In this document: one piece after another, positions 1-64,000 of the stretch
How positions within the stretch are numbered: position 1 is the first letter of the stretch
How the letters are laid out: every line of letters begins with the position of its first letter
Assembly (NCBI RefSeq): GCF_006345805.1
Contig: NC_043002.1
Span: 34,596,001-34,660,000 of the forward strand
Direction: 5' to 3'
DNA: 64,000 bases
From: Octopus sinensis
Taxonomy: Eukaryota
Translations under genes and position numbers: made by a program
Notes under the pieces: generated by a model
What the model was told of the DNA's origin: nothing
Database searches by the model: none
The model's input: the letters and a program-made list of their open reading frames with translations, nothing else

Positions 1-52
1 CAATCAGTCAATTGGACATTTCTTCTGCGACAACATCCAAAAGAAAAATCGT

Positions 53-144
53 CGCCCGCAGAGGGACTTGGACCCGCGACCCTCAGATTTCATAACGCGG
101 CAGTTCTTAAAAGTCTGATGCTCTACCGACTGAGCTATGCGGGG
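53..144 (-). pseudogene. tRNA-Lys(UUU) intron-containing copy, degenerate
   Basis: G1>C and T55>C in the B box (GGTCCAAG). Confidence 0.75.
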
Positions 145-301
145 TGACATGCGATTCAGCGAAAATTTAGATAGATTAAATCTTTTGAACTTAGCTACTA
201 TATACATACGTACAAACATACACCAAAACATACATACATACATATATACATACGTACATGCATACATTCATACATACATACATACACAAAACAATACTCA
301 G

Positions 302-342
302 ATGAAATCTGAGGGTCGCGGGTTCAAATCCCTCTGCAGGCG
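302..342 (+). pseudogene. Inverted 3'-half of tRNA-Lys (intron end + exon 2)
   Basis: ATGAA-ATCTGAGGGTCGCGGGTTCAAATCCCTCTGCAGGCG, no 5' exon; followed by inverted copy of the 3' flank. Confidence 0.85.
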
Positions 343-1211
343 ACGAGTAATCTTTTTGGAAATTGTCCCAGAAGAAAAACAAATTGACTGGTTTCAAATA
401 TGGGAATTTAAATTTCAATAATTGAATTGATTGGGTGTGGAAACAACTGCAAGCAGGAATTTCTCTGCATGAATTCGGAAGTGCCCGAAATCGTCGAGTT
501 ATATCGACGGAATGCCCATATATTAACAATTGGTTGTGTCTTCATGGGGTCACTCTGCATGCTCACGCTAATGTATAATGACTATTCTTTACAGGTTTCT
601 ATTAAATGTGTGAGTGTGATTTTCATTCTTTACCAAAGGATATCTATCTATCTCTATATATATCTTGTTTCTGGCACTAATATAATAATATCTTAAATAA
701 TCAATGTAATAATCAATGGTGTTGTTCTTAATGCGCAGCAGTGGTGCAACAAAGTTTAATATATGAAAATACATGATAATTTAATAGGAGCCATTGTGTG
801 TGATTTTAGATGGCGGAAATGGATCTAGTACGATGTAGATATATGTTTCTTTGTAGACGAAAACTGTAGTCAGAGATCTATACTCATGCTTTGCAGAATT
901 ACCAGGGCCGTCAGTTAATTTACATGTGACAATGATTATATTTTACTTGTTTCAGTCAATAGACTGTGGCCGCCGAAGATGATGACATAGCGTGGTAGGA
1001 ATAAAAACAGCAAAAGACTGAATGCTAATGGAAATAGAAGAGCGTAAAAAATATTCGAAAGACAGAAATGACATTGCCAAGCTGGAAAATGTGATGGGCA
1101 GCAAGAAATGATTGAGCAAAAAGGGAAAACAATTGTAACATTTGCAGGGTGAAAATGTGTTCGACTAAGAAAAATGAAAAAAAATAAATGGTATTGCAAG
1201 AAAAAAATTGT

Positions 1212-1303
1212 CGCCCGCAGAGGGATTTGAACCCGCGACCCTCAGATTTCATAACCCGGCAGTTCTTAAAAGTCTGATGCTCTACCGACTGAGCTATGCG
1301 GGC
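1212..1303 (-). tRNA. tRNA-Lys-TTT: tRNA-Lys(UUU), 19-nt intron
   Basis: Perfect acceptor stem, A and B boxes, CTTTTA loop, downstream T7. Confidence 0.9.
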
Positions 1304-1554
1304 TTCCTCTCGTCCAGTTTAACTTTTAGACAAATGAAATATAATGGACTTAGCTACACATTCCTTGTTAACTGAAACGATTGTTGTATAAAGCTGTCAT
1401 CTGATATCTTACGTTACCCCGTAGTGATTACTAATAATTCCTTCACATTTACGCTGATATTTAATTTAGTAATTCGTTCACTCATCAAGTCCCAACCTGG
1501 TAAGTCATATTGGTCATTCAAAATGTATATACACTACTCTCTTTCAATTATAAT

Positions 1555-1635
1555 CTTTTCTACTCTAGGCACAAGGCCCGACATTTTTGTGGAGGGGGCC
1601 AGTCGATTAGATCGACCCCAGTACGCAGCTGGTAT
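1555..1635 (-). mobile_element. SINE 3' fragment embedded in the repeat module (also near 4255, 6780, 7260, 13780, 16450, 20630, 21110, 28710, 32540, 35270)
   Basis: TCTACTCTAGGCACAAGGCCCG...CAGTCGATTAGATCGACCCCAGTACGC, recognised from memory as an octopus SINE tail. Confidence 0.65.
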
Positions 1636-1689
1636 AATATAGCCATCATTTGCTTCAGTTGCATCACGTAATATCTCCTCCTCCTCTAC

Positions 1690-1713
1690 CATCACCACTA
1701 CAACCTCCATCAT

Positions 1714-1754
<41 letters not shown>

Positions 1755-1760
1755 GCAGCA
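1690..1760. repeat. (CAT)n(CAG)n compound microsatellite (paralog ~13915-13972)
   Basis: Direct inspection. Confidence 0.9.
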
Positions 1761-1779
1761 CCCGAACATTGCTGTCTGG

Positions 1780-2018
1780 AGTTCTAGGATTCAGAGAGCT
1801 GGTTACTTCGTCTCCTTGGCGTGTAGGTGACCGAGATCTCTGCAAATCCTCCTCAATGAGATGCCAGTTCATTGAAGGCATACACATTGCAGGTGAGTGG
1901 ACTAAAGTGGACATGATGTAAGTGTCTTGCTCAAGAATAGAATACGCTGCCCCATTCCGGTAATCGAAACCTCGGTCTTGGGAGCAACACTCTTACCACT
2001 CGGTCACGCGCCTTCACT
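1780..2018 (-). mobile_element. tRNA-derived SINE, degenerate (paralog ~13990-14230)
   Basis: AAGTGTCTTGCTCAAG core plus tRNA-like head with B-box remnant (minus GGTTTCGATTACC). Confidence 0.6.
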
Positions 2019-2020
2019 AT

Positions 2021-2217
2021 CCTTTCTACTGTAGGTATAGACACAAAGTTTGGGGTTTGTTCGAGGGTTGGGGTAGGTTAGTCGATTACATCGACCCAAG
2101 TCCTCAACTGGTACTTACTTCATTGTCGGAATTTGAGTTCAGAACGTAGAACCGGAGAAGCGTTACTAAGCATTTTGTTCGGCGTGCCAGTGATACTGCC
2201 AGTCCACCACAGCCTTA
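2021..2217 (-). mobile_element. tRNA-derived SINE, internally deleted (paralog ~14233-14433)
   Basis: GGAATTTGAGTTCAGAACG B-box region and TCGATTACATCGACCC motif; same family as 51740-51966. Confidence 0.65.
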
Positions 2218-2649
2218 TGCGCCTTCCGAATGATAAGGGAATAAAAAAATCAACTCAAAAATATATATCATGATCATATATCATGTATAATAATTGTCAG
2301 ATGCAGATGTTCCTTAAAAGGAATTATGTGAAAACAGGACATCGATTCCATTTCCATTTTCCATCCCAATAAATAAATTATATTTCACACATCTTAAGTC
2401 ATAACTCTTTAATTTCTTTTTCATTTATTTATAGAATTGTCAATATTTTGTAAGACTACTGCGACATTGATTACTGACAAAGTTACACTGAGTCTTAAAA
2501 ACTCCCTTCGGTCACGAATGACCAGAAGGTTCCTCTCCGAGTCACAAGTCCGGGCAAGGTTGTTTGTCGAATACCAGTCAGTCCTTTCCACAACGCTGAT
2601 GTTGTCCAAGAAAACGACAAAGCCGATTCAGTTTGGCAACAGTAATGTC

Positions 2650-2799
2650 GCAAATTATTTCTACTGCTAAGTGAACTGGAGCAATATGAAATGAAGTGTC
2701 TTGCTCAGAAACACAACTCATAGTCCCGGTCTAGGAATCGAACTTACAACATCACGATTGTAAGCCCAATGTTCTAACCACTGAGCCATGCATCTTCAC
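2650..2799 (-). mobile_element. tRNA-derived SINE 5' part (paralog ~14880-15016)
   Basis: AAGTGTCTTGCTCAG core; head GTGAAGATGCATGGCTCAGTGGTTAG...GTTCGATTCC on minus strand. Confidence 0.65.
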
Positions 2800-2967
2800 A
2801 AAAAGGTCATCGTAAAGCCACAACGGAGAATCGAACTTTGTATCTCTCAAATTATCTTGAAAACACCTAATAATTTATAAACATCTAATGTTAAAGTGGA
2901 AAAGTTATCAGAACATATTTCTATTCAGTTTGCAAAAATAGAATACTGTAGGATTGACTATTTGTTT

Positions 2968-2991
2968 TACTACTACTACTACTAACTACTA

Positions 2992-3068
<77 letters not shown>

Positions 3069-3111
3069 ACTACTACTACTACTACTACACACACACACAC
3101 GCACGTGTATG

Positions 3112-3173
<62 letters not shown>
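2968..3173. repeat. (TAC)n(AC)n(AT)n compound microsatellite (paralog 15187-15380)
   Basis: Direct inspection. Confidence 0.95.
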
Positions 3174-3176
<3 letters not shown>

Positions 3177-3674
3177 ATAATTAAGGGTAAAATCAATTAG
3201 CTATTAATTAATTTCACCAAGTATTTCTCAGTATGTAAAAACCATTCAAGGCGTATTCAAAATATTTCACGTGGATGGGAGGGGATGGTACATAGATTCT
3301 TTACTTGCACTGTTTGAATTCGCTGGCACTATCAGTTTGTTCGTCTGAGGTGATTCAGTCGGTTGAGTATGTTCATATTTTTATGCTTTCAAATCAAATA
3401 AGAAATGTTGAGCTGACGAAAGAAATGTCGAGTTTTAATTCGGCTAATCTAGAAACGTTGAAACGTTCTCAAATAATCTTTGTACTTGTGATATTTTGTT
3501 GTTTTCCCTCCATGTCTACGTGAGTTATTTTTGAGTAAGCACTTTCAGGGAGATTCTTCTTAAAGTAGTAGAAATGGCTAAACAACATTTTTTTGGCTGC
3601 AATTCTAAAAATTCAGTATGTGGCAAAGTAAATATTTTACTAAGCCCTTAATTATAAATGTATATATATATATG

Positions 3675-3749
<75 letters not shown>

Positions 3750-3943
3750 AGAAAAACAAGAGAAAAAAGAAAAAAATGACGTACAGAAGTTGATTATTCA
3801 TAGAAATTTAAATTCATGCAGAGAAATTCCTGCATACAGCTGTTTCCACACCTAATCAATTGAATTATGGAAATGTAAATTCCAATCTTTGAAACCAGTT
3901 TATTGGATATTTCTTCATGGACAACTTCCAAAAGAAAATTCGT

Positions 3944-4038
3944 CGCCTGCAGAGGGACTTGAACTCGCGACCCTCAGATTTCATAACTCGACTGTTCTTA
4001 AAGTCGATCTGATGCTCTAACGACTGAGCTATGCGGGC
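3944..4038 (-). pseudogene. tRNA-Lys pseudogene
   Basis: Insertion in anticodon arm plus acceptor, T-stem and D-loop substitutions. Confidence 0.8.
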
Positions 4039-4422
4039 TTCAACCGCTAGATTTAACTTTTAGACAAATGAAATATAATGGACTTAGCTACACATTCCTT
4101 GTTAAAGGAAACGATTGTTGTATAAAAGCTGTCATCTGATATCTTATGTACCCCTTAGTAGTTTCTAATAACTCCTTCAAATTTACTACTGATATTTAAT
4201 AAGTAATTCGTTCATTCATCAAGTCCCATCCTGGTAAAGTCATATTATAATCTTTTTACTCTAGGCACAAGGCCCGACATTTTTGTGGAGGGTGCCAGTC
4301 GAATAGATCGACCCAGAGCGCAGGTGGTATAATATAGCACTGTACCTATGCCTGTGTTTAGCCCCTTGTGGGTAATAAAGAAATAGGTATAATATAGCCC
4401 TCATCTGTTTCGGTTGCATCAC

Positions 4423-4658
4423 GAGAACTATGTTATGAAGTATTTTTCCATATTTCTCCTGAAGGAGTGTCATTCTTTGGACATTTGTAGAAGGGAAGAT
4501 CTTAAATTTCCTTCTCCACATGTATCTGGTATTTACTCAGCGAAACACCTAGAAACATGTGGAGAAGGAAAATTTAAGATCTTTCCCTTCTACAAATGTC
4601 CAAAGAATGACACCTCCTTTAGGAGAAATATGGAACAATACTTCGTAACAAAGTTCTC
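4423..4658. mobile_element. ~240-bp palindromic fold-back/MITE-like element
   Basis: GAGAACTATGTTATGAAG...CTTCGTAACAAAGTTCTC with ~110-bp inverted arms and a short loop. Confidence 0.8.
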
Positions 4659-5299
4659 ACACCAAATTAAATGGCTGAAAATATTTCTATAATAATTTGT
4701 ACTTAATGAAGGACCAATTTTGTAAAGTAAATTGTATTAAACACACACACACACACACCACACACACACACACACACATACACACAAACAGTACTACAGA
4801 TATGTACATATACGTAAAGAAAATCACTCTTTCATCCAGGTTCCCCAACCCATATCAGCACAGGTATCAACCATTGGATTGAAAGCCTCACCAGTTGCAA
4901 AAATGTAAACACATTTTTTTTTCTTTCCCTCCTCCTCCTTCCTTTCATTCCCCTTTCCCATTTGACACACTTTTCAGATACACAGACACCCACACACATG
5001 CGCACATACACGCGCACACACACACACACACACACACGCACGCGTGCGCGCGCACCCTCTCTCTCTCTCTCAGAAGACAATGATAAAAAAGAAATCCAAA
5101 TAATTATTTGAAAAGTGACATTTTGCTCCCCTTGGAGTGACCAGCTGGGTTTGCCATTTTTAAAAGCCAATAATCACTTACCATTGAAAGACTGACCAGC
5201 TGCAAAGATATCAGCCAATTCTTTTCTTCTTTCTCTCCTTCTTCTCCCTTTCCTTCTATTTTTCTTTAACACTACTTTAAGATACAAAAACACACACGA

Positions 5300-5334
<35 letters not shown>

Positions 5335-5584
5335 CTTTCTCCACATTCTTCACCCTCTTGTAGAATCACATATCTCTCCCCGCCCCTACACACTCAATAA
5401 TACTATAAATGGAGACAAAATTCTTGCAAAAGTTCAATTTGAAAACTCCACTAGAGTGGACGAAAGCGCTTTTATATGATATATGATTCATAACAAATGT
5501 AACATACTTATAAATATCTGTAAATATAAAACCAACCAGTCAATTGGACATTTCTTCTGCAACAATTTCCAAAAGAAAAAACGT

Positions 5585-5675
5585 CGCCCGCAGAGGGACT
5601 TGAACCCGCGACCCTCAGATTTCATAAAACGGTAGTTCTTAAAATCTGATGCTCTACCGACTGAACTATGCGGGC
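5585..5675 (-). pseudogene. tRNA-Lys-derived copy lacking C32; predicted spliced anticodon UUA
   Basis: TCAGA-TTTTAA-GAAC; 91 nt; C11>T. Confidence 0.6.
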
Positions 5676-5803
5676 TGACACACAAAACAACGAAAATTTA
5701 GATAGATTAAATCTTTTGAACTTAGCTACTATATACATACGTACATACATACATACATACATACATACATACATACATACATACACACACAAACAATACT
5801 CAG

Positions 5804-5838
5804 ATGAAATCTGAGGGTCGCGGGTTCAAATCCCTCTG
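5804..5838 (+). pseudogene. Inverted tRNA-Lys 3'-half, truncated in acceptor strand
   Basis: ATGAAATCTGAGGGTCGCGGGTTCAAATCCCTCTG. Confidence 0.8.
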
Positions 5839-6433
5839 ATTATTTAATCCATTGATATTTAAGATTTTCATTTTTTACCAAAGGACATCTATCTATATAA
5901 AATATCTGTTTTCTGGCACTAATATTACAATATCTTAAAATGTAATATCAATAGTGTTGCTCTTAATGCGCAGCAGTGGTGCAACGAAGTTTAATATATG
6001 AAAATACATGATAATATAAGAGGAGCCATTGTGTGTGATTTTAGATGGCTGAAATGGATCTAGTACCATGTAAATGTATGTTTCTTTATAGATGAAAACT
6101 GTAGTCAGAGATCTATACTCATGCTTCACAGAATTACCAGGACCGTCAGTTAATTTACTTGTGACAATGATTAAATTTTACTGTTTCAGTAATTAGACTG
6201 TGGCCGAAGATGATGACATAGCGTGGTAGGAATAAAAGAGCAAAAGACTGAATGCTAAGGGAAATAGAAGAGCGTAAAAATATTTCGAAAGACCGGAAGG
6301 ACATTGCCAAGCTGGAAAACGTGATGGGCAGCAAGAAAGGATTGAGCAAAAAGGAAAGCAATTGTAACAGTTGCCGGGTGAAAATGTGTTCGACTACGAG
6401 AAAAAAAAATGGTATTGCAAGAAAATAATATGT

Positions 6434-6525
6434 CACCCGCAGAGGGACTTGAACCTTCGACCCTCAGATTTCATAACACGACAGTTCTTAAAAGTCTGAT
6501 GCTCTACCGACTGAGCTATGCGGGC
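6434..6525 (-). tRNA. tRNA-Lys-TTT: tRNA-Lys(UUU) variant, 19-nt intron
   Basis: T72 (G.U pair); T-stem 5' strand GAAGG. Confidence 0.75.
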
Positions 6526-7039
6526 TTCCTCTCGTCCAGTTTAACTTTTAGGCAACTGAAATATTATGGACTTAGCTAGACATTCCTTGTTAACTGAAAC
6601 GATTGTTGCATAGAGCTGTCATCTGATATCTTATGTCACACCGTAGTGATTACTAATAATTCCTTCACATTAACTACTGGTATTAATATAGCAATTCGTT
6701 CACTCATCAAGTCCCATCCTGGTAAATTCATATTGGTCATTCAAAATGTATATACACTACTCACTTTCAATTATAATCTTTTCTACTCTAGGCACAAGGC
6801 CCGACATTTTTGTGGAGGGGGCCAGTCGAATAGTTCGACCCCAGTGCGCAGGTGGTATAATATAGATAGAAAGATGATAGAAAAAAAATGATGTACAGAA
6901 TGTTTTATTGAAAGAAATTCGAATTCCTGCTTACACTTGTTTCCACACCTAATGAATTCAATTCAAGAAATTTAAGTTCTCACATCTGAAAACAGTTATT
7001 GGGTATTTCTTCAAGGTCATTTTCGAAAAGAGAAGTCGT

Positions 7040-7130
7040 CGCCCGCAGACGGACTTAACCTGCGTCCCTCAGATTTCATCAATCTAAAGTTCTTAAAAGT
7101 CTGATCCTCTACCGACTGAGCTATACGGGC
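7040..7130 (-). pseudogene. tRNA-Lys pseudogene
   Basis: C56 deleted from T loop, several stem mismatches. Confidence 0.8.
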
Positions 7131-7398
7131 TGTCAAGCGTTTCAGCGAAAAGTTAGATAGATTAATCTTTTGAACCTATCTACTATATACATACGTACAT
7201 ATATACAACATACATACATACAATACTACTTGCAATGGTTACATTGCAATGGTTACATTTCTACTCGAGGCACAAGGCCCGACATTCCTGTAGAGGGGGC
7301 CAGTCGAATAGATCGACCCCAGTGCGCAGGTGTTTAGCCCATTGTGGGTAATAAAGAAATGGGTATAACATAGTCCTCATCTGTTTCAGTTGCATCAC

Positions 7399-7639
7399 GA
7401 GAACTATGTTATGAAGTATTTTTCCATATTTCTCCTGAAGGAGGTGTCACTCTTTGGACATTTGTAGAAGGAAAAGATCTTAAATTTTCCTTTTCCACAT
7501 GTATCTGGGTATTTACTCAGTGAAACACCTAGAAACATGTGGAGAAGGAAAATTTAAGAACTTTCCCTTCTACAAATGTCCAAAGAATGACACCTCCTTC
7601 AGGAGAAATATGGGAAAAATACTTCATAACAAAGTTCTT
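7399..7639. mobile_element. ~240-bp palindromic element
   Basis: Same inverted arms as 4423-4658. Confidence 0.8.
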
Positions 7640-7968
7640 CACCAAATTAAATGGCTAAAATGTTCCATAATATTTTGTACTAGATGAAGGACCAAATTTG
7701 TAAAGTAAATTGTATTAAACACACACCACACACACACACACACATATGCACACAAACAGTACTACAGATATGTACATATAAATAAATAAAAACACTCTTT
7801 CATCCAGATTCCCAACCCATATCAGCACAGGTATCAAACATTGGATTGAAAGACTCACCAGTTGCAAAAATGTAAACACATTTTTTTCTTCTTTCCCTCC
7901 TCCTCCTCCTTCCTTTCATTCCCTTTCCCATTTGACACTTCCTTTCAGATACACAGACACCCACACAC

Positions 7969-8025
<57 letters not shown>

Positions 8026-8548
8026 CTCTCTCTCACACAAGACAATGATAAAAAAAGAAATCAAGACAATTTTTTGAAAAGTGACATTTTGCTCCCCTTG
8101 GAGTGACCAACTGGGTTTGCCATTTCTAAAAGCCAATAATCACTTACCATTGAAAGACTGACCAGCTGCAAAGATATCAGCAAATTTTTTCTTCTTTCTC
8201 TCCTTCTTCTTCCTTTCCTTCGCTTTTTCTTTAAAACTTATTTAAGATACAAAAACACACACGATCTCTCTCTCTCACTTTCTCCCCATTCTTCACCCTC
8301 TCGTAGTATCTTATATCTCTCCCCGATCACTACACACTCAATAATACTATAAAAGGAGACAAAATTCCTGCAAAAGTTCAATTTGAAAACTCCACTAGAG
8401 TGGACCAAAGCGCTTTTATATGATATATGATTCATAAAAAATGTAACATACTAATAAATATCTGTAAATATAAAAGCATCCAGCAAATATAAAACCAACC
8501 AGTCAATTGGGCATTTTCTTCTTGGACAATTTCCAAAAGAAAAATTGT

Positions 8549-8640
8549 CGCCCGCAGAGGGACTTGAACCCGCGACCCTCAGATTTCATAACACGGCAGT
8601 TTTTAAAAGTCTGATGCTCTACCGACTGAGCTATGCGGGC
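8549..8640 (-). tRNA. tRNA-Lys-TTT: tRNA-Lys(UUU), 19-nt intron
   Basis: Consensus exons, downstream T5. Confidence 0.9.
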
Positions 8641-8820
8641 TGACATGCGATTCAACCAAAATTTAGATAGATTAGATCTTTTGAACTTAGCTAATATATA
8701 CCTACGTACATACATACACACAAGCATACATACATATATACATACATACATGCATACAAACATACATACATACATACATACATACATACATACATACATA
8801 CATACACAAACAATACTCAG

Positions 8821-8861
8821 ATGAAATCTGAGGGTCGCGGGTTCAAATCCTTCTGGGGGCG
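8821..8861 (+). pseudogene. Inverted tRNA-Lys 3'-half
   Basis: ATGAAATCTGAGGGTCGCGGGTTCAAATCCTTCTGGGGGCG. Confidence 0.8.
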
Positions 8862-8997
8862 ACGAGTTTTCTTTTGGAAATTGGTCCAGAAGAAATAACC
8901 AATTGACAGGTTTCCAACAAGGAGGGGGCCTGTCGAATAGATCGACTCCAGTACGCAGCTGGTTTAATATAGCCATCAGTTATTTCAGTTGCAACAC

Positions 8998-9173
8998 GAG
9001 AACTATGTTATGAAGTATTTTTCCATATTTCTCCTGAAGGAGGTGTCATTCTTTGGACATTTGTAGAAGGAAAAGATCTTAAATTTTCCTTCTCCACATG
9101 TATCTGGGTATTTACTCAGCGAAACACCTAGAAACAAGTGGAGAAGGAAAATTTAAGGTCTTTCCCTTCTACA
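8998..9173. mobile_element. Palindromic element, right arm truncated by deletion
   Basis: Left arm intact; ~290 bp missing relative to the paralog starting at 22862. Confidence 0.75.
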
Positions 9174-9307
9174 TTGGATTGAAAGCCTCACCAGTTGCAA
9201 AAATGTAAACACATTTTTTTTTCTTTCCCTCCTCCTCCTTCCTTTCATTCCCCTTTCCCATTTGACACACTCTTCAGATACACAGACACCCACACACACG
9301 CGCACAT

Positions 9308-9340
<33 letters not shown>

Positions 9341-9600
9341 TGCGCGCGCGCCCACGCACCCTCTCTCTCTCTCTCTCAGAAGACAATGATAAAAAGAAAT
9401 CCAGTTAATTATTTGAAAAGTGACATTTTGCTCCCCTTGGAGTGACCAGCTGGGTTTGCCATTTTTAAAAGCCAATAATCACTTACCATTGAAAGACTGA
9501 CCAGCTGAAAAGATAACAGCAAATTTTTTTCTTTCTCTCCTTCTTCTCCCTTTCCTTCTATTTTTCTTTAACACTACTTAAGATACACAAACACACACGA

Positions 9601-9631
<31 letters not shown>

Positions 9632-9880
9632 ACTTTCTCCCATTCTTCACCCTCTTGTAGAATCATATATCTCTCCCCGCCCCTACACACTCAATAATAC
9701 TACAAAAGGAGACAAAATTCTTGCAAAAGTTCAATTTGAAAACTCCACTAGAGTGGACGAATGCGCTTTTATATGATATATGTTTCATAACAAATGTAAC
9801 ATACTTATAAATATCTGTAAATAGAAAACCAACCAGTCAATTGGACATTTCTTCTGCAACAATTTCCAAAACAAAGTCGT

Positions 9881-9972
9881 CGCCCGCAGAGGGACTTGAA
9901 CCCGCGACCCTCAGATTTCATAACACGGTAGTTCTTAAAAGTCTGATGCTCCACCGACTTAGCTATGCGGGC
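9881..9972 (-). pseudogene. tRNA-Lys(UUU) copy with D-arm mutations
   Basis: C13>A and A21>G. Confidence 0.6.
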
Positions 9973-10092
9973 TGACACACAAAACAACGAAAATTTAGAT
10001 AGATTAAATCTTTTGAACTTAGCTACTATATACCTACGTACATACATACATACATACATACATACATACATACATACACAAACAATACTCAG

Positions 10093-10127
10093 ATGAAATC
10101 TGAGGGTCGCGGGTTCAAATCCCTCTG
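10093..10127 (+). pseudogene. Inverted tRNA-Lys 3'-half, truncated
   Basis: Same as 5804-5838. Confidence 0.8.
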
Positions 10128-10692
10128 ATTATTTAATCCCATTGATTATTTAAGATTTTCAGTTTTTTACCAAAGGACATCTATCTATATAAATATCTTG
10201 TTTTCTGGCACTAATAATACAATATCTTAAAATGTAATAATCAATAGTGTTGCTCTTAATGCGCAGCAGTGGTGCAACGAAGTTTAATATATGAAAATAC
10301 ATGATAATATAAGAGGAGCCATTGTGTGTGATTTTAGATGGCTGAAATGGATCTAGTACCATGTAAATGTATGTTTCTTTATAGATGAAAACTGTAGTCA
10401 GAGATCTATACTCATGCTTCACAGTATTACCAGGGCCGTCAGTTAATTTATATGTGACAATTATTATATATTACTTGTTTCAGTCATTAGACTGTGGCCG
10501 AAGATGATGACATAGCGTAGTAGGAATAAAACAGCAAAAGACTGAATGCTAATGGAAATAGAAAACGTGATGGGCAGCAAGAAAGTATTTAGCAAAAAGG
10601 GAAAGCAATTGTAACAGTTGCAGGGTGAAAATGTGTTCGACTAAGAAAAAAAAAAAAAAAAAAGAAATGGTATTGCATGATAAAAATTGTGT

Positions 10693-10784
10693 CGCCCGCA
10701 GAGGGACTTGAACCCGCGACCCTCAGATTTCATAACTAGACAGTACTAAAAAGTCTGATGCTCTACCGACTGAGCTATGCGGGC
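10693..10784 (-). tRNA. tRNA-Lys(UUU) variant with T37 (internal T5)
   Basis: Exons otherwise consensus; anticodon loop CTTTTT. Confidence 0.6.
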
Positions 10785-11166
10785 TTCCGTCCGTTCAGTT
10801 TAACTTTTAGACAAATGAAATATTATGGACTTAGCTAGACATTCCTTGTTAACTGAAACGATTGTTGTATAAAGCTGTCATCTGATATCTTATGTCACCC
10901 CGTAGTGATTACTAATAATTCCTTCACATTTACTACTGATATCTAATATGTAATTCGTTCACTCATCAAGTCCATCCTGGTAAAGTCATACTTGTCATAC
11001 AAAATGTATATACACTACTCTCTTTCAATTATAATCATAACAATGTTCTCCACCAAATTAAATGGCTTAAAATATTTCTATAATAATTTGTACTAGATGA
11101 AGGACCAATTTTGTAAAGTAAACTGTATTAACCACACAGACACACACACAGACACACAGACACACA

Positions 11167-11204
<38 letters not shown>

Positions 11205-11479
11205 CACACAAACAGTACATCACATATGTACATATACATTAATATTAATAATCTTTCATCCAGATTCTCCAACGCATATCAGCACAGGAATCAAACACTG
11301 GATTGAAAGATTTATACAGTGGTATAAATGTCAACACAATTACTCCTTCTTCTTCTCTTTCTTCTATCTTCCTTCTCCAGCGACAACCCTTCGAGATACA
11401 CAGGCACCCACACACACATGTGCACACACACACACACACACATGTGCACACACACACACACATGTGCACACACACACGT

Positions 11480-11517
<38 letters not shown>

Positions 11518-12276
11518 CAATGATAAAAAGAAATCCAGACAATTTTTTGAGAAGTGACATTTTGCCCCCCTTGAAGTGGTCAGTTGAGTTTGCCATTTCT
11601 AAAAGCCAAGAAATATTTTCTATTGAAAGACTCACCAGTTGTAAAAATGTAAACACATTTTTTCTTCTTTCTCTGCTCCTCCTTCCTTTCATTCCCTTTC
11701 CCATTTGACACCTTATTCAGATACACAGACACCCACACACGCGCACACACACACACGCACACACACACACACGCACACACTCTCTCTCCCCTCTCACAAG
11801 ACAAGGATAAAAAAGAAATCCAGACAATTTTTTGAAAAGGGACATTTTGCTCCCCTTGGAGTGACCAGCTAGGTTTGCCATTTCTAAAAGCCAAGAATCC
11901 CTTACCATTGAAAGACTGACCAGCTGCAAAGATATCAGTAAATTTTTCTTCTTTCTCTCCTCCTTCTTCTTCGTGTCCTCTTTTTCTTTTACACTTATTT
12001 AAGATACAAAAACACACGATCTCTCTCTCTCACTTTCTCCCCATTCTTCACCCTCTTGTAGTATCTTATATCTCTCCCCGATCCCTACACACTCAATATA
12101 AAAGGAGACAAAATTCCTGCAAAAGTTCAATTTGAAAACTCCAATAGAGTGGACGAAAGCCCTTTTATATGATATATGATCCATAAAAAATGTAGCATAC
12201 TAATAAATATCTGTAAATATAAAACCATCCAGCAAATATAAAACCAACCAGTCAATTGGACCAAAAGAAAAATCGT

Positions 12277-12368
12277 CGCCCGCAGAGGGACTTGAACCCG
12301 CGACCCTCAGATTTCATAACTCGGCATTTCTTAAAAGTCTGATGCTCTGCCGACTGAGCTATGCGGGC
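12277..12368 (-). tRNA. tRNA-Lys-TTT: tRNA-Lys(UUU), 19-nt intron
   Basis: Consensus except T20>C. Confidence 0.8.
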
Positions 12369-12524
12369 TGACATGCGATTCAGCGAAAATTTAGATAGAT
12401 TAAATCTTTTGAACTTAGCTACTATAAACATAAGTACAAACATACACCCAAACATACATACATACATATATACATACGTACATGCATACATTCATACATA
12501 CATACATACACAAACAATACTCAG

Positions 12525-12565
12525 ATGAAATCTGAGGGTCGCGGGTTCAAATCCCTCTGCAGGCG
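12525..12565 (+). pseudogene. Inverted tRNA-Lys 3'-half
   Basis: Paralog of 302-342. Confidence 0.85.
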
Positions 12566-13433
12566 ACGAGTAATCTTTTTGGAAATTGTCCCAGAAGAAA
12601 AAACAAATTGACTGGTTTCAAATATGGGAATTTAAATTTCAATAATTGAATTGATTGGGTGTGGAAACAACTGCAAGCAGGAATTTCTCTGCATGAATTC
12701 GGAAGAGCCCGAAATCGTCGAGTTATATCGAAGGAATGCCCATATATTAACAATTGGTTGTGTCTTCATGGGGTCACTCTGCATGCTCACGCTAATGTAT
12801 AATGACTATTCTTTACAGGTTTCTATTAAATGTGTGAGTGTGATTTTCATTCTTTACCAAAGGATATCTATCTATCTCTATATATATCTTGTTTCTGGCA
12901 CTAATATCATAATATCTTAAATAATCAATGTAATAATCAATGGTGTTGTTCTTAATGCGCAGCAGTGGTGCAACAAAGTTTAATATATGAAAATACATGA
13001 TAATTTAATAGGAGCCATTGTGTGTGATTTTAGATGGCGGAAATGGATTTAGTACGATGTAGATATATGTTTCTTTGTAGACGAAAACTGTAGTCAGAGA
13101 TCTATACTCATGCTTCGCAGAATTACCAGGGCCGTCAGTTAATTTACATGTGACAATGATTATATTTTATTTGTTTCAGTCAATAGACTGTGGCCGAAGA
13201 TGATGACATAGCGTGGTAGGAATAAAACAGCAAAAGACTGAATGCTAATGGAAATAGAAGAGCGTAAAAATATTTCGAAAGACAGAAATGACATTGCCAA
13301 GCTGGAAAATGTGATGGGCAGCAAGAAATGATTGAGCAAAAAGGGAAAACAATTGTAACAGTTGCAGGGTGAAAATGTGTTCGACTAAGAAAAATGAAAA
13401 AAAAAATAAATGGTATTGCAAGAAAAAAATTGT

Positions 13434-13525
13434 CGCCCGCAGAGGGATTTGAACCCGCGACCCTCAGATTTCATAACCCGGTAGTTCTTAAAAGTCTGAT
13501 GCTCTACCGACTGAGCTATGCGGGC
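13434..13525 (-). tRNA. tRNA-Lys-TTT: tRNA-Lys(UUU), 19-nt intron
   Basis: Paralog of 1212-1303, intact. Confidence 0.9.
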
Positions 13526-13937
13526 TTCCTCTCGTCCAGTTTAACTTTTAGACAAATGAAATATAATGGACTTAGCTACACATTCCTTGTTAACTGAAAC
13601 GATTGCTGTATAAAGCTGTCATCTGATATCTTACGTTACCCCGTAGTGATTACTAATAATTCCTTCACATTTACTGCTGATATTTAATTTAGTAATTCGT
13701 TCACTCATCAAGTCCCAACCTGGTAAAGTCATATTGGTCATTCAAAATGTATATACACTACTCTCTTTCAATTATAATCTTTTCTACTCTAGGCACAAGG
13801 CCCGACATTTTTGTGGAGGGGGCCAGTCGATTAGATCGACCCCAGTACGCAGCTGGTATAATATAGCCATCATTTGCTTCAGTTGCATCACGTAATATCT
13901 CCTCCTCCTCTACCATCACCACTACAACCTCCATCAT

Positions 13938-13969
<32 letters not shown>

Positions 13970-15185
13970 GCACCCGAACATTGCAGTCTGGAGTTCTAGG
14001 ATTCAGAGAGCTGGTTACTTCGTCTCCTTGGTGTGTAGGTGACCGAGATCTCTGCAAATCCTCCTCAATGAGATGCCAGTTCATTGAAGGCATACACATT
14101 GCAGGTGAGTGGACTAAAGTGGACATGATGTAAAGTGTCTTGCTCAAGAATAGAATACGCTGCCCCATTCCGGTAATCGAAACCTCGGTCTTGGGAGCAA
14201 CACTCTTACCACTCGGTCACGCGCCTTCACTATCCTTTCTACTGTAGGTATAAGACACAAAGTTTTGGGGTTTGTTCGAGGGTTGGGGTAGGTTAGTCGA
14301 TTAAATCGAGCCAAGTCCTCAACTGGTACTTACTTCATTGTCGGAATTTGAGTTCAGAACGTAGAACCGGGAGAAGCGTTACTAAGCATTTTGTTCGGCG
14401 TGCCAGTGATACTGCCAGTCCTCCACAGCCTTATGCGCCTTCCGAATGATAAGGGAATAAAAAAATCAACTCAAAAATATATATCATGATCATATATCAT
14501 GTATAATAATTGTCAGATGCAGATGTTCCTTAAAAGGAATTATGTGAAAACAGGACATCGATTTCCATTTCCATTTTCCATCCCAATAAATAAATTATAT
14601 TTCACACATCTTAAGTCATAACTCTTTAATTTCTTTTTCATTTATTTATAGAATTGTCAATATTTTGTAAGACTACTGCGACATGATTACTGACAAAGTT
14701 ACACTGAGTCTTAAAAACTCCCTTCGGTCACGAATGACCAAGAAGGTTCCTCTCCGAGTCACAAGTCCGGGCAAGGTTGTTTGTCGAATACCAGTCAGTC
14801 CTTTCCACAACGCTGATGTTGTCCAAGAAAACGACAAAGGCCGATTCAGTTTGGCAACAGTAATGTCGCAAATTATTTCTACTGCTAAGTGAACTGGAGC
14901 AATATGAAATGAAGTGTCTTGCTCAGAAACACAACTCATAGTCCGGTCTAGGAATCGAACTTACAACATCACGATTGTAAGCCCAATGTTCTAACCACTG
15001 AGCCATGCATCTTCACAAAAAGGTCATCGTAAAGCCACAACGGAGAATCGAACTTTGTATCTCTCAAATTATCTTGAAAACACCTAATAATTTATAAACA
15101 TCTAATGTTAAAGTGGAAAAGTTATCAGAACATATTTCTATTCAGTTTTGCAAAAATAGAATACTGTAGGATTGACTATTTGTTT

Positions 15186-15230
<45 letters not shown>

Positions 15231-15231
15231 A

Positions 15232-15299
<68 letters not shown>

Positions 15300-15324
15300 A
15301 CACACACACACACGCACGTGTATG

Positions 15325-15383
<59 letters not shown>

Positions 15384-15885
15384 ATATCAATAATTAAGGG
15401 TAAAATCAATTAGTTATTAATTAATTTCACCAAGTATTTCTCAGTATGTAAAAACCATTCAAGGCGTATTCAAAATATTTCACGTGGATGGGAGGGGAAG
15501 GTACATAGATTCTTTACTTGCACTGTTTGAATTCGCTGGCACTATCAGTTTGGAGGTGTTCGTCTGAGGTGATTCATGTCGGATGAGTATGTTCATTATT
15601 TTTAGTGCTTTCAAATCCAAATAAGAAATGTTGAGCTGACGAAAGAAATGTCGAGTTTTAATTCGGTTAATCTAGAAACGTTGAACGTTCTCAAATAATC
15701 TTTGTACTTGTGATATTTTGTTGTTTTCCCCCCATGTCTACGTGAGTTATTTTTGAGTAAGCACTTTCAGGGAGATTCTTCTTAAAGTAGTAGAAATGGC
15801 TAAACAAAAATTTTTTTGACTGCTATTTCTAAAAATTTCAGTATGTGGCAAAGTAAATTATTTTACTAAGCCCTTAATTATATAA

Positions 15886-15950
<65 letters not shown>

Positions 15951-16142
15951 AGAAAAAGAAGAAAAAAGAAAAAAATGACGTACAGAAGTTGATTATTCAT
16001 AGAAATTTAAATTCATGCAGAGAAATTCCTGCATACAGCTGTTTCCACACCTAATCAATTGAATTATGGAAATGTAAATTCCAATCTTTGAAACCAGTTT
16101 ATTGGATATTTCTTCAGGGACAACTTCCAAAAGAAAATTCGT

Positions 16143-16234
16143 CGCCTGCAGAGGGACTTGAACCCGCGACACTCAGATTTCATAACTCGACAGTTCTTAA
16201 AAGTCTGATGCTCTACCGACTGAGCTATGCGGGC
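16143..16234 (-). pseudogene. tRNA-Lys(UUU) copy with acceptor mismatch
   Basis: C4xA69 mismatch and variable-loop change. Confidence 0.55.
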
Positions 16235-16621
16235 TTCAACCGCTAGATTTAACTTTTAGACAAATGAAATATAATGGACTTAGCTACACATTCCTTGTTA
16301 AAGGAAACGATTGTTGTATAAAGCTGTCATCTGATATCTTATGTTACCCCTTAGTGGTTTCTAATAACTCCTTCAAATTTACTACTGATATTTAATATAG
16401 TAATTCGTTCATTCATCAAGTCCCATCCTGGTAAAGTCATATTATAATCTTTTCTACTCTAGGCACAAGGCCCGACATTTTTGTGGAGGGTGCCAGTCGA
16501 ATAGATCGACCCCAGAGCGCAGGTGGTATAATATAGCACTGTACCTATGCCTGTGTTTAGCCCCTTGTGGGTAATAAAGAAATAGGTATAATATAGCCCT
16601 CATCTGTTTCAGTTGCATCAC

Positions 16622-16861
16622 GAGAACTATGTTATGAAGTATTTTTCCATATTTCTCCTGAAGGAGGTGTTATTCTTTGGACATTTGTAGAAGGGAAAGA
16701 TCTTAAGTTTTCCTTCTCCACATGTATCTGGGTATTTACTCAGTGAAACACCTAGATACATGTGGAGAAGGAAAATTTAAGAACTTTCCCTTCTACAAAT
16801 GTCCAAAGAATGACACCTCCTTCAGGAGAAATATGGAACAATTCTTCATAACAAAGTTCTC
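16622..16861. mobile_element. ~240-bp palindromic element
   Basis: Inverted arms as above. Confidence 0.8.
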
Positions 16862-17211
16862 CAACAAGTTAAATAGCTGAAAATATTTCTATAATATTTT
16901 GTACTAGATGAAGGACCAAATTTGTAAAGTAAATTGTATTAAACACACACACACACACACACACGCACACACACACACACACACACACATGCACACAAAC
17001 AGTACTACACATATGTACATATAAATAAATAAAAACACTCTTTCATCCAGATTCTCCAACCCATATCAGCACAGGTATCAAACATTGGATTGAAAGACTC
17101 ACCAGTTGCAAAAATGTAAACACATTTTTTTCTTGTTTCCCTCCTCCTCCTCCTTCCTTTCATTCCCTTTCCCATTTGACATTCCTTTCAGATACACAGA
17201 CACCCACACAC

Positions 17212-17276
<65 letters not shown>

Positions 17277-17817
17277 CTCTCTCTCTCTCTCTCACACAAG
17301 ACAATGATAAAAAAAGAAATCAAGAAAATTTTTGGAAAAGTGACATTTTGTTCCCTTGGAGTGACCAGCTGGGTTTGCCATTTTTAAAAGCCAATAATCA
17401 CTTACCATTGAAAGACTGACCAGCTGCAAAGATATCAGCAAATTTTTTCTTCTTTCTCTCCTCCTTCTTCCTTACCTTCTCTTTTTCTTTAAAACTTCTA
17501 TAAGATACAAAAACACACACGATCTCTCTCTCTCTCTCTCTCTCTCACTTTCTCCCCATTCTTCACCCTCTTGTAGTATCTTAAAATCTCTCCCCGCCCC
17601 TACACACTCAAAAATACTATAAAAGGAGACAAAATTCCTGCAAAAGTTCAATTTGAAAACTCCACTAGAGTGGACCAAAGCGCTTTTATATGATATATGA
17701 TTCATAAAAAATGTTACATACTAATAAATATCTGTAAATATAAAACCATCCAGCAAATATAAAACAAATCAGTCAATCGGGCATTTCTTCTTGGACAATT
17801 TCCAAAGGAAAAATCGT

Positions 17818-17909
17818 CACCCGCAGAGGGACTTGAACCCGCGACCCTCAGATTTCATAACACGACAGTTCTTAAAAGTCTGATGCTCTACCGACTGAGC
17901 TATGCGGGC
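17818..17909 (-). tRNA. tRNA-Lys-TTT: tRNA-Lys(UUU), 19-nt intron
   Basis: Consensus except T72 (G1.U72). Confidence 0.8.
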
Positions 17910-18089
17910 TGACATGCGATTCAACCAAAATTTAGATAGATTAAATCTTTTGAACTTAGCTAATATATACCTACGTACATACATACACACAAGCATACAT
18001 ACATATATACATACATACATTCATACATACATACATACATACATACATACATACATACATACATACATACATACAAAAACAATACTCAG

Positions 18090-18130
18090 ATGAAATCTGA
18101 GGGTCGCGGGTTCAAATCCTTCTGGGGGCA
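18090..18130 (+). pseudogene. Inverted tRNA-Lys 3'-half
   Basis: Similar to 8821-8861. Confidence 0.8.
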
Positions 18131-18266
18131 ACGAGTTTTCTTTTGGAAATTGGTCCAGAAGAAATAACCAATTGACAGGTTTCCAACAAGGAGGGGGCCA
18201 GTCGAATAGATCGACTCCAGTACGCAGGTGGTTTAATATAGCCATCAGTTATTTCAGTTGCAACAC

Positions 18267-18506
18267 GAGAACTATGTTATGAAGAATTTTTCCATATTTC
18301 TCCTGAAGTAGGTGTCATTCTTTGGACATTTGTAGAAGGGAAAGATCTTAAATTTTCCTTCTCCACATGTATCTGGGTATTTACTCAGCGAAACACCTAG
18401 AAACATGTGGAGAAGGAAAATTTAAGATCTTTCCCTTCTACAAATGTCCAAAGAATGACACCTCCTTTAGGAGAAATATGGAACAATACTTCGTAACAAA
18501 GTTCTC
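18267..18506. mobile_element. ~240-bp palindromic element
   Basis: Inverted arms as above. Confidence 0.8.
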
Positions 18507-18586
18507 CACCAAATTAAATGGCTGAAAATATTTCTATAATAAGTTGTACTAGATGAAGGACCAATTTTGTAAAGTAAATTGTATTA

Positions 18587-18650
<64 letters not shown>

Positions 18651-19421
18651 ACTACACATATGTACATATACATAAAGAAAATCACTCTTTCATCCAGGTT
18701 CCCCAACCCATATCAGCACAGGTATCAACCATCGGATTGAAAGCCTCACCAGTTGCAAAAATGTAAACACATTTTTTTTTCTTTCCCTCCTCCTCCTTCC
18801 TTTCATTCCCCTTTCCCATTTGACACACTTTTGAGATACACAGACACCCACACACACGCGCACATACACGCACACACACACACACACACACACACGCGCG
18901 CGCGCGAACCCTCTCTCTCTCAGAAGACAATGATAAAAAAGAAATCCAGATAATTATTTGAAAAGTGACATTTTGCTCCCCTTGGAGTGACCAGCTGGGT
19001 TTGCCATTTTTAAAAGCCAATAATCACTTACCATTGAAAGACTGACCAGCTGAAAAGATATCAGCAAATTTTTTCTTCTTTCTCTCCTTCTTCTCCCTTT
19101 CCTTCTATTTTTCTTTAACACTACTTTAAGATACAAAAACACACACGATCTCTCTCTCTCTCTCTCTCTCACTTTCTCCACATTCTTCAACCTCTTGTAG
19201 AATCACATATCCTTCCCCGCCCCTACACACTCAATAATACTATAAATGGAGACAAAATTCTTGCAAAAGTTCAATTTGAAAACTCCACTAGAGTGGACGA
19301 AAGCGCTTTTATATGATATACGATTCATAACAAATGTAACATACTTATAAATATCTGTAAATATAAAACCAACCAGTCAATTGGACATTTCTTCTGCAAC
19401 AATTTCCAAAAGAAATAACGT

Positions 19422-19513
19422 CGCCCGCAGAGGGACTTGAACCCGCGACCCTCAGATTTCATAACACGGTAGTTCTTAAAAGTCTGATGCTCTACCGACT
19501 GAGCTATGCGGGC
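19422..19513 (-). tRNA. tRNA-Lys-TTT: tRNA-Lys(UUU), 19-nt intron
   Basis: Consensus exons. Confidence 0.9.
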
Positions 19514-19649
19514 TGACACACAAAACAACGAAAATTTAGATAGATTAAATCTTTTGAACTTAGCTACTATATACATACGTACATACATACATACATACAT
19601 ACATACATACATACATACATACATACATACACACACAAACAATACTCAG

Positions 19650-19684
19650 ATGAAATCTGAGGGTCGCGGGTTCAAATCCCTCTG
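19650..19684 (+). pseudogene. Inverted tRNA-Lys 3'-half, truncated
   Basis: Same as 5804-5838. Confidence 0.8.
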
Positions 19685-20284
19685 ATTATTTAATCCCATT
19701 GATTATTTAAGATTTTCATTTTTTACCAAAGGACATCTATCTATATAAATATCTTGTTTTCTGGCACTAATATTACAATATCTTAAAATGTAATAATCAA
19801 TAGTGTTGCTCTTAATGCGCAGCAGTGGTGCAACGAAGTTTAATATATGAAAATACATGATAATATAAGAGGAGCCATTGTGTGTGATTTTAGATGGCTG
19901 AAATGGATCTAGTACCATGTAAATGTATGTTTCTTTATAGATAAAAACTGTAGTCAGAGATCTATACTCATGCTTCACAGAATTACCAGGACCGTCAGTT
20001 AATTTACTTGTGACAATGATTAAATTTTACTTGTTTCAGTAATTAGACTGTGGCCGAAGATGATGACGTAGCGTGGTAGGAATAAAAGAGCAAAAGTCTG
20101 AATGCTAATGGAAATAGAAGAGCGTAAAAATATTTCGAAAGACCGGAAGGACATTGCCAAGCTGGAAAACGTGATGGGCAGCAAGAAAGGATTGAGCAAA
20201 AAGGGAAAGCAATTGTAACAGTTGCCGGGTGAAAATGTGTTCGACTACGAGAAAAAAAAATGGTATTGCAAGAAAATAATATGT

Positions 20285-20376
20285 CACCCGCAGAGGGACT
20301 TGAACCTTCGACCCTCAGATTTCATAACACGACAGTTCTTAAAAGTCTGATGCTCTACCGACTGAGCTATGCGGGC
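20285..20376 (-). tRNA. tRNA-Lys-TTT: tRNA-Lys(UUU) variant, 19-nt intron
   Basis: Same variant as 6434-6525. Confidence 0.75.
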
Positions 20377-20890
20377 TTCCTCTCGTCCAGTTTAACTTTT
20401 AGGCAACTGAAATATTATGGACTTAGCTAGACATTCCTTGTTAACTGAAACGATTGTTGCATAGAGCTGTCATCTGATATCTTATGTCACACCGTAGTGA
20501 TTACTAATAATTCCTTCACATTAACTACTGGTATTTAATATAGCAATTCGTTCACTCATCAAGTCCCATCCTGGTAAAGTAATATTGGTCATTCAAAATG
20601 TATATACACTACTCACTTTCAATTATAATCTTTTCTACTCTAGGCACAAGGCCCGACATTTTTGTGGAGGGGCCAGTCGAATAGTTCGACCCCAGTGCAC
20701 AGGTGGTATAATATAGATAGAAAGATGATAGAAAAAAATGACGTACAGAATGTTTTATTGAAAGAAATTCGAATTCCTGCTTACACTTGTTTCCACACCT
20801 AATGAATTCAATTCAAGAATTTTAAGTTCTCACATCTGAAAACAGTTAATTGGGTATTTCTTCAAGGTCATTTTCGAAAAGAGAAGTCGT

Positions 20891-20981
20891 CGCCCGCAGA
20901 CGGACTTAACCTGCGTCCCTCAGATTTCATCAATCTAAAGTTCTTAAAAGTCTGATCCTCTACCGACTGAGCTATACGGGC
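20891..20981 (-). pseudogene. tRNA-Lys pseudogene
   Basis: Same lesions as 7040-7130. Confidence 0.8.
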
Positions 20982-21251
20982 TGTCAAGCGTTTCAGCGAA
21001 AAGTTAGATAGATTAAATCTTTTGAACCTATCTACTATATACATACGTACATATATACAAACATACATACATACAATACTACTTGCAATGGTTACATTGC
21101 AATGGTTACATTTCTACTCGAGGCACAAGGCCCGACATTTCTGTAGAGGGGGCCAGTCGAATAGATCGACCCCAGTGCGCAGGTGTTTAGCCCATTGTGG
21201 GTAATAAAGAAATGGGTATAACATAGTCCTCATCTGTTTCAGTTGCATCAC

Positions 21252-21491
21252 GAGAACTATGTTATGAAGTATTTTTCCATATTTCTCCTGAAGGAGGTGT
21301 CACTCTTTGGACATTTGTAGAAGGAAAAGATCTTAAATTTTCCTTTTCCACATGTATCTGGGTATTTACTCAGTGAAACACCTAGAAACATGTGGAGAAG
21401 GAAAATTTAAGATCTTTCCCTTCTACAAATGTCCAAAGAATGACACCTCCTTCAGGAGAAATATGGAAAAATACTTCATAACAAAGTTCTT
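21252..21491. mobile_element. ~240-bp palindromic element
   Basis: Inverted arms as above. Confidence 0.8.
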
Positions 21492-22404
21492 CACCAAATT
21501 AAATGGCTAAAAATGTTTCTATAATATTTTGTACTAGATGAAGGACCAAATTTGTAAAGTAAATTGTATTAAACACACACACACACACACACACATATGC
21601 ACACAAACAGTACTACACATATGTACATATAAATAAATAAAAACACTCTTTCATCCAGATTCTACAACCCATATCAGCACAGGTATCAAACATTGGATTG
21701 AAAGACTCACCAGTTGCAAAAATGTAAACACATTTTTTCTTCTTTCCCTCCTCCTCCTCCTTCCTTTCATTCCCTTTCCCATTTGACACTTCCTTTCAGA
21801 TACCCAGACACCCACACACACGCACAAACACACACACACACACACACACACCCACACACACACACACACACTCTCTCTCTCTCTCTCACACAAGACAATG
21901 ATAAAAAAAGAAATCAAGACAATTTTTTGAAAAGTGTCATTTTGCTCCCCTTGGAGTGACCAACTGGGTTTGCCATTTCTAAAAGCCAATAATCACTTAC
22001 CATTGAAAGACTGACCAGCTGCAAAGATATCAGCAAATTTTTTCTTCTTTCTCTCCTTCTTCCTTTCCTTCTCTTTTTCTTTAAAACTTATTTAAGATAC
22101 AAAAACACACACGATCTCTCTCTCTCTCTCTCACTTTCTCCCCATTCTTCACCCTCTTGTAGTATCTTAAAATCTCTCCCCGCCCCTACACACTCAATAA
22201 TACTATAAAAGGAGACAAAATTCCTGCAAAAGTTCAATTTGAAAACTCCACTAGAGTGGACCAAAGCGCTTTTATATGATATATGATTCATAAAAAATGT
22301 AACATACTAATAAATATCTGTAAATATAAAACCATCCAGCAAATATAAAACCAACCAGTCAATTGGACATTTTCTTCTTGGACAATTTCCAAAAGAAAAA
22401 TCGT

Positions 22405-22496
22405 CGCCCGCAGAGGGACTTGAACCCGCGACCCTCAGATTTCATAACACGACAGTTCTTAAAAGTCTGATGCTCTACCGACTGAGCTATGCGGGC
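22405..22496 (-). tRNA. tRNA-Lys-TTT: tRNA-Lys(UUU), 19-nt intron
   Basis: Consensus exons, downstream T5. Confidence 0.9.
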
Positions 22497-22684
22497 TGAC
22501 ATGCGATTCCACGAAAATTTAGATAGATTAGATCTTTTGAACTTAGCTAATATATACCTACGTACATACATGCACACAAGCATACATACATATATACATA
22601 CATACATGCATACAAACATACATACATACATACATACATACATACATACATACATACATACATACATACACAAACAATACTCAG

Positions 22685-22725
22685 ATGAAATCTGAGGGTC
22701 GCGGGTTCAAATCCTTCTGGGGGCG
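22685..22725 (+). pseudogene. Inverted tRNA-Lys 3'-half
   Basis: Paralog of 8821-8861. Confidence 0.8.
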
Positions 22726-22861
22726 ACGAGTTTTCTCTTGGAAATTGGTCCAGAAGAAATAACCAATTGACAGGTTTCCAACAAGGAGGGGGCCAGTCGA
22801 ATAGATCGACTCCAGTACGCAGCTGGTTTAATATAGCCATCAGTTATTTCAGTTGCAACAC

Positions 22862-23101
22862 GAGAACTATGTTATGAAGTATTTTTCCATATTTCTCCTG
22901 AAGGAGGTGTCATTCTTTGGACATTTGTAGAAGGGAAAGATCTTAAATTTTCCTTCTCCACATGTATCTGGGTATTTACTCAGCGAAACACCTAGAAACA
23001 TGTGGAGAAGGAAAATTTAAGATCTTTCCCTTCTACAAATGTCCAAAGAATGACTCCTCCTTCAGGAGAAATATGGAAAAATACTTCATAACAAAGTTCT
23101 C
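22862..23101. mobile_element. ~240-bp palindromic element
   Basis: Near-perfect inverted arms, flanked by CAC on both sides. Confidence 0.8.
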
Positions 23102-23434
23102 CACCAAATTAAATGACTGAAAATATTTCTATAATATTTGTACTAGATGAAGGACCAAATTTGTAAAGTAAATTGTATTAAACACACACACACACACACA
23201 CATACACACAAACAGTACTACACATATGTACATATACGTAAAGAAAATCACTCTTTCATCCAGCTTCTCCAACCCATATCAGCACAGGTATCAAACATTG
23301 GATTGAAAGCCTCACCAGTTGCAAAAATGTAAACACATTTTTTTTTCTTTCCCTCCTCCTCCTTCCTTTCATTCCCCTTTCCCATTTGACACACTTTTCA
23401 GATACACAAACACCCACACACACGCGCACATACA

Positions 23435-23476
<42 letters not shown>

Positions 23477-23738
23477 CGCGCGCGCCCGCGCACCCTCTCT
23501 CTCTCTCTCTCAGAAGACAATGATAAAAAAGAAATCCAGTTAATTATTTGAAAAGTGACATTTTGCTCCCCTTGGAGTGACCAGCTGGGTTTGCCATTTT
23601 TAAAAGCCAATAATCACTTACCATTGAAAGACTGACCAGCTGAAAAGATAACAGCAAATTTTTTCTTCTTTCTCTCCTTCTTCTCCCTTTCCTTCTATTT
23701 TTCTTTAACACTACTTTCAGATACACAAACACACAAGA

Positions 23739-23780
<42 letters not shown>

Positions 23781-24030
23781 ACTTTCTCCCCATTCTTCAC
23801 CCTCTTGTAGAATCATATATCTCTCCCCGCCCCTACACACTCAATAATACTATAAAAGGAGACAAAATTCTTGCAAAAGTTCAATTTGAAAATTCCACTA
23901 GGGTGGACGAATGCGCTTTTATATGATATATGATTCATAACAAATGTAACATACTTATAAATATCTGTAAATATAAAACCAACAAGTCAATTGGACATTT
24001 CTTCTGCAACAATTTCCAAAACAAAAACGT

Positions 24031-24122
24031 CGCCCGCAGAGGGACTTGAACCCGCGACCCTCAGATTTCATAACACGGTTGTTCTTAAAAGTCTGATGCT
24101 CTACCGACTGAGCTATGCGGGC
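24031..24122 (-). tRNA. tRNA-Lys-TTT: tRNA-Lys(UUU), 19-nt intron
   Basis: Consensus exons, downstream T5. Confidence 0.9.
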
Positions 24123-24242
24123 TGACACACAAAACAACGAAAATTTAGATAGATTAAATCTTTTGAACTTAGCTACTATATACCTACGTACATACATACA
24201 TACATACATACATACATACATACATACACAAACAATACTCAG

Positions 24243-24277
24243 ATGAAATCTGAGGGTCGCGGGTTCAAATCCCTCTG
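24243..24277 (+). pseudogene. Inverted tRNA-Lys 3'-half, truncated
   Basis: Same as 10093-10127. Confidence 0.8.
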
Positions 24278-24840
24278 ATTATTTAATCCCATTGATTATT
24301 TAAGATTTTCATTTTTTACCAAAGGACATCTATCTATATAAATATCTTGTTTTCTGGCACTAATAATACAATATCTTAAAATGTAATAATCAATAGTGTT
24401 GCTCTTAATGCGCAGCAGTGGTGCAACGAAGTTTAATATATGAAAATACATGATAATATAAGAGGAGCCATTGTGTGTGATTTTAGATGGCTGAAATGGA
24501 TCTAGTACCATGTAAATGTATGTTTCTTTATAGATGAAAACTGTAGTCAGAGATCTTTACTCATGCTTCACAGAATTACCAGGGCCGTCAGTTAATTTAC
24601 ATGTGACAATTATTATATATTATTTGTTTCAGTCATTAGACTGTGGCCGAAGATGATGACATAGCATGGTAGGAATAAAACAGCAAAAGACTGAATGCTA
24701 ATGGAAATAGAAAACGTGATGGGCAGCAAGAATGGATTGAGCAAAAAGGGAAAGCAATTGTAACAGTTGCAGGGTGAAAATGTGTTCGACTAAGAAAAAA
24801 AAAAAAAAAAAGAAATGGTATTGCATGATAAAAATTGTGT

Positions 24841-24932
24841 CGCCCGCAGAGGAACTTGAACCCGCGACCCTCAGATTTCATAACTAGACAGTTCTAAAAA
24901 GTCTGATGCTCTAACGACTGAGCTATGCGGGC
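24841..24932 (-). pseudogene. tRNA-Lys pseudogene with T37
   Basis: CTTTTT loop, G19>T, C61>T. Confidence 0.7.
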
Positions 24933-25308
24933 TTCCGTCCGTTCAGTTTAACTTTTAGACAAATGAAATATTATGGACTTAGCTAGACATTCCTTGTTAA
25001 CTGAAACGATTGTTGTATAAAGCTGTCATCTGATATCTTATGTCACCCCGTAGTGATTACTAATAATTCCTTCACATTTACTACTGATATCTAATATAGT
25101 AATTCGTTCACTCATCAAGTCCCATCCTGGTAAAGTCATACTTGTCATACAAAATGTATATACACTACTCTCTTTCAATTATAATCATAACAATGTTCTC
25201 CACCAAATTAAATGGCTTAAAATATTTCTATAATAATTTGTACTAGATGAAGGACCAATTTTGTAAAGTAAACTGTATTAAACACACAGACACACACACA
25301 GACACACA

Positions 25309-25344
<36 letters not shown>

Positions 25345-25577
25345 CATACAAACAGTACTACACATATGTACATATACATAAATATTAATAATCTTTCATC
25401 CAGATTCTCCAACGCATATCAGCACAGGAATCAAACACTGGATTGAAAGATTTATACAGTGGTATAAATGTCAACACAATTATTTCTTCTTCTTCTCTTT
25501 CTTCTATCTTCCTTCTCCAGCGACAACCCTTCCAGATACACAGGCACCCACACACACATGTGCACACACACGTGCAC

Positions 25578-25647
<70 letters not shown>

Positions 25648-26146
25648 CAATGACAAAAAGAAATCCAGACAATTTTTTGAGAAGTGACATTTTGTCCCCC
25701 TTGAAGTGGCCAATTGAGTTTGCCATTTCTAAAAGCCAAGAGTCACTTACCATTGAAAGACTGACTAGCTGCAAAGATATCAACAAATTTTTTCTTCTTT
25801 CTCTCCTTCTTCCTTTCCTTCTCTTTTTCTTTAACACACCTTTAAGATACAAAAACACACATGATCTCTCTCTCTCACGTTCTCCCCATTCTTCACCCTC
25901 TTGTAGTATCTTATATCTCTCCCCGCCCCTACACACACAATAATGCTATAAAAGGAGACAAAATTCCTGCAAAAGTTCAATTTGAAAACTCCACCAGAGT
26001 GGACCAAAGCGCTTTTATATGATATATGATTCATAAAAAATGTAACATACTAATAAATATCTGTAAGTATAAAACCATCCAGCAAATATAAAACCAACCA
26101 GTCAATTGGACATTTCTTCTGCGACAATTTCCAAAAGAAAAATCGT

Positions 26147-26238
26147 CGCCCGCAGAGGGACTTGAACCCGCGACCCTCAGATTTCATAACGCAGCAGTTC
26201 TTAAAAGTCTGATGCTCTACCGACTGAGCTATGCGGGC
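26147..26238 (-). tRNA. tRNA-Lys-TTT: tRNA-Lys(UUU), 19-nt intron
   Basis: Consensus exons, downstream T5. Confidence 0.9.
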
Positions 26239-26626
26239 TTCCATCCGTTCAGTTTAACTTTTAGACAAATGAAATATTATGGACTTAGCTAGACATTCCT
26301 TGTTAACTGAAACGATTGTGGTATAAAGCTGTCATCTGATATCTTATGTCACCCCGTAGTGATTACTAATAATTCCTTCACATTTACTACTGATATTTAA
26401 TATTGTAATTCGTTCACTCATCAAGTCCCATCCTGGTAAAGTCATACTTGTCATACAAAATGTATATACACTACTCTCTTTCAATTATAATCATAACAAT
26501 GTTCTCCACCAAATTAAATGGCTTAAATTATTTCTATAATAATTTGTACTAGATGAAGGACCAATTTTGTAAAGTAAACTGTATTAAACACATACACACA
26601 CACACACAAACACACAGGCACACACA

Positions 26627-26666
<40 letters not shown>

Positions 26667-26940
26667 ACTACACATATGTACATATACATAAATATTAATA
26701 ATCTTTCATCCAGATTCTCCAACGCATATCAGCACAGGAATCAAACACTGGATTGAAAGAGTTATACAGTGGTATAAATGTCAACACAATTATTTCTTCT
26801 TCTTCTCTTTCTTCTATCTTCCTTCTCCAGCGACAACCCTTCCAGATACACAGGCACCCACACACACATGTGCACACACACACACACACACATGTGCACA
26901 CACACACGTGCACACATACATGTGCACACATACATGTGCA

Positions 26941-26979
<39 letters not shown>

Positions 26980-27197
26980 CAATGATAAAAAGAAATCCAG
27001 ACAATTTTTTGAGAAGTGACATTTTGCCCCCCTTGAAGTGGTCAGTTGAGTTTGCCATTTCTAAAAGCCAAGAAATATTTTCTATTGAAAGACTCACCAG
27101 TTGTAAAAATGTAAACACATTTTTTTCTTCTTTCTCTCCTCCTCCTTCCTTTCATTCCCTTTCCCATTTGACACCTTATTCAGATACACAGACACCC

Positions 27198-27250
<53 letters not shown>

Positions 27251-27744
27251 CTCTCTCTCCCTCCACAAGACAAGGATAAAAAGAAATCCAGACAATTTTT
27301 TGAAAAGGGACATTTTGCTCCCCTTGGAGTGACCAGCTAGGTTTGCCATTTCTAAAAGCCAAGAATCCCTTACCATTGAAAGACTGACCAGCTGCAAAGA
27401 TATCAGTAATTTTTCTTCTTTCTCTCCTCCTTCTTCTTCGTGTCCTCTTTTTCTTTAACACTTATTTAAGATACAAAAACACACGATCTCTCTCTCTCAC
27501 TTTCTCCCCATTCTTCACCCTCTTGTAGTATCTTATATCTCTCCCCGATCCCTACACACTCAATAATACTATAAAAGGAGACAAAATTCCTGCAAAAGTT
27601 CAATTTAAACCTCCAATAGAGTGGACGAAAGCCTTTTATGATATATGATCCATAAAAAATGTAGCATACTAATAAATATCTGTAAATATAAAACCATCCA
27701 GCAATATAAAACCAACCAGTCAATTGGACCAAAAGAAAAATCGT

Positions 27745-27836
27745 CGCCCGCAGAGGGACTTGAACCCGCGACCCTCAGATTTCATAACTCGGCATTTCTT
27801 AAAAGTCTGATGCTCTACCGACTGAGCTATGCTGAC
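27745..27836 (-). pseudogene. tRNA-Lys pseudogene
   Basis: 5' acceptor strand GTCAGCA gives two mismatches. Confidence 0.75.
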
Positions 27837-28361
27837 TGACACATGATTCAACGAAAATTTAGATAGATTAAATCGAATTTTTTTGAATTCGGAAATGCCC
27901 AACGTCGTCGAGTCATATCGAGGGAATGCCCATATATTAACAATTGGCTGTGTTTTCATGGCGTCACTCTGTTAGCTTACGCTAATGTATATTGACTATT
28001 CTTTACAGGTTTCTATTAAATGTGTGATTGTGATTTTCATTCTTTATCAAAGGATATCTATCTCTCTATATATCTTGTTTTCTGGCACTAATATCATAAT
28101 ATCTTATATAATCAATGGTGTTGTTCTTAATGCGCAGTTGTGGTGCAACGAAGTTTAATATATGAAAATACATGATAATATAAGAGGAGCCATTGTGTGT
28201 GATTTTAGATGGCTGAAATGGATCTAGTACCATTTAAATATATGTCTCTTTATAGATGAAAACTGTAGTCAGAGATCTATACTCATGCTTCAGAGAGTTA
28301 CAGGGTGAAAATGTATTCGACCACGAGAAAAATGAAATGGTATTGCAAGAAAATAATATGT

Positions 28362-28454
28362 CGCCCGCAGAGGGACTTAAAAACCGCGACCCTCAGATTT
28401 CATAACTCGACAGTTCTTAAAAGTCTGATGCTCTACCGACTGAGCTATGCGGGC
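28362..28454 (-). pseudogene. tRNA-Lys pseudogene
   Basis: B box destroyed (GGTTTTTAAG). Confidence 0.8.
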
Positions 28455-28877
28455 TTCCGGCCGCCCAGTTTAACTTTTAGACGATTGAAATATTATGGAC
28501 TTAGCTACACATTCCTTGTTAACTGAAACGATTGTTGTATAAAGCCGTCATCTGGTATCTTACGTCACCTCGTAGTGATTACTAATAATTCCTTCACATT
28601 TACTGCTGATATTTAATGTAGTAATTCGTTCACTCATCAAGTCCCATCCTGGTAAAGTCAAATTGGTCATTCAAAATGTATATACACTACTTCTTTCAAT
28701 TATAATCTTTTCTACCCTAGGCACAAGGCCCGGCATTTTTGTGGAGGGGGCCAGTCGAATAGATCGACCCCAGTGCGCAGGTGGTATAATATAGCACTGT
28801 ACCTATGCCTATGTTTAGCCCCTTGTGGGTAATAAAGAACAGGTATAAATAGCCCTCATCTGTTTCAGTTGGGACAC

Positions 28878-29113
28878 GAGAACTATTATGAAGTATTTTT
28901 CCATATTTCTCCTGAAAGAGGTGTCATTCTTTGGACATTTGTAGAAAGAAAAGATCTTAAATTTTCCTTCTCACATGTATCTGGGTATTTACTCAGCGAA
29001 ACACCTAGAAACATGTGGAGAAGGAAAATTTAAGATCTTTCCCTTCTACAAATGTCCAAAGAATGACACCTCCTTCAGGAGAAATATGGAACATACTTCA
29101 TAACAAAGTTCCC
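28878..29113. mobile_element. ~240-bp palindromic element, more diverged
   Basis: Inverted arms as above. Confidence 0.75.
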
Positions 29114-29454
29114 CACCAAATTAAATAGCTGAAAATATTTCTATAATATTTTGTACTAGATGAAGGACCAATTTGTAAAGTAAAATTGTATTAAACACAC
29201 ACACCACACACACACACACACACACCACCACATGCACACAAACAGTACTACACATATGTACATATACAAAATAAAAACTCTTTCATCCAGATTCTCCATC
29301 CCATATCAGCACAGGTATCACACATTGGATTGAAAGACTCACCAGTTGCAAAATGTAAACACATTTTTTTTCTTGTTTCCCTCCTCCTCCTCCTTCCTTT
29401 CATTCCCGTTCCCATTTGACACTTCCTTTCAGATACACAGACACCAAACACACG

Positions 29455-29494
<40 letters not shown>

Positions 29495-30023
29495 AGACAA
29501 TAATATGAAAGAAATCCAGACAATTTATTTAAAAGTGACATTTTGCTCCGCTGGAGTGACCAGCTGGTTGCCCATTTCTAAAAACTAAGAATTACTTACC
29601 ATTGAAGACTGACCAGCTGCAAGATATCAGCAATTTTTTCTTCTTTCTCTCCTTCTTCTTTCTTTCCTTCTCTTTTCTTAACACTTCTTTAAGATACAAA
29701 AAAACACACGATCTCTCTCTCTCTCACTCACTTTCTCCCCATTCTTCACCCTTGTAGTATCTTATATCTCTCCCCGCCCCTACACACTCAATAATACTAT
29801 ATAAGGAGACAAAATTCCTGCAAAAGTTCAATTTGAAAACTCCACAGGGTGGACGAAAGCGCTTTATATGATATATGATTCATAAAATCATGTAACATGC
29901 TAGTAATTATCTGTACATATAAACATACAATACATATCTGTAAATATAAAACCATCCAGCAAATATAAAACCAACCAGTCAATTGGTCATTTCTTCTGCA
30001 ACAATTTCCAAAAGAAAATTTGT

Positions 30024-30115
30024 CGGCCGCAGATGGACTTGAACCCGTGACCCTCAGATTTCATAACACGGCAGTTCTTAAAAGCCTGATGCTCTACCGA
30101 CTGAGCTATGCGGGC
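30024..30115 (-). pseudogene. tRNA-Lys pseudogene
   Basis: G71>C, C63>A, G49>A, A31>G. Confidence 0.8.
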
Positions 30116-30371
30116 TGACATACGCGTCATGGAAATTTAGATAGATTAAATCTTTTGAACTTAGCTACTAGATACATACGTACAACATACATACATACAT
30201 ACATACATACATACATACACTACATGCATGCATGCATACATGCATGCATGCATGCATGCATGCATGCATACATACAATACATCATACATGCACACATACA
30301 TACATACATACATACATACATACATACATACATACATACATACATACATACTACACACACCAAATACTCAG

Positions 30372-30411
30372 ATGAATCTGAGGGTCGCGGGTTTAAGTCC
30401 CTCTGCGGGCG
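30372..30411 (+). pseudogene. Inverted tRNA-Lys 3'-half
   Basis: ATGAATCTGAGGGTCGCGGGTTTAAGTCCCTCTGCGGGCG. Confidence 0.8.
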
Positions 30412-30680
30412 ACGAGTTTTTGTTTTTAGAATTGTCCCAGAAGAAATAACCAATTGACTGGTTTCAAATATGGGAATTCAATTTCTATAATTCAATTGAT
30501 TGGATGTGGAAACAGCTGCAAGCAGGAATTTCTTCGCATGAATTCGAATTTCTTTGAATTCGGAAATGCCCGATGTCGTCGAGTCATATCGAAGGAATGC
30601 CCTATATTAACAATTGGCTGTGTCTTTATGGGGTCACTCTGTATGCTCCACGCTAATGTATTTGACTATTCTTTACATAT

Positions 30681-30723
<43 letters not shown>

Positions 30724-30934
30724 TATATATATATATATATGACAAAAAGAAGATGGAAGAAAAAAGAAGTACAGAAGTTATCTATTCAAGAATTCGAATT
30801 CCTGCAGAGAAATTCCTGCTTGCAGCTGTTTTCCACACCAAATCAATACAATAAAAGAAATTTAAATTATCACATTTGAAACCAGTCAATTAGGTATTTC
30901 TTCTTCAGGGACATTTTCCAAAGAAAGAAATCGT

Positions 30935-31025
30935 CGCCCGCAGAGGGACTTGAAACCGCGACCCGCAGATTTCTCACTTGACAGTTCTTAAAAGTCTGAT
31001 GCTCTACCGACTGAGCTATGCGGGC
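30935..31025 (-). pseudogene. tRNA-Lys pseudogene
   Basis: G53>T, A43>C, diverged 18-nt intron. Confidence 0.75.
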
Positions 31026-31325
31026 AGACAATTACACCCAACGAAAATTTAGATAGATTAAATCTTTTGAACTTAGCTACTATAAACATACGTACATACA
31101 TGGAAACATACATACATCTACATACATACATACAACATACATACATACATACATACATACATACATACATACATACATACAATACTACTGTAATGGTTAC
31201 AGTTCCCATTGCACATCTCAGATCGTTATAATCCTACATAACACATATTGGCATTCTTTCGATATAACTCGACAACGCATTTTACGAAATTCATTAAAAG
31301 ATGTCTGTGGCGTTTCGTCGCCATA

Positions 31326-31410
31326 TAGGTTTTAGGGTTAGGGTTTTGGGTTAAGGTTTTAGGGTTAGGGTTAAGGTTTTAGGTTTAGGGTCGGGTTTTT
31401 AGGGTGAGGG
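31326..31410 (+). repeat. Degenerate TTAGGG (telomere-like) repeats inside a ~450-bp interspersed element
   Basis: TTAGGGTTAGGG variants. Confidence 0.75.
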
Positions 31411-32197
31411 CTGTCATAAATAGCAGTGACAAACGAAATATACACCACCGGAAGTTCTTGCTGACAATAACAGCATTAATTTTATTCAGCTGATACACGT
31501 TATCGATTGGTTGAAATTATCGAAACACGAGAACTTTAAGGTGAAATATCTTCGCAAATATAAGTTTTTCTCAAAAATACTAAGAGTAAAACATGTTTTA
31601 TATGACACATTCTACCAGTGTCCGAAGTTTGAAAGTGTTTAGTTAGAAAAAATTATTTTTTAATCTGTAGGTCTTGTTTTCTGGCACTAATATCATAATA
31701 TCTTAAAATTAATAATCAGTGGTCTTGTTCTTAATGTGTTACCAGTGGTGCACAAAGTTTGATATATGAAAATACATGAAAATTTAAGAGAGCTATTGTG
31801 TGTGATTTTTAGATAGCTGAAATGGATCTAGTACGATGTAAATATACGTTTGTTTGTAGATGAAACTGTAGTCAGAGATCTCTATCATGCTTCACAGAAT
31901 TGCCAGGGCCGTCAGTTAATTTACTTGTGACAATGATTAAATTTTACTTGTTTCAGTCATTAACTGTGGCCAATATATGACATAGCGCGGTAGGAATAAA
32001 ACAGCAAAAAACTGAATGCTAATGGAAATAGAAGAGCGTAACAATATTCGAAACCGGAATGACACATTGCCAAACTGGAAAATGTGATGAGCAGCAAGAA
32101 AAGATAGAGCCAAAAGGGAAAACATTGTAACAGTAGCAGAGTGAAAATGTATTCGACTACGAGAAAAAAAAAATGGCATTGCAAGAAAATAATATGT

Positions 32198-32289
32198 CGC
32201 CCGCAGCGGGACTTGAACCCGCGACCCTCAGATTTTATTACTCGACAGTTCTTAAAAGTCTGATGCTCTACCGACTGAGCTATGCGGGC
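32198..32289 (-). tRNA. tRNA-Lys-TTT: tRNA-Lys(UUU) with fully paired T stem
   Basis: GCGGG/CCCGC; intron ends ATAAA. Confidence 0.8.
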
Positions 32290-33463
32290 TTCCGTTAAGC
32301 CAGTTTAACTTTTAGACAAATGAAATATTATGGACTTAGCTAGACATTCCTTGTTAACTGAAACGATTGTTGTATAAAGCTGTCATCTGATATCTTATGT
32401 CACCCCGTAGTGATTACTAATAATTCCTTCACATTTACTACTGATATTTAATGTAGTAATTCGTTCACCCCATCAAGTCCCATCCTGATAATTATGGTCA
32501 TTCAAAATGTATATACACTACTCACTTTCAATTAAAATCTTTTCTACTCTAGGCACAAGGCCCGACATTTTTGTGGACGGGCGCGAGTCGAAAAGATCGA
32601 CCCCAGTACGCAGCTGTATAATATAGCCATCAGTTATTTCAGTTGCATCACGCAATATCTCCCCCCCCCTCCAACACCACCACTACCACCTCTATCTTCA
32701 TCATCATCATCATCATCATCATTATCACCACTCGAACATTGCTGTCGAGAGTTCTAGGATTCAAGGGGGCAGTTACCTCGTCTCTATGGCGTGTAGGTGA
32801 CCGTATTACTGCAATGCTCCTCAATGAGATGCCAGTCCATTGCAGAAATACTCATTGCAGATGAGTGGACAACAGTGGACTACTACTACATACACACACA
32901 CACACGCACGCACGCACGCACACACACACACTCACACACACACACACTCACACACACACACTGTAATAAGACAACAAGGAAGTGTATTTGTTTGACGCTG
33001 GGGAATGAAAAATGTGCTTTACTTTTCGCGCCTACGCTCTTCAATAGAAAGGGATAAGAGAAAATAAACAGAGAAAGAAAAACAATGAAAAAATCTTGTA
33101 GATTTCAGCGGTCCAACATGGCGATTTATTGGAGAAAAAAAGAGGTTGAAAGGAGCGAGATAATAATTAAGAAGAGGTTTATGATAATAAAGTGCTAGTG
33201 ATGGCAAGAAGAGAAGGGGCGCGTGCGTGTGTGTTTATGCGAGAATGGTGTGTGTGAGTGAGCAAGTGTGTGTGAATAGGGGTGAGTAACTCTGACGTGC
33301 GTGTTTGTGCGTATATAACGTGTGTGTGTGTGTGTTAGTGTATGTGACCAAGAGTGTGCATGTATATGATGTATGTATGTATGAGGGCGCAGTTATCTTT
33401 GTGTATGTATTTTGCGTGTGTCAATGCGTATATATATATACAGTACTTTACATACATATATAT

Positions 33464-33518
<55 letters not shown>

Positions 33519-33521
33519 CAA

Positions 33522-33563
<42 letters not shown>

Positions 33564-33748
33564 GTCAAAAAGAAGAGAGAAAAAATGAAGTACAGAAGTT
33601 TATTTATTCAAAGAAATTCGGATTCCTGCAGAGAAATTCCTACTTGCAGCTGTTTCCACACCAAATCAATCAATTAAAGAAATGTAATGATCACATTTGA
33701 AACCAGTGAATAGGTATTTCTTCAGGACAATTTCCAAAGAGAAATCGT

Positions 33749-33838
33749 CGCCCGCAGAGGGACTTGAACCCGCGACCCTCAGATTTCATCACTTACAGTT
33801 CTTAAAGTCTGATGCTCTACCGACTGAGCTATGCGGGC
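33749..33838 (-). tRNA. tRNA-Lys body with predicted UUA (ochre suppressor) anticodon, 17-nt intron
   Basis: Loop CT-TTA-A, exons otherwise consensus; may be a homopolymer error. Confidence 0.5.
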
Positions 33839-34076
33839 TGACAAGTCATCAACGAAAATTTAGATAGATTAAATCTTTGAACTTAGCTACATATACATAT
33901 GTACATACATACAAACATTCATACATACATACAATACTACTGGCAATGGCTACAGTTCCATTACACAATCTCAGATCGTTATAATCCTACATATCATATA
34001 TTGGCATTCCTAGATATAACTCGACAACGCATTTTAATAAACTCATAAACATTGTCTGTGGGTGTATCGTCGACAA

Positions 34077-34148
34077 CTAGGTTTAGAGCGTTAGGGTTAG
34101 GGGTTAGCGTTAAGGTTTTAGGTAGGGTTGGGGTTTTGAGTTAGGGTT
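34077..34148 (+). repeat. Degenerate TTAGGG repeats (paralog of 31326-31410)
   Basis: Direct inspection. Confidence 0.7.
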
Positions 34149-34929
34149 GTCATAAATAGCAGTGACAAACGAAATATCCACCACCGAATTTCTTGTTGAT
34201 AAACAACAGCAGTCATTTTATTTATCTGAATACACGTCATCGATTGCTTGAAATTATCAAAATCTTCGTAAATTAAGTTTTTCTCAAAAATGCTAAGAGT
34301 AAAACATGTTTATATGACACATTCTACCAGTGTCCGAAGTTTGAAAGTGTTTAGTTAGAAAAATTTTTTTTTAAATCTGTAGGTCAAAGGTAAAGATCCT
34401 ATCTTGTTTTCTGGCACTATATCATAATATCTTAAAATGTAATAATCAGTGGTCTTGTTCTTATGTGTTACCAGTGGTGCAACGAAGTTTGATATATGAA
34501 AATACATGACAATTTAAGAGGAGCTACTGTGTGTCATTTTAGATGGCTGAAATGGATCTAGTACGATGTAAATATATGTTAGTTTGTAGATGAAAACTGT
34601 AGTCAGAGATCTATACCCATGCTTCACAGAATTGCCAGGGCAGCCAGATAATTTACTTGTGAGAATGTTTAAATTTTACTTGTTTCAGTCATTAGACTGT
34701 GGCCGAGATGCTGACAGCGTGGTAGGAATAAAAGAGCAAAAGCCTGAATGCTAATGGAAATAGAAGAGAGTAAAAATATTTCGAAAGACCAGAATGACAT
34801 TGCCAAGCTGGAAAATGTGATGAGCAGCCAGAAAAGATTGAGCCAAAAGGGAAAAACAATTGTACAGTAGCAGGGTGAAAATGTATTCGACTACGAGAAA
34901 AAAAATGGTATTGCAAGAAAATAATATGT

Positions 34930-35021
34930 CGCCCGCAGAGGGACTTGAACCCGCGACCCTCAGATTTCATAACACGACAGTTCTTAAAAGTCTGATGCTC
35001 TACCGACTGAGCTATGCGGGC
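34930..35021 (-). tRNA. tRNA-Lys-TTT: tRNA-Lys(UUU), 19-nt intron
   Basis: Consensus exons. Confidence 0.9.
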
Positions 35022-35421
35022 TTCCGTTAAGCCAGTTTAACTTTTAGACAAATGATATTATGGACTTAGCTAGACATTCCTTGTTAACTGAAACGATTGT
35101 TGTATAAAGCTGTCATCTGATATCTTATGTCACCCGTAGTGATTACTATATTCCTTCCACATTAACTACTGGTATTTAATATAGCATTCGTTCACTCATC
35201 AAGTCCCATCCTGGTAAAGTCATATGGTCATTCAAAATGTATATACACTACTCACTTTCATTATAATCTTTTCTACTCTAGGCACAAGGCCCGACATTTT
35301 TGTGGACGGCGCGAGTCGAAAAGATCGACCCCAGTACGCAGCTGGTATAATATAGCCATCAGTTATTTCAGTTGCATCACGCAATATTTCCTCCTCCTCC
35401 ACCACCACCACTACCACCTCT

Positions 35422-35462
<41 letters not shown>

Positions 35463-36191
35463 TATCACCACCGAACATTGCTGTCGAGAGTTCTAGGGAT
35501 TCAAAGGGCGGTTACCTCGTCTCTATGGTGTGTAGGTGACCGTATTACTGCAATGCTCTCAATGAGATGCCAGTCCATTGCAGAAACTCATTGCGATGAG
35601 TGGACTACTACTACATACACACACCACACACACACGCGCACACACACACCAACACACACCACACACACACACACACACACACCACACACACACACACACA
35701 CACACGTGTATAAGACACAATGAAGTGTATTTGTTTGACGCCGGGGAAAATACATGAAATTTAAGAGAGCTATTGTGTGTGATTTTAGATGGCTGAAATT
35801 GATCTAGTACGATGAAATATACGTTTCTTCTTTAGTAATGAAAACTTTAGTCAGAGATCTCTATCCATGCTTCACAGAATGGCCAGTCAGTTAATTTACT
35901 TGATACAATGATTGAATTTTACTTATTTCAGTCATTAGACTGTGGCCGAAGATGATGACATAGCGCGGTAGGAATAAACACGCAAAAGACTGATGCTAAT
36001 GGAAATAGAAGAGCGTAAAAATATCTCGAATGACCGGAATGACATTGCCAAGCTGGAAAACGTGATGGGCAGCAAGAAAAGATTGAGCAAAAAGAAAAAT
36101 TTTGAATGAGAACTGTAACAGCAGCAAGGTGAAAATGTGTTTGACTAAGAAAAAGGAAAAAAAAAAAAATGGTATTGCATGAAAAATTTGT

Positions 36192-36281
36192 CGCCCAGAG
36201 GGACTTGAACCCGCGACCCTCAGATTTCATAACACTACAGTTCTTAAAAGTCTGATGCTCTACCGACTGAGCTATGCAGGC
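36192..36281 (-). pseudogene. Terminal tRNA-Lys pseudogene
   Basis: 2-nt deletion in 3' acceptor strand, C4>T. Confidence 0.8.
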
Positions 36282-36857
36282 TGACTGATATCGAAAGTGA
36301 ATTTTAGGGTAGATTAATATTTGAACCACTACTATTGACAATTGTTAATTTGTTGTGAAGTGAAGTGAAAAAGCATATCGCTGCCGTAGTTTGTCGTTTC
36401 TTGTGTCCGAGAAATCTCATTTCTTTTCACAATTAAGTGGTTCCTCCGTGTTGAGTGCTTTAACGAGTGGGAAGGCCAGTCTCGCGTAAAATATTCTGGA
36501 ATATGGTGAGAGCGTAGTTGTTTTTTTAATGTTTTTTCTTCAACTTTTCTTTTTCTTTTGACTTCAAAGAAGTTAATTCTTGTGATGATAGAGTGATGCC
36601 AATTGAAGTAGTTCTGGGTTCACGTTTTTGTGTCAATTCCAGTTGACTATTTTCTTTATCTTGGAGCTATCGTTTTCCACCAATTGTACTTTGGAATGAT
36701 GTGGAACGCAGACTTGGACCAGCCGTTCAACAGTTTTGAACCTGGGTCTTTAATAACAACACTTGATTCCGCCTAAACGAAACTGATTGTCGTCAATTCA
36801 GTAATATCATATCGTTGGATACTTTATACACAGAACATTAAAATCATTGCGCTGTCT

Positions 36858-36943
36858 TCAAGGGCTCGGGAACGGGGGTGCAGCGGGTGCACCTGCACCC
36901 CTTGGAATTTTCAGGTGGTGCAAGATCAAAATTTGCACCCCCT
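36858..36943 (+). mobile_element. Probable DNA-transposon (hAT-like) terminus remnant
   Basis: GGGGGTGCAGCGGGTGCACCTGCACCCC subterminal hairpin motif. Confidence 0.35.
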
Positions 36944-37149
36944 ACATATATTACCAGTTTCAGAAAATAGTGTCTCAAAAGTTATCTGTATAAGATGCTT
37001 GAAGCTAGATTTCGTTTCAAGGCAAAAACAAAGAACAAAAAATAAATAAATAAAAGTGATGAAGCTGGGCTTAAATTCCCAAGGGAATTTATGACTGACC
37101 AACTTCTGAAGCAAAGTAGCGTCAAGAGAAAAAAGAAATTACAACGTGC

Positions 37150-37367
37150 TTCGTGGTCTGATACCACACAGCTCCTTTATAAGATCCATTAGCTCAAGAC
37201 ATTCATCAGGAGGAACCACGTCCGGTTTCAGCCCCTACTCCTCTACTATTTTGACGTGGCGAGGCACTCTTTCGGAGGTGTCTTCAGCTCTGGTGTTGGG
37301 TGCATGTCTTCTTTCTTCTGTTCCTGCTCCTCTCGATGTATCATCAGCGAGTATCAGCCGGTGACTG
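37150..37367 (-). mobile_element. 5' fragment of a non-LTR element (ORF1 start)
   Basis: Starts with the same CAGTCACCGGCTGAYACTCGCTG as the 37368-39027 element. Confidence 0.5.
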
Positions 37368-39027
37368 TGTTTCTTTATTACCCATAGAGGGCGACACAGA
37401 ATGGAGAGTACAAACATTGGGAACACAAAACATCACAATTACATAAATATGGGTAAATGAATTATGAAAATGATATATAAAAGTGATGCTAACGGCCCCA
37501 TCCGCTAGCATCACTTACCTGTCCTTCAGTCGTCAGTCCCAACAAACCTTCTTGCTCAGTCCCAATGCAATATGCCTTCATCTCTATCCTTCTCCCGAAC
37601 CACTCTTCCAATCCTTCACCGTCTCTTCATCCATGTTCCCTTTGATATTCCCCAGTCCTTCTTTTTCGCACCTTTCCATAAAACTCATATACTTGTTCCT
37701 TTGAATTACTGCACATCGTTCCCTCCCCTATCACCCATTGGTATCGTCATTGTCTTTTTATTTCCCTCTTTCCCTGCAATACATAAAATGTTGCCTGGGT
37801 TCTTTTTAGTGTCCTGGCTGTGTGTATCTTTTTTCTGTTTTCTTGTTGGTGGGAGCGGTGGGTTCACTGTCTGGCAGGGGACGGGTGGACTCAGAGGGTG
37901 CGGATGGTGTTGGGGTGATTGGGGTTCCGTACTGTTTGCTTTTCTCTTCTTCTCTTTCTTTTTTCCTTCCTTCTTCCCACTCTGCTGGATCTCCTCTTCT
38001 TCTGTCGTTTCCTCCTTTTCTGTTTGGTTCTCTTCTTTAGTTTCTTCCTCTTTTTGGGGTTCCGTAACATTTCCTTTTCCTTTGGTGGGGAGGATAGTGA
38101 CTCTTATGTGGACCTCTCAGGCACACTTATAACAGCGCGGGGCTCTGCCTTCCACCCCACTCTCATGATGATGGTACCCATTCTTATATTTTCTGTTAAC
38201 AATTCAGCGTTTCGGTCTCCGCCTGTACGCTCATATCCGGGTAGCACCCTCAGCCCTTCATATTTTATGGTGGCAAGAGGATATCCATCCACTTCTTCTC
38301 ATTCCCTCCAATCACAGCTGCTGCCATATATTCGCCCTCTAGGTGTGGGGGGCACTCCCTCCACCCCGACTCGCGTGGTTTTCCCGTTTAAGTACGAAGG
38401 CAGCAGGTTACTCCCGCTGTTACTGCCGCCGGCTGCCACCCTCTTGCGACGCTCTCGCTCCCATATCGAACCGTCACTGTACCGCATTCCATCCCTCTTG
38501 TCAAACACACAACTTCCTCCTCTGTTGTTTCAGCGCTTCCTCAACAATTTCCATGCCACTACTTCAATTCTTTTCCTTCCGCTTGCTACCACTCTACCTG
38601 ACGGTTCCCGTGATGGAACCACTCCCACGCCTTGTTGGTGGTGACAGCTCGACTTCGCCGTCCTCCTCTCCACAAATTCGGAAGCCCGGCAGTTTAACCA
38701 GGTCCACCTCCTTTTCTTCCGACCTCCTCCTCGCCACTCCTGCATACGCATTACCAAGCTTCCCATCCATCCTTTCACTGCTCCTTTCCACTCCTCCTCG
38801 GACGTCGACAACTCCGACAACTTTCAACAAACTTCTCCCGGCCATCCTTCCCGTTATGGAGGGGGTCCATTTTCCCCTGTCCGTCCCACAGACAGACAAC
38901 CCAATCCCCACACCGAAACGCTCAACAATAACAATTCAACATCAAAACTAAGCAACTCACAAAACACAGTCTCTTCGAGCATCGATGAATAAATGAACAA
39001 GTGACAGCGAGTGTCAGCCGGTGACTG
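37368..39027 (-). mobile_element. ORF1-only (gag-like) non-LTR element, decayed
   Basis: Frameshifted purine-rich coding-like region with Zn-knuckle remnant VEGRAPRCYKCA*EVHIR (~38100-38157); 3' tail resembles the SINE tail. Confidence 0.6.
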
Positions 39028-39056
39028 ACTGTCTTGTCAAATTCTCCCTTTAAATA
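39023..39056 (-). promoter_or_regulatory. Candidate TATA + Inr core promoter
   Basis: TATTTAAA starts 30 nt upstream of the A in TCAGTC. Confidence 0.5.
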
Positions 39057-39088
39057 CCTGCCGCATAGGCTCCAGCAGGCAGCCCCAG

Positions 39089-39287
39089 CGTTGTCACGTG
39101 ACACAGTCTCACATTAACTGACTAGTGAAGGCGCGTAGTTTTAGCCCGCGCTTTTTCTAAACGACCGTCACCTGTCAGCAGGCAGCTCCAGCAAGTTGTC
39201 ATGTGACACAGTCTTACATATTAACTGACTAGTGAAGGGCGCGTAGTTTTAGCCCGCGCTGTTTCTAAACGACCGTCACTTGTCAGT
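39089..39287. repeat. ~90-bp direct duplication with GTCACGTGAC E-box
   Basis: 39089-39178 vs 39195-39287. Confidence 0.8.
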
Positions 39288-39329
39288 CAGCGAAGCTGAT
39301 TCAGTCAGCTTGTCTCACCTAATGATGTT

Positions 39330-40210
39330 ATTTCCCATCGTCTTCCCGCTTCAGCCATATATAGAAGCTGACTTTTTCGACCGCCTCCTGTACTCTCCTT
39401 ATATTTACGCAGCTAGGGGCTAGAAAAAAACAAATCTTCTTTTGAAAGCGTTGTCATTTTCTTTCAATTAACCCTCTAGCCCCAACTGCCAGGTGATAAT
39501 ATTCGACATTCCATCCCTGTTCTCTGCTTTCTCTTCGATTAGCTTTTCATACTTCTCCTTTCGTTCCTCTGCGTTGCCGATGTTCTCTTCGCAAGGTACT
39601 GTCAGTTCTAGTAAATTCCCATTCTCCGGTCTCTGTCCATAGAACTAAATCCGGTCTTTTGTTGTTTTTTATTAGTCGAAATACTACTTGTCTTTCCAAG
39701 TCCGTGCCACCTCCCAGTATCCCTCCCATCTTTCGTCCATCTCGTATACTTTACTTGTAGGCCTGGTTTTATACCTTTTCCTTCCTTGTGGAAGTAACTT
39801 TCCTGCGCTTTTCTACTTTTGGGTATTTTCCCCTATTGTGTACCTCTCGATCTTCTCCTTGAGTGCTGCGCTTATGACACCGAGGACTTTATTATGCCGC
39901 CATGTATATCTTTCAAGTGCTAGTCTGCAACTGGACAGATCATGTCTAACCGTCGCTTTCTCTCCGCATCTACACTCATCGGTTTTGTTTATGTTCCACC
40001 GACTAAGTTCGCCGGTGAGGGTAAAACGTCGAAGATAGACTTGATCAGGAAGGATGTTCTTGCTTGTTCCCAAGCCCAAAGTTCCTTCCATGATATTCTG
40101 CGGTTGATCACATATTCCTCCCATCTCAGGCACTGTCCCTGTTGATGCATTGCACCAAAGGTACATTCCGCCTTTCTTCTTCCTCTTTCTTTCTCACTTC
40201 GTATACCACT
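39330..40210 (-). mobile_element. 3' fragment of RLE-type non-LTR retrotransposon (HERO/NeSL-like)
   Basis: CRCGEKATVRHDLSSC Zn finger, RYTWRHNKVL, RPDLVLW and ELTVPCEEN PD-(D/E)xK motifs across frameshifts. Confidence 0.85.
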
Positions 40211-40949
40211 GCCTCTTTCATCTCTTTTTAGTGACAACAACAGTAGCAGCACCACAGGAACGACAAGCATGACCAGCTACTCTTCATACTTGGTTTCTTG
40301 AAGAACAGCCGCTAATGCTGTTCTTTAGTAGTTGATGTCGCTAAAGACTGACGACATGGTTGAATGGATTCGACTGTTGACACCTTTTAAAAGTCCTTTT
40401 AAAATTATTTCAGTCATATCGGTTTTCCTCATTTAGGTTGTAGGTCCAAAGTTTGACCAGGGAACAAAAATGATTTATTTTTGTTTGATATTTAATGCTC
40501 ATTTGTTAAATACCTGATATTTATTGCCATTCGAAATACTAGACCAGTTTAGAAAAAAAAATTTAAAAGATTTGAAAGGAAACATTTAAATGATTGCAGA
40601 CCGACTCCGAATTACTTAATTTGCGAAGAATATATTCGACAATTTCAGACTAATCTATATAAAAAGGAATGATATTAAAGCATTACCTAGCGATTCACCA
40701 CGAAGAGGTGCTTTTTCGCTCATAAGTCTAACCCTAGATGAGGCCAGCATACGGGCTATATGCTTTTAACAGGGTCTTTAATTTTATTAATCTTAGCTGG
40801 TCCGAGATTATATCCAGCCTGGAGCTAAGCAACTGAGTGGAGGGATACGAACGCTTTCCTCGATACAAAAAAGACTTTCCCATACATCATTACCCTTCAA
40901 TTAGGGAAAATAACATTCGACTTTGTCTTTATTCACAATGTTCAATTCA

Positions 40950-41560
40950 TCATTCCCACAGCTAATTTCCACCAAAGCATTATCCATTATCTGTATGGGC
41001 ACAAAAAATATATCGACTCGCAGCATGTTTCTACCCCGAGATCTTGCCTAACAATTTCTCCCTCTGAGAGTGGTTACATAGGACCATGGCTGAAAAAGAC
41101 TTGGTGGGCGTGGTATTTTTGTACTTCGCAAAGCCAGAAGGAATCTTTTCCTCATCACCGATCCTTTCAATGGAAGCTTTTAGCCTGTATATATCACTCT
41201 AGCGACCCATCCTCGAATATTCATCCATAACTCAAACCCATATCTCCAGAAAGACTTCAACACCTGAACGGGTTCAACACTTGGCAACCGAATGGGCGCG
41301 GGCTTGTCTAAGCTTGCGTAAGAGGAACATCCTCACGGCTGGCATTGCCTTCACTCGACGACGGAGGATGCAGGAAGATCTCATCCGGCTTTCAACATCT
41401 TCAACGGACATGTAAACTTACCATTTGCGAAGATTTTCACCCCAGCGCCGGATAGAGGTCTTCGTGGACTGATCGCAATTTATCCCCGACACTTTCATTT
41501 TCAACAGGCGGAAGGCTGTATTCTCCGTCCGTATCGCAGCCCCGTGCATAATCCAGCGAA
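40950..41560 (+). mobile_element. CR1-like LINE ORF2 C-terminal remnant
   Basis: Degenerate PILEY, ERVQHLAT and RRRMQEDLI motifs. Confidence 0.65.
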
Positions 41561-41589
41561 TTCTTTGATCCCCAACTCAAGTGCAGAGA

Positions 41590-42230
41590 CACAACTTAAA
41601 TTAATATCATGGACGAAGTTGATATACTTGCGGCTATTAATGATTTAGACTCAAACTCAGCATATTGTACCAGATAGTATTCTAGTTATATAGCTAAAAA
41701 ACGTGCAAAAACCGCCTCAGAATCATTAAAGGTACTATTTCAAAAGTCGCCAGATACCTTCATATTCCCGAGACTATTGAAAGAAGCTATAATAAAACCT
41801 ATATAGGTACAAGAAGGTAGCAGTGCTGAAGCTAAAAATTACAGACCTGTTTTCCCTCACGTCTTACCATCTAAAATTATCCCATGCCTTGTCCGAAGAC
41901 AAAAGTAATAACATACCTGAGGGAAAACAACTTAGATGACACTCGGAATAGGTTTCGGACTGAACGAAGTTGCCTGTCACAATGCTTACAGCATCATAAC
42001 ATACCTCTAATATCTCTTAAGAGGAAAGAATCATTGACTGTTAAAACCTTGATATTGTTAAGGCGTTTGACAAGACTGATCATGGAATCCTCTATCATAA
42101 TTAAAAATCTGGTATCACAGGAAGGTCGGAGAAGGGTTCTTTAACCTCCCTATACGGTAGGAGTCAACCTATTACTGCAAAAAGATTTCTCTCTAAGTTA
42201 CCTGTAATACGTCGTATACATCATGGAACG
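41590..42230 (+). mobile_element. CR1-like LINE reverse transcriptase remnant
   Basis: KNYRPV, FRTERSCLSQ and DIVKAFDKTDHGIL motifs. Confidence 0.75.
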
Positions 42231-42369
42231 AATTACACAAAAATATCGATGGCTAAGAGCTAACAGAAAAAATATGAAAATTAGTACTTACAATTTCACA
42301 GCTTCTTCATTACAAACGAATTAACCCAAATCGCAATATTTGATACACGGTACATAATGATTCAGGGCA

Positions 42370-42720
42370 CTAACGACTTCTTTAAATGCAGCAAACTCAT
42401 AGGCTGCCCGTTTGGGATAGCTCGCAAGACATGGTAAGCGTCAGTCGCCGACCTGTCCAAGATCCGGGGGTGGGGGACAGGGAAACCGTCCCTCACGCTA
42501 TTGTTCAGTGTCTGGAGATAACTGAAATGAGGGCTTATGCTGTATACCTGTTGTCCGACGAAGGAAGAGTCAGCTGTCGACTGAGTCCATTATAAAAATT
42601 GACCCACCGGGAGTTTTAACGAACGATCGTAAGAATTGTTTTATCACGGTTGTAGCAATAACGAAAGATGCAGTATGGAAGACTAGGATAGAAGGAATTA
42701 GACAGGCAACTTTATCTCTG
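42370..42720 (+). mobile_element. Tx1/L1-like LINE C-terminal remnant
   Basis: RLPVWD...CPR...ETVPHAIVQC Zn-binding-like motif. Confidence 0.55.
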
Positions 42721-42729
42721 GCCACTACC

Positions 42730-43215
42730 GTTGTGGTACCAGTGCGGTGGCACACAAGAATCCATCCGAACGTGGACGTAGTCAGTACGCATCACTGGCC
42801 ATCGTGCTGTGGGCACATAACAAACACATCCGGTGTGCCTTCGCCAGCCTCATCTAGCACCTGTGTCGGTGGCACATAAAGTAATCCGAAGACCCGGCAA
42901 GACTAGTCAGCAATAAACCATGGCCCCTACCTGGGACGTAGTCAGTCCACCTGTGCATACCTTCCTCCTGTGATACTTGTGAAGGCCTGTTGAGGCAAGT
43001 GAAAATCAAAATCAAAATCAAATCAAAACAAATCAAAATAGATGAACATCAATGGAATTTGTATCTTTGTGGTACCAGTGCCGGTGGGACACAAGAGAAA
43101 ACCATCCGAAAGTGGCCGTAGCCAGTACTGCATCGACGGCCTCCGTGCTGTGGGCACGTGACAAAACACACATCCGATCGTGGCCGTTCGCCAGCCTCAA
43201 TCTGGCACCTGTGTC
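42730..43215 (+). repeat. Dimeric interspersed repeat with (AAATC)n linker
   Basis: GTGGTACCAGTGC(C)GGTGG...CCATCCGAA unit occurs twice. Confidence 0.65.
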
Positions 43216-43329
43216 AAGCAAGACCTGTTTCTGCCTCTCTGTTACACTAACCTTTCATCCTCTGACACAAGTTCCCTTCCTCAAATGCTCCTGCCTTCTC
43301 AAAATTCTTTATCTTGCAAGTTACTTGGT

Positions 43330-43625
43330 GACTCTGCCAGTGCTGGTGCCACATAAACAGCATCCAATCCACAATGTGATATGGTTGGCATTTGGAAGGA
43401 CATCCAGCTGTAAAAATCATGCCAAAACTAACCTCACCTGTACTAGTGCCATGTAAAAAGCACTGAGTCCACTCTGCAGAGTGGTTGGTGTTAGGAAGGG
43501 CATCCAGCCATAAAAACCTTACCAAAACAGATAGTAGCTTAGGATGGTTTTCTACCTGGCCAGCTCCTGTCAACCATCCTATCCATGCATGCATGGAAGA
43601 CGGATGTTAAACAATGATGATGATA
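43330..43625 (+). mobile_element. SINE with RTE-type tail (related fragments ~46460-46600 and 50090-50260, minus)
   Basis: TTAGGAAGGGCATCCAGC...CATGGAAGACGGATGTTAAAC(GAT)n. Confidence 0.65.
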
Positions 43626-44704
43626 ACAATATATCAGCTACATTCAACCAACTGGCTAGTTCGACATTAGATCATTTTAATCTGATAGGAAACCATGAAT
43701 ATAATACATGCAATTAGCAGGATATTTAGACTTTCAGAAAATATTAATATAAAACCAGCTTCAGTGTGTGTGGGTGAAGAATATTTTGTAAGGATTCTAA
43801 TTAAAACATTTAAGATTATGGTACAAATGAATGATGGAATGAGTCATTAACAGATTTAAGTAGAACCATTGATTGTGTAATTTAGAATTGGTAATCTTGA
43901 AGTATAACAATTCTTTGATGTGGAAATGTTAATCTTCAATGCTAATCCTTTATTAAACATATCAAACTAAAGCAAGAAAATAATTGCTTATGATAAAATT
44001 ATCTTCTTTAGAAGTTCTGATTAAAAAAAAAATACAAAAGAATGGAGATATCTTTGACTTGTTAACTGGAATTTTACTAATAAAACAGAAGAATTATTTG
44101 ATTTCTAGCTGTTTTGACAACAGTTTCAGACCTTCAAACTTGATATTTAACTTACAAAGATGTTATAACACAGAACAGTTAATTTTACCCAATAGTTGAT
44201 TAATACAGTAAATTCATGGTTAAACAGCTGCTATTACTAACTAATATTCTAATGTTGCACATGACTTCAAAAGACATTTTTGTAGGTAGCAAACAGTTTG
44301 TTGGGTATACAGATTTACATGAAATAATATATACAGGCAGTGTGCTGTTGTTGATTAACTCCAGTTCAACTTTGATCAAAAGCATTCCAACTATGACTAT
44401 CCCATCTTTTGAAGAGTATATAAAATCACAATAAGACTACATTATCTAATGCGTCCTTTCCTTAAGAAAGTAGGGCATGATCTAAAGAAGACTTGACAGT
44501 CAATTCCAAATTGAGCAACTATACAGAGGTTCTTCATCAGCCCATATGTTACTTGTGGTCCAGATAGGAATGAGAAAATTCATTCTCAGTATTCTAAACT
44601 ATCAAATAACACAATTTGTTTGTTTAGTATTCAAATCATAGTTACTCTAATTTCGTGAGCCCATTAACCCAACGATTATATCTTAAGTTATGAAAAGTCT
44701 AGAG

Positions 44705-45236
44705 CAGGGGTGGAGAAACTTTTTAGTGCAGCAGGCAAAAATTTCCAAAGATAAAAGTCCATGGGCAGATCACAAGTTCTAACTCTTATATTTGTGTAAA
44801 TCTTGTATATAATCTATGTATAATTCAATACACATTAATAAGGATAAGTTTAGCACATTAAATTAATGTGTAACATCTTCATTAATGCTGCCACTGAATT
44901 TAGAATGCTTATATTACTTATGAGGTATTCTTTATTTTTCAGCTAGAGTGTAGTTAGGTCTCAAGGGGGTGGTACAAACCTAGCAATATGTGTTTTACAG
45001 AGAAACAAAATTTCCATTCAAATGGCAATTAAAGGATGATTTTCTGTTCGAGTCTAACCATTTTAAGTCATAGTGGAAACATGACCTATGTCGCAAATAG
45101 GCATACGAATAGTGTATAAATTTTAGAATTGAAAAATTTACTATATTCTGCACATACGAGTATACCAGCCTGTGGGTGCAATAAAATGGGCTCACGGGCA
45201 TAATTGTGCCCACAAGCAGGTGTTTCTCCATCCCTG
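44705..45236. mobile_element. hAT (Charlie-type) non-autonomous DNA transposon
   Basis: TIRs CAGGGGTGGAGAAAC / GTTTCTCCATCCCTG and perfect 8-bp TSD GTCTAGAG. Confidence 0.9.
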
Positions 45237-46689
45237 GTCTAGAGAGAGTTATATTAACGTGAATTTATGTAACAACAATTCATTTTTCATATATTTTCCT
45301 CTTTAATTGTTTAACTAACATAATAGATAGGGAAGATATTCTGTTCTCTTTAATAGTCACAAGACAGTGATATCCATTGTTAGAAAACAGAACTATTAAA
45401 TAATTCCAAAAGAAAAGTCCAAGACACTGACACCCAACAAAAACTACGGCATTTAATATACCACAAGAATTCTACCAACATGATAGTTGCAAACATCCTA
45501 AATCACAAGATTTTAATCCAAGATTTAATAAATTTGGATACACTTGATAAACACCTGACAGAAACAATCACTTAAGTAAATTATAAAAATCATTGTAATC
45601 TTTACACAAACAAGCTATACAAATGTGAACAGACATGTCATATACTTCTGTTGACTTAGAGTAGGCACAATGATGGGCCTACTACATACTCCCTTAATAA
45701 GAGGTTTGTGTGACATTATTCTGTTGTTCAATCTTTCAATAGCTGAGGTCACTAACAGTCACACTCCAAATAATACAAGGGATGTACATTTATTTAGGGC
45801 ACAACATAGTAACAACTAACAACTGAAAAGCTAGAACACACACACACACACGCGCGCGCAGTATCACCAGTATCACACAGATTAACATAAACTCAATTCT
45901 AACTAAAATATTTTAAATAAGAGGACAACTACAATGAGTGACTGTGGAAAAATTATACCAAGGTTACCAATTAATAAAATTGTGCATCTCATAAGAGTGA
46001 AGGTAAACACTTGACAACCCAAATTCACAACCCAAGTTCAAATATTGGTTGAAGCAATTTTCACCTCACATCATTAACAGATTTCGAAAAAAGAATGAAT
46101 ATTTCTAGAATTATCAATCATTACATCTACTTCAAGAATGAAACAAAATTTCATCCATACACTATGGCACTGTCATACAAATTCAAAGAAAAATAAAATG
46201 GGAAATACTACAGGTGAAGACTGATTTGTTAGAGATGTTTGAAATCTGTATAACACAACAGACATACAGATTTCAGTCAACTCTGCATGTGTAAATTAAA
46301 TTTTTATTAAATACATTGGTAAACAATTGTCTGTTTATACAACCTCACCCTAGACAGAAGGAGAGGGTTCAGCTAGACCAGTTTCAATCTTTACTGAAAC
46401 TTCATCAACAACTGACAACTTATCTCAAACTGTACAAACAAACAAAAGCATACACAATATCATCATCATCATTGTTTTAACGTCTGCTTTTCCATTCTTT
46501 TATGGGCCAAACAGAATTTATTGAGGCAAATTTTCTACAGCTACATACCTTTCTTGTCTCCAACCCTCACTTGTTTCCAAGTAAAGTAATATTTCCTCAT
46601 GATTAGACATGCTTTCAAAGAAGATTGCAAATGAGAGATATTGCTTGTAGGTCAATGACATCCATTTACAACTATCATGTGACTTATCT

Positions 46690-46890
46690 TAAGTAAAGGC
46701 AGAGAAACCGTCTCACTCACACACACACATGTATAGAAGGCATCTTTCAGTTTCTACCAACCAAATCCACTCTCAAAGGTTTGGTCAGCCCAGACATATA
46801 GTAGAAGACACTCACTCACCCAAGGTGCCATGCAGTGAGACTGAACCCAAGATCATGTGGTTAGGAAGCCATACACAGCCATACCTGTAC
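46690..46890 (-). mobile_element. tRNA-derived SINE, old (related ~54205-54390 plus, ~54800-55116 minus)
   Basis: AGAAGACACT...CCCAAGGTGCCATGCAGTGAGACTGAACCC motif. Confidence 0.55.
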
Positions 46891-47255
46891 CTATATTTCT
46901 CAAATATTAAGTTGAGGAATTCAACATAACTTATTATTCTGAGTTTCCCATTGAGAGTAGTCTTCAGGTAAAAACTACAGTAAGCCTAGTGAAGCTATGT
47001 GAAAACCCACTTGTATATAAAGCTGATGTTGTGTCAGCATAAATAGACATAACACTGTTGATAAAAATGGATGATAGCAAGAGAAAACAAATATAGAATT
47101 ATTTGTACAACTTATAGAACAATTTGTCTTATTTAAAATCGACATTTTAGTTAGCCATGGGCAAGATAACAAAAAATATATATTACGAAAGATAGTGGCA
47201 GTAATTAACACTGTCAACAAATAGTAACAAAGCAACAACACCAAACATAACTTAC

Positions 47256-47331
47256 CACTGTAAATTGGTTGAAATGATGTTAGACCATTTCAGATCAGTG
47301 GAGGAGAACAAAATCAAATTTGTACACTTAC
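47256..47331 (-). other. Candidate 76-nt exon / recursive-splice exon of an unidentified gene
   Basis: CTAAT branch point, polypyrimidine tract, GCAG acceptor; donor CAGTG|GTAAGT; one open frame KCTNLILFSSTDLKWSNIISTNLQ. Confidence 0.6.
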
Positions 47332-47430
47332 CTGCAAAAGAGAAAGAAAGATTCATTAGATTACATGCTAGTGTATGTTCTTGCATTTAGTAAAATAACT
47401 TCAGTTACCCAATCATACAAATATATACAT

Positions 47431-47570
47431 ACTAGCAGAGATACTCGGCTTTGCTCGTGTCACATGGAATTAAAGAATTAGACTTTTTCTTTTATATTTT
47501 CTCTAATGAACTGGAATAGCTATGATTCGAATTTCATCAAAATTGCAGATTAAGAATTTTAATGAGGGTT
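47431..47570 (+). mobile_element. Helitron/Helentron-associated (DINE-like) remnant (related ~48640-48740, 49290-49410)
   Basis: ACTAGCAG..CTCGGCTTTGCTCG start and AATTTCATCAAAATTG core. Confidence 0.4.
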
Positions 47571-49597
47571 CTTTCCTTCTTAACACACCCTAAAAAAAAA
47601 AAATTCTAATCATGACATATTTATCCTATACTACTCATCTTTATGTCCAGATTCCAAAATCAAAATCTTATGAAACCTACTGAAAGGCTTTTGCTCCTGA
47701 AAAATGGAGGACATGGAGCTCTAAAATGTGGAAGTTAAGGCCCTTATTGTGTGTGTGTGTGGGTGGGTTGGGGGCGTCTAAAAGTCAACCAGAGTAGTTG
47801 AATTGCTGGGAATCTTTTTTAACTTGGGTCTTATATCTATTGTTCAAATTTCTTTGAAATCAGAAATATATGAATGTCCACTGGGTTTGTAAAAGAGAGC
47901 AAAGCTACAGTAAAGCAAGGGACGAATGATCACAATAAGCAGTCAGCTACCCTAGTTGTTACCACTCCCCAATGTAGGATTCCTCACTATACAGGTGATG
48001 GGCACAGCCGTAAGATGTACTATGGATCTATAGCAATTGGAAGGGCATGACTCAACTGAAATAAACAACTGTGTGAGTTTGCCAATGATCACTATGCTGA
48101 TAGGTAACTGGACAGAATAAATTTGCAGTCTATAAATCTCTTTGAATGACCAGTCACTTATCTGGGAAGGCCTTGAAATCAATGTTACCATCTGGGGACT
48201 ATCTCTTACCCATTGATAATAAAAAGACTGAAAGGAGGTCTGCAACCAAAGAACTTTACTCAAAATAACACTTTGCAACTGAATCAGTGGAGGCAAAGAT
48301 GCTTCTCCTTTACTCGACAATTTATGCACCACATTGCAGAAATCACAATCTAAGTATATCTCAAAGCAAACTGTTACAGTGTTGTACCTTTGAATTATAA
48401 ATAACGCTCATCTTGTATGCTCGGGTGACTCTACAGCTTCCAAGAGTACAATTATATTCGTCTTGGCTTAGGACAAATTAATTCGTCCTAAGCCACCTCA
48501 AACTCAAACCAAACACACAGCATTATACCTGCCCTTATGCATTGAATCTAAGATCCAAATATCATAAGGATCCATTCTGTAATTTTGGTCCATGAAATTG
48601 TATGAAACACACAGCATTAGCCTTCTCCCTAGGCTTGGATTTTGTGTTCCAAATTTCATTAGGATCGGGGCAGTAGTTTTTGAATCTATAAGTAACACAA
48701 GAACACACATAAAGGCATTGACTTTTATATAATAGATATAAATATGCACATATACATACATGTCTATGTGTGTGTGTGTTTTATATATATATATATATCT
48801 CATGTATACACAGAAAGATAGATTGACGTATACAATTGAGTGAGCAAACAAAAATATGAGACACTGCTTTGAAGAATTTTTTGTCAAATGAATTGACCGC
48901 AGTGCTTTTCTATATTTTGATAAGCCTGGTACTTATTCTATCAGACTCTTCTTGACAAACCAGTAAGTTATGAGGATGTAAATAAACTAACAGCAGTTGC
49001 TAAGCAGTTATGAGGAAGAAACAGATACAAAGACACACACATTAGGAATTCACACAGACATTCTCATATATATGTATGCATGCATGTATGTACGTACGCC
49101 TGTATGTATTCCTGTATATATGTGAGGTAATAGTTTCACTTCAATAGTTTCATTATTAATAGTGAAACTATTAAAGTGAAAATATCTGTCATTACAATAG
49201 AGATATGTTATTGTTTCACTTTTGACATGTAACACTAAAATAGTAGAAGAGATAAGAGATTGCCCTGGGCTCGCATTAGGCAAAAAGTTGGTACATGGAC
49301 TCTAAGTAAGGTATGTGTAAAATTTGAATGAAATCGGTCATGTAATTCTCAAATTTTAGGGATTCACACAGACAAACACACAGATAGACACACATTCTTA
49401 TCTTTATATATATATTGATGACTGTAACACACACACATTCATACACAGACATATACACAGTCAACAAAAGTAATGAAACTGAATATGATACTAAACTATA
49501 CCAGTACATTGTTTTATAAGATAACTATGAATGACAATATACTATGTCTATAATGAAGAAACAACAGTATAGGGGAAAATGACAAATATTCCTGGAG

Positions 49598-49662
<65 letters not shown>

Positions 49663-49841
49663 AAAGTTTACGAAAAAAAACAAAAGACAAAGACAGGTGG
49701 TGTACAAAACAAATAGATGTATTAGTATGGCGCTCAGGAATAGAAAAAGTCTTTTTATGTTTCGAGCCGACGCTCTTCTACAGAAAGGTACACAGAAAAA
49801 ACAAGGAGAGAAAAAATGTGTGTAGTGTCTAACGATCTGTC

Positions 49842-49877
<36 letters not shown>

Positions 49878-50292
49878 GTATATATATATGAGAGAGAGAA
49901 GTATATAGTTGAAGGTTTTGGTCCTTCAGACCAAAAAGCAATAACAGTTGATGAATAACCCAAAATAGGCAGGGAAGTGGGGGCTTTTCTCCTCACTCTC
50001 CTCTCAAGTCAATGGTAAATATTGATACCCATAGTGGATATCAGCAAATGTGTATGTGTGTGTGTACACACATACATTCACATACACATATCATCATCAT
50101 CATCATCATCATCTAACATGTATTCCATGCTGGCATGGGTTGGATGGTTTGACAGGACCCGGTAAATCTGAGGACTGTGCAATGCTCCTCTGTCCATTTT
50201 TAGCATGGATTTTACAGATGGATGCCCTTCCTAATGCCAACCACTTTACAGAGTGCACACACACGAAATGGGATTTACTGTTCTCTTCTTAA

Positions 50293-50786
50293 CCCCTTGA
50301 CAACAGTTGACGCAAGCCCACCTGTGGTTATATATGATGTAGAGCTGCCCTACATTTATCACGGACTTTTTAGCGGCTGACGTATATTTTACGTTCGCTA
50401 TCGTGTACTTTATCCCTTGAGGTGTGCACGCTCGCCCTCCCGTGCATTATCTTAGCTATTTCAGGTTACATTCAAGTCATGAGACTAGCAGTAGACCAAT
50501 GGCATGCGGATACTTTATATGCATAATACCGTGTTTTGAGTTGTACCACACGCAAGCTATTTTTTGAACTTCAACAGAATAACTCATGCATATCATATGA
50601 TAAATAGCTTCACATAGTTCACTTTCATAAACCGGTAGACGTAAATGTACAACACTATGTTATTGTAATGGTGAATGCAAATAGACACGAGCTTGTTGGC
50701 ACTTGTGTGTTTGTGTGGCCTCATTAGATAAAAAAAAAAACCAGAGCAGAATCTTGCATGCTTCGGGTAATACCGGCATCAAGGGG
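50293..50786. mobile_element. piggyBac-like MITE
   Basis: TTAA|CCCCTTGA...TCAAGGGG|TTAA. Confidence 0.8.
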
Positions 50787-51739
50787 TTAATCATTTATAC
50801 ACATTCACAGGGATAGAAGAATATTAATGTAAAATCAGATAAAATTGTTTAAGAACCAATCAATGTTTATATGTTGTCTCTTTGCCCTATTACACAACAA
50901 CAAACAAATGAAACCTATGTTTTAACATCTAAAATTGTTTAATGCAAGATCACCCTTAATGAGCAGACCCATGATCAAAGGTATTCTAGCTACAACCTAC
51001 TACAGTGTCCCATGTCATTTTTTTTAAGAAAGTAGTGTGATTTGAAGAAAATTTGGCTGCTATTTCTAGAAGATTGAGTAACCACTTAGAGGTTCTATCT
51101 ATTGTATTGTTAAGTACACTCACTACTACTACTACAAAACCAATTAGTAGACCAAAGTTCTGAGAGAATAATTGCAGTAACTGCAGCAGAAGGCTGATTG
51201 AATTACTGTAAGTCAATTATTGAATAAAAAACAAAAAAAAAAAAAAAAAAAAGAAGAATGAGCTTTAATGAAATATATCTGATGGGATTGGTTAAACAAT
51301 TTTCAGTTTCAAAAACAGAACTATTGAATAAGCAAATAAAAGACAATGGGCAGGAGGTGGAGATAGGAGAGGCATTATGATTATTAGTTCTAACCAGTCA
51401 GATTAAAACTGGTAGAAAAATCCAAGACCTAGTTTCATTCCTCACTTCTAACACTTTCACTTAGCTTGAGATTTTCTTAGCCACAAATTTGACTCTTAGT
51501 GTATGTACAAGAAATCACTAGCTCTTCCAGTCTTCTTGTCGATGATGTTATAGTAGTAATAGTTCAGGTGCAATATAGAAGAAATAGAGAAAAGAACAGT
51601 TTTTTTTTTTATATATAAATAAAGTCAGTAGGTTAAATAGTTTCTAAGTGAAGGCCACAAATTTGGAAGATGGTGCAACAGTTTTGACAAATTGACCCCA
51701 GTATTTGAGAGAAATTGTTATAGTCAAACTGACTATAAA

Positions 51740-51966
51740 GGTGGCGAGCTGGTAGAATTGTTAGCAAGCCAGGAGAAATGCTTAGTGGTATTTTATCTGC
51801 CACTATGTTCTGAGTTCAAATTCCACCAAGGTTGACTTTGCCTTTCATCCTTTTGGGGTTGATTAAATAAGTACCAGTTACGCACTGGGGTCGGCATAAT
51901 TGCCTTAATCCCTTTGTCCTTGTTTGTCCCCTCTATGTCTAGCCCCCTGTGGGCAATAAAGAAATA
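51740..51966 (+). mobile_element. Near full-length tRNA-derived SINE
   Basis: A-box-like GAGCTGGTAG, B box GAGTTCAAATTCC, body and GCCCCCTGTGGGCAATAAAGAAAT tail. Confidence 0.8.
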
Positions 51967-52039
51967 AAAAGAGTCAAACTGACTCCAGAATTTGGCTGGT
52001 AATTTTTCTCTTTAACTTTTATAGCCTTCTCTCCTTCAA

Positions 52040-52530
52040 GACCAAAGGGGTTTATGGACATCTACTACTGTTGCCCAAAACCATATCGGATGTCATATTT
52101 TGGAAACTTCTGCACCTACAATATGAAATTGAGGATTCACCCAAGCTAATAGGGAATAGTAGTTCATGGTGAGGTCTGCAGAAAGGTTGTAACCATCATA
52201 ATCCATGTTTTGATTCCCTAGAGAAGAATTATCTTTACACATACTGTACAGGAAGCCAGTCTTGTTAATTTTGAAATACTTCATTGTCAGATGAATTGAA
52301 GCTTGTTCAGGCTAGTCCCTTGTGTGTCATGAAGACTTTTTTACTGTCAGCAACATAAGACTCAAAGTACTTGAAGCTACTAAGTTCCTTCAGTTGTCTG
52401 CTATCATTGGGACAAAACAGCAGATAGCTTTCGTCCTCACTGACAATCAAGTATACAGTCTTATTTGCATTGAGAAACTGACTAACTTTGACTGCAGCTT
52501 TCTCAAAGATTGTTAATAAGTCTTGCAAGA
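52040..52530 (-). mobile_element. RTE-like LINE remnant
   Basis: FLNANKT and SFKYFES (FKYLGS-like) RT C-terminal motifs. Confidence 0.5.
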
Positions 52531-52968
52531 GAATATCTTTTATTGCACAACAGAGTATTACATACAGTGAAAGAATTCTAAATTAAATATATCTTTATCA
52601 TATATATTTTAATATTGGAAAAATTTGACGTGACAGTATTGTTAAATAATCTTACTGATATTTATTTCAATTAATTAATTAAGTCCACATTTCTCAGTTA
52701 AACTACCTTTGTTTTAGCTGCAATATATGACATTTATTGACTACAGCTACTTTCTCCAGTTTTCATATTTCAACTCACATTAAAACTTGCTAAGTGTTAA
52801 CAATAGAAATTCTAATTTTAAAACATCTTTAACTAAATTAAATTATCTCAGGCATCTTCAATGAATATTTTCAAGCATAACCTGAGGTCAACCAAATTTT
52901 GTAAGTGAAATTTGGTAGACAGAAAACTGTATGGACTGTCTGTTCCTATTCTTGGGCAGTTTGTTTAA

Positions 52969-53187
52969 CCCTTTTGATACCAAACCACCTGAGACCACCC
53001 CTGGTTCTATGGCACAAATTTATTGTTTTAAAGTGATCTAAATTATAGTTTTCCATCAAAACTTGTTAATTTGTTCTAGATACAAGCTTAATAATGAGAA
53101 AGTTATTTTACTAAATTGTTCTTTATTTTAGAAATTAATTGAAACAAAGGTAGTATATATGTCAATAGAAATATGATAGCAAAAAGG
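52969..53187. mobile_element. piggyBac-like MITE, degenerate
   Basis: TTAA|CCCTTTTGATAC...ATAGCAAAAAGG|TTAA. Confidence 0.6.
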
Positions 53188-56100
53188 TTAAGCCTGTGGC
53201 CAGTTTAAAACTTGTGTCTGGTCCTAGAATCCAGTCTGTAGCAAATATTCAGTTTAGATATCAATGATCTGGGTGATACACAGAGGGGAGTATGAACAAT
53301 AATTATGTAACTGTCAGTGCAAAGGAAGAGCTATAATTTAGCTTCATGAAATTGATTTGTCCTTTCCACTGTCAACATAAATGGTCAAGTATTTGCTGCA
53401 TGTCAACAAAAGTAAAAATCAGCTAATTATCCTTCATTACATACTACAAGTTCATTTACCTAAACAGTGATCTTGCATCAAATGGCATTAATGTTCAGAA
53501 AAGATACTACAATCTTGGTAATTATTAGTTTTCAGTTACTGAACACTTACTCATTAGTAACTTTCCTGACACATAGTCCCCTGTCTTCTGACAAAACTTA
53601 CTTGAGAACTCAAGATTCAAAAATATTGATGATTAAGCAAATATTTAACACAATTTCTTATACTGCTGAAGGAAGTTAGATAACCTGTAGAAGTATGGAA
53701 AATAATTTCATTCGATAGCATTGGCCAATGTGAGATTAAGAGACAAGAGTACATGTACGGATATCTGATATCGGTGTAGAATACAGACTTCTGGGAATGG
53801 AGAGAGTGTGAGTAATTCAGAGAGAAGAAAAGAAGTAATGAGGTAAGATGCGAAAATGTCGGGCCTGGGAGATGGATGAAATAGTATGAAGATGAGAGGA
53901 GATATGTTACAATCATATCTAACACATGCTATGGGAAAACGGGCATTAAATCAATGGCAAAGACAGTAAAGTAAAATATTTCTTTCTATATGTCTACAGA
54001 AATAGATAAATTCCTGAAGTTAAACATTACTAGTAGATAAAGTTTATCATCTTAAATGTGTTCTTCCTTGAGCTGAAGAAAGAGCAGAGTTTGTATGTTG
54101 TTGCCGTGACTACTAGAAATAACAGCCAAATTTCTCTCAAATCACACCCACAATGAATAATGTATGGTCACGACTGGATCATTTCTGATATGTCTAGTGC
54201 ATCAGGCATGGTTGTATGGCAAAGAAGTTCACATAGCAACCATCTAGCTTTAGGTTCAATCCCATCAAGCAGTGTTGAGTAAATGTGTTTGAACAAAGTC
54301 TTGCATTGTTAGTGAAATTTATTAGATGGAAACTGAATGGTAGTTCATTATGTATATATGTACATGTGTTTGTTTCTTTAGCCATATACTGCAAAGATGT
54401 TAATCTCAGCCAAAAAGTAAACAAATGACGTACTCATTAAAGGAAGTTCACCAAGGTGCAGGTACTTCCATAGTTACTCTCACTTCCAGAAAGATAGTGA
54501 TTGATCCATTAAAAATTGTAGCTGATAATGCTAATGTACACAAATTGTGACATAAATTAAATAAACAACAATGTATGTTTTTTACATTAAATCAAACTAG
54601 ATACTATATAAACATGAATCCAGGATAGAAAAATTGCTGCCATAACCACCCACAAGACTTGGATCAAATATTTGTTATAATCCAGACAACTGTGCTATTG
54701 TATAATAATTACATAATGATGCTATTATGTGATTAGAGACCTGTATGTGGTTCTCGTATCTTTTATTTTTTTAAACTTTTTTCAGACATTTCACTGTGGG
54801 GCCAAACTGGAGCACCACCTTAAAGAGTTTTAAGTTAAACAAATCACCCACCAGTACTATTTTTCTTTGAAGTTTAGTACTTGTTCTCTAAGTTATAGGG
54901 CTATAAACAAACCAACACCAACACACAGACACACACACTTATAGATATGAATACATGAGAGGCTTCCACACAGTTTCTGCCTGCAAAATTCACTCATAAG
55001 GCATTGGTTGGCCCAAGGGTGCAATAAAAGACACTTGTCTAAGGTACCAAATGGGACTGAACCTGAAATTATGTAGTTGCAAAGCAAGCTTCTTAATCAC
55101 ACAGCCATGCCTGCACATCTGCATATTTTTTATATTTTGAATTTGTGTTGATAAAGTGTCTACTTTAATTGATTCAAATCGTTATAATTGAAAATTTTAA
55201 CACTTTTGTTAACATATGCTACTAATATTAATAATGCTGTAGGTCTTTACAAAATCATAACATTGAGAATTTCAGACGTGGGGAGGCAAGGGGGGGGGAT
55301 TCTTTCATAAATTATACAGCAATAATAATGAACTTTTACACTATGTAGTGAAGAAGACTAACTCAGCTTCCACATTCAAATCTTAATCACTTTTTTTTTA
55401 ATCACAGTTCAAATTATCGTAATTTAATTTTTAATGTTCCACTTCTAATAATTGTCGTCATCATCACTCTCATCAACAGTAAATTACATAAAGCGATGTA
55501 GCTATTATTTGGCCCATGGTCAAGCCTGATTGATTAGGCCTATGATCAAGAGTATTCCAAGACATCTGCTTTAGAGCTATCTAGACTACAATTATCTAAT
55601 GTATCCTTCTCTTTTAAATGGCAATAGGATTATAATTTGGGAAAGATATGGCTGTCATTTCTAGCAGGTTACATGATCATGTAAAAGCTTGCTCATCAGC
55701 CTGCTAGTTGTAAAATAAGGTGAATTTACATGTTTCATTAATTTTACAATCTTTATTATTAATACAACTTTCCACTTGGACCATCTCATCTCAGTCAAGC
55801 CTTCTCATATATTTTAGTGAGGCCAGATTTAAATTATGTATTAGTCTGATTGAATTTTTTGCCATTTCACTTATCCACTGCCTTTTGCACCATTCTCAGC
55901 ATTATCTTCAGAATTATCTACAGAATGCCAACACTCATTTTAATATTTATTTTTATGATATCAGGGAACACATCTGACAGTGGCAATCTCCATAGTTAAC
56001 CATGTGGGTTAAAGATTTCATAAAATAATTTTTTTTAAATCGCTATGTACTTCAGCTGTTCTCTAGCAGGTTCTCTTACCACAATCAATTCTTTAACAGA

Positions 56101-59100
56101 ATTTTTGAAAGATGTCAGAAGTTAACAAAAACCACCTTAGATTAAATTGTCAATACATTTCATCACAATTATCTGATAAGTTCATTTCACAACTATACCA
56201 GTAAATCATCCTGTCCTCACAACTATATTTTACCAGAACACATTGACTATTAAACAATAAGTATTCCAGCTTAGCAGACAACGTTTCTGTCTCTCTGTCT
56301 CATAACCGCACTGCACAACCTCAACCATATCAAGCTAACAAGAAGGGTCTACAGAGTGGCTCAAAATGTTAGAAATAATAGCCATATTACTCTCAAATCA
56401 TATCCCACTTTCTTACACAAGATACATTTGATAATGTAATCACTTATATATAAAAAAAAAAATTCATAGTAGGAATGAATTTCATAATAGGTCTACTGAA
56501 TCAGAGCTAATTTGGGGATAAATAACAACAAAAATGTCAGTCATACCATGTTATATACTGTGATGTTTAATGAACTGTTACATCTACTAATGCTATTACA
56601 ATTATAAACTTTCTAAATTAACTTGAAATTAATGATAAACTGAAAGTTCATATTGTTGCTTTTATGTTAAACTGTTGTATGTCCAAATTTGGCCAAATGT
56701 GTTTTGTTTTAAACTGTCGTATCTCCAGCTGCTTCAGATGGCAAGATATGAAAATTGTCAAAGTGTAGTACAATGGTTTAGCATTTTTCAAAAGTGTAGT
56801 AAGTCCCACGTTCAACAGTTTTGCAAACATAAAATATATCATACATGCATGGATTTAAAATTTTATGCAGCCAACAAAGTATTAGCGTTAAGCTGAAACT
56901 GTTGCTAATGTAAAAAGAAACAGAATGGTGAAACTATTTTTTCGTTTTCTGAAAAAGCAAATGTTTTGGACTTAGGACACTTTTACATAATAGCAATGAT
57001 ATGCTTTACTTTTATTTTCCAGATTTTTCGGAATCTTAACATACTGTGCTACCAGCATGCCAGTTTTGCCCAATCACAACTGATTCTGGGCTACACAACA
57101 ACAACAACAGTACTACTGACATCCATGTTGTAATTGTTATATCTATTCCTACAAAGGTTGACTCCTGTCTTATGATTCAAGTCTATTCTGCAATTTTAAT
57201 GTTTAGTCACAAAGTCCTTCTATTTATTGATTCCTATTTTGTAAGTAACAAATGCAAAAATATATATATTAGAACAAGTTGAGCCATTATCTTTCACTCT
57301 AGCAGACTGTCCATATTTATTTAAATATCTAAGTAAATGTAAGAGAATAGGCTGTCAGAGTGTATTTAAGCACAATTCTTATATGTCACCTTAAGTTAGT
57401 CTCATACATTAACAGCTATGCAACATGTAGCTATATACGCAACAAGTATTAGAAAGATAAACTTCCGTTAGACATTTCTAAAATTCGAAAAAGCTTTATC
57501 AATCAGATGAATCACTAAGTTTAATTATCCAGTAACATGTACAATGATCAAAAGCTTCCTGAACAAAATTAGTATCTATTATAGTTTTGTTTCCAACTAT
57601 AACAATAAAGCAATTCCATCAGCAAAATCAACTGTCTTCCCTTTCATGTCTTGGACAAGCATCTTTCCTCGGCATTAAATTTAAATAAATAAATGTAAAC
57701 CATCATAGACATATAAATTACTTCATATTTTGTATGCACAAACAATTCTGCTGAAAGCTGATGAAGCAATTCTATTTCTCTGATAAAAATGTTTTCTAAA
57801 AAGACATTCAACTTAGACCCAAAATTCTATATTGGATATGACATGGCAGTATAACAGCACAACTCCCCAACATTGTCATAATAACCTTTTAGGCATTCCT
57901 CTCAATCCTTTTTTTTTTTTCTTTCTTTCTTTTTTCTATCATTAGAAAAAAAATTCAGGAGAGCAGTCCTTCCTGAAACAGCACACATTTTATTATCCAA
58001 TTATTATCTTGACAAATAGGAATGAGTAATTAATAGTACAAAAGAAACAAATTTAATATTCAGTCATTAAATGTAACAGGTGTGTTCTTTCTGAATGACA
58101 AGTTATTAACAATCTACCTCAGGGGGCTGTTATCAGAAAATAGATTATCAGCTACACTTCACCAAGGAATGACATACCATCATATATTTTCTCTGTTAAT
58201 AAAATGTAACATTATAGTCAAAGAATAACAAATAAAATAAAGATCTAATCACATTAATCCAAGATACAGTTCATACAGTAAAATAATTATAAGACCTTAG
58301 AATGAATCTGTAAATTTTGAATGAAAAAAAAAATCTTCAGTGGCTGGAATTTAAGATGATATAGGGCAATTTCCCAGGATGCAGTCAGTATGAACAATAT
58401 ACAGTTAAGTAGGAGCTCATTTTAATTTAGTGAAGCACCAAAAGAGGGTTCATTAATTTAAAAAATTATTACCATTAATAACAATTTTTGCTAGGAGTGG
58501 CAAAGGAGAAAATTCTTAGAGTGAAACTGATTAAAACTAAATGGTTTTATAGGCTTAATGTTTTAATTATGAAGAGAAATGAGAACAGAAAACCACAATG
58601 TTCATAAGGAAGTATACAAAGAATTAATCCAAAAAATAAATGTTCACAGAATATCATGAAACATATACATATTTCACATGCACACACCTTGCATAGGAAT
58701 AGATACAGTAGGGTTGTCATAAAATGTATTACATAGGTCAACAAGAAAGGATGCATGCAGTAACTCATTCAGCAAGAAATATCAGCTAAATTTCATTAAA
58801 TCACCAAAAAAAGATATAGTGGCAGCAACTAGAACAATTTTGATCATAGTCTACTGGATCAGAATTGACCTGGGGCTAAACAACAACTGTTATTAGCTGT
58901 GTAGCTAATTAAAGCAAGTGAAGTGAAAGCTAACTGTGAAAGTGAAAGAAATTAAATTATCGTCCTGAAAAATCCTCCAGCAGTATTGTTTTTGAAGATA
59001 TAATAAACTTGTTCCCTGCCTAATGGCTTCTAAATATGAGGACAGTGGGAACAACTAGTAATTATTTGTTAGTGAAGCTGATATATAGTACAGAAAGGCA

Positions 59101-59473
59101 TTGCCATTTGCAGAAATACATTTGAGGTTATGAGGTCATTACCAACATATTTTTTTGAAATAATACAAGCACTATCATGCTAACTGAGAGATGAAGTCTT
59201 TCACAGTGACATGGACTTATATAGAAAGATTAATTTATTGAATATTTTTACACAAGCAGAAGGGAGCAAAGGAAACAGGATAAAAATAGCAGATGTAGAG
59301 GAGAGAATCATTGACAAAGTGAACTTTTGGAAACATTTGTAGTTGTTGTTGTTGCTTAGCCACACAACTGTCATGACTGCATAGAATTATGGTGAAAGCC
59401 TCCCAACTATGACCAGCCATCATTTTGTATAACAAGGACTACATTTTATAACATATACTTAACGTGTGTGTGT

Positions 59474-59521
<48 letters not shown>

Positions 59522-60167
59522 TTCTCTGTCTTCAGATGTACATCTTGAGATCATTTTTCACTATTTCATCCAAAGACTTCTTCCATCTTTCCCTTTCACA
59601 GGTACCATTTAGCACTTGTTCGTGCACCTGACATCTCTTGGTGGAGGACGAGGATAAGAGAAAAAATAGCACAAATAGACAAGGCAGCTGAGAGGACAGA
59701 TTTTAAGAATGATTGTGATTTATAAGAAGAATGTGGAGATTGAAAAAAGGATTGCGAAAGTAAAAAATTTAACGAGTAAAATTGGATGAAGACTTATTTC
59801 ACAGTGACGAGAAAGCAACACTATTAGAGGAAGAAAGAGCATATAAACTGGTGGTACTGTTTGGTAAAGAAGTAAAACTAACCACTGTTTTTCCAGTATG
59901 ACACATTACTGAACGTGGTTTTGTTCGACAATTTGTTGAAATACATGCAGGATATGTAAGACTGTATAAAAAGACTGATTAAATCAGGATTAGTTGGAAC
60001 AGTAAAATGGAATTGCCTGCTTTGTGGGGTAGGTAAATGATTTCATTTTCATTATATTATTCATTTTTCATGTTTGCATATGTCTTTTTATGTACTCCAT
60101 GTTTCGTGTTTTCTGTCCTTGTGATGTCCCCTCTATTTTGAGGCTTTATGCCTTTAATAAAGAGAAA

Positions 60168-60310
60168 AAGTGTCGAGTAGAGCGAGCTGGAGCAAATGGT
60201 AGTCTAGACGTCAAGTTCTGTTGAGTTGAGTCGTCGGAAGTGAGAGTTCGGTAGTTAGAGTAGAGGTACGTTATCGGCGAAGGTACGCCAGCAGAACGTG
60301 CAATATAACA
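60168..60310 (+). repeat. 5' LTR (5'-truncated)
   Basis: Homologous to ~62830-62956, ends ATAACA. Confidence 0.8.
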
Positions 60311-60339
60311 GCAGTGATGAGGTTTCAAATAGTACTGAA

Positions 60340-61375
60340 ATGGAAGAGCTACTGAAAGCAATTGTCAAACAACAACAGCAGCAACTACAGAAGTTAACAG
60401 AATTGTTACTGCAGTCGAGAAATACAACAGAATCATTTTCAGCGGATGGTGTTGCAAATTCCATCGGATGAAGGAACTATTTTTACTGCATATTACAGAC
60501 GATATGAAGACATATTCCAAGAGGAATGCAAGGGATGGTCTAGTGAAAGGAAGATAAGACTTCTTTTGTGAAAGCTTGCCCCTCTGGAACATGAAAGTTT
60601 TTGTAACTTTATTTTGCTGAGAAAGCCCGCGGAATTGTGTTTTGATGAAATGATAAATATTTTGACTAACATTTTTAGCAAAAGTTCGCAGTTTAACATT
60701 CAGCAGGAATGTTTAAATGTTGGTTCTTCTTCTGCTTGTGGTTCTGGTATGGTTAATAAGGTGTGTGAAAGGTTTAAGCTGGAAGAATTAATGCCAGATA
60801 TGATCAAGTGCCTAATATTTGTTAAATGGCTGGTGGCAATGGAAGACGCAGAAATTAGAAAAAGAATAAAAGCTGAATCAAGATGTGAAACTAAAGTTGT
60901 AAAACCAAAGAAAGTCTACTCAACAAAAGTAAATTATACCATACAAAATCGAAAGTTTGTGTTGGTAGAAATAATTGGTTATCAGACCAAAATGCAATTA
61001 AATACCAGTTCAGATATATTGATAATAAATATGGCAACATGGAGTAAGATAGGTAGGCCAGTGTATAAAAAAGCTACTAGGATAGCTCATGGTGTGTCAG
61101 AGGAATGAGTTCAATTCTACGGCAAAATTTCACCAGAAATAAAACTTAAAAACATGATATGGAAAAGTAAACTAATGGTATCTAAGAATACAATGAATCT
61201 GTTTGGGACAGATTTAATGGAAGAATTTGACCTGTGGAATCTACCACTGAATGCACTATGTAATAAAGTGAATGTGTCACAGTCCGTGTCAGAGAAAGCA
61301 TCGGAAAAATTGAAATTAAAATTGAAAAAGATGTACCCTGATGTGTTTTTGAAAGAACTTGGTATGTATAAATAA
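60340..61375 (+). pseudogene. Gypsy gag and protease remnant
   Basis: MEELLKAIVKQQ..., RRYEDIF, LRKPAELCFDEMINIL, MQLNTSSD (DTGSD-like), NLFGTDL; stops and frameshifts. Confidence 0.8.
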
Positions 61376-61379
61376 ATCA

Positions 61380-62320
61380 AAGCTATTGCACATGCATCAA
61401 GAGTTCTATTACCAGCGGAAAGGAACTACAGCCAGATTGAAAAAGAGGTGTTATCATTAATCTTCGCAGTAAAAAAACTCCATAAATTCTTACATGGGAG
61501 GAAGTTTACACTGCAAATGGATCACCGACCATTACTGTCTATTTTCGGTTCAAAAAAGGGTATCCCCACACACTCAGTAAACAGCTTACAGCACTGGGGA
61601 ACTACCCTGTTGAACTACGATTTCCAGATGGAGTTTTTGCTATCAATGAAAATGGGACATGCAGATGGGTTGTCGAGGATAATTCCAAAACATGAGGAAC
61701 CTTTTGAAGACACGGTGATTGCATCGTTAAAACTAAAACTGGAACTGAAGAACATTTTGTGCAATGTAGTACATGATTTGCCAGTAATGCTGGAACAAAC
61801 TAAATTGGAATCAGGAAAAGATAGGTTCATAAACAAGATTTTAAAAATCACGAAAAATATAAATGAGCAGGACGCAGGTTCAAAGCACTATTCAGTATGT
61901 GATGAGGTATTATTATATGCACAAAGAGTGGTAATACCTGAAGCACTGCAATACAGAGTATTAAAAGACTTTCATGTAGGACATCTGGGGATTGTCCAAA
62001 TGAAGAGCCTCATGAGGAGTTACGTTTATTGGCCAAATATGGACAAGCAAATTGAGAAACTGGTAAAACAGTGTAGGGGATGTGCTATGGCAGCAAAGGT
62101 GCCCCCAGTGCAGATTCAACCATGGCCAAAAAACGGATTTGGCAAGGTCTGGACTGCATGTGGATTTCGCAGGACCAATAAATGGCTCCTATTATATCAT
62201 TGTGGTGGATAGCTATTTCAAATGGCCTGAAGTGTGTAAATGTTCAAGGCCAACCACAAGTGTGACGATTGACTTCTTGGAAGAATTATTCGCTTGTTAT
62301 GGGGTGCCAGATACGAATGG
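61380..62320 (+). pseudogene. Gypsy pol remnant (RNase H, HHCC integrase finger, start of core)
   Basis: NYSQIEKE, DHRPLLSIF, ADGLSR, HVGHLG...YWPNM...CRGC, LHVDFAGP. Confidence 0.9.
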
Positions 62321-62745
62321 TGACGAAGTGTATTTTAAAATATATAGAAATGGAAAACAGGACTGGAAACAAGGAAATATAACTGGATGTCTGGGTAACA
62401 TGATGTACATTGTAATAACCATGTACATCAAAATATGAACATGGTACTAACCATGTATATCAAAACCAAAATATGAACACAGAAGGCATATAAACCAATT
62501 AAAAAAAAGATATACTCAAAATCAAGAGAGGGAAGAGGAACCAATGGATATATGGTATAATTTGTTCAAGGTCCCAGAACCACAAGCAGAAGAAGAACCG
62601 ACATGTAAATCAAACAGGAAGAAAAAACCTGCAGAAATGACGGAAATTAATGCTAAGAGAAAAAGATATGCCAGTTTCTTACCAAGGAAATAAAATTGAT
62701 AAATTCCGGTTTAGAAAAAAAAAGAAAACACTCAAAAGAGGGAGG

Positions 62746-62956
62746 TGTTGTGTAGACACCCCCAGACGATAAGTAGGCTAGTCCAATATGTATAAATAGT
62801 GGACGTGACAGCTAGTGATAGTGGACGAGAAGCATCGAGTAGAGCAAGCTGGAGCTGTCGGTAGTCTAGACATCGAGCGAGTTCTGTTGAGTCGAGTCGT
62901 CGGAAGTGAGAGTACGTTATCGGCGAAGGCACGCCATCCAAATGCGCGATATAACA
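62746..62956 (+). repeat. 3' LTR
   Basis: TGTTGT...ATAACA, preceded by PPT AAAAGAGGGAGG. Confidence 0.85.
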
Positions 62957-63059
62957 TAAATATACCCATATGCATGCACACACACATACACAAACAGGCA
63001 TATGCACATATTACATAATACCACTTATTTTACATCATTAACACACTTCTTATGACTTT

Positions 63060-63400
63060 TGATTCACCATACTTGCACTACTGGTTGGGTCGTCTGTGGT
63101 CAGGTCTTCTCCAGCATCATGAATTGTCAGTCAATGCAGTCATTTGTCATTTTTTTGTGTGACATGCAACATCTTCAGATCAATTTTACCACTTCTTCCC
63201 AAGTTATTCATGGCCTCCCTCTTTTATAGGTTCCATTTACCTCAAGCAGACAACACTTCTTTATATAGTAGCCAACCTCCATACACATCACATAACCATA
63301 CCAACAGACTTCTCTCTTGCATACTACATCTGATTCCTCTTGCATTTAGTTTTTTCTCACAGCTCATTAGTAACCTACCATTCATGCACACTAACATTAC
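63060..63400 (-). mobile_element. RTE LINE 3' remnant
   Basis: GIRCSMQERSLLVW region resembling RTE RLRWFGHV C-terminus. Confidence 0.5.
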
Positions 63401-63469
63401 ACATTTGAGAAAAAGAGAAGTTACTTCAAGTGAATCCAACCAAGAAGTTAATTGCTACATGTTACAAGG

Positions 63470-64000
63470 ACCTTTGAGAATTTAAAGGCAAAGAAAGCAG
63501 CTGGACCATCAAGTGATAATCACCAAGATGCTAAAAATATTTTGTGAAATGGAACATATACTGGTTAGTGAACAAGTCAATCAGGTTGTGTAGGGATGTG
63601 TTAATTTCAATGATTGGTGGAGCAGCAGTATTATGAACTACTACAAGGACAAAAGTGGCACTACAGAGAAAACTTGTCTAGATAAGATGCAGTTTGTGTT
63701 TGTGGCAAGAATTGACACCACTGATGGCATGTTCTTAGTGTAGCAATTGGAAGAGAGATTCTAAGTCAAGAACAAGTTCTTACATTTTCATAAGGGTACT
63801 ATGCTCTATGATCTGGTAGTCTTTAGAAAGTGTCCATCAGGGCTATTCACCTGTTTGTTACAGCTCCCTCACATCATAACAGAGTGTTTGTGGCAAGAAT
63901 TGACACCACTGATGGCATGTTCTTAGAGAGATTCTAAGAGAGAGATTCTAAGTCAAGAACAAGTTCCTACATTTTCATAAGGGTACTATGCTCTATGATC
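63470..64000 (+). mobile_element. RTE LINE RT remnant with local tandem duplication
   Basis: KKAAGP, NDWWSS, MQFVF..TTDGMFLV motifs; 63695-63810 repeated at 63885-64000. Confidence 0.65.

What the first reader, a model, noticed from the sequence alone, without database searches (positions are those of the whole stretch)
296..30411. Ten inverted 3'-half tRNA genes with a fold-back junction that rebuilds an anticodon stem
Seen: plus-strand fragments at 302, 5804, 8821, 10093, 12525, 18090, 19650, 22685, 24243 and 30372 all begin about 5 nt before the 3' splice site, sit upstream of a full gene across an (ATAC)n tract, and keep the B box (degenerate at 30372). The junction CTCAGAT-GAA-ATCTGAG is a perfect hairpin giving a TCAGA/TCTGA stem with a U-GAA-A loop. 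Units without the half (31210-31225) carry CTCAGATC in the ancestral flank, suggesting a template switch. Inference: extra TFIIIC sites, dsRNA-forming antisense arms, or halves of a split tRNA.
Basis: partly seen in the sequence, partly recalled or inferred. Interest (0 to 1): 0.7.

Follow-up and report, generated by a model that had tools for sequence, protein, structure and literature searches.

The report
Fossil DNA-repair inversion in tRNA array
Ten backwards half-copies of a lysine tRNA gene in this animal's tRNA array share one identical join and are pieces of a roughly 190-base inverted duplication that likely arose once by fold-back DNA repair and was copied along as the array grew; they are decaying and are likely not working genes.

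Summary
All ten plus-strand 3' halves are real. They are the left end of a ~190-nt inverted copy of an intron-containing tRNA-Lys(UUU) 3' half plus ~150 nt of its downstream trailer. The junction occurs 20 times in the genome, only in this cluster and its probable second-haplotype copies, so it arose once. The hairpin fits snap-back end joining: the 7-mer already sits in the uninverted flank, and random joins give such a stem in 0.36% of cases. It 'rebuilds' the anticodon stem only because any fold-back copies the complement; its loop has no anticodon. Halves have no A box and no 5' partner. Their exon changed as fast as the co-inverted trailer (10/36 vs 13/52), the B box fastest, and four deletions eroded the segment. 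Against pure neutrality: the 17-nt hairpin shows no substitution (p about 0.01). Expression is untested. The scan noted this genome's Lys(UUU) intron before on other DNA (e1-8920345), but not these halves.

The parts
53..36281 (-). Tandem array of 28 intron-containing tRNA-Lys(UUU) genes and degenerate copies (19-nt intron at 37/38); it continues about 11 kb upstream of the window
297..477 (+). Type A unit: junction hairpin 297-313, 3' half to 342 (G59A, G69A), co-inverted trailer to 477; partner gene 53-144
5799..5838 (+). Type B unit: hairpin and half cut off after G67; partner gene 5585-5675
8816..8917 (+). Type C unit: hairpin, half with G59A, C63T, C68G, and ~55 nt of trailer; partner gene 8549-8640
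10088..10127 (+). Type B unit; partner gene 9881-9972
12520..12701 (+). Type A unit, a copy of 297-477 at 12.2 kb distance; partner gene 12277-12368
18085..18186 (+). Type C unit (also G73A); partner gene 17818-17909
19645..19684 (+). Type B unit; partner gene 19422-19513
22680..22781 (+). Type C unit; partner gene 22405-22496
24238..24277 (+). Type B unit; partner gene 24031-24122
30367..30559 (+). Type D unit: longest form of the inverted segment (about 190 nt), B box C56T; partner gene 30024-30115
30539..30562 (+). Far junction of the inverted segment, spanned by an 8-nt direct repeat (loop-out type signature), followed by a MITE-like terminal repeat at about 30572-30605
27860..27900 (+). 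Descendant unit in which ATAC tract, hairpin and half are deleted and only the far end of the inverted segment remains
31175..31230 (+). Uninverted (ancestral) flank carrying the 7-mer at 31217-31223
33925..33985 (+). Uninverted (ancestral) flank carrying the 7-mer at 33970-33976
33606..33790 (-). Forward gene 3' half plus trailer of the kind that was copied; its intron ends in GATGAA, which gives the 3-nt primer

Best explanation
The halves are remnants of a ~190-nt inverted duplication of a tRNA-Lys(UUU) 3' half plus trailer that likely arose once by snap-back end joining (template switching) and was then likely copied passively with the tandem array. Shown: the segment's extent, the single shared junction, the 7-mer in the uninverted flank, the 3-nt microhomology, and the decay. 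Inferred: a broken or stalled strand ending in the intron's last bases folded back on the gene's own 3-bp inverted repeat (3-nt loop), copied four more bases, and so matched 7 nt of the upstream flank, where it joined. A ~30-nt deletion between imperfect direct repeats then brought the arm next to the ATAC tract. Unequal crossing-over multiplied the unit, and four lineages (A-D) lost pieces of it. The hairpin is a repair scar, not an anticodon arm.
For: Segment runs ~150 nt past the T-run terminator, 84-87% identical to forward trailers. Junction found 20 times, all within C6:34.53-34.97 Mb, none with 1-3 mismatches, control 0. The 7-mer is in 4 of the 14 same-flank units that lack the junction and in unbroken contigs of two other runs. 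Simulated joins give a stem of 7 bp or more in 222 of 62,419, and in 12 of 4,412 with microhomology. The three SD-MMEJ criteria of PMC5728401 are met (passages). The far junction has an 8-nt direct repeat, 2% by chance. Half exon vs co-inverted trailer distance: 0.111/0.096, 0.099/0.136, 0.147/0.104; linked genes' exon 2 differ by 0.4-1.3% among A, B, C. Tree count 10/36 vs 13/52, B box 5/11. No A box upstream of any of 22 halves (2-4 mismatches) against 0-1 in all 65 genes. Hairpin deleted in 2 descendant units.
Against: The 17-nt hairpin and a 32-nt run around it show no substitution in the 21 copies that keep it: 0 of 23 changes, p about 0.012; permutation 0.002-0.004 for the longest run on a noisier alignment. 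The predicted intermediate (junction without the 30-nt deletion) was not found. D-linked partner genes are themselves degenerate (about 6%), so that control is weak for D. A 3-nt microhomology join also fits plain MMEJ. Transcription and TFIIIC binding were not measured.
Confidence: 0.8

Rival explanations
1. Same origin, but the junction has since come under selection as a cis element: read-through RNA folds the antisense half back on the partner gene into a long duplex (small-RNA or editing substrate), or the DNA hairpin marks the unit.
For: 0 substitutions in 32 nt around the hairpin, p about 0.01. A minus-strand read-through from 345 to 53 folds into a long stem, -135.9 kcal/mol in total, part of it from the repeat tract. 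The two deletions that spread (types B and C, 16 of 22 copies) both spare the hairpin.
Against: Two other deletions remove the hairpin. The pairing region itself has accumulated mismatches and type B cuts it to 36 nt. The tree is shallow (length 0.24). Changes are also clumped in the linked upstream flank, where a 27-nt stretch has 2 variable sites, though that stretch may itself be constrained. Template switching can maintain hairpins without selection (PMC8794818, abstract and opening text).
Confidence: 0.09
2. The halves serve as extra TFIIIC (B-box-only) sites that raise factor density or insulate the array.
For: B-box consensus intact in 18 of 22 halves; G59A, shared by 19 halves, falls on the free position. 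No A box, as an ETC-like site would have. Incidental binding is plausible.
Against: The B box is the most changed part (5 of 11 sites, 4 on consensus positions). All 3 type D halves carry the C56T change that PMC3395662 says abolishes TFIIIC binding (passages). Retention of 18/22 is the same as in the full genes, 51/65. The region already has 65 full genes.
Confidence: 0.06
3. The segment is a retro-copy: a cleaved pre-tRNA 3' fragment reverse-transcribed and inserted in antisense.
For: It starts near the 3' splice site; an earlier scan note describes an antisense tRNA piece co-inserted with a SINE elsewhere in this genome (e1-10333174, unchecked).
Against: It keeps 5-6 intron bases rather than starting at the splice site, runs ~140 nt beyond the first T-run, and has no poly(A) and no target-site duplication; the far side does not resume the left flank.
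Confidence: 0.03
4. The halves are 3' partners of a split (trans-spliced) or permuted tRNA-Lys.
For: Each contains the 3' splice site and, in types A, C and D, a full-length 3' exon.
Against: No 5'-only half among 87 hits in 234 kb. No exon 1 followed by the leader's complement in the genome, 0 matches. No A box. Opposite strand to the partner gene. Acceptor strand broken or missing in 19 of 22 (A: G69A; B: truncated; C: C68G or deletion). The loop is 5 nt with no U33 or anticodon.
Confidence: 0.01

Closest known systems
Snap-back SD-MMEJ junctions (Khodaverdian et al. 2017, PMC5728401, passages read; Yu and McVey 2010, PMC2943611, listing only)
   Same: Short inverted primer repeat plus newly made microhomology, leaving a longer inverted repeat across the join; a loop-out type direct repeat at the other end.
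   Different: Described at induced breaks in Drosophila, with small deletions and insertions. Here it is one end of a ~190-nt inverted duplication in a germline tRNA array, inferred from sequence alone.
Template-switch mutations that create perfect hairpins (Monttinen and Loytynoja 2022, PMC8794818, abstract and opening text read)
   Same: A reverse-complement copy made in one step gives a perfect stem, and the same process can maintain it.
   Different: There the switch returns to the original strand locally. Here the strand goes on into another site, and the stem is not part of a functional RNA.
ETC sites of yeast (PMC3395662, passages read)
   Same: B box without A box, next to divergent genes.
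   Different: ETC sites are defined by TFIIIC occupancy and a conserved extended B box; here the B box is the least conserved part.
Archaeal split tRNAs and algal/archaeal permuted tRNAs (Chan et al. 2011, PMC3218864, passages read)
   Same: A 3' half that begins just before the 37/38 splice site, near a related gene.
   Different: No separate 5' half, no promoter, no GC-rich leader, opposite strand, damaged acceptor strand.

Membership tests
SD-MMEJ-consistent snap-back junction | Repeat motif of at least 4 bp across the join | tested here: met
   7-bp inverted repeat; criterion from PMC5728401
SD-MMEJ-consistent snap-back junction | Break-distal end of the motif within 30 bp of the join | tested here: met
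   Arms are 3 nt apart
SD-MMEJ-consistent snap-back junction | Primer repeat and microhomology repeat of at least 1 bp each | tested here: met
   Primer of 3 bp in the gene itself (2 bp for the commoner intron end), 4 bp more from the flank
SD-MMEJ-consistent snap-back junction | Made by alternative end joining (polymerase theta) rather than a replication template switch | not testable with these tools
   Old event; both routes leave this scar
ETC site | B-box consensus without A box | tested here: met
   18 of 22 halves match; no A box
ETC site | B box conserved beyond neutral expectation | tested here: not met
   5 changes in 11 sites vs 13 in 52 of the trailer
ETC site | TFIIIC bound without Pol III | not testable with these tools
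   Needs ChIP
ETC site | Yeast 10-base 3' extension of the B box | not tested
   Consensus letters were not in the passages read
Split (trans-spliced) tRNA | A separately encoded 5' half | tested here: not met
   None in 234 kb; genome-wide only the leader-complement pattern was searched
Split (trans-spliced) tRNA | Leader that pairs with the partner's trailer | tested here: not met
   0 matches in G000; leader is an AT-rich repeat
Split (trans-spliced) tRNA | Own promoter for the 3' half | tested here: not met
   No A box 20-100 nt upstream of the B box; upstream type-3 elements were not scanned
Split (trans-spliced) tRNA | Joined mature product | not testable with these tools
   Needs tRNA sequencing
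Permuted tRNA | 3' half upstream of the 5' half on the same strand, 1-85 nt apart | tested here: not met
   Opposite strands, 107-307 nt apart; definition from PMC3218864
Retroposed tRNA fragment | Ends at the Pol III terminator, poly(A) tail, target-site duplication | tested here: not met
   Runs ~140 nt past the T-run; no tail or duplication

The most novel reading that the evidence does not exclude
A repair scar has been co-opted: the invariant 32-nt junction anchors a fold-back between each half and its partner gene, so read-through RNA from the array forms long tRNA-sequence duplexes, and the halves also exchange alleles with convergent neighbours (G59A at 1212 and 13434; G53T plus the B-box-killing C56T at 28362), tuning how many Lys(UUU) genes are active.
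Probability: 0.08. Interest if true: 0.6.

Novelty: new member of a known kind. Interest (0 to 1): 0.16.

Why it matters
On the best reading it matters little as biology. It is a clean natural example of a snap-back repair scar in an animal tRNA gene, with source, target and four decay lineages all preserved, and a useful marker for the history of this array. It also warns that a hairpin which 'rebuilds' a tRNA stem is what any fold-back produces. If the hairpin's invariance or the allele sharing with neighbour genes held up across species, it would show inverted tRNA fragments regulating or eroding a tRNA array, which I did not find described.

Tried and rejected
No RNA holder listed by the run search; this is no evidence on expression. 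Contigs of X5 and X8 do not cover 285-296, X8 and X9 gave nothing on the ancestral flank, and no contig showed the predicted pre-deletion intermediate; none of this proves absence. Gene conversion between halves and neighbour genes: 5 shared variants at copy level, permutation P 0.19, copies not independent, so not claimed. Co-folding exon 1 with a half did not discriminate: the half's hairpin forms, but the control without the arm also misses the true anticodon stem. mis-typed the 8 type B halves as A; its between-type distances were dropped and redone. One search counted alignment artefacts near indels; redone with columns within 2 of an indel masked. One half with an internal deletion (C6:34588713) was left out of the pairwise distances. 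ARAGORN's TTA/TTT/AAG calls come from reading the intron as loop and were not used. No host gene was identified: 1 of 4 ORFs sent to Pfam matched, an LTR retrotransposon fragment (4 of 23 ORFs sent). A five-term ETC paper search gave 0. The look-up by sequence in earlier findings gave nothing.
Full report
Setting. The window is G000:C6:34596001-34660000 of a 2.72-Gb animal genome; earlier scan notes call it an octopus (not tested by me). Bases 53-36281 hold 28 minus-strand tRNA hits. They read as tRNA-Lys(UUU) with a 19-nt intron after position 37. A gapped pattern finds 111 such genes or copies in the genome, most with introns of varied sequence and several without an intron (100 listed). All 65 full copies in the 234 kb that I examined have an A box with 0-1 mismatches.

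Observation. It is confirmed. Ten plus-strand 3' halves lie at the stated places, each head-to-head with a full gene across an (ATAC)n tract. The B box is intact in 9 of 10, the hairpin is perfect in 9 of 10, and the 7-mer stands in the no-half flank at 31217 and 33970.

What it is. The halves are not free-standing. The inversion goes on into the gene's downstream trailer: 30371-30559 is the reverse complement of 33790-33606 (85%), and 301-477 matches likewise. So the unit is a ~190-nt inverted duplication: 5-6 intron bases, exon 2, the T-run terminator and ~140 nt more. The junction occurs 20 times in the genome, all between C6:34.53 and 34.97 Mb, with no further copy at up to 3 mismatches. 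BLAST of the three clusters finds 22 halves: these 20, the one-base-gap copy at 30372, and one that lost the arm. The two outside clusters each end at an assembly gap, and the flank of one is 98.3-99.5% identical to this cluster's flank over 31 kb. They are probably a second haplotype, so about 11 halves per haplotype (inference). The halves fall into four lineages: A (3), B (8, cut after G67), C (8) and D (3). The window itself is built of 4-6 kb direct duplications. Contigs of two runs with other organism labels, from one study, cover the flank side of the junction, and contigs of two further runs bridge the far junction, so an assembly artefact is unlikely.

How the junction arose. Of 35 genes with this upstream flank, 21 carry the junction, 4 carry the uninverted flank with the 7-mer followed by CG, and 10 carry neither. 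The uninverted flank is also spanned by contigs of two other runs. The forward gene at 33749 has an intron ending in GATGAA, which gives 3 nt of microhomology with the flank and a 3-bp inverted repeat with a 3-nt loop in the gene itself. A strand ending there can fold back, copy four more bases, and then match 7 nt of the flank. This meets the three criteria for a snap-back SD-MMEJ junction in PMC5728401 (passages). Simulated joins between the same source and target give a stem of 7 bp or more in 222 of 62,419 cases, and in 12 of 4,412 that have microhomology. The 7-mer would lie within 45 nt of a given point by chance 0.2% of the time. The far junction is spanned by an 8-nt direct repeat, 2% by chance, which fits the loop-out class; the target sequence there is unknown, so this is weaker. 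A ~30-nt deletion between imperfect direct repeats must also have happened on the left; the intermediate was not found. tRNA genes pause forks in yeast (PMC8194067, passages), a plausible trigger but only an analogy. The 'rebuilt anticodon stem' needs no further explanation: copying the 3' strand of a stem backwards yields its 5' strand. The result folds as a 7-bp stem with a 3-nt loop at -6.3 kcal/mol, or a 5-nt loop in tRNA register, with no anticodon.

Is it kept by selection? Mostly not. Between lineages the half exon differs by 0.111, 0.099 and 0.147, and the co-inverted trailer by 0.096, 0.136 and 0.104. The linked full genes' exon 2 differs by 0.004-0.013 among A, B and C, and by about 0.06 with D, whose partners are degenerate (one half with an internal deletion left out). 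On a tree of all 22 halves the exon has 10 changes in 36 sites, the near trailer 13 in 52, and the B box 5 in 11. Four of those five hit consensus positions, including C56T, which PMC3395662 states abolishes TFIIIC binding (passages). None of the 22 has an A box. The acceptor strand is broken or missing in 19 of 22. Four separate deletions trimmed the segment (types B and C, C6:34534350, window 27860), and two of them removed the hairpin.

The result against my reading. The hairpin took none of the 23 changes in the region shared by A, C and D (p about 0.012), within an invariant run of 32 nt (permutation 0.002-0.004 on a noisier alignment). A shallow tree (length 0.24), clumped changes, the fact that the hairpin was picked because it is perfect, hairpin self-correction by template switching (PMC8794818, abstract and opening text) and conversion from 65 full genes could each contribute, but I have not shown that they do. 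The two deletions that spread both spare the hairpin. In two lineages a half and its convergent neighbour gene share derived alleles, but the overall test is not significant (P 0.19).

Comparison with known systems. It works like a snap-back or template-switch scar and meets the sequence criteria. It is not a split or permuted tRNA as defined in PMC3218864 (passages): no lone 5' half, no complementary leader, wrong strand. It has the layout of an ETC site but not the conservation; incidental TFIIIC binding remains possible and untested. It is not a retro-copy. Searches for a description in print found nothing on these halves (listings and abstract starts only; some searches were for background). 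No supplements were read.

Verdict. A real, well-preserved but ordinary rearrangement scar, amplified with a tRNA array. Confidence 0.8, interest 0.16. A co-opted fold-back element is not excluded (0.08).

Noticed in passing
G000 genome-wide; window 53-36281: tRNA-Lys(UUU) genes carry 37/38 introns of many different sequences and lengths, beside several intron-free copies. Noted before by the scan (e1-8920345).
   Followed up: partly
window 53-36281: Most array genes have a C50-U64 mismatch in the T stem; 32198 and C6:34529468 have G64, which pairs.
   Followed up: no
window 1212-1303, 13434-13525, 28362-28454: Genes facing a half tail-to-tail share its derived alleles (G59A; G53T with C56T, matching the half at C6:34534350): possible conversion, not significant overall.
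   Followed up: partly
about 20-48 nt upstream of the partner genes, e.g. window 163-190: An AT-rich 27-nt stretch is nearly invariant across units while the 20 nt next to the gene vary; it may be the TFIIIB footprint (the role is recalled, not tested).
   Followed up: no
G000:C6:34557494-34588698 vs 34930001-34961404; 34518821-34546638 vs window 16943-42725: Long near-identical copies ending at assembly gaps, probably an uncollapsed second haplotype.
   Followed up: partly
window 31245-31276, 30572-30605, 493-521: A 26-30 nt terminal repeat shared with a dispersed ~280-nt MITE-like element; it points inward in no-half units and outward beyond the far junction.
   Followed up: partly
window 31327-31520, 34100-34300: A dispersed repeat with degenerate TTAGGG-like runs, 1,578 first-look candidates in the genome.
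   Followed up: no
window 4423-4658 and five other units: A ~240-nt self-inverted element repeated in the array's spacers.
   Followed up: no
window 61376-62212: Fragment of an LTR retrotransposon pol (RNase H-like and integrase zinc-binding domains).
   Followed up: no
window 28000-36000: Many single-base indels against the probable allelic copy suggest lower assembly accuracy here.
   Followed up: no
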